Source: an uncultured virus (IMG/VR IMGVR_UViG_3300002498_000029) (lineage: Duplodnaviria; Heunggongvirae; Uroviricota; Caudoviricetes). From it: a stretch of 20,000 nucleotides of DNA. The DNA lies in the IMG/VR virus record IMGVR_UViG_3300002498_000029; one strand, 5' to 3'. Of this stretch, positions 1-20,000 are shown in pieces; positions within the stretch are counted from its first letter, which is position 1; each line of letters begins with the position of its first letter. Both the position numbers and the translations under genes were made by a program. Under the pieces are notes generated by a model, which had not been told where the DNA came from, ran no database searches, and was given only the letters and a program-made list of their open reading frames with translations.

Positions 1-1
1 T

Positions 2-1711
2 CTTGGATTAAAAATTCCTAGTACAATATTATATTAGGTATTAAATAATAGTAAATTTTATTATTATGATTCAAAAACAAAAGAGCTATCACTCGGTTGA
101 ACATCTGGATCATTAACAAATATATCATCATCAATATATAGTCAATCAATTATATCATTATATGATTATAGTGAATATAGTACTAATATAATGACAGCTA
201 TGTACTCTAATCCATTTGAGTCAGCTAGTTATATATTTTATAATGGTACACAAATAACAACTGGAACATCTACTACTAATTATATATATCCATATCACTA
301 TCAATATGTACCAGATAATAATATTCCAGTTGGACAATATATATTAGTATATCAATGGCAAGATACTAGTAGTAATTTTTATCCAATAACTTATCAAACA
401 ACAAAAGCTCAAGGGTTAGGATTAATACAAACATATTAGCAAGGTGATTTACATGTTAATGTTGAAAAAATAATATATTCAGCATCATATATGGATTAGT
501 AGACTGTTGGTATAATGTCCCCATTTAATAAACAAGTGATTTGTAGGGATAATAGTATATAGTTATCTTGAGAAAATGCATCATTAAACAGTTTTGATTT
601 AACTTATATATGAATAATACCAAGTGCATCATATAGTAATTTTAGATAGTATAACCCATATACTACATAGAGTATTGTAATATTATATTCTGGATCAGAT
701 GAATCTTATACTGCTAGTATAACTGGATATGATGATGGAGATTATTTATTAGTGTTTCAATCTAAAGATATATATAATAGTTATTCATATATATAGAATA
801 ATCAATATTATAACTAGTCATACACAAGAAATTCAAATTATTATTATGATATATTTAAACTAAAATATAGTGAAAGTGTGTTGTATAAATATGATACTCT
901 GATTCAAACTCCATATTATTACAGCTATACTGACACATCAAAAGCATTTACACCAGTAACCTCAACTAATCAAAATATACCATACCAATTAGCAACATCA
1001 TTTGGAAACAATAACCTATGGTTTTAGTATAATAAATATCCATTAGTAACTAATACCTATGTTACATATAGTGTAGCAGGGTAGTAGTATTATTTAGCAT
1101 ATAATAATCATTTCAGTGCTTTAACGTATATTAAAAAAAATAATAGAACATTAAGAGTTACTGCTAGTGTTGTAAATAATTGAAATTCATAGTCATATGG
1201 TAATATTGTATCAACTTGATTGCCAACAGACCCTACTACATATAAGTTCAATATTACAAATTGACCATTACCACAATAGACAGATACATGATTAGGGGCT
1301 ATTTATACTAGTCCATATTCATCATTAACACCATCTCAAACATATACATATAGTATATCTGGAAGTGATTACTAGTATGACATTACAATAGTATCAACTC
1401 ATAAATGATTTAGACCAAGATTTTACGCATATAAGATATATGATAGTTGAAGATATGCAATGCATCATGGAATGACACCGTTTGGTGTGTATCGTTATCC
1501 ATTTTACTTATATTATACTACTGATGGTTCTGACCCAAGGATAAGTTAGACTGTATATAGTTGTTCATATGATAATTCTGCAATATCTATTCCAACAGAA
1601 AGTGGTGACTATACTTATAAATTATATTTACCATAGCAAACTAGCTCAATTGCAGTGTCTGATATATTAACTAGTTCTTGATTATATACTATAAATTTTA
1701 TAAGGTAGTAA
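2..1711 (+). CDS. 5'-truncated Ser/Thr/Tyr-rich virion structural protein with a C-terminal chitobiase-C/FN3-associated (YYTTDGSDP) module
   Basis: Frame 2 has no TAA from position 2 to 1709-1711 but many in-frame TAG/TGA. It contains the supplied ORF 191..439. Motif LYYTTDGSDP lies near 1510-1540. Confidence 0.75.
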
Positions 1712-1716
1712 TATAA

Positions 1717-3267
1717 ATGGACAATATTATATATATAACTTCATCACAATATATTTATATTGATTCTGGATATAATTAGAATACTGTTGTTTATTATAAC
1801 ATAAATTCTTAGTTTGATCCAGATAATCAATCACAACAATATTCTAGTGGAATACTTATAAATTAGAATATTTTATTGAAAACTATAAACTTCAACAAAC
1901 TTACAGAATAGTATTCAGAAGTTTCATAGTTTCAATTTATACGATTATTACAAAATCCGTATTTATATTATACTGGTTCAAAATGATTTATAAATAAAAA
2001 TTAGGATAATGATGTAATAACAATATATACTGTTGATGGTAGTTATCCAAGTTTGATTAATGGAATAATATATGATGATTCAAAATATTTAACAACTATG
2101 ACATCATAGTAGTTATAGTTACTACAAATTAAAAATATTAGATATAATTCCATTGATAGTGAATTAATTTCGACTCATAGTGTTCCAGTGGCAACATCTA
2201 ATAAAGAATCTGGAATATATTTAACACCAGTAGAGATTGAATTATATTGTCCACTATCTGGTTCATCAGTTTATTATACAACAAATAGTTCTGATCCATT
2301 AATTTATGGTACAGATTATAGTGTAGAACCAAGAGTTCCTGTTCCAAAATATATTTATACTATTATAAAAACTATTGCAACTAAATAGGGGTGGAATAAC
2401 AGTTAGACTTCATCTTATTGATATTTTTATACTAATAAGTTAAATAATGTATAGTTTAATTATACTACTAGTATATATAATAATGATATATTATTACAAC
2501 TAAGTTAGCCAAACACCTCATCCATATATTATACTACTGATAATACTACTCCAACCACATAGAGTTTATTATATTCATAGCCAATATTATTAAATACAGA
2601 TATAACAGTAAAGGTTATGGCGTATAAGTATTTATGGTTAGATTCTAATATAACTTCATAGTCATATTCATTTAAATGCGAACAAGTATCTGCTAGTTAT
2701 TAGTCTGGTGAATATGAATAGCCAATAACTGTATAGTTATCTTCAATTACTTCTAATAGCATAATATTATATACACTAGACGGAACTTTTCCAGTTGATT
2801 CGGGAATTGAGTATTCAGTACCAATTTATATAACTAATAGTGTATAGTTAAATGTAGTTGCTTTAAGATTTGGATACTGGGCATCAACAGTGTCACAATA
2901 TGATTATACTATATCGTGGTCATATAATTATTATTCTAATGATTTTATTAATAATGAATAGTTATATACTTCACATTCAATATTGATAACAGGATCAACA
3001 GATTCATAGAGATATTGATTATATTATAGTAACCAATGAAATAAATTTTAGACCTCAAGTATATAGTATTATACAACAACTGGACAATTTAAAATAGTGT
3101 TATTAGATGATAAATATTTAAACTTATCATTTATTTCAACATCTAATTCGTATAAATTATCTTAGCCGATATATATTAATATAGATAATTTATCAGAATC
3201 AATCTAGACAACATCATCAGTATACAAATTAATAACATATACTGGTAATGTTTACACAACAGGATAA
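1717..3267 (+). CDS. Structural/adhesin-like protein with tandem chitobiase-C (CHB_HEX_C_1/Fn3-associated) repeats
   Basis: ATG 1717 to TAA 3267. Repeats: IYTVDGSYP, VYYTTNSSDP, IYYTTDNTTPTT*SLLYS*PI, IYYTLDGTFP..GIEYSVPI. Contains the supplied ORF 2188..2388. Confidence 0.8.
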
Positions 3268-3286
3268 AAATAGGAGACAAATATAA

Positions 3287-3967
3287 ATGGCAAAACCAAA
3301 TTTAACAGAAACAAGAGCCGAAATAACTACAGGTGGTATTATATCAGCATCACATATATCTAATTTATATGATGCATTAATTAGTGGGTCTAGTGATGAT
3401 AAATTTTTTAATGGAGTAACAATAGCATCAGATAAATTTGCAATGGCTAGATGCTCAGTTAATACATCCGGAATGGCTATTGGAGTTGTATCGTCAGCAG
3501 TTGGATAGAATTCATTTGCAATGGGCTATAACAGCGTAACTAATAATCCTGGTGAATTTGCTATTGGAGTGATCTCCCAAAAAAACCCCGAAGATATTTC
3601 TCAATTTACTGTTAACATTGGTTCATTGGGATTAGCCGTGGATGAAAAAGCCTATTACATGTTTGGACATGACTCAGTTGGATTACACGTTAACAGTCTA
3701 ACAATTGCATATATTAAAGCGAACGGCATTATGTATAATAGTTCCACACTTGATGACACCGCCACAAGCACATCATATTTTAATTATGATAGTATACTGG
3801 CCAATAATACTTTATATTCTGAAAGTGTATCATATTCGAGTGATGTCACCAAGCTTACCTTCACAATGAACCTAGACCAAGATAACCTTTATCTAAAATT
3901 AACTGGTCAATTTAGCACATATTATTTTTCAACAGTAAAAGTATAGATAATACAGTGTGATTATTAA
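3287..3967 (+). CDS. Putative tail fibre/receptor-binding protein with YadA-head-like (Hep_Hag) repeats
   Basis: AGGAG at 3272-3276 precedes the ATG. Supplied ORFs 3287..3508 and 3521..3946 join in one frame across a TAG. Repeats: SGMAIGVVSSAVG*NSFAMGYNSVT..GEFAIG. Ends at TAA 3965-3967. Confidence 0.65.
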
Positions 3968-4072
3968 AATCTTATGGACAATAATTAACGATATGCCAAC
4001 AATAACATACCTTCCAAACTTATATATTAATTATAAAATAAATGGCGGTAATATACTGTATAATAAATTAAT

Positions 4073-4852
4073 ATGATAAAATTAAAACAATATATATTAT
4101 AGTCAACACAAGGTCCAGCGGAAATAAATAAAGAATAGTTTATTAAATTATTCAAATAGAATTGTAAAAATATACACAATAAGTGGGATTATGTATATAG
4201 AGGTAGTAATAATACAAATTAGTTTATATACTGAAAACCCAGGCCTACAAAAAGAAAGTCATCGTGTATATCATAGACTTGTGTAGATAAATTTTATAAT
4301 TGATATTTATCTAATAGTAAAGATTGAGCTAATTATCCAAAAAGAGACAGTAGTATAATTTGTTCAACAGATGAATAGGTAGCAAAAAATTTTGGTTAGC
4401 AGGTATATATAGTTATACCATTTGATAATACTAAATGGGGAGTATGCATATAGACTGATTTATGAGATAGTTTTGAAGAAATAAATGAAATATATAATCA
4501 AGATGATGGTATTTTAAATTTTTCAAATTAGTTAAGATATATTATTGGTGATGTATATTATCCATAGCGAGTTTAGTAGGCATTTAATAATATTAGTAAT
4601 TGGTCATAGTTTTAGTTGTCAAAATTATATTAGTCGAAAATATATAAAGAATATTTATAGAATAAACATAAATATAAAACAATATGATAGTTTATTACTG
4701 TATTAATGTTACCATAGTTAAATAATTTTAAGTTAAGTTAGTAGCCTTGAAAATATAGTGTTAGAGAGGTTTGATCTTAGGGGCCATGTTTAATGATTAA
4801 GCATTCAATACAAAATGAAAAATTCGTATAGGAATTAATAAATAATGATTAA
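4073..4852 (+). CDS. Paralog family member 1 (MIKL leader; YRG/ICST/REVW motifs), possible ADP-ribosyltransferase-like protein
   Basis: MIKLKQYIL*...YVYRG...NFYNWYLSNSKDWANYPKRDSSIICSTD...VIPFDNTKWGVC...REVWS*GPCL. Clearly homologous to the genes at 5797, 6594 and 8082. The function is inferred. Confidence 0.8.
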
Positions 4853-5249
4853 ATTAAAGAATATAGTAATGGAAAAATTTGATTTATAGAGAATGAATAA
4901 CTACACCATTGTAAATACTTGTATTAATAATATTATATAGTATATTAAATTACATTTTAAGTTAAATAGAATATTTTATATTAAATATAATAATATTAAA
5001 ATAAATTAGAAAGATAAAATAGGGTGTAAATTATAGTTAACAATTACTCAATTGATACCACAAGATAAAATTGATAAAAATAAGCTAGTGTTATTAAATA
5101 AGTTAAATAATATTGAAATAGTATTTATTACTCCAACTGAAATACAATATAAATATAGTAATGTTAATAAAATTGATACTGATATTAAACAAATAAAATA
5201 CTAGATAATACAATATATAAGATAGATTTTAGATAAAATAAATGATTAA
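4845..5249 (+). CDS. Hypothetical protein with MIKL leader
   Basis: Starts MIKLKNIVMEK. ATGATTAA overlaps with both neighbours. Open to TAA 5247-5249. Confidence 0.75.
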
Positions 5250-5793
5250 ACTAAGATAGATAATACAATAGAAATTAGACTACATATAGTTTAATAGTCA
5301 AAAAATAATGTATGATAATACAAGTAAAGCTGTTGCATTTATAATTAATAGTGACAACGAAGTATATTATGAATGAGGTGGTTTACATTATAATCTTCAA
5401 GATAAATTAGCTACTGATAATAAATATGTTAAGTGAGATAATTTAGTTTATGGTAGAATATTCTTTGTAATTTATAATCCAGTTATAGTATTTTCAATAA
5501 ATACTTATAGAAATTTTACAAAAAAAATAATAAATTATTGTAAGATATTAAAATAGTAGTTTCCAAAAAGCAGACCATTATCAGATTGGTATATTGCAAT
5601 TGAATAGCAATGTATTGATTATAGAGCTAGATTAAAATTAATAAAGGCATAGTATTCAACTAAATTTACACAATTTTTAAAAAACAATAAATATTATTGA
5701 AGCCATATATAGTTATAGTTTTATGTTCCATTATTGACATTTGAATAGGATATACATAAAATATAGTAGTAGATTATAAAATTGGGAAAATAA
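5242..5793 (+). CDS. Hypothetical protein with MIKL leader
   Basis: Starts MIKLR*IIQ*KLD. Open to TAA 5791-5793 under the recoded table. Confidence 0.75.
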
Positions 5794-5796
5794 ATA

Positions 5797-6594
5797 ATGA
5801 TTAAATTAAAACAATTAATATTATAGACACAAAGTCATAAAATTGAATTAACGAAGTAGTAGTTTAGATAGTTATTTAAATAGAATTGTAAAAATATTAA
5901 ATATATAGATGATTGCGTATACCGTGGATGATGAACATCAGAACAATTTATTAAATTTCAATCATCATATGCTGAAAGAATTTCTAGATGAGTACATGGT
6001 GGAGAGATGGACTCTTATTATAATTGATATTTATCTACATCAGATGATTGAAAAGAATTTCCAAGAAGAAATAAGAGTTTAATATGCACAACTGATATTG
6101 CTAATGCTAGTAATCGAGGTAAAATATTTTATGTATTTCCATATGATAATATATAGTGGGGTATATGCCCAAAAAAAGATATTTGATTTTCATTTGATAC
6201 TTATTTATCTACTCTTACTAATACTAATTTTGTTGGTGCTGGAGTTTTATCAGATATAATGGAATAGTTATCTAAATTACAAAATTATCCCAAATTAACA
6301 CAGGATGATTTCAATTATACTACGTTTAAATAGAAATAGTTCTATTGAATTGATCAAATTTTAAATACATCAGTATTTAAAAATAATGAATAGTATACAC
6401 TTGAACAAAAAAATAAACTAATATACTATTTCTTTAAACAATTATTTAATCCACAAAGTAATTAGTTTTTAATAAGCACTAAACCATGAGATTATGAAAA
6501 TAGAGAAGTGTGATCATAGGGACCATGTTTACTGATACAATATGGTAAATAGACTATGGATTATTTAAAATAGTTAATAGAAGAAAATAAGTAA
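5797..6594 (+). CDS. Paralog family member 2, possible ADP-ribosyltransferase-like protein
   Basis: MIKLKQLIL*...CVYRG...YYNWYLSTSDDWKEFPRRNKSLICTTD...VFPYDNI*WGICP...YENREVWS*GPCL. TAATG overlap with the next gene. Confidence 0.8.
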
Positions 6595-7355
6595 TGATAA
6601 AATTAAAACAATTAATATTATAGTATAAATCAGCTACATCTGAAATATCTAAGTAGTAGTTTATATAGATGTTTGAAGATAATTGTTATAATATTAAACA
6701 TCTAAATAATTATGTATATAGGGGCATACCGTCTAATGCGCGGTATCTATATTTTAATTCTAAGAAAACCACTATATAGCGACCGTCTTCAATTTAGCAT
6801 TCACAAAATATTTTAAAGACGGAAAGCTTTTATAATTGGTATATGTCTAATTCTTAGGATTGAAAAAATTATCCTAAAAGAAATAAAAGTCTAATATGTA
6901 GTACTTCTACAAAATATAATAGATTATACGGAAATAGATATATAGTTATTCCATTTAATAATACAAAATGAGGCATATGTCCAGCGGATGATTTGTGAGA
7001 TAGTTTTCATAATAAAATACTCTTTACTGATTTATTACAATAGTTGTCTTCTCATGACTTATTAAAAGATATATATCCATATTTAGATTAGAATAGTATT
7101 AATTCAATTAATATTAATGATTTAGATCCAATTAAATATTCTGAATTATTTAAAATATTTGATAGATATTATGGTAAAACTAACTGATAGAAATTTAAAT
7201 GGTTTTGAAATCCTCAAAATACTGGTTTTTAGGTAAGTTAGACTCCATGAGAATATGATAATAGATAGGTTTGAACTTAGGGGTCTTGTATTTTATTTAA
7301 ACAGAATATATATAATATAAAACTTTTAGAATAGTTAATATAGGAAAATAATTAA
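6594..7355 (+). CDS. Paralog family member 3, possible ADP-ribosyltransferase-like protein
   Basis: MIKLKQLIL*...YVYRG...FYNWYMSNS*DWKNYPKRNKSLICSTST...VIPFNNTKWGICP...YDNR*VWT*GSC. Confidence 0.8.
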
Positions 7356-8089
7356 TGATTAAATTAAAATAGATAATAATCAAATAGGGTATAAATGATC
7401 CTAATATATTTAAAGCAATATTTATCTTAGGTAGTCCAGCTAGTGGCAAATCAACATTAGCTAAAAAAATATTAGGGAGATAGAAATTAAAACAACATGA
7501 TGTCCATAATATGTATTTATCGTTTAGCCCTACTGGATTAAAGTATTTAAATATAGATGATGTATTCTAGAGATTATTATTAACTACTAAATCTAAAACA
7601 AATTTTAACTAGCTTACAGAGGAATAGTATAAATAGTTAATATCTGCACCAGATTCTAAATATAATAGAGCTAGTAGATTAACTAATATAAGAAGAAATA
7701 ATTATGTATAGGCTAGACTTGGATTAATTATTGATAAGACTGGAGCTAATGCAGATAAAATAGCAGATCAAGTATAGTAGTTATAGTATTTAGGATATTA
7801 GTGTTTTTGTATTTATATTAGTTCAGATTTATAGGAAGCAATTACTAGAAATATGAATAGGTTATAGAGAAGATTAAAAGAATAGGATATTGTTAATTGT
7901 TGAACTAGAGTTAATTAGAATAAAGAATAGTTGCAATAGATATTTGGATATAATAATTTTTATAATTTTATTAATAATAAATATTATTAGTAGCAAATAT
8001 CTTTATTGAATAAAAAAATATCTGCATTTTTAAATAAACCAATAACTAATAATATTGCATTAAATTGGATATAGAGTCAATATGATTAA
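7355..8089 (+). CDS. P-loop kinase, zeta-toxin/AAA_33-like phage family, with MIKL leader
   Basis: *GINDPNIFKAIFILGSPASGKST (Walker A), NIDDVF*, RLGLIIDKTG (Walker B-like) and AITRNMNR. Resembles the EGxxDPxIFKAxFLAGGPGSGKS family of large phages as I recall it. Confidence 0.85.
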
Positions 8090-8861
8090 ATTAAGATAGC
8101 TAATATTATAGGCTTCAATACCATATAATAAAATATCAAGTAAAAAATTTTAGTAGTTATTTAATACTAATTGTAAAAACATAACAAGTTTAGATCAAGT
8201 AGCATATAGAGGTATGCGTAATATTGGTAAAACAGGGTTATTTATACCGACTAATTCAATTAGAAAATCTTATAAACATAAAAATTATAAGACGGATTCT
8301 TTTTATAATTGGTATTTATCTAATAGCCCTAGTTGAAAATAGTATCCTAAGCGAAATAAAAGTATTTTTTGCATGACTAATTATAATGATGTAACCGGTT
8401 ATTATGATCCGACTGAGCAAAAAATATATATTGTGATACCATACGATAATGTATAGTTTGGAGTTTGTTCAGAATTTGATTTAGCCCTCTCTTTTAAAGA
8501 CTTTAACGTCGTTGGATTAAGTAGGTGGTTATTAAAGTTATTATAGGATTTATAGTTGTTGTTTATATTAGAATCAACAGATACTATACAAGGAATATAG
8601 ACTATGTCAAATACAATAAAAAATGATTAGACTATTGATAAATCTTATTATTCATATGTCTTTTAGCGAGTTAAAAAATATAATACATTTAAAAATTTTA
8701 TATTAACAACATTTAGTCCAAGATATAATTAGTTTAAACTAACAACTGATTTGAGTTCATTTAATAATAATTAGATTTGATCTTAGGGGCCATGTTTACT
8801 ATTACAACATACTGATTAGAATATAGAATATTTACAACAGCTGATAACTAAAAATACTTAA
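8082..8861 (+). CDS. Paralog family member 4, possible ADP-ribosyltransferase-like protein (more diverged)
   Basis: MIKLR*LIL*...VAYRG...FYNWYLSNSPSWK*YPKRNKSIFCMTN...VIPYDNV*FGVC...NNN*IWS*GPCL. Ends at TAA 8859-8861. Confidence 0.8.
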
Positions 8862-8887
8862 ATAATATTTAAAAAAATAAAAGAATG

Positions 8888-8904
8888 ATATATTTATATA
8901 TATA
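8888..8904 (+). promoter_or_regulatory. Putative phage promoter motif ATATATTTATATATATA (copy 1)
   Basis: Lies in a short intergenic gap just before ATG 8907. An identical 17-mer occurs at 11888-11904, also intergenic. Confidence 0.45.
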
Positions 8905-8906
8905 AT

Positions 8907-9308
8907 ATGAAAAAAGCTATTAAGTTTAAGATATATAAGAAACTAAGAGAAATAAAGAATAGAAAATTAAATATTTTATCAGTATAGATGAAATAGAGAA
9001 TGACTATACCATATAACAATTGAAGAAAACATGTATTTGAAAGAGATAATTATCAATGCCAAATATGCGGCAGATCTCATATAAGATTATAGGCTCATCA
9101 TATTAAATCATTTAAGTTATTTCCAAATATAAGACTCGATATAAATAATGGTATAACATTATGTTCAGCTTGTCATTATATGTTTCATAAAAAATATAGT
9201 AAAGTAATATTTCCAAATATAACTACTATATGATAGGATAAATTAATAGTTAAAAAATTTAAGGATAAAGTAAATAATGAAAAAAAATTAGTTGAAATAG
9301 TTAATTAA
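8907..9308 (+). CDS. HNH endonuclease
   Basis: YNNWRKHVFERDNYQCQICG...L*AHHIKSF...DINNGITLCSACHYMFH shows the CxxC, HH, N and CxxCH pattern. The conserved W is encoded by TGA. Confidence 0.9.
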
Positions 9309-9726
9309 AGAATAGATCAAAAAAATATTATTATAGTAGCCAATCAAATCTGATAAATCTGCATATAATACTAGAGTAATGTTTAGTGCAGGCGGTGGTA
9401 AAGAATTTGGTAAATGAATGATGGAATAGCTAAATAGAAGTTTTTTTGAAAAAAATATAGCTAATACCAAAGTATTACAATAGTATATAAATTAGCATAG
9501 AGATTAGATACAAAATGTAACTGATTCAACTATTAAATATTTTTTAAATTAGATTTAGCAAATAATCAATAGAGCCTAGATTAAGAAATCTAGATGTAGA
9601 CCAGATTAGCAACATATTTGTAATAAATATGAAAAAGAAAAAAATTAGTCGTTACAAAGTTATTTTTATAATTTTTATTTAGCAAGTATTGGTAAAGGTT
9701 CAATAGACTCATATAAGAAGTACTAA
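9277..9726 (+). CDS. Hypothetical protein with MKKxELK leader
   Basis: Starts MKKN*LK*LIKE*IKKILL**. Open to TAA 9724-9726. Confidence 0.75.
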
Positions 9727-9731
9727 TAAAT

Positions 9732-10466
9732 ATGAAAAAAACATAGTTAAAACAAATAATTAAAGAATAGATTAAATATATATTACTATAGAATAAGAGA
9801 TATGATCATATAAGTAGAAATAACTATAGATTAAAAATGTTAAAATTACCATAGAATAGTAAATTTAAATCTACAAAATAGGATGTTTTAGCTATTTTAA
9901 GTTCATAGTAGAATATTAAGCAATCTAAATATGAATTAGACGATATAGTTATGCTAATATTATTATATTAGATAATTGACTATCCTAAAGATTTATATTA
10001 GAAATAGTGGTTTAAATCATATTCTCCAGAATTTCAAAGACAATTATTTTTATATATGTAGAATATGTTTATATATTATTTTAAAAAGGTATAGAAAACT
10101 ACGAGTAGAGGATTAAATACTACTAGTATGACAGATATGACATAGATTATTAAATTAGTTTTATCTAATATATAGGTATAGCTTCCAATAACATATTAGC
10201 AAATATTTGAGGCAGTAGAAGATTATGATTGAAATCTTAGAGATTTATAGATAAGACATAACGGTACTTTGTAGAATTGAAAAATAAATCTACAGTTTTA
10301 TATTTCTGGTCATGCTATAAATAACTAGAGGTCAAAACTACATAAAGATGATAGAATTATTCATTGAAATAATAAATTAATATATATATATTTATTATAG
10401 CCTGGCGTCAAAAACCAAAAACAATTTATAGTTTTTACATAGAAAAACTAGAATCCATTTGGATAA
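9732..10466 (+). CDS. Hypothetical protein with MKKxELK leader
   Basis: Starts MKKT*LKQIIKE*IKYILL*. Open to TAA 10464-10466, with a TAATG overlap into the next gene. Confidence 0.75.
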
Positions 10467-10750
10467 TGATATTTATAAATAAACTATTACGTGATAATAC
10501 TGGTGTATCAAGTAAAAGATTCGTTACATTAGTAACATTTATACTTATATGTATAATAGCTGTAGTAGACTTATTTACACCGTTAACAATTAGTTAGTTT
10601 ATATTTAATGGTTTAATGTATTTATGTTCAATTGGGTTAGGAACAATATTAGCATAGGATGTTTTAACTAAAAACAAATATAATAAAAATAATAAATAGT
10701 AGGAGATACCATAGTTAAATGAAGAAACAATAGCTTAGACAACTAATTAA
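10466..10750 (+). CDS. Small two-transmembrane protein, holin-like
   Basis: SSKRFVTLVTFILICIIAVVDLF and FIFNGLMYLCSIGLGTILA are two hydrophobic helices, followed by a charged tail. Confidence 0.6.
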
Positions 10751-10958
10751 ATAGATTTACTAGTAGGTAATTAAATAGTATGATAAATAGACCCCTTAGG
10801 ATGATAAATATATTTATAATATAATTACAAAAGTTATTACTGATGGTAGAAATTCAAATTATCCATTAGCAATGTGTCTTAGAACCGATTTTGGAAATAC
10901 ACATTGATTTGACATAAGTCTAGATAAATTATACTAGATTGCAAAATTATTTAAATAA
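10719..10958 (+). CDS. Small hypothetical protein with MKKxELR leader
   Basis: AGGAG at 10701-10705. Starts MKKQ*LRQLIK*IY**VIK*. Ends at TAA 10956-10958. Confidence 0.7.
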
Positions 10959-10979
10959 TTATAAAGGAAATAAGAAAAA

Positions 10980-11447
10980 ATGAAAAAATCAGAACTAAAA
11001 AAATTAATACAATAGGCCTATCAAGAAGTGATATTATAGGCGTAGGACAATGAAGAGGATATAGACTTAAGTATATTAGATTAGATGTTTGACGATCCAA
11101 ATATTAGATATACTAATGCAGATTGCTCACTAATATGCATAGCAAAACATCCAAAATTCGGTGATATGCCAGTATACAATTAGACTATTAAAGCTGATAG
11201 AGATATTCAAAAGGCTGGAATATAGAAGTTTGTTACTACAGCTGGTAGTGGATTTAAATTTAAAGCTAAAAAGTTTAATAGCGCATAGTAGTTAATTAGT
11301 AATGCAAAGTAGCTGTGTAAAAATATTAGAATAAAAAAAGATGGTATTAGTATGAAGGATCTTGCTACTAAATTAAATAAATGGTATGATAAGATGATAT
11401 TTGATGCTGCTAAACAATCTGGGATAGATTTAAGAAGAAGTAAATAA
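10980..11447 (+). CDS. Hypothetical protein with MKKSELK leader
   Basis: AAGGA upstream. Starts MKKSELKKLIQ*AYQEVIL*A*DNEE. Ends at TAA 11445-11447. Confidence 0.75.
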
Positions 11448-11449
11448 CT

Positions 11450-11800
11450 ATGAAAAAATCAGACTTAAGACAATTAATAAGATAGATGACAGAACAATAG
11501 TTTAGTAAAATAAATAAAACGAGTACTAGTATTGTTAAGTAGTAGCCAACTATGCGTGGTTTTGCCGGAGATGATGATGGATTTATTGACGATGATACAT
11601 TATATAATTAGGTAATACCGAATGCAATTAAATATGCTATACATGACGCTATTCAATATAATGATAAAATATGAGATAGATTAGTAATTAGTATAAAAAC
11701 AGATCTATAGGAATACGGAATTACTGATTATAAAGATGTAATATCATAGGAAAAATTATTAACTAAATTGTAGTAGTACGGATAGAATCTTATTTATTAA
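11450..11800 (+). CDS. Hypothetical acidic protein with MKKSDLR leader
   Basis: Starts MKKSDLRQLIR*. Ends at TAA 11798-11800 and is followed by a terminator hairpin. Confidence 0.75.
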
Positions 11801-11825
11801 AAATAGCAATCAAAATATATAACTT

Positions 11826-11869
11826 AAGAGTAATTAATATCTAAAAATATTGATTACTCTTTTTATTTT
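11826..11869 (+). terminator. Rho-independent terminator
   Basis: 15-bp stem AAGAGTAATTAATAT / ATATTGATTACTCTT (one G-U pair) with a 6-nt loop, followed by a T-rich run, just after a TAA stop. Confidence 0.75.
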
Positions 11870-11887
11870 AAATATTTTTTTACTTCA

Positions 11888-11904
11888 ATATATTTATATA
11901 TATA
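11888..11904 (+). promoter_or_regulatory. Putative phage promoter motif ATATATTTATATATATA (copy 2)
   Basis: Lies between the terminator and the AAAGGAAG + ATG 11927 start. Identical to 8888-8904. Confidence 0.5.
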
Positions 11905-11926
11905 GTATAGAGAAAGGAAGTATAAC

Positions 11927-12547
11927 ATGCCAAGAATAGATATGTCAAAGGTTAAAACAACTGATGATGTTGCACAAATATTAACATAGTCTAAGCCACA
12001 AAAAATATATATGTCACCCAAAGAAGCTTATACCCAAAGAAAATAGGGATAGATATGGTTATAGGATGGAAAATAGTGGACTATTAAAAATGGATTACGT
12101 ATAACAACTAATTTAATAAATAATAAGAATTAGACATATAATAGTTGAACTTGTCCAAAATGTAATAAGTTTATGTCACATTGGTTAGATAAAAAGATTA
12201 TGAAGACGGCTGGCCATTGTTTTGACTGTGATATTAAAATGTAGTCATAGATGAGATTAAATGGTACTTGATAGTAGTATAATTAGAATATAAAAAGATA
12301 GAATTTAAAATCTTATTTAAAAGATCAAAAATAGCAAATGTTATAGTTAATAAAAAGTGTTAGTAATAAAATACAATTTATACAGAATTCAGATGGTGGT
12401 ATATAGTCTTGGCATGTAAGTTAGTAGACTATTGCTAAAACTATGAATAATTTAAATAAACAAATATAGTAGATTGATTAGATGCTAAAAACCATACAAT
12501 AGTATTAGATATAGCATAAAATAGTTAAATAGAATGAAAACATATAA
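11927..12547 (+). CDS. Putative Zn-binding phage protein (CxxC...CxxC) with coiled-coil C-terminus
   Basis: RK*G*IWL*DGK*WTIKNG, CPKC, HCFDC, KM*S*MRLNGTW**Y. AAAGGAAG upstream. Confidence 0.8.
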
Positions 12548-12707
12548 AATAAAAAATTTAGGACTACTTATACAAGATAATATTGCAACTCTATTATCAA
12601 GTAATTGTGTGTTTATTGCTTAGGATAATGATATTATTTTATAGTTTGATACATAGTTATAGTTAATAGATTACATAAATTAGAATGATATTTAGATAAA
12701 TGATTAA
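12534..12707 (+). CDS. Small hypothetical protein
   Basis: 57-aa frame that fills the gap and overlaps both neighbours (ATGATTAA at its 3' end). Confidence 0.55.
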
Positions 12708-13125
12708 ATTACGTAATATTATACTATAGATATTTGGATAGAGTACTAGAAGCATTACAGTAAATACTAAATAGGTCATATTTAACAAATATCCTAAATA
12801 TTGATATAGCTAGTTTATAAATACCCTAAAGCAAATAATACCGGTAAGTAATAAAAATACGTATGAGTTAGACTAGATTTTAAATAAGTTATTAAATAAT
12901 GATGATCCATATAGTTATTACTTACATATAGTATAGTAGTATAATAATATCAAATATATATATTTTTTAATTCAATTTAACAATAACATAAACATCGAGG
13001 CTAGAAAATATCATTAGTTTCAACAATGGTTTTTTTATATCAATGGTAAAAAACATATGAATAAATTTCAAACAAAAAAATATTTAAGTAAAATAATAAA
13101 GGATTTAAATAATAATGGCAAATAA
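12700..13125 (+). CDS. Hypothetical protein with MIKL leader
   Basis: Starts MIKLRNIIL*IFG*. Ends at TAA 13123-13125. Confidence 0.7.
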
Positions 13126-13465
13126 TACAACAAAATACTTTTTAAGTGAATCCTATAGAAATCCAAATATAGTACAGGGTTCTGCCCCAATGGATCTATA
13201 GAGATTTCCGCAATATCAAGCGTTAAATGCATTAGTTGGTATTGGTGTAGGTAGATAGTGAACTGCATCGTCTATTTCACAACCGGTTTATGCAATACAA
13301 GCTATAACAGATACAACATTTACAGAATTAGTAGATGGAACTACAGATATTATTGAAATAGCAACTACCTTAGAAATATTGGGCCAGGGGGTTATATATG
13401 GTAATTTTACTACAGCGTCTATATCAGCTGGATTAATTTGTGCGTACTATAAATTACAGGAATAA
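13115..13465 (+). CDS. Small beta-rich putative virion protein
   Basis: MANNTTKY...VYAIQAITDTTF...GVIYGNFTTASISAGLICAYY. Ends at TAA 13463-13465. Confidence 0.7.
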
Positions 13466-13475
13466 TTAAACTATA

Positions 13476-14090
13476 ATGATAGGTATAGGACTTTGGCTTA
13501 GAAATAGAGTATTAGGTGGATCAGCTTTATTTAAAACTTGATTAACCTCTTGATATACAACTAAGAATAACGATACAATTTTAACTAATAAAGTAGATGA
13601 AACCTTAAATGCTCATCAAGAAGACTTTATATGCGGTAATATGGTAGATACTAATTATAAATTATTTATTAGTACATCTATTACTAGTATAACATATAGT
13701 GGGTCTGGAACATTTAGTGTAAGTGGAAGTTATTTTGTTACTTGTTCAGCTATTGGTTCTATATATGAATTATATGCTTATACTGGATCTGATTTAGTTG
13801 GTCATTATCCTATATGTGAATCTAGTGGTATTAATATATATAATATTGCTCAAAATAATTATCATGCTAAAATATATTATGGTACTGTTACAGCATCTAG
13901 TGCGCAAGCTACTTCTTTTTGAACTGGTTTACAATTGTAGTATAATCCTTATCAGAATGGTGCTCAGTATTCAAATTAGAGTATTATTATACCAGCTAGT
14001 GGTAGTGTATCGGCTATTGGCCAAGCATTAACACATGTAGATGGTAATTGGATAATGAGATTGGGACAAAGTATTAATTTTGATGATTAA
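13476..14090 (+). CDS. Putative virion structural protein (MIGIGL start; partial LamG-like YPxxExSG motif)
   Basis: Extends the supplied ORF 13641..13922 in both directions across TGA/TAG. Motif LVGHYPICESSGINIYNI. Confidence 0.7.
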
Positions 14091-14108
14091 TAAAGAGAGA
14101 ATTGAATA

Positions 14109-14696
14109 ATGATACAAGCAACATACGATCAACTTAAAACAATAGCAACTCGCAAATCATATAAATGATTTACAGATATATACGATTTAAACGTATGGGG
14201 TATAAGAAATTCAAGTAGAATAGCTAATGCCTTTGATGATACTTTAGCCATAGCATATATAGATGCCAATAAAAACAAAAGAATATTTACATGCCCAATG
14301 ACAGTTGACCCAGGATTATATTACTTAAAGAACCCATTAAACCACAAGGGTTGTGCAATTATACCAGAAGGACAATACTTAGGTTTATGAATACTAGGAC
14401 TACATAAAGGTTATACTGCATTAGCCCAAAGAAAAGCTATTAAAGTATTTAGAGATAATGATAAAAATAATTAGTTGGGTGGGCAATTACAAACAATCTA
14501 GTAGCTAGGCGGGTTTAATTTACATAGAGCTTTATAGAATGGAATAACTAATACAGTAGATAAATTTAGTGCTGGTTGTCAAGTAGTACAAATACCAGAA
14601 GATTTTAATTATGTAATATCACTAGTAAAGCTTCAAGACAAATATATTAAATCTAAAATAGTATCTTATACACTTATATCAGAAAGGGAACTTTAA
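14109..14696 (+). CDS. Putative peptidoglycan-acting enzyme/endolysin, YkuD (L,D-transpeptidase)-like fold
   Basis: LNVWGIRN..NAFDD..TVDPG..GCAIIPEGQY..GLHKGY..VFRDND..FNLHRA..VDKFSAGCQV. The H...SAGC pattern resembles the YkuD catalytic motif. The function is inferred. Confidence 0.65.
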
Positions 14697-14702
14697 TAAT
14701 AA

Positions 14703-16004
14703 ATGATAACTTCATCAATATAGATTTGAAACAAGTTAAATATAGTAGGTAATACTAGTGATCTTCCATAGATATGATTATCTGATATACAAGATTCAAT
14801 ATATTATGATTCAGATTATCCATATAAATGAAATGTATTCTAGATGGATATTTAGTATTTAAGATTATTTATAAATGATGGGTATTCTGGAAATATTAGT
14901 TCTACATATGAATCAGGTAGTGATTATACTAGTGTAATATTTAATCATTTAAAATAGTGTTATATATAGAGACCTGTTGCATTAAGTGCTACTAATATAA
15001 CTGATGTTAGCTTTACTGCTAATTGAAGTAGTGTTGTTGGTGCTACTAGTTATTAGATTGATATTGCTACTGATAGTTTATTTAGTAATATTATACAAAG
15101 AATTAGTTGTGGTAATGTGATATTATATAATGTTACTGGGTTAACTAGTAATACTACTTATTATTATAGAGTGAGAAGTATTAGTAGTGGTGGAGTTAGT
15201 GGAAATAGTGAAGTGGTAACACAACTTACATACGCCACTGGAGCGCCTGCTTACTTTGCTAGAATGACAACTCAAGGTGATACAACATATAAGGCCAAAA
15301 TAAGTAGTTTTATTGGTGCATTAGAAAGTGCAGGTGTTTGAGCATCATTAGATTCATTACACTTATTTGCCAATAAGGACGATTACACAGATAATATACC
15401 GGCTTCATTTATAAATATGATAAACCCAACTGATACTATAGCGGCTAGAACAGGAGTTAGTGGTTCAAATTTGACGTATACTACAAATCAGGGGTGGTTG
15501 GGAGCCTCCAATGCTGCTATTGATTTAAATCAATTATTAACTAATAGAGCAAAATATAGTTTAAATAGTGGCTCTATGTTTGTCTATGTTTATACAACCA
15601 CCGCAGCAGGATATGTGGCATAGATTGGAACTTATATTGGAGCATCTCAAGCATCTATAATGGATTGTAGAGTTGATGGTGATAAGATGAGACTTTACCT
15701 CAATGGTGGTATGTCTGATACCGTGAATGCATTACCTGGTGCCGGAGTTGGGCTTTTCTCTCTTAATAGGACTGCTGCAAATAACATAGATGTTTACAAA
15801 AATGGTACTTTCGTGGAGTCTCTGGCAAATAATAGCAGCGCAATCCCAACCGGTAATGTCTATGCATTGGCAGCTAATATAAACAATGTCATCGCCAATA
15901 CAGCTACTGGTCGGAGAATATCTCTATGTGGATTTGGTGCACAAATGGATGCTACCAAGCAAGCTGCACTCTATGCGGCATTTATGACATATCTAACAGG
16001 ATAA
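14703..16004 (+). CDS. Virion protein with an FN3 domain and a C-terminal lectin/LamG-like module
   Basis: Joins supplied ORFs 15117, 15417 and 15660 in one frame. FN3 signature ATNITDVSFTANW(TGA)SSVVGATSY*IDIATD...VTGLTSNTTYYYRVRS. Confidence 0.8.
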
Positions 16005-16038
16005 TATACATAATTAATCATACTGGAATATATAACTA

Positions 16039-18786
16039 ATGCAAAAAAACGATAAATACATTGTAGACATAAAAACATATGATAAATCACTAACGGATAG
16101 TGGTTCATTTCCATATACTCATGGTTTAACTACATAGTAGTCTGCTAGAGTAGTAGCTAAAATGAAACTAGAAGATGATACCTTTATTAATATTAGTGGA
16201 TCACAATAGTTAGTACCAGCTAATGGATCATTAGTAAGAGTATTATCATTTGATTTTGAACCACATAAAGGTTATGATACTATTTTAACTATGAATGATT
16301 ATGATACAGGTTCTGGTAATATGTATAGTAGTAGAGTTATAAAATATTAGTATGGATCAATAAATGTTTATAATTAGAATAATATTAGATTAACTTCTAG
16401 TATATTATCATATACTTATGGTAGATAGGATTCTAATACTATTCCATTAAATACTAGAGGTAATTGTTATGTTTAGTTAGATACATTATTTAGTGTTAAA
16501 GGTAATATTATATTAGGAACTACTTCTAGTAATTATAGTATTAGATCATTAAGAGGATTTAATGTCAATTTTAGTTATAGTGGTAGCACAGATAGAACTA
16601 ACTTTATGAGGTAGTTGTCATATTTAAATGATATTAAATCAACTTGATCTTATTCATAGTTATGCCAATTTAGTTGGGGTATGTATTATGGTAGAGTAAT
16701 AACTGATCCTAGTGCTAGTGTATAGACTGGCAGTGCAAGATTATTATACAATCAAATTTAGAATTTAGACTTAATACCATATACTAAATTTTTATGGTAT
16801 GGTTAGGCTGGTACAGTTGTTAGTCAAAGTAGAGTTAGTAAAATATATAGTATAAATACTGGTAGTGTAGTAGACGGTACAAGTTCTGGTATTTATAGAC
16901 CATATTATGCTGGTACTATTGCTCCAATTTAGAAAAATAATTTATTAGTAGACTATTCTTCATCTCAATATTATTATATAAGTCATTCAAATATATCATT
17001 TGGAACTACTTCTCCTTGAACATTAGTTTCAGTTATTGGTTGACATGGACCTAAAGTATATAATGCTAATGGAGTATAGACCCAATTAGTATATGGTAAT
17101 AATGGTTCAGCAATAAATTTATCAGTATCTGGTAGTACCAAAATTCAAATATCATCATCAACAGTAAATAGATAGTTTTTAACTAATACTTCTATTAAGA
17201 ATTATCTTGCAACTAGAGCTATGATAGCAATTACATATGCTGGTGATGTGAGTGGATCTACTACTACTTATTTTAATGGAGTTAGCCAATCAGTATCTAC
17301 AGGTTCTAGATATGCTTTTGACTTTAGTGGATTCTTAAGTGGAACAGGTACTAGTACTAATAATTATTTAGGTAGATATTATTATCACCATATTATTAGT
17401 AAATCTTTATCACAAGATGAAATAACTGCTCATTATAATGTACTTAGATCATATTATCCTTAGATTTAGTCAGTAAATATAACTACTCAAAGTTGATCAA
17501 CTCATAATTTAGGTGTAGTTTCAGATAGAAGCGGAAGTGTTATAAATAATGTTAATTGAACAAGTTCTGTAGTTACTAGCGGAGTATGTAGTTCATCACT
17601 ATTTGACGATTCTGATTTATATACATAGTCTGGAACAACATAGGTAATTGATGGTATTGGTTATTTTACAGCGTCAAATAATACATATATTACAAAATCA
17701 TATACTGGTCATTCATTATTGAATAATTATTATTTATTATCAGCTAAATGTTAGTCGTGAGATACTGGTTCTGCAAAATTTATAATAGGAACAGTTTCAT
17801 CATCTATATTTGTACCAACTGCTAGTAATATACATTCATATTATATAAAAGCTAATACTGCTAATAGTTCATTTGGTATTGGTGGTGTAGATTATTTAAG
17901 CGGATCATTTAGCAGTATGTCAATATCAAGAATAGGCTGAAACGACATAGGTAACTTATACTCATACTTAATAACAACAGGTTCATACACTCACTATGAT
18001 GCTTTAAAATAGTGTGCAGCTTGAAGATATTATAATGATGATGCAAATACCTATGCATTATATGGTAAACTATATAATAAATATGCTAAAATGTTAATCT
18101 AGTCCTACCCACCATTATGTACATCTCCTACTTCAGCATCATATGTACCTATGTATCAAATACCATTATTAGATGGTACTGGTATAAATACTTTAAAAAC
18201 ATATTCAGGTTCAACATTAAGAGTATCAAATTCACTATACTGATCTTCATCAATAAATGATACTAATACTACAGGATTATCTTTAATTGGATCAGGATGA
18301 TGTGATGCTACTGGATCATTTAGACATGCTACTCAAAGATGTTACTTATGATCAAGAAATGTAACTTCATCAACATATTTGCCCATAACTTCATCAATAG
18401 GATAGAATAGACCATATATAATTTGAAGAAGTTCTAGTTTTATTACTGATGGAGATGATTCAACAACTTAGGGATATGCTATAAGATTAGTAGATACAGG
18501 TATAGATTATAATATAATAAATAATTATACTAGTAGTTAGTGTAAAGATAAATTAAATAGAATAACATATGATATAGAGGGTTTAACTGCTAGCTTAATG
18601 ACTTATTATAATAGTAGTGTAAATGGATCAATTATACCAACATAGATAAACTTTAGGAACTTTAGTAGTTCATTATATACAATATAGCAAATACAAGCAG
18701 CTAGTCCTAATTTAACTGGTAGTGCTGTTTAGCAAGCTAACTATTGATTAGTACAAGTTAATAATAGAATAGATTTACAAGGGTAA
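16039..18786 (+). CDS. Large (~915 aa) virion/tail protein with a LamG-like segment and an interrupted Fib_succ_major-like domain
   Basis: No in-frame TAA over 2.7 kb. LamG-like ITY..TYFNG..KSLSQDEITAHY. Fib_succ_major-like P*I*SVNITTQSWSTHNL, AAWRYYNDD..YGKLYN, NTTGLSLIGSG, YLWS, GYAIRLV. Confidence 0.75.
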
Positions 18787-18795
18787 TAATATAAA

Positions 18796-19329
18796 ATGGG
18801 AATAAAGATAAACGATACAACTGTTACGTTAAAAACTATAGCAAGGACTTCAAATGGATCATTAATATTGCCCGTTAGAACTTCTGATGGATATACCTAC
18901 CAAATATTTAATTCCGGAAGTACTGTACTAAAGGTTAATTAGACTGTATATGTAAATTTTTATATTACAGGTTCAGTTACTTCAAGTATTGCTACTGGTA
19001 GTAATATATTATTAAATGTAAGCTCATATTCAATAACAGCATCAACAGCAGATAGTTCAGCATCTCTTAGTTACCCATCAATATCACAATCAACATCACC
19101 TACTACAACTATAACATATACTAACTCAATAGCTACAGCATCAATATATACACCTACTACAAATAGTACTATATATTATAGTACATAGAGTTTAACGCCA
19201 AATACATCATCAAACTTGTATACAGCTCCAATTTATTTCAGTCAATCTTGTATTATTAGTGCAATATCATATAGAGATTATTGAGTAGCATCAACTATAA
19301 CAACTGCATCATGCGTAATTTAGGAATAA
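18796..19329 (+). CDS. Ser/Thr-rich structural protein with a C-terminal chitobiase-C module
   Basis: TIYYST*SLTPNTSSNLYTAPIYFSQSCIISAISYRDYWVAS. Ends at TAA 19327-19329. Confidence 0.75.
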
Positions 19330-19337
19330 TAATATAA

Positions 19338-20000
19338 ATGTCAACAACCATAAAAACATCACTAAATTTAAACCATATTAATAGTACTACCAAATAGTGA
19401 GATAATACTCATCCTTCTTTTACTAGTAGTCCAATAGTAGTACAATATATATCATTACTTAAGAAACAAGGGTGTGTAAATTTACCTAGATTAAATAGTT
19501 AGTATTTATTACTATTATTACAAAGTATGTATCTTGATACTAGTATAAGTGGAGATATATATATTACTAATTATTTAGATCCTAATATATCTGTTATTGA
19601 TATTATAGCTGCTACTGGTAATGTTAGTGGTAGTAGAGTAGAACAGATTAGGTATTATATAAATATATTAGCAAATAGACAAAAAATTGGTGTGTATATA
19701 AATAATATTGTTGTATATTATCCTGCTGTTTTCACAATTGCAGCCGAAGCAAGTTTCGGCTTCAGGGTAAGACTATCTGAGCTTGGCAATGTAATCTCAA
19801 CTGGCGACGTAAAAATTGGGACATCAGATGTCCCAACTGGCACGGAAATAAAAATCAACGCTACTGATGATTATGCCACAAACACATCTGCGATAGAAAC
19901 CACAATCTATGTGTTGGGTGGCACTGGTGGCGGAACGATTGTGTTTCCAAAAAAGTCAAAAATACATTATCTATACATTTCCAGCCCAGGTTTAGGAGCT
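19338..20000 (+). CDS. 3'-truncated putative structural protein
   Basis: ATATAAATG start context as at 1717 and 3287. The frame stays open to the window end across TAG/TGA. Confidence 0.65.

Follow-up and report, generated by a model that had tools for sequence, protein, structure and literature searches.

Which codons end the genes of this uncultured virus, and what do the remaining stop codons mean? Under translation table 11, the window, that is, the whole 20,000-nucleotide (20-kb) stretch that was analysed, contains six open reading frames (ORFs) of at least 80 aa. When TAG and TGA are taken as sense, its + strand is tiled by 27 genes, comprising 25 ORFs of at least 94 aa and two small ones (10719-10958 and 12534-12707). 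TAA stands at all 26 visible gene ends (TAG 0/26, TGA 0/26), and over the genes 313 TAG, 80 TGA and 0 TAA are in frame, TAG being present in 27 of the 27 genes and TGA in 22. Our ORF recount reproduces the original prediction of TAA as sole stop, 27 + strand genes and TAA at 26 of 26 ends. We consider it highly likely that the window comes from a tailed-phage genome, probably large or jumbo, in which TAA is the single stop, TGA is Trp and TAG is Glu, with phage-supplied tRNAs and a walled host as the most likely setting. The genes are as follows.

Gene 1, 2..1711, + strand: open at the 5' end, 569 aa, Ser/Thr/Tyr-rich and structural-looking, no family match in Pfam or PHROG; 18 TAG, 10 TGA; TAA end
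Gene 2, 1717..3267, + strand: 516 aa, Fn3_assoc / chitobiase-C type repeats; 26 TAG, 4 TGA
Gene 3, 3287..3967, + strand: 226 aa, weak YadA-head-like repeat under the Pfam cut-off; 2 TAG, 0 TGA
Gene 4, 4073..4852, + strand: 259 aa, phrog_12810 N-terminal domain, paralogue 1 (PHROG E 1.3e-25); 22 TAG, 7 TGA
Gene 5, 4845..5249, + strand: 134 aa, start MIKLK; 6 TAG
Gene 6, 5242..5793, + strand: 183 aa; 13 TAG, 3 TGA
Gene 7, 5797..6594, + strand: 265 aa, phrog_12810 N-terminal domain, paralogue 2; 14 TAG, 9 TGA
Gene 8, 6594..7355, + strand: 253 aa, phrog_12810 paralogue 3, with the Glu of REVW written as TAG; 16 TAG, 7 TGA
Gene 9, 7355..8089, + strand: 244 aa, P-loop kinase, phrog_12810 positions 261-463; 21 TAG, 1 TGA
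Gene 10, 8082..8861, + strand: 259 aa, phrog_12810 paralogue 4; 15 TAG, 2 TGA
Gene 11, 8907..9308, + strand: 133 aa, HNH endonuclease (Pfam HNH 1.4e-8, phrog_119 3.4e-15); 4 TAG, 2 TGA
Gene 12, 9277..9726, + strand: 149 aa, start MKKN-TAG-LK; 14 TAG, 1 TGA
Gene 13, 9732..10466, + strand: 244 aa, zero matches in a search of the phage collection; 22 TAG, 3 TGA
Gene 14, 10466..10750, + strand: 94 aa, hydrophobic, membrane-like; 6 TAG
Gene 15, 10719..10958, + strand: 79 aa, MKK-type start; 8 TAG, 1 TGA
Gene 16, 10980..11447, + strand: 155 aa; 9 TAG
Gene 17, 11450..11800, + strand: 116 aa; 10 TAG, 1 TGA
Gene 18, 11927..12547, + strand: 206 aa, four-Cys protein; 24 TAG, 2 TGA
Gene 19, 12534..12707, + strand: 57 aa; 6 TAG
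Gene 20, 12700..13125, + strand: 141 aa, start MIKLR; 8 TAG, 1 TGA
Gene 21, 13115..13465, + strand: 116 aa; 2 TAG, 1 TGA
Gene 22, 13476..14090, + strand: 204 aa; 2 TAG, 3 TGA
Gene 23, 14109..14696, + strand: 195 aa, YkuD-fold cell-wall enzyme (L,D-transpeptidase / carboxypeptidase); 4 TAG, 2 TGA
Gene 24, 14703..16004, + strand: 433 aa, fn3 and a C-terminal domain common to large Sinorhizobium phages; 8 TAG, 5 TGA
Gene 25, 16039..18786, + strand: 915 aa, no homologues found in the search for them; 28 TAG, 13 TGA
Gene 26, 18796..19329, + strand: 177 aa, Fn3_assoc (Pfam 8e-8); 3 TAG, 1 TGA
Gene 27, 19338..20000, + strand: open at the 3' end, 221 aa visible; 2 TAG, 1 TGA

Stop-to-stop ORFs of at least 100 aa cover 0.10 of the + strand under table 11, 0.17 when only TGA is made sense, 0.55 when only TAG is, and 0.97 when TAA is the sole stop. 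The - strand is covered to 0.15 in the TAA-only reading. Among 200 dinucleotide shuffles of the window the mean cover was 0.071 and the maximum 0.156, and the longest frame reached at most 216 codons versus the 916 observed. TAA is found in frame at 0 of the 6407 internal codons of the 25 larger genes, with 344 and 505 occurrences in the two other frames. Furthermore, related loci from phages or metagenomes (187 of them, each at least 5 kb long) have a median table-11 cover of 0.92, none below 0.6; the gain from a TAA-only reading is 0.87 in the window versus at most 0.29 among them, and single-stop behaviour was found in none of the 187. That both TAG and TGA are sense within the same genes, with TAA as the only terminator, is supported.

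The original prediction also held that recognisable domains run through both codons. With X placed at every TAG and TGA, this stands for Fn3_assoc and CHB_HEX_C_1 (E ~1e-27) and for HNH (1.4e-8), but the AAA_33 and fn3 matches are weak and fall below the Pfam cut-offs. Gene 2 matches Pfam PF13287 (6.9e-28) and PF13290 (1.6e-27) with X at its TAG and TGA codons, and its product would be fibre- or adhesin-like. Gene lengths agree with those of homologues: 195 aa versus 189-245 for the wall enzyme, 244 aa versus about 240-256 in many homologues for the kinase, and 253-265 aa versus 252-267 aa for the phrog_12810 paralogues.

Errors of sequencing or assembly could in principle scatter stop codons through genes, as could nonsense mutations in a dead element, and the DNA is known from a single sample at a low word depth of about 2-5. 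We regard this explanation as having a negligible chance of being right, since errors or decay have to account for 393 in-frame TAG and TGA against 0 TAA, for the placement of these codons on conserved Glu and Trp columns, and for gene lengths that match those of homologues. In addition, Logan contigs from four runs of the one sample map onto the window, with no differing letters or indels listed and, in the 32 contig pieces displayed, 0 mismatches and 0 indels. These are four separately built contig sets in which no letter differs, although the runs are possibly the window's own source and therefore not independent of its sequence.

What TGA means can be read from the columns on which it falls, and on these alignments TGA is Trp. 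The two TGA of the wall-enzyme gene lie on columns that are W in 20/22 and 16/22 of the closest homologues, W fills the TGA column of the kinase gene in 126 of the ~150 homologues aligned, and over these three positions the combined log-odds are +16.0 bits for W versus +4.2 for Y. Across 242 loci compared by tblastn, the residues opposite TGA are W in 249 instances, followed by H in 71, with G in 1. The family-invariant W233 of gene 10 is also written as TGA, and TGA is the majority Trp codon (80 of 109, the other 29 being TGG). The Gly meaning of table 25 was considered for TGA and ruled out, given +16.0 bits for W and the 1 G versus 249 W aligned.

The same comparisons indicate that TAG is Glu, unlike the Gln of published recoded phages. 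The chief gene behind this assignment is the kinase, for which the log-odds set comprises 150 listed representatives (163 aligned stretches) among 1213 homologues at E <=1e-3. Its 21 TAG positions score +24.6 bits for E, +17.5 for D, +4.0 for K and -1.7 for Q, and the kinase and wall enzyme together (25 positions) give +27.1 for E and +8.4 for D. At individual TAG columns of the kinase, E is the residue in 128, 119 and 91 of the ~150 homologues, and E stands at TAG columns in 84/84 and 76/77 tblastn alignments. Four gene families beyond the kinase agree. Two TAG of the wall enzyme lie on columns that are E in 16/22 and 20/22 of the closest homologues; the REVW Glu column of the phrog_12810 paralogues is E in 10/10 outside homologues and TAG in 2/4 window paralogues, and the family-invariant E231 of gene 10 is TAG; in the four-Cys protein, the residues opposite TAG are E 19, D 11, K 9 and Q 2; and in the HNH gene, TAG lies opposite the Glu preceding the paired His residues in an IscB HNH domain of known structure (PDB alignment). 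By the same method, 33 of 35 sense codons with at least three positions each come out with their standard meaning. Asp is the runner-up: phrog_12810 bit scores summed over five genes are 499.1 with TAG read as E, 493.2 as D, 483.6 as K, 482.6 as Q and 474.4 as S, a small margin, and D is best in one of the five. At variable columns TAG also lies opposite K, D, S, N and T.

Codon usage bears on the same question. The Glu share of codons is 2.0% without TAG and 6.7% with it, the median of 147 kinase homologues being 6.0%, and TAG is the majority Glu codon (313 of 441). Neither TAG nor TGA is confined to one kind of gene; each occurs in all the gene classes represented in the window. Gene 15 has eight TAG yet zero GAA and GAG.

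A double recoding could also be real with TAG as Gln, which would amount to a merger of codes 15 and 4. Published phages that recode TAG read it as Gln, Q is chemically near E and among the residues of some TAG columns, and the kinase's two nearest relatives in the protein library, P0069 and P0070, carry Q where the window has TAG. We find this reading improbable. With +35.8 bits the method assigns CAA to Q, and at the 21 kinase TAG positions it scores Q at -1.7 versus +24.6 bits for E; near-invariant E columns (84/84, 76/77, 10/10) hold TAG; and Gln would leave Glu at 2.0% while pushing Gln to about 7.4% of codons. Moreover, the 181 aa of P0069 include 23 Q but neither E nor W; the protein places Q on E-consensus columns and stops exactly at the family's Trp column. 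A gene caller that wrote Q for TAG is the better explanation for its lack of any E, and both relatives look like the same code mistranslated. The original prediction gave no amino acids and cited TAG as Gln as a known case, whereas the alignments yield Glu for TAG and Trp for TGA.

How does a code with these two meanings compare with known ones? The prediction that it fits no standard prokaryotic table is borne out, as no table among the 27 NCBI ones in Biopython combines TAA as its only stop with purely sense meanings for TAG and TGA; the nearest, tables 31 and 28, are ambiguous and eukaryotic. The accessible parts of the literature likewise concur with its statement that known recoded phages carry one reassignment, either TAG as Gln ("code 15"; crAss-like, Lak and other phages) or TGA as Trp ("code 4") (10.1101/2021.08.26.457843; PMC9523058). 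Single reassignments only are described in the available portions of the Borges 2021 preprint, a jumbo-phage survey (PMC13037316) and the Mgcod preprint, and such portions yielded no bacterium or phage with a TAA-only code in which TAG means Glu and TGA means Trp. Like the single-reassignment phages, this one is uncultured, uses in-frame stops as amino acids, has a low table-11 coding density and places TGA opposite Trp. Unlike them, the window recodes two stops at once in the same genes. It differs from code-15 phages in that TAG lies opposite Glu, not Gln, and TGA (80 in frame) is also sense, and from recoded phages in that most Glu and Trp codons are recoded ones, which occur in all 27 genes with no late-gene concentration. 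We therefore regard it as a real and novel form of phage stop-codon recoding, a double reassignment.

The available text on the nuclear code of the trypanosomatid Blastocrithidia gives UAG and UAA as Glu, UGA as Trp and UAA also as stop (PMC12153298), and NCBI table 31 indeed shares with the window TAG as Glu, TGA as Trp and TAA as a working terminator. Could the DNA be eukaryotic, or from a eukaryote virus, and follow a nuclear code of the Blastocrithidia or ciliate kind? We think this very improbable. Table 31 uses TAA as Glu too, whereas the window never has it in frame (0/6407); the genes, all on one strand, overlap by 1-32 bases or leave gaps of a few bases, in a bacterial-type layout with purine-rich motifs upstream of many starts; their matches come from PHROG families and tailed-phage genomes; and a peptidoglycan-type enzyme is encoded. 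The likeness to table 31 is convergence and not shared descent.

We take the window to be part of an uncultured tailed phage genome, probably of large or jumbo size; its genes have their nearest relatives in large or jumbo phages. Matches to the phrog_12810 paralogue family are found in Agrobacterium phage Atu_ph07 (490 kb), LR756508 (484 kb) and Ralstonia RsoM2USA, the wall-enzyme gene matches 24 phage records, and genes outside these two families match phages of 131-207 kb. Homologues of the four-Cys protein occur in LR756508 and in large phages of Flavobacterium and Microcystis. No terminase, portal or major capsid protein was recognised among the 27 genes, and the window may be a small fraction of the genome. 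The wall enzyme matches phrog_3000 (4.9e-29) and the "endolysin" phrog_33083 (2.3e-15), with 65 homologues; its predicted model has a pLDDT of 92.5, and in Foldseek the top-ranked hits are L,D-transpeptidases, with probabilities of 0.96-0.99 and E values from 1.4e-3 to 3.5e-3. The predicted model of gene 10 gives weak, ADP-ribosyltransferase-like fold matches.

How might such a code be decoded? No tRNA genes, Rfam hits, release-factor or synthetase genes lie within the 20-kb window; the decoders (tRNAs, release factor) would be outside it, and the mechanism is therefore one that we infer. Decoding UAG would need a CUA-anticodon tRNA that accepts glutamate and decoding UGA a tryptophan tRNA whose anticodon is UCA, and termination would have to work at UAA while being ineffective at UAG and UGA. 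In bacteria, UAA is recognised by both release factors, UAG by release factor 1 and UGA by release factor 2. The second specificity of each factor would thus have to be lost, blocked or outcompeted. By analogy with published recoded phages, the tRNAs are most likely phage-encoded outside the window. According to a figure legend of the Borges preprint (Fig. S6), TGA-recoded phages use a phage release factor 1 as remedy; in the window's code this factor would cut at UAG. The man-made Ochre likewise keeps one stop and releases UAG and UGA for amino acids in bacterial translation, and it required a re-engineered release factor 2 and tRNA-Trp, which is what a natural single-stop system must solve. 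Ochre assigns the two codons to non-standard amino acids, whereas the window's natural system would assign them to Glu and Trp.

Alternatively, the code may be the host's, in which case an AT-rich bacterial lineage would itself use both reassignments, TAG for Glu and TGA for Trp, and its phage or prophage would conform to them. Hosts with TGA as Trp are a known kind (tables 4 and 25 being cited), and in the portions available to us the Borges preprint describes bacterial TGA codes as table 4 (Mycoplasma, Spiroplasma; TGA as Trp) and table 25 (Gracilibacteria, Absconditabacteria; TGA as Gly). The window resembles such bacteria in being AT-rich (~25% G+C) and preferring TGA over TGG (80 versus 29), although TAG is a stop in tables 4 and 25 and the main Glu codon here. 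A host-owned code is also favored by the fact that 27/27 genes require it, while published recoded phages, in the available parts of the Borges and Mgcod preprints, leave early genes host-readable, and by the even TAG share of Glu codons across gene blocks (0.63, 0.75 and 0.64), which suggests a settled code and no timed switch. Against this, the window is just 20 kb of a possibly far larger genome, and a standard-code early block may sit elsewhere; moreover, a scan of bacterial genome contigs with 133 pattern matches left 2 distant hits and no close relative. A Codetta screen of more than 250,000 genomes is said to have reported no bacterial reassignment of TAG. We hold a host-owned code to be unlikely, yet worth real weight; were it true, the double reassignment would still be real and the owner of the decoders alone would differ. 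With phage-supplied tRNAs, the preferred reading, the host would most likely have a cell wall, and the YkuD-fold enzyme, by inference, speaks against wall-less hosts.

All 27 genes need the new code, unlike the published pattern of host-readable early genes, which makes the start of infection in a standard-code host a puzzle. The source of the window is labelled as a hydrocarbon metagenome and not as a gut one, another difference from the closest published single-reassignment phages.

Reading TAA as the only stop fills the + strand of the window almost completely with genes. Under the standard bacterial code (table 11), only six open reading frames of at least 80 aa occur in this DNA of ~25% G+C; when TAG and TGA are read through, ATG-started frames follow one another with gaps of a few bases or overlaps of 1-32 bases. 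We count 27 genes, comprising 25 frames of at least 94 aa and two small ones (10719-10958 and 12534-12707), the same tally as in the original prediction, and TAA stands at all 26 visible gene ends. The gain in coding density that such a reading implies was found when the possible codes were compared.

Coding cover of the + strand (fraction of the strand in stop-to-stop frames of at least 100 codons)
Table 11: 0.10
TGA alone read as sense: 0.17
TAG alone read as sense: 0.55
TAA as only stop: 0.97

The − strand reaches a cover of only 0.15 with TAA as only stop. Because TAA is the commonest stop triplet in AT-rich DNA, no kind of long frame is less expected there than one free of TAA, and 200 dinucleotide-preserving shuffles of the window gave a mean cover of 0.071 (maximum 0.156) and frames of at most 216 codons, versus a longest frame of 916 codons in the window itself. 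Not one TAA lies in frame among the 6407 codons of the 25 larger genes, while their other two frames contain 344 and 505. As a control, 187 related loci of at least 5 kb had a median cover of 0.92 under table 11, with none below 0.6, and the TAA-only reading raised their cover by at most 0.29, versus 0.87 in the window. Many starts are preceded, at a distance of 8-14 bases, by purine-rich motifs of the Shine-Dalgarno type; neither promoter-like sites (208 versus 195 ± 12.5 in shuffles) nor terminator-like sites (2 versus 3.0 ± 1.4) were enriched in the window.

Errors in the consensus would be the simplest way to produce such codons. Logan contigs from four runs, of one sample labelled hydrocarbon metagenome, were aligned to the window (40, 38, 46 and 52 pieces per run, at a depth of ~2-5), and no differing letter or indel was found among the matches listed, the 32 pieces displayed all being clean. 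These contigs rule out a consensus slip, the case that had been named as fatal to the prediction; the runs are likely the source of the window and hence not independent of it. The sequencing runs listed as containing the window include no RNA run. Nor is sequencing error a serious reading, with 393 recoded codons falling on glutamate and tryptophan columns. Same-sample contigs of several runs leave the window at shared places (8560, 10982, 11480, 19605 and 19701) and continue into unlike sequence, in one case itself rich in TAG; these exits could reflect variation among strains, or the sample may also contain a related phage.

The meaning of the two codons was sought in the alignment of the following genes to their homologues.

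7355-8089, + strand: P-loop kinase gene (gene 9)
14109-14696, + strand: wall-enzyme gene (gene 23)
starting at 4073, 5797, 6594 and 8082, + strand: four genes of one paralogue family
11927-12547, + strand: gene of a four-Cys protein
8907-9308, + strand: HNH gene

In a Codetta-like approach, genes with X at TAG and TGA were aligned to homologues and the column log-odds were summed for each of the 20 amino acids. For the kinase, an exhaustive HMMER search gave 1213 homologues, of which 150 were used: the 21 TAG positions scored +24.6 bits for E, +17.5 for D, +4.0 for K and −1.7 for Q. Three of these columns hold E in 128, 119 and 91 of ~150 homologues, and the sole TGA column holds W in 126 of ~150. 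In the wall enzyme (65 homologues), both TGA columns hold W (20 and 16 of the 22 closest homologues) and two of the four TAG columns hold E (16 and 20 of 22), the other two being variable. Taken together, the two genes gave +27.1 bits for E versus +8.4 for D at 25 TAG positions, and +16.0 for W versus +4.2 for Y at three TGA positions. The method regained the standard amino acid for 33 of the 35 sense codons with at least three positions, and its two misses were marginal (GCC, n=4, T 1.8 versus A 1.7; TTG, n=3).

Further alignments point the same way. The four paralogues were aligned with outside sequences, namely seven from the tandem set of Agrobacterium phage Atu_ph07, one from the uncultured phage LR756508 and two from the protein library. 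The residue most often facing TAG was E (E 85, S 75, D 57, K 51, Q 11) and 76 facing TGA were W; the glutamate of the REVW motif, E in all ten outside sequences, is GAA in two of the window's paralogues and TAG in the other two. Against three phage homologues of the four-Cys protein, TAG faced E 19, D 11, K 9 and Q 2 times, and a TAG of the HNH gene aligns to the Glu preceding the His pair in a solved IscB HNH domain. A tblastn comparison of all genes with 242 loci placed E 537, K 273, D 261 and Q 97 opposite TAG, and W 249 and H 71 opposite TGA. Finally, the PHROG profile phrog_12810, scored over five genes with TAG read in turn as E, D, K, Q or S, summed to 499.1, 493.2, 483.6, 482.6 and 474.4 bits, E being highest in four genes and D in one. 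The margin of Glu over Asp is modest in some tests; over Gln, as which TAG is read in published phages, Glu leads widely in every test. On these alignments we assign TAG to glutamate and TGA to tryptophan. The log-odds and the near-invariant Glu columns rule out Gln, Lys, Asp, Ser and pyrrolysine for TAG; Gly and Cys are ruled out for TGA by the log-odds and the aligned residues.

Codon counts in the 27 genes (6569 codons)
TAG: 313
TGA: 80
TGG: 29
GAA: 112
GAG: 16

With TAG left out, glutamate would make up only 2.0% of codons. AT pressure cannot explain why TAG is favored over GAA; the preference may reflect selection for genes that are unreadable to other cells or phages, or for independence from the host's glutamate tRNA. 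The claim that TAG and TGA are both sense and TAA the sole stop is borne out by the cover, the absence of in-frame TAA and the Glu and Trp columns. The observation as a whole is confirmed and its interpretation supported, with one addition: the prediction left the encoded amino acids unnamed and cited TAG=Gln as the known case, whereas here TAG corresponds to Glu.

How might such a code be read? No tRNA or tmRNA gene was found in the 20-kb window, and Rfam gave no match there at an E of 1 or better. A single base separates the anticodon CUA from CUC, a glutamate anticodon, and UCA from CCA, that of tryptophan; since each lies so close to a normal anticodon, the expected decoders would be a tRNA(CUA) of the Glu type and a tRNA(UCA) of the Trp type. 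Termination is probably the harder problem, as it would need an activity effectively specific to UAA. Both bacterial release factors recognize UAA, the first together with UAG and the second together with UGA. TAG comes up about once in 21 codons, so that termination there would be ruinous even at a modest level. Large phages are often rich in tRNAs and published recoded phages bear suppressor tRNAs, according to the available portions of three sources (Borges preprint 10.1101/2021.08.26.457843; PMC13037316; Mgcod preprint). In TGA-recoded phages, the excerpted Borges text describes a 'code-change' operon that includes release factor 1 (10.1101/2021.08.26.457843); because a phage release factor 1 would cut at UAG here, this remedy fails when UAG is to be freed as well as UGA. 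To arrive by engineering at the same end state as the window, the Ochre strain, as summarized in the accessible text, had to have release factor 1 deleted, release factor 2 redesigned and tRNA-Trp altered.

We consider it likely that the window reflects natural single-stop translation of the bacterial type, in which the phage resets its host's decoding of UAG and UGA together, or else has inherited the code of an undescribed bacterial lineage with TAG as Glu, TGA as Trp and TAA as only stop. It would be tempting to suppose that the host already reads this code, as TAG occurs in all 27 genes and its share of Glu codons is even over three gene blocks (0.63, 0.75 and 0.64). The early genes of published recoded phages can still be read in the host's code, as far as the available text goes (10.1101/2021.08.26.457843; Mgcod preprint); the window differs from those described there in carrying TAG in every gene, without concentrating it in late ones. 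A host already using the code nonetheless seems to us rather unlikely, the alternative being a standard-code early region outside the window.

A query of 38 bases taken from the end of the window had no match in viral_contigs, and single-protein scans of that collection gave no DNA relative with the same code. Alignment-based scans of metagenome_contigs, viral_contigs and genome_contigs yielded at least 80, at least 80, at least 80 and 2 loci, all readable in table 11, with no same-code locus among the matches listed; the best identities among the loci listed were 62% (wall enzyme) and 38% (kinase). Two short proteins closely related to the kinase do occur in the protein library: P0070, at 66% identity, and P0069, at 51%. 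The 181 residues of P0069 include 23 Gln and no Glu or Trp, while in the other 147 kinase representatives Glu has a median of 6.0% (minimum 1.2%) and Gln does not exceed 6.8%; P0069 carries Q on E columns of the family and ends just before the Trp column that is TGA in the window. P0069, P0070 and the library homologue P0243, which are 134-181 residues long, have 0-3 Glu apiece against 11-24 Gln, and look like products of same-code genes called with TAG=Gln and TGA=stop. This suggests, and does not prove, that the code is common to a small clade, P0069 being known from protein only, and hints that public protein sets mistranslate its members.

A code with TAA as sole stop and with TAG and TGA as plain sense is absent from the 27 NCBI tables in Biopython, in agreement with the statement that the window fits no standard prokaryotic table. 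The same two meanings occur in table 31, that of Blastocrithidia, described in the accessible portion of PMC12153298 as TAG=Glu and TGA=Trp with TAA also Glu; it differs from the window's code in being a eukaryotic nuclear code and in that use of TAA. Should our reading be true, it would represent a second, independent origin of these codon meanings. No naturally occurring phage or bacterium in which TAG and TGA are reassigned together came to light in open-access papers and bioRxiv, where, in the text available, freeing UAG and UGA together has been solved only by engineering (Ochre). The TAA-only code with TAG=Glu and TGA=Trp is a new form of phage stop-codon recoding, seen in a single low-depth sample. 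Surveys of phage codes and gene callers, in the portions available, try tables 11, 4, 15 and 25, one stop codon each time (10.1101/2021.08.26.457843; PMC13037316; Mgcod preprint), and the Mgcod excerpt mentions two phages with both TCA and CTA suppressor tRNAs and no genome using both codons as sense. As the window stays fragmented under all four tables, with a long-ORF cover of 0.10, 0.17 and 0.58, such phages would be mis-annotated or discarded; P0069 and P0070 look like products of this one-stop-at-a-time calling. If recovered, the tRNAs and termination factor used by this phage or by its host could supply natural parts for reassigning codons.

We take the window to be part of a tailed phage, probably a large one. 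Its closest GenBank matches, all at 27-41% identity, are from large phages.

Nearest GenBank matches
Atu_ph07 (490 kb), LR756508 (484 kb), Ralstonia RsoM2USA (344 kb)
Sinorhizobium phiN3 and phiM phages (188-207 kb)
Flavobacterium immuto phages (160 kb)
crAss-like and Bacteroides phages

Among the genes of the 20 kb, none was recognised as coding for a terminase, portal or capsid protein. In PHROG, the HNH gene matches HNH families, and gene 23 matches phrog_3000 as well as a family named 'endolysin'; the block has on its flanks fibre-like genes, in which Fn3_assoc, chitobiase-C and fn3 domains occur. The model of gene 23 (pLDDT 92.5) has YkuD-fold L,D-transpeptidases/carboxypeptidases as its best solved structural matches (probability 0.96-0.99), with Foldseek E-values of 1.4e-3 to 3.5e-3, just above the 1e-3 line. 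By its predicted structure, gene 23 is a YkuD-fold enzyme of the L,D-transpeptidase/carboxypeptidase type, not a classical lysozyme or amidase, which points to a host with a cell wall. Its family is very widespread, with at least ~585 confirmed relatives in each of two collections; its profile had no match among PDB sequences.

Four tandem paralogues of ~255 aa adjoin the kinase, and phrog_12810, which takes in all five genes, unites the two domains in one profile of 788 positions; Atu_ph07 carries at least seven such paralogues in tandem. A paralogue query with X matched just two proteins in the protein library. The model of the paralogue at 8082 (pLDDT 69.9) had only weak structural matches, with nothing at an E of 1e-3 or better in Foldseek: ~40 of the best 50 were of the ADP-ribosyltransferase fold (Z 2.3-4.6), the top one being an uncharacterised protein (Z 6.5). 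The family-invariant residues are R43, S94 and E231, which we take to resemble an R-S-E triad.

NCBIfam gave just two weak P-loop matches, far under cut-off, over the window's genes, and gene 13 had no match in the phage collection. For the 915-aa gene at 16039-18786, rich in Ser, Thr, Asn and Tyr, the scoring of 8000 candidates gave no homologue, and it matched no family in Pfam, PHROG or NCBIfam. The G+C content is 21-25% in the small non-structural genes (4000-13000) versus 28-33% in the structural and wall-enzyme block (13000-20000), a split that the TAG share of Glu codons does not track, and GC skew is positive throughout from ~3 kb on. The first ten residues are near-identical (MIKLK/R..I.. 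or MKK.ELK.LI.E) in 13 of the 27 genes, several otherwise unrelated (4073, 4845, 5242, 5797, 6594, 7355, 8082 and 12700; 9277, 9732, 10719, 10980 and 11450). Similar N-termini occur in homologues from other phages (library proteins P0066, P0067, P0070 and P0073, and LR756508), and this common start may represent an N-terminal signal used by all of them, or a context for translation start that they have in common.

Follow-up and report, generated by a model that had tools for sequence, protein, structure and literature searches.

In the stretch of DNA analyzed here (the window, 20,000 nucleotides of a contig that spans 256,585 bases and comes from a hydrocarbon metagenome), TAG and TGA are sense codons and TAA is the sole stop, as confirmed by the reading frames of its 26 genes. 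Profile tallies against standard-code homologs support glutamate as the meaning of TAG and tryptophan as that of TGA. On balance, we favor the view that the window is the late block (fibers, probable ejection proteins, and a lysis enzyme) of an ~257-kb, probably T4-like jumbo phage with a UAG = Glu, UGA = Trp, UAA-only code, whose decoders are most likely phage borne.

TAA is the sole stop codon in the window

With the standard bacterial code (table 11), the window contained 3 open reading frames (ORFs) of at least 100 amino acids. Reading TGA alone as sense gave 3 ORFs of at least 150 amino acids, and TAG does not remain a stop here as it does in code 4 phages. Reading TAG alone as sense gave 8 such ORFs, and reading both as sense gave 19, all on the + strand. 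ORF coverage, counted stop to stop for ORFs of at least 100 amino acids, was 0.10 with table 11, 0.17 with TGA as sense, 0.58 with TAG as sense, and 0.97 when only TAA was a stop. The 26 genes delimited in this way all lie on the + strand and make up 97% of the window. Their 6,486 sense codons include 307 TAG, 80 TGA, and not a single TAA, while TAA occurs 348 and 512 times in the two off-frames of these genes, and TAA terminates every one of the 25 genes that have their 3′ end inside the window. A reading of this DNA made from the sequence alone (the sequence-only reading) had proposed in-frame TAG and TGA with TAA as the only stop, which these counts bear out. The TAG TAG TAG run at 5764-5772 that it had pointed to does lie in frame, within the gene at 5242-5793. 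The number of recoded codons per gene ranged from 2 to 41 (median, 12), so that each gene needs the new code and none of the 26 is compatible with the standard one; the first recoded codon was reached by codon 12 in 13 of the 25 genes with a start in the window. A standard-code block fit to launch a code switch was not found in the window and may lie elsewhere.

The sequence is not an assembly artifact, since Logan contigs from four runs (one sample, one study) match the window and carry no other letters. We give next to no credence to a noncoding window or to an assembly or sequencing artifact: coverage by the public runs is thin (depth, about 1 to 5 per run), but the absence of differing letters across the four runs, the TAA-free frames spanning nearly the whole window, full-length homolog matches with E values down to 7e-89, and recurrence of the pattern in related contigs all speak against it. 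An exact 38-mer of the window had no match in IMG/VR, an exact 24-mer had none in metagenome contigs, and megablast of positions 13000-20000 against INPHARED returned no match. Promoter and terminator scans of the window stayed at chance level, and a Shine-Dalgarno-like motif was present upstream of 13 of 25 starts, compared to a background of 9%.

Gene content of the window

The features of the window are as follows.

2-1711, + strand: virion-type gene, open at its 5′ end, 28 recoded codons
1717-3267, + strand: virion-type gene with repeated Fn3_assoc/CHB_HEX_C_1 domains, typical of fiber/surface proteins, 30 recoded codons
3287-3967, + strand: virion-type gene, 2 recoded codons
4073-4852, + strand: paralog 1 of a four-copy family with the phrog_12810 N-terminal domain, 22 TAG and 7 TGA
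5242-5793, + strand: gene with the TAG TAG TAG run, 13 TAG and 3 TGA
5797-6594, + strand: paralog 2 of the four-copy family
6594-7355, + strand: paralog 3 of the four-copy family
7355-8089, + strand: P-loop kinase-like ATPase (AAA_33/Zeta_toxin/polynucleotide-kinase-like), 21 TAG and 1 TGA
8082-8861, + strand: paralog 4 of the four-copy family
8907-9308, + strand: HNH endonuclease, 4 TAG and 2 TGA
9277-11800, + strand: six small genes, five of which share a start peptide of ~12 residues
11927-12547, + strand: zinc-ribbon-like protein, 24 TAG
12700-13125, + strand: small protein beginning with the first shared N-terminal peptide
13115-13465 and 13476-14090, + strand: TAG-poor genes of higher G+C
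14109-14696, + strand: endolysin-like protein (phrog_3000/phrog_33083)
14703-16004, + strand: tail/fiber-type gene with an fn3 domain
16039-18786, + strand: tail/fiber-type gene, 28 TAG and 13 TGA
18796-19329, + strand: tail/fiber-type gene
19338 onward, + strand: tail/fiber-type gene, open at its 3′ end

Taken together, the window resembles the region of a T4-like jumbo phage that encodes virion and ejection proteins and the lysis function. The two TAG-poor genes of higher G+C probably encode abundant structural proteins. The T4-like placement is probable and rests on neighboring families: a gp23-type capsid gene is present in 3 of the 5 large IMG/VR records that carry a homolog of the kinase, and no hallmark gene for this placement was found within the window.

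The kinase-like protein matches positions 260-463 of phrog_12810, and the four paralogs match its first 250. A structure model of paralog 1 (pLDDT, 90.1; residues 1 to 9 disordered) gave no Foldseek match at E values up to 0.001, and a PDB sequence-profile search with the paralog family returned nothing meaningful. In a wide search with VIA-align, the top hit was Arr (Z, 6.6). Of its 50 rows, all with Z below 8, the majority were ADP-ribosyltransferase-fold proteins as judged by their titles. The predicted fold of paralog 1 may resemble that of ADP-ribosyltransferases. Across 66 sequences, R43, R61, R91, D129, and E232 are invariant, and S94 is nearly so; these would be candidates for catalytic residues of the Arg/Ser/Glu type.

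One decapeptide-type start is common to eight genes and another start peptide to five, with Glu mostly written as TAG. The decapeptide of paralog 1 ends in Glu (TAG). The second peptide (~12 residues) opens the genes starting at 9277, 9732, 10719, 10980, and 11450, and its fifth codon is TAG in three of these, GAA in one, and GAC in one. The prohead proteases of T4, phiKZ, and SPN3US are reported to cleave after Glu, and T4 propeptides to have 10 to 20 residues (PMC5694885). The shared N-terminal peptide ending in Glu resembles such a T4-type capsid-targeting propeptide, and ejection proteins are probably encoded in the window; no prohead protease gene was found within it.

TAG aligns with glutamate and TGA with tryptophan

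Codon meaning was tallied on profiles from standard-code homologs. Over 93 TAG sites, Glu scored best (log-likelihood, -197.3), followed by Lys (-213.7), with Gln outside the top four, and over 15 conserved columns Glu (-20.9) was followed by Asp (-33.0). For TGA, Trp led over 29 sites (-75.6, compared to -82.9 for Tyr) and over 17 conserved columns (-22.2, compared to -43.5 for Phe). The control codons GAA, AAA, GAT, AAT, TAT, and TTA each recovered their own residue; the TGG control failed, with Trp not recovered at its 13 sites. A comparison restricted to the paralogs left Glu, Lys, and Gln undistinguished as meanings of TAG. In the endolysin-like gene, both TGA codons fall on Trp columns of the homologs, 2 of the 4 TAG codons fall where the closest relatives have Glu, and the protein ends as its homologs do (195 amino acids, compared to 196 to 202). 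When the kinase is aligned with its standard-code homolog P0231, 9 of the 21 aligned recoded positions face Glu and one, the only TGA of the gene, faces Trp. The profiles support Glu for TAG, in agreement with the sequence-only reading, and Trp for TGA.

A recoding of known type, with TAG = Gln (code 15) plus TGA = Trp, appears very improbable. Public gene callers do place Gln at TAG (P0066 and P0227), but Gln was not among the four best residues at the 93 sites, and the CAA control behaved differently from TAG, whereas the GAA control shared its top two (Glu, then Lys). Composition points the same way: GAA and GAG make up only 2.0% of codons, and adding TAG brings Glu to 6.7%, whereas reading TAG as Gln would imply 7.4% Gln and 2.0% Glu. 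TAG and TGA each supply most of the codons for their amino acid (about 70%), with TGA making up 73% of Trp codons. In a post hoc split with small numbers, the five TAG-poorest genes used TAG for 12 of 36 Glu codons, compared to 295 of 399 elsewhere (p = 1e-6), while TGA held its share of Trp codons (7 of 10, compared to 73 of 99; p = 0.72); of the two codons, TGA would thus seem to carry the lower cost.

Related contigs

Both changes appear to be present in at least three related contigs, judging from their predicted proteins. In four relatives (P0228, P0229, P0230, and P0083), the gene caller put Gln at the TAG places, giving 24 Q and 2 E in P0228 and 23 Q and 0 E in P0229. The latter two end exactly where the window has a TGA and the standard-code homolog a Trp. 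Scans of IMG/VR proteins with the endolysin-like gene (583 relatives; best identity, 52%) and with the kinase (129 relatives; best identity, 38%) yielded standard-code contigs and no recoded relative among the best 80 of 583 and the best 80 of 129; the lowest table 11 ORF coverage among these best 80 of each was 0.61, compared to 0.10 for the window. We also designed a degenerate DNA motif for V-W(TGA)-S-E(TAG)-G-P-C, which is present at 4 places in the window and had 0 matches in IMG/VR. Its 11 matches elsewhere (6 metagenome and 5 GTDB contigs) were all due to chance, none showing a homologous frame once translated. With tblastn, the endolysin-like protein matched 24 INPHARED records, all below 60% identity; these came from crAss-like and Bacteroides phages, phages of Pseudoalteromonas, and two uncultured huge phages, too distant for naming a host.

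Decoding and termination

Such a code calls for one decoder for each of the two codons and leaves next to no room for release factors to act at UAG and UGA, a logically sound inference. The near absence of termination follows from the codon counts: for the gene richest in recoded codons (41 in 915 codons), the computed full-length yield is 1%, 12%, or 66% at a read-through per codon of 90%, 95%, or 99%, respectively. The sequence-only reading had called for a UAA-specific release factor or inhibition of the host factors, plus tRNAs for both codons. The near absence of stopping at UAG and UGA stands; the means by which it is reached would be one of several set out below. It had also stated that no decoding component is visible in the window, and the searches agree: ARAGORN found 0 tRNA or tmRNA genes in the 20 kb, Rfam gave 0 matches in the window at E values up to 1, and no release-factor or synthetase family was found with Pfam or PHROGs (26 of 26 proteins each) or with NCBIfam (23 of 26 proteins, three paralogs being left out).

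In the proposed mechanism, UAG would be read as Glu in the infected cell, most simply by a Glu-type tRNA with anticodon CUA. UGA would be read as Trp there, by a tRNA whose anticodon is either UCA or, on a shortened anticodon stem, CCA. Release at UAG and UGA would be near nil, and UAA would still be recognized, through a phage-borne or altered release factor, neutralized host factors, or a host already lacking one factor. These parts would most likely be phage encoded in the ~237 kb outside the window; such tRNAs are known from other recoded phages and from T4-like ones. More tentatively, we suggest as a possibility that a T4-like jumbo phage lineage of a hydrocarbon-rich habitat runs a private code in a standard-code host, with its own two decoders and UAA-restricted termination, achieved either through a release factor with a novel specificity or by inactivating RF1 and RF2 of the host. 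Within this private-code reading, the four ADP-ribosyltransferase-like proteins and the kinase would be candidate modifiers, provided that they enter the cell from the phage head.

Other hosts and routes have to be weighed against phage-borne decoders. A rather unlikely alternative is a bacterial host with TGA = Trp (table 4) and no RF2, to which the phage adds UAG = Glu by one tRNA while RF1, the sole host factor, is outcompeted or altered at UAG. Low-G+C table 4 bacteria combine low G+C with a preference for TGA over TGG, and the window, with a G+C content of 26% and its share of TGA among Trp codons, fits this pattern. The Shine-Dalgarno-like motifs and, within the limits of a post hoc split with small numbers, the apparently lower cost of TGA in the five TAG-poorest genes also speak for such a host. 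Against it stand the relatives found for the genes, which come from T4-like marine-type contigs, crAss-like or Bacteroides phages, and Pseudoalteromonas phages, with no Mollicutes phages among them; to our knowledge, no phage of ~257 kb is known from a table 4 host, and since RF1 would still have to cease reading UAG, a change in termination would be needed anyway.

We consider it improbable that the host itself uses the whole code, in which case the phage would need no machinery of its own and the 257-kb contig might be host DNA with a prophage. This would account for recoded codons being majority codons in 26 of 26 genes, often appearing within the first 5 to 12 codons, and for the lack of standard-code-compatible genes in the window. 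The window holds only phage-type genes, however, and a preprint screening ~2.7 million bacterial and archaeal assemblies reports bacterial stop reassignments as TGA to Gly or Trp only, with no bacterial reassignment of TAG, and treats archaeal TAA/TAG-to-glutamate signals in the analyzed assemblies as contamination by other species (10.64898/2026.04.02.715157). The alternative in the sequence-only reading that the host shares the whole code is weakened accordingly. Against phage-borne machinery, the majority use of TAG and TGA would also fit a host that reads them natively, and with every gene recoded the window shows no standard-code block to switch from. The charging route suggested in the same reading, a CUA tRNA (taken here as Gln-type) charged with Glu by a nondiscriminating GluRS and left unamidated by GatCAB, likewise merits little credence. 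It is chemically possible in bacteria without GlnRS, but changing the anticodon of a Glu tRNA from CUC to CUA is simpler, one base being enough under the base-pairing rules to let it read UAG.

Comparison with known systems

In phages, stop recoding has so far been known for a single codon per phage, either TAG = Gln or TGA = Trp. Borges et al. observed only these two changes and describe suppressor tRNAs, RF1/RF2, and TrpRS in singly recoded phages (10.1101/2021.08.26.457843), and Mgcod kept no codes other than code 11 paired with code 4 or code 15 (10.1101/2022.06.29.495998). A search of openly readable main texts turned up no phage in which TAG and TGA are both reassigned or in which TAG means Glu. 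Public gene callers fragment such genes or insert wrong glutamines (P0066, P0227, and P0228), which leaves these phages invisible to current pipelines. Like the code 15 and code 4 phages (crAss-like, Lak, Jade, Agate, and related), the phage described here is uncultured and has in-frame stops in virion and lysis genes, and its decoding would be expected from suppressor tRNAs, sometimes with release-factor and aminoacyl-tRNA synthetase genes. Each of those phages has one codon reassigned, whereas here both are, with TAG = Glu and TAA as the only stop. With code 15 phages it shares in-frame TAG, but this TAG does not align with Gln (two TAG columns of the endolysin-like protein are Glu), and TGA is not a stop, all 25 gene ends being TAA. 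With code 4 phages it shares the alignment of TGA with Trp (29 sites).

Table 4 bacteria (Mycoplasmatales and others) likewise have UGA = Trp, low G+C, and TGA over TGG, but UAG stays a stop there, and nothing was found that ties this phage to a host of that kind. The same codon meanings, UAG = Glu and UGA = Trp, are reported for the nonstop nuclear code of Blastocrithidia (NCBI table 31; PMC12153298). That code is eukaryotic and served by one eRF1, unlike a prokaryote phage with RF1/RF2-type termination, and UAA is both Glu and stop there, whereas 0 of 6,486 in-frame codons are TAA here.

Two freed stops, one of them for glutamate, imply bacterial-type termination on UAA alone, so far achieved only in heavily engineered E. 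coli, by deletion of RF1 and an RF2 biased toward UAA by S205P and E170K (PMC11903333). A complete genome should reveal nature's solution, namely, the tRNAs, the release-factor change, and whether host factors are shut down, with a bearing on the evolution of the genetic code and as a source of orthogonal tRNAs and release factors for expanding the code. Like the window, Ochre-like E. coli has UAA as its sole stop (25 of 25 gene ends here) and UAG and UGA freed for tRNAs; unlike it, that strain is synthetic, with the codons first removed from its genome. If the private-code reading is true, this phage would be the natural counterpart of the engineered one-stop-codon E. coli.

In-frame TAG and TGA codons

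The window (26% G+C) has almost no open frames under translation table 11, which leaves three open reading frames (ORFs) of at least 100 aa. With TGA alone as sense, we found 3 ORFs of at least 150 aa, and with TAG alone 8; reading both as sense resulted in 19, all on the plus strand and packed end to end. Correspondingly, the fraction of the window covered by stop-to-stop ORFs was 0.10 under table 11, 0.17 when TGA was sense, and 0.58 when TAG was, and it reached 0.97 once TAA alone counted as a stop. The 26 genes that were delimited span 97% of the window. Their 6,486 sense codons include 307 TAG, 80 TGA, and no TAA in frame, while TAA occurs 348 and 512 times in their two other frames; it terminates all 25 genes ending inside the window. 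The sequence-only reading had pointed to genes full of in-frame stop codons, which proved correct and goes far beyond chance, and to a TAG TAG TAG run at 5764-5772, which indeed lies in frame within the gene at 5242-5793.

A second in-frame TAA directly follows the stop codon in 5 of the 25 genes (ends 9726, 14090, 14696, 18786, and 19329), compared to about 1.6 expected from the off-frame TAA frequency (p = 0.02). Such tandem codons could act as a safeguard where termination leaks, or they could simply belong to a repeated intergenic motif.

Sequence authenticity and relatives

Between 54 and 62% of the sampled words of 10001-20000 were present in four public runs (one hydrocarbon-metagenome sample, one study), and the per-run contigs, although of low depth, span the whole window with zero differing letters. 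Two window genes were also found in a protein collection as gene-caller fragments, P0066 (53 aa) and P0227 (182 aa), in which TAG was read as Gln and which ended at the first TGA. Both come from a 256,585-base contig (about 257 kb), and the window thus belongs to it.

The comparisons with relatives draw on the following genes.

7355-8089, plus strand: P-loop kinase, matching positions 260-463 of phrog_12810
4073-4852, 5797-6594, 6594-7355, and 8082-8861, plus strand: four-copy family, matching the first 250 positions of phrog_12810
14109-14696, plus strand: endolysin-like protein (PHROGs)

Two kinase relatives, P0228 (51% identity; 15,230-base contig) and P0229, stop at the very position of a window TGA, for which P0231, the one full-length standard-code homologue, has Trp; a third relative, P0230, is shorter. 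P0228 contains 24 Gln, 2 Glu, and no Trp, and P0229 contains 23 Gln and neither Glu nor Trp. At 11 and 10 window TAG places, respectively, these proteins have Gln, often where P0231 has Glu. The same Gln-for-TAG pattern was seen in P0083, a relative of the four-copy family from a 16,103-base contig. Judged from these four relatives, which are known as gene-caller proteins and not as DNA, the recoding appears to be a trait of the lineage and not of one odd contig. The nearest relatives of the endolysin-like gene (P0001 to P0016) were predicted as full-length proteins, and these carry Trp and Glu in place of the window TGA and TAG. At 58-73% identity, compared to 51-68% for the recoded kinase relatives, these standard-code relatives are the closer ones. 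IMG/VR loci retrieved via the endolysin-like gene (best 80 of 583) and the kinase (best 80 of 129) were normal under table 11 in 160 of 160 cases.

Meaning of TAG and TGA

To assign the codons, window genes were translated with X at TAG and TGA and compared with standard-code homologues. In a Codetta-like tally, seven genes were aligned on four profiles built from homologues only. Across all 93 TAG sites, Glu scored best (-197.3), followed by Lys (-213.7), Asp, and Ser; in the 15 conserved columns, Glu reached -20.9 versus -33.0 for Asp. For TGA, Trp led over Tyr at all 29 sites (-75.6 versus -82.9) and over Phe in the 17 conserved columns (-22.2 versus -43.5). Control codons GAA, AAA, GAT, AAT, TAT, and TTA returned their own residue, and the top two for GAA were Glu and Lys, as for TAG. 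The CAA control was ambiguous across all columns and returned Gln only within conserved ones, and the TGG control (13 sites) did not return Trp. For TAG, comparison of the four paralogues alone could not tell Glu, Lys, and Gln apart.

In the alignment with 65 homologues of the endolysin-like gene (E <= 1e-5; best 73% identity), Trp occupies the columns of both TGA codons. Of the four TAG codons, two match a Glu in the closest relatives and two lie in variable columns. In the kinase-like gene, 21 recoded positions align with P0231, which has Glu at 9 of them and Trp opposite the single TGA. GAA and GAG together make up 2.0% of the codons of the window genes, and TAG makes up 4.7%; reading TAG as Glu gives a normal 6.7% Glu, and reading it as Gln gives 7.4% Gln beside 2.0% Glu. 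On these alignments and compositions, TGA almost certainly encodes Trp, and TAG very probably encodes Glu.

Decoding, termination, and host

In bacteria, UAA and UAG are read by RF1, and UAA and UGA are read by RF2. Recoded codons number 2 to 41 per gene (median 12). If each such codon were read through 95% of the time, full-length product would amount to 12% for the 915-codon gene and 54% for the median gene; at 90%, these values drop to 1% and 28%. Release factors must therefore hardly act on UAG and UGA, and UAA meanwhile still ends its 25 genes. The claimed need for special termination is thus quantitatively strong. The accompanying statement that no decoding component is visible also held: no tRNA gene was found in the window, Rfam gave no match at E <= 1, and release-factor, synthetase, and amidotransferase families were absent by Pfam and PHROGs (26 of 26 proteins) and by NCBIfam (23 of 26). 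In an engineered one-stop-codon E. coli, deletion of RF1 and the RF2 changes S205P and E170K were required (PMC11903333). Phages with one recoded stop codon encode suppressor tRNAs and at times RF1, RF2, or TrpRS (10.1101/2021.08.26.457843). So far, the machinery that this code implies is predicted on good grounds rather than observed.

By base-pairing rules, a single anticodon change (CUC to CUA) is enough for a Glu tRNA to read UAG. Given this simpler alternative, the proposed route, in which a CUA tRNA would be charged by a non-discriminating GluRS and escape GatCAB, seems unlikely. For UGA, known readers are a UCA-anticodon tRNA and a CCA tRNA whose anticodon stem is 4 bp long (PMC13092985). 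There is a thin case for a table-4 host, favored by the low G+C content, by Trp coding rich in TGA, and by a post hoc split in which TAG, and not TGA, is avoided in five G+C-richer genes.

3287-3967, 13115-14696, and 19338-20000, plus strand: five TAG-poor, G+C-richer genes (codon counts)

In this post hoc comparison, TAG accounts for 12 of 36 Glu codons in the five genes versus 295 of 399 elsewhere (p = 1e-6), and TGA accounts for 7 of 10 Trp codons versus 73 of 99 (p = 0.72). The genes of what may be the most abundant structural proteins seem to avoid TAG. A host sharing the whole code, with UAG and UGA both sense, is improbable, since no bacterial TAG reassignment is listed in a screen that covered about 2.7 million assemblies (10.64898/2026.04.02.715157). 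Distant single-gene relatives occur in marine T4-like contigs, crAss-like and Bacteroides phages, and Pseudoalteromonas phages, which are too distant for naming a host. A purine motif (AGGA, GGGA, or AGGG) was found ahead of 13 of 25 starts versus a 9% background (p = 6e-8; scanned from 22 to 6 bases before starts). Located 8-14 bases 5' of the ATG, with a rather long spacer, it reads as a Shine-Dalgarno-type signal.

Gene content and candidate ejection proteins

Further features were assigned as follows.

Fibre-type domains: Fn3_assoc, CHB_HEX_C_1, and fn3, and tail-protein PHROGs (Pfam and PHROGs)
8907-9308, plus strand: HNH endonuclease amid small paralogous genes (Pfam and PHROGs)
4073, 4845, 5242, 5797, 6594, 7355, 8082, and 12700, plus strand: starts of genes with the first shared peptide
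9277, 9732, 10719, 10980, and 11450, plus strand: starts of genes with the second shared peptide

The HNH region weakly resembles that of IscB; at E 5e-10, the match falls well short of the family cut-off. Within 6594-8089, the paralogue domain (13-248) and the kinase (260-463) hit consecutive parts of one 788-position PHROG profile; the profile spans both, and here they are separate neighbours with overlapping stop and start (ATGA). The T4-like label was chosen because a T4 gp23-type capsid gene is present in three of five large IMG/VR records with the kinase homologue; the remaining two records have a completeness of 30-33%.

Thirteen genes open with a 10-12-residue peptide of one of two shared types. 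Both types end in Glu, mostly TAG, and GAA, GAC, and TAG interchange at one codon position. Prohead proteases of T4-type and giant phages cleave after Glu, and capsid-targeting propeptides of 10-20 residues are found on T4 internal proteins (PMC5694885, PMC3012670). The shared peptides resemble these propeptides. Because of this parallel, the terminal Glu, and a predicted disorder of residues 1-9 in a modelled paralogue, we suspect that these genes encode ejection proteins packaged in the head. In that case, the entire window would be a late block and silent on early genes.

The four-copy family is widespread in phages (1,594 representatives at E <= 0.001) and has no Pfam match. Its model is confident (pLDDT 90.1, pTM 0.86), and Foldseek gave no match at E <= 0.001. 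A wider structural search returned mostly ADP-ribosyltransferase-fold proteins, with Arr at the top (Z 6.6), followed by diphtheria toxin, exotoxin A, PARPs, Tpt1, TreX, and TreTu; all matches had Z < 8, a level where a common arrangement can score. R43, R61, R91, D129, and E232 are invariant in 66 family sequences. If injected enzymes, the paralogues could, speculatively, be candidate modifiers of host translation factors.

Comparison with known systems

The recoding in the window is real and unusual. Our literature search, which covered the main texts of openly accessible papers and preprints, revealed neither a phage in which both codons are reassigned nor one that reads TAG as Glu. Recoded phages are already known, but with one stop codon changed, to Gln or Trp (10.1101/2021.08.26.457843, 10.1101/2022.06.29.495998). 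The Blastocrithidia nonstop organism uses the same amino acid pair, Glu and Trp; however, it is a eukaryote in which UAA is sense as well (PMC12153298). Termination by UAA only, as in the window, is shared with the engineered E. coli (PMC11903333).

Follow-up and report, generated by a model that had tools for sequence, protein, structure and literature searches.

The window, by which we mean the whole 20,000-nt stretch of viral DNA analyzed here, carries TAG in frame in all 26 of its genes, which raises the question of which amino acid this stop codon encodes. A first-pass annotation had proposed Glu, not Gln.

Reading frames and gene content

The window has a GC content of 26%, with every gene on the plus strand. 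When TAA alone was treated as a stop, the plus strand was tiled by 19 ORFs of at least 150 codons (5,733 codons in all), and the minus strand had none; with all three stops kept, there was just one. Under this reading the 26 genes span 97.7% of the window (1..20000), and all 25 complete genes end with TAA, in each case the first in-frame TAA. Read-through of TAA is required by none of the genes, and in those with homolog families the lengths resemble those of the homologs. Under the standard code, none of the window's genes would be translatable. In a count covering 24 ORFs, TAG occurs in frame at 293 of 6,335 codons, a pattern far beyond chance, alongside 110 GAA, 15 GAG, 79 TGA, and 29 TGG codons; TAG thus makes up 70% of the putative Glu codons and TGA 73% of the Trp codons. 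Two features not emphasized in the first-pass annotation are that TGA is reassigned as well (to Trp), leaving TAA as the sole stop, and that most Glu codons of each gene block are TAG (63 to 74% across all three blocks, the window being 20 kb of approximately 257 kb).

The region from 4073 to 12547 showed no differing letters relative to independently assembled contigs from four runs of one sample, which may be the window's own source. The only runs containing this DNA are labelled hydrocarbon metagenome. The ATPase protein of the window (P0001) is recorded on a 256,585-bp contig, and phage homologs of the window genes were identified in Kyanoviridae, Atu_ph07, RsoM2USA, SCTP-2, and crAss-like and Bacteroides phages. 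The genome to which the window belongs is that of a phage of approximately 257 kb, with T4-like and jumbo-phage homologs. Homologs from T4-like, Bacteroides, and Flavobacterium phages were also observed, and PHROG families were matched. The genes referred to below, read with TAA as stop, TAG as Glu, and TGA as Trp, are as follows.

4073..4852, plus strand: paralog 1, phrog_12810-type family, ADP-ribosyltransferase-like fold, leader MIKLKQYIL-TAG; 22 TAG, 7 TGA
4845..5249, plus strand: small gene with MIKLK leader, codon 10 being GAA (4872); 6 TAG
5242..5793, plus strand: MIKLR-leader gene, leader TAG at codons 6 and 10; 13 TAG, 3 TGA
5797..6594, plus strand: paralog 2, the protein chosen for modelling; 14 TAG, 9 TGA
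6594..7355, plus strand: paralog 3; 16 TAG, 7 TGA
7355..8089, plus strand: P-loop ATPase/kinase-like, MIKLK leader; 21 TAG, 1 TGA
8082..8861, plus strand: paralog 4; 15 TAG, 2 TGA
8907..9308, plus strand: HNH endonuclease; 4 TAG, 2 TGA
9277..9726, plus strand: MKK-leader gene, MKKN-TAG-LK-TAG-LIKE-TAG; 14 TAG
9732..10466, plus strand: MKK-leader gene; 22 TAG, 3 TGA
10466..10750, plus strand: small hydrophobic protein, 94 aa, at first an apparent gap; 6 TAG
10719..10958, plus strand: fifth MKK-leader gene, 79 aa, leader codon 12 being TAG; 8 TAG
10980..11447, plus strand: MKK-leader gene, MKKSELKKLIQ-TAG; 9 TAG
11450..11800, plus strand: MKK-leader gene, MKKSDLRQLIR-TAG; 10 TAG, 1 TGA
11927..12547, plus strand: Cys-rich (CPKC...CFDC) protein, function unassigned; 24 TAG (92% of its own Glu codons), 2 TGA
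12700..13125, plus strand: MIKLR-leader gene, TAG at codon 10; 8 TAG
14109..14696, plus strand: endolysin-like protein, phrog_3000/phrog_33083; 4 TAG, 2 TGA

The product of gene 7355 is AAA_33/Zeta_toxin-like at scores under the Pfam cut-offs and matches positions 260 to 463 of phrog_12810. Paralog 4 is present in the protein database as two fragments, P0023 and P0024, in which TAG is read as Gln and which are cut at TGA. Gene 14109, which lies beyond 4073..12547, was taken as the fourth test family.

The residue at TAG positions

The first-pass annotation had drawn its case from paralogs, and the positions it gave are correct. The Glu of the REVW motif is GAG at 4766 (gene 4073, codon 232) and GAA at 6505 (gene 5797, codon 237), and is TAG at 7266 (gene 6594, codon 225) and at 8772 (gene 8082, codon 231), in frame in all four. 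Leader codon 10 is GAA at 4872 in gene 4845 and TAG in genes 4073, 5242, 5797, 6594, 8082, and 12700, with gene 7355 carrying TAG at codon 11 of its leader. Likewise, MKKSELK in gene 10980 corresponds to MKKN-TAG-LK in gene 9277 and MKKT-TAG-LK in gene 9732, in coordinates and in pattern. These pairs carry less weight than had been placed on them, as a count of all pairs among the four paralogs has TAG aligned with Lys in 25 cases and with Glu and Gln in 13 cases each; paralogs alone therefore cannot split Glu from Gln, and the decision between the two rests on standard-code homologs from outside the window. The TAG/Gln pairs, which had been raised as a caveat, are real, but six of the 13 come from two columns, both polar and variable, one being leader position 6 and the other lying in the C-terminal LKxLI.

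In four unrelated families with standard-code homologs, TAG was found on conserved Glu columns. Among 60 distinct standard-code homologs of ATPase 7355, the residue at TAG position 11 is E in 59 and at position 72 is E in 55, while position 149 is shared between D (n = 42) and E (n = 18) and position 160 between E (n = 32) and D (n = 21). One TAG of this protein, at position 192, falls on a Lys-conserved column (K in 42 of 60), and no TAG column of the ATPase is dominated by Gln, the highest Gln count being 12 of 60. The REVW Glu is invariant across 85 sequences (profile emission of E, 0.67). The TAG codons of gene 11927 lie opposite E in the KEG and K-x-E-x-E motifs of homologs P0007 to P0009 and also match their E/D-VW and EE/DD, with an emission of E of 0.58 at three TAG columns. 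Comparison of gene 14109 with 22 close homologs (43 to 74% identity) placed TAG-143 on E in 20 and TAG-132 on E in 16, and TGA-20 on W in 21 and TGA-94 on W in 17; at its conserved Gln columns this gene has CAA.

Across columns with Glu as the top residue (at least 0.30), the window has five TAG codons and one each of GAG, GAA, and AAA. Gln-top columns have CAA twice and TAG not at all, a negative control that consists of two conserved-Gln columns only. Trp-top columns have 12 TGA and two TGG codons, and TAG occurs five times on Asp-top columns. Relatives of the ATPase from other assemblies (P0002 to P0004; 51 to 68% identical) show Q at Glu-conserved columns, which is the rendering of TAG by a code 15 gene caller, and P0002 and P0003 end precisely at the position of the window's TGA; judged from these proteins, relatives using the same code exist. 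The alignments show TAG where standard-code homologs keep Glu and TGA where they keep Trp and, as far as sequence comparison can establish it, that both codons serve as sense codons throughout the window's genes, each being translated one-for-one.

A Codetta-like profile-likelihood test was run on 48 distinct TAG columns from four families of the window; the four paralogs are not independent, and each profile column was counted once. Glu was the best residue at TAG, followed by Lys (-5.3 log10 units), Asp (-12.4), and Gln (-16.3). Three families were also tested singly, and Glu came first in all of them, although it led Lys by only 0.4 log10 units in the paralog family. As a control, 34 of the 36 sense codons with at least five occurrences were recovered, including CAA as Gln and GAA as Glu. 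With PHROG profiles, an independent library, the summed bits for six proteins were 605.7 for E, 598.2 for D, 587.7 for K, and 587.6 for Q, and the Glu reading was best in five of the six. Glu over Gln, as first proposed, was thus favored in every comparison reaching outside the window (standard-code homologs, likelihood test, and PHROG profiles). Without TAG, Glu makes up 1.97% of residues; with TAG as Glu, it makes up 6.6% and Gln 2.7%. Counting against Glu, the ATPase would then contain 10.7% Glu, exceeding the 2.2 to 8.2% range of its homologs.

The leaders offer a further comparison. The motif [LI]-x-E is present within the first 13 residues of 124 of 146 standard-code homologs, compared with 1 to 34 of the 146 when control stretches of 13 residues are taken. 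In the homologs, the E is mostly at position 9 or 10, where most leaders of the window are written with TAG. The motif matches the T4 prohead-protease site, L/I-X-E, at which processing is blocked even by Asp at position 10 (PMC9026906). Taking these comparisons together, we consider it very probable that the window uses a one-stop code in which TAA terminates, TAG is the commonest Glu codon, and TGA is the commonest Trp codon.

Alternative readings of TAG

If TAG were ambiguous, being read mainly as Glu but to a substantial extent as Gln or Lys, the cause could be a CUA tRNA mischarged by GlnRS or a Glu-tRNA-Gln-like intermediate that is only partly amidated. Both Glu and Gln are found opposite TAG in the paralog pairs, and Lys ranks second among the residues. 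Of 29 phage tRNA-CUA assayed in an E. coli cell-free system, 28 inserted Gln (PMC12636597); GlnRS therefore tends to capture CUA anticodons. However, heavy misincorporation would be costly at the Glu that is invariant in 85 sequences and at the 59/60 and 55/60 columns, most Glu codons are TAG in every block (63 to 74%), and the mean Gln emission at TAG columns (0.067) is close to that at GAA/GAG columns (0.061), not to that at CAA/CAG columns (0.086). We regard substantial ambiguity as improbable; a minor share of other decoding may occur at TAG.

It is very improbable that TAG encodes Gln, the assignment reported for published TAG-recoded phages (NCBI table 15). The public protein collection has Q at every TAG (P0001, P0023, and P0024), but this reflects the assumption of a gene caller and is no evidence. 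TAG/Gln pairs among the paralogs are 3.3 times over expectation, CAG to TAG is a single transition, and Gln is the sole TAG change seen by Borges et al. (10.1101/2021.08.26.457843). Against these, Gln is 16.3 log10 units behind Glu and 18 bits lower in the PHROG sum, and TAG occupies conserved Glu columns in four families but appears at neither conserved Gln column (n = 2). A Gln reading would also imply 7.4% Gln and 2.0% Glu, with more Gln than any of the homologs contains in three families (paralog, 11927, and 14109).

Lys or a Lys derivative such as pyrrolysine, suggested by the prospect of a methanogen-rich hydrocarbon sample (the only runs with this DNA bear the label hydrocarbon metagenome), by its place as runner-up at -5.3 log10 units, and by the one TAG on a Lys-conserved column, is hardly credible, as most of the distinct TAG columns whose top residue reaches 0.30 are acidic (E, 4; D, 2; K, 1), the proteins encoded in the 4073-13125 block, basic already, would turn extremely basic, the PHROG bits are 18 under Glu, and TGA as Trp together with T4-like, Bacteroides, and Flavobacterium phage homologs fits bacteria, not archaea.

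Comparison with known codes and possible decoding

With in-frame stop codons at sense positions and phage homologs, the window belongs to the general class of stop-codon-recoded phages. Code 15 phages, in which TAG is recoded (Lak, crAss-like, and other clades; 10.1101/2021.08.26.457843 and PMC7162821), likewise combine low GC, sense TAG, and TAA as the preferred stop, and their genes are fragmented by gene callers, as here. In those phages TAG is Gln and is concentrated in late genes, whereas in the window TAG would be Glu and is present in every gene, and TGA is reassigned too; no late-gene concentration of TAG with standard-code early genes was seen in the 20 kb of approximately 257 kb. NCBI table 15 does not fit, as the comparisons disfavor Gln at TAG and TGA is not a stop (79 in frame, 12 on Trp-conserved columns). 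Code 4 phages with a recoded TGA (Agate and Jade clades; 10.1101/2021.08.26.457843) and bacteria with TGA as Trp share that assignment with the window, but table 4 requires TAG as stop and 293 TAG codons are in frame. Borges et al. report TAG to Gln and TGA to Trp as the only changes observed. Published recoded phages, to the extent that these sources describe them, have one reassigned stop each, and no description of one with both was found in them.

The only listed codes with TAG as Glu are NCBI tables 30 (peritrich ciliates) and 31 (Blastocrithidia nuclear). The latter, by its code description, has TAA and TAG as E and TGA as W, with TAA and TAG also able to end a gene, and the window agrees with it in TAG as Glu and TGA as Trp. 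Both tables describe nuclear codes of eukaryotes and assign TAA to Glu as well, whereas no gene of the window needs TAA as a sense codon and 25 of 25 complete ones end with it; the window has the genes, the operon layout, and the homologs of a tailed phage. Table 31 was rejected, as TAA is not used as an internal Glu codon. In the literature searched, no paper reporting TAG as Glu in a phage was found.

No tRNA was found in the 20,000-nt window, there was no Rfam match, and neither a synthetase nor a release factor is encoded in it. As the decoder is absent from the window, we infer that a Glu-charged tRNA with a CUA anticodon decodes TAG; this tRNA could be a tRNA-Glu derivative still accepted by the GluRS of host or phage, or it could depend on a synthetase encoded by the phage. 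For TGA, the reader would be a tRNA-Trp(UCA). As a 250-residue protein here contains approximately 12 TAG and three TGA codons, near-complete read-through would be needed, and release-factor action at TAG and TGA would therefore be absent or strongly outcompeted. The dominance of TAG is consistent with a long-established reassignment under AT pressure, GAG to TAG being AT-enriching; the third base of TAG cannot drift to A because TAA is the stop.

The host may already lack RF2 (a TGA=Trp host), with the phage adding TAG as Glu; both changes may be imposed by the phage; or the code may belong to the host itself. Since no gene of the window is readable with the standard code, the one-stop code in every gene seen may be the native code of an undescribed bacterial host and not a late-infection switch imposed by the phage, although we think this rather unlikely. 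Published recoded phages have been reported with TAG as Gln, and the window would instead have TAG as Glu together with TGA as Trp. If this reading is true, it would represent a natural one-stop genetic code, in use in a phage of approximately 257 kb and in every gene seen.

Extent of stop codon reassignment

The 20-kb window has a G+C content of 26% and, under the standard code, contains six ORFs of at least 80 residues and one of at least 150 residues. Reading through TAG alone brings some gain, but the ORFs are still short. With TAA as the sole stop codon, 19 ORFs of at least 150 codons tile the plus strand, while the minus strand has none of that size. A total of 26 genes, including two small ones detected later, cover 97.7% of the window with short overlaps resembling those of phage operons, and TAA terminates all 25 complete genes. 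An apparent 513-bp gap at 10466-10958 is filled by the two overlapping small genes, one encoding a 94-residue hydrophobic protein and the other being a fifth gene with an MKK leader. The genes used in the comparisons are as follows.

Starts 4073, 5797, 6594, and 8082 (the last spanning 8082-8861), plus strand: four phrog_12810-type paralogs, sharing the REVW motif with its conserved Glu
7355-8089, plus strand: P-loop ATPase/kinase-like gene
Start 11927, plus strand: Cys-rich gene
14109-14696, plus strand: endolysin-like gene

Across 24 ORFs, TAG occurs in frame 293 times in 6,335 codons (4.63%), compared to 110 GAA and 15 GAG codons, and TGA occurs 79 times, compared to 29 TGG codons. Counted as a Glu codon, TAG makes up 63%, 74%, and 64% of Glu codons in three gene blocks; counted as a Trp codon, TGA makes up 70 to 81% across gene blocks. 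TAG is present in all 26 genes, with 24 TAG-TAG tandems in the window, and the nucleotide 3' of TAG has the same distribution as that following GAA or AAA, indicating no special suppression context. In the 20 kb sampled of approximately 257 kb, reassignment is complete and genome-style, unlike the late-gene pattern of recoded gut phages described in the preprint of Borges et al. (10.1101/2021.08.26.457843); the remainder may hold standard-code early genes.

DNA of the window was located in four sequencing runs of one sample, labeled hydrocarbon metagenome (2013), where contig depth is approximately 3 to 5; these were the only public runs found, and none of the sequencing runs listed was an RNA run holding this DNA. 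Independently assembled contigs from the four runs reproduced 4073-12547 with no differing letters, thus the recoding pattern is not an assembly artifact, with the proviso that this sample is possibly the window's own source. To our knowledge, nearly all published recoded phages are from the gut; the hydrocarbon sample is a nongut source.

Identity of the amino acid at TAG

The first-pass annotation had proposed, from comparisons among the paralogs, that TAG encodes glutamate and not glutamine over 4073..12547. Its coordinates were all correct and in frame: the conserved Glu of REVW is written GAG at 4766 and GAA at 6505 but TAG in the two copies at 7266 and 8772, and at codon 10 of the leaders, six sister genes have TAG where the gene at 4845 has GAA (4872). 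The observation is confirmed, but the paralogs do not separate Glu from Gln: when all four are compared pairwise, TAG pairs with Glu and with Gln 13 times each and with Lys 25 times. Because of this ambiguity, standard-code homologs from outside the window were used, and these supported the Glu interpretation. Every query had X in place of TAG and TGA, so that the searches carried no bias towards Glu.

For the ATPase, 60 distinct homologs were compared from the best 80 viral loci of an alignment-seeded scan. Glu occupies TAG position 11 in 59 of the 60 homologs and position 72 in 55, while position 149 is acidic throughout (42 Asp, 18 Glu) and position 160 mostly so (32 Glu, 21 Asp). Position 192 is Lys rich (42/60), and the other TAG columns are variable and polar or fall in gaps; none is dominated by Gln. 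The paralog family comprises 3,069 proteins at an E value of ≤0.001 in a profile search of 1.84 billion representatives. The 146-sequence profile, which excludes the window's own miscalled fragments (P0023 and P0024) and two further entries of <200 residues, emits Glu at 0.67 in the REVW column; in an 85-sequence alignment, only four columns are invariant, this Glu among them. Three database homologs of the Cys-rich gene have KEG, E/D-VW, K-x-E-x-E, and EE/DD at the window's TAGs. For the endolysin-like gene, 22 homologs (43 to 74% identity) have Glu at two TAGs (16/22 and 20/22) and Trp at two TGAs (21/22 and 17/22), with the other two TAG columns being variable.

These columns were also scored codon by codon, by aligning masked window proteins to a homolog profile for each family and summing log emission probabilities per codon, with each profile column counted once and a posterior of 9 or * required. 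Over 48 TAG columns from four window families Glu scored best, followed by Lys (-5.3 log10 units), Asp (-12.4), and Gln (-16.3). Three families were also tested one by one; Glu led in all three, though in the paralog family by just 0.4 over Lys. As a control, 34 of the 36 sense codons with at least five occurrences were recovered, including GAA as Glu and CAA as Gln; ATG and TGG were miscalled as Leu. Columns in which Glu is the top residue (≥0.30) hold five TAG codons and one each of GAG, GAA, and AAA, those topped by Gln hold two CAA codons and no TAG, and those topped by Trp hold 12 TGA and two TGG codons. Mean emissions of Glu and Gln are 0.166 and 0.067 in TAG columns, 0.147 and 0.061 in GAA/GAG columns, and 0.100 and 0.086 in CAA/CAG columns; the TAG columns thus resemble GAA/GAG columns and not CAA/CAG columns. 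Externally built PHROG profiles gave summed scores over six proteins of 605.7 bits for Glu, 598.2 for Asp, 587.7 for Lys, and 587.6 for Gln, with Glu best in five of the six.

Glu content is 1.97% without TAG and 6.6% if TAG is Glu (Gln then being 2.7%), while Gln content would be 7.4% if TAG were Gln. Proteins of the 4073-13125 block would nearly all carry a net charge of +6 to +22 with Gln and be near neutral with Glu. Composition is not uniformly decisive, as Glu would reach 10.7% in the ATPase, more than in any of its homologs. Taken from comparative sequence evidence, TAG very probably specifies Glu in the window.

Leader sequences and the paralog fold

Thirteen genes with unrelated bodies share leaders of 10 to 12 residues ending in [LI]-x-E, the closing Glu being mostly encoded by TAG. 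Eight (starts 4073, 4845, 5242, 5797, 6594, 7355, 8082, and 12700) open with M-I-K-L-[KR]-x-[LI]-[IV]-x-E, and five (starts 9277, 9732, 10719, 10980, and 11450) open with M-K-K-x-[ED]-L-[KR]-x-[LI]-I-x-E. The paralog family has 146 standard-code homologs in this comparison, and [LI]-x-E falls within the first 13 residues in 124 of them (86 with Glu at position 9 or 10), compared to 1 to 34 of 146 in control 13-residue windows elsewhere in the same proteins. The leaders follow the pattern of the T4 capsid targeting sequence and of the gp21 prohead protease site, L/I-X-E (PMC9026906; PMC3012670), although no prohead protease was found in the window. In T4, processing depends on the residues at positions 8 and 10 and fails when position 10 is Asp (PMC9026906). 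If the analogy is valid, the last leader residue must be Glu, and by the same analogy the 4073-13125 block may encode a battery of head-packaged proteins ejected into the host.

In an all-against-all structure search, an AlphaFold model of the paralog at 5797 (pLDDT, 82.6) matched mainly chains with the ADP-ribosyltransferase fold. Arr ranked first (Z, 5.9), followed by diphtheria-type toxins, PARPs, and tRNA 2'-phosphotransferases, with every Z below 6; a Foldseek search against the PDB returned nothing at an E value of ≤0.001. The model hints at an ADP-ribosyltransferase-like fold. Together with the leader and the invariant residues, which include R91, D128, and E237 in the 85-sequence alignment, it makes the paralogs resemble the packaged T4 Alt enzyme, and the TAG-encoded REVW Glu may be the catalytic residue.

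Relatives, decoding, and relation to known codes

By the homologs of its genes, the window belongs to a tailed phage. Those of the ATPase are in Kyanoviridae (T4-like) pelagiphages and jumbo phage Atu_ph07, the paralogs match Atu_ph07, RsoM2USA, SCTP-2, and an uncultured 484-kb phage, and the Cys-rich gene matches Flavobacterium phages. More distant relatives of the endolysin-like gene occur in crAss-like and other Bacteroides phages. Homologs 52 to 74% identical to this gene were also observed in standard-code viral contigs of approximately 40% GC (loci L167 to L170); the contigs of this GC content from its alignment scan have only that gene in common with the window and carry no tRNA. The gene seems, from these sequences, to move horizontally between unrelated phages. 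A single-protein scan with it found no relative, and PDB sequence searches with it, the ATPase, and the paralog profile gave nothing real.

The publicly stored ATPase of the window (P0001, on a 256,585-bp contig) comprises 182 of 244 residues: it stops short at the first TGA and shows Gln for all TAGs. The paralog at 8082 is stored as two pieces (P0023 and P0024), again with TAG as Gln and cut at TGA. Any search that starts from these entries carries the wrong Gln residues forward. Three ATPase relatives (P0002 to P0004), 51 to 68% identical to that of the window, show Q, the code 15 caller's version of TAG, at Glu-conserved columns, and P0002 and P0003 end at the window's TGA; judging by these sequences, relatives with the same code exist. 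Exact strings from the window did not occur in viral, metagenome, or genome contig collections, and phage records contained nothing close to it. The DNA pattern of TAG preceding GxNDPxIFKAIF had no match in viral or genome contig collections. Built from the paralog motif, a looser TGA/TAG pattern matched 91 stretches; as none of them encodes a paralog-family relative, the matches were dismissed as chance. Alignment-seeded scans found standard-code homologs only (26 to 35% identity) among the best 80 loci, where tblastn ranking may place fragmented same-code matches lower.

With approximately 15 reassigned codons in a protein of 250 residues, almost no termination can be occurring at TAG or TGA. 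Most likely, a Glu-charged tRNA with a CUA anticodon would read TAG, and tRNA-Trp(UCA) would read TGA. Within the window, ARAGORN found no tRNA, Rfam gave no match at an E value of ≤1, and no synthetase or release factor was found among the genes; AGGA-like motifs upstream of genes were weak, with no clear host signal. Three scenarios are of broadly similar probability: a TGA=Trp host lacking RF2 combined with a phage-borne Glu amber tRNA is marginally the likeliest, both changes being imposed by the phage on a standard-code host is nearly as likely, and a host itself using the same code is somewhat less likely.

According to Borges et al. (10.1101/2021.08.26.457843), where phage and host codes differ, only TAG→Gln and TGA→Trp were observed, explained by GlnRS and TrpRS readily accepting suppressor tRNAs. 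Phage tRNA-CUA in E. coli extracts inserted Gln in 28 of 29 cases and Ala in one, according to a 2025 preprint (PMC12636597). A 2026 jumbo-phage survey tested codes 11, 15, 90, and 91 only (PMC13037316), Al-Shayeb et al. kept TAG as X (PMC7162821), and TAG- and TGA-recoded contigs formed separate groups in a Dutch-cohort study (PMC9610469). Full-text literature searches of main texts turned up no phage or bacterium described as reading TAG as Glu. Only NCBI tables 30 and 31 have TAG=Glu; both are eukaryotic with TAA also Glu, whereas TAA is not Glu in the window. Closest to the window are the recoded phages with TAG=Gln or TGA=Trp; the comparison supports a code that is new among these in its amino acid, in the reassignment of both TAG and TGA, and in TAA as the sole stop.

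Gene callers offering codes 11, 4, and 15 only would mistranslate such genomes; in the window's stored proteins, approximately 5% of residues would be wrong and most proteins are truncated. TAG=Glu would break the surveyed rule that amber is Gln in phages and would imply a GluRS/tRNA pair tolerating a CUA anticodon, which is relevant to orthogonal translation systems. Combined with TGA=Trp, it would represent a naturally occurring equivalent of the engineered one-stop-codon E. coli.
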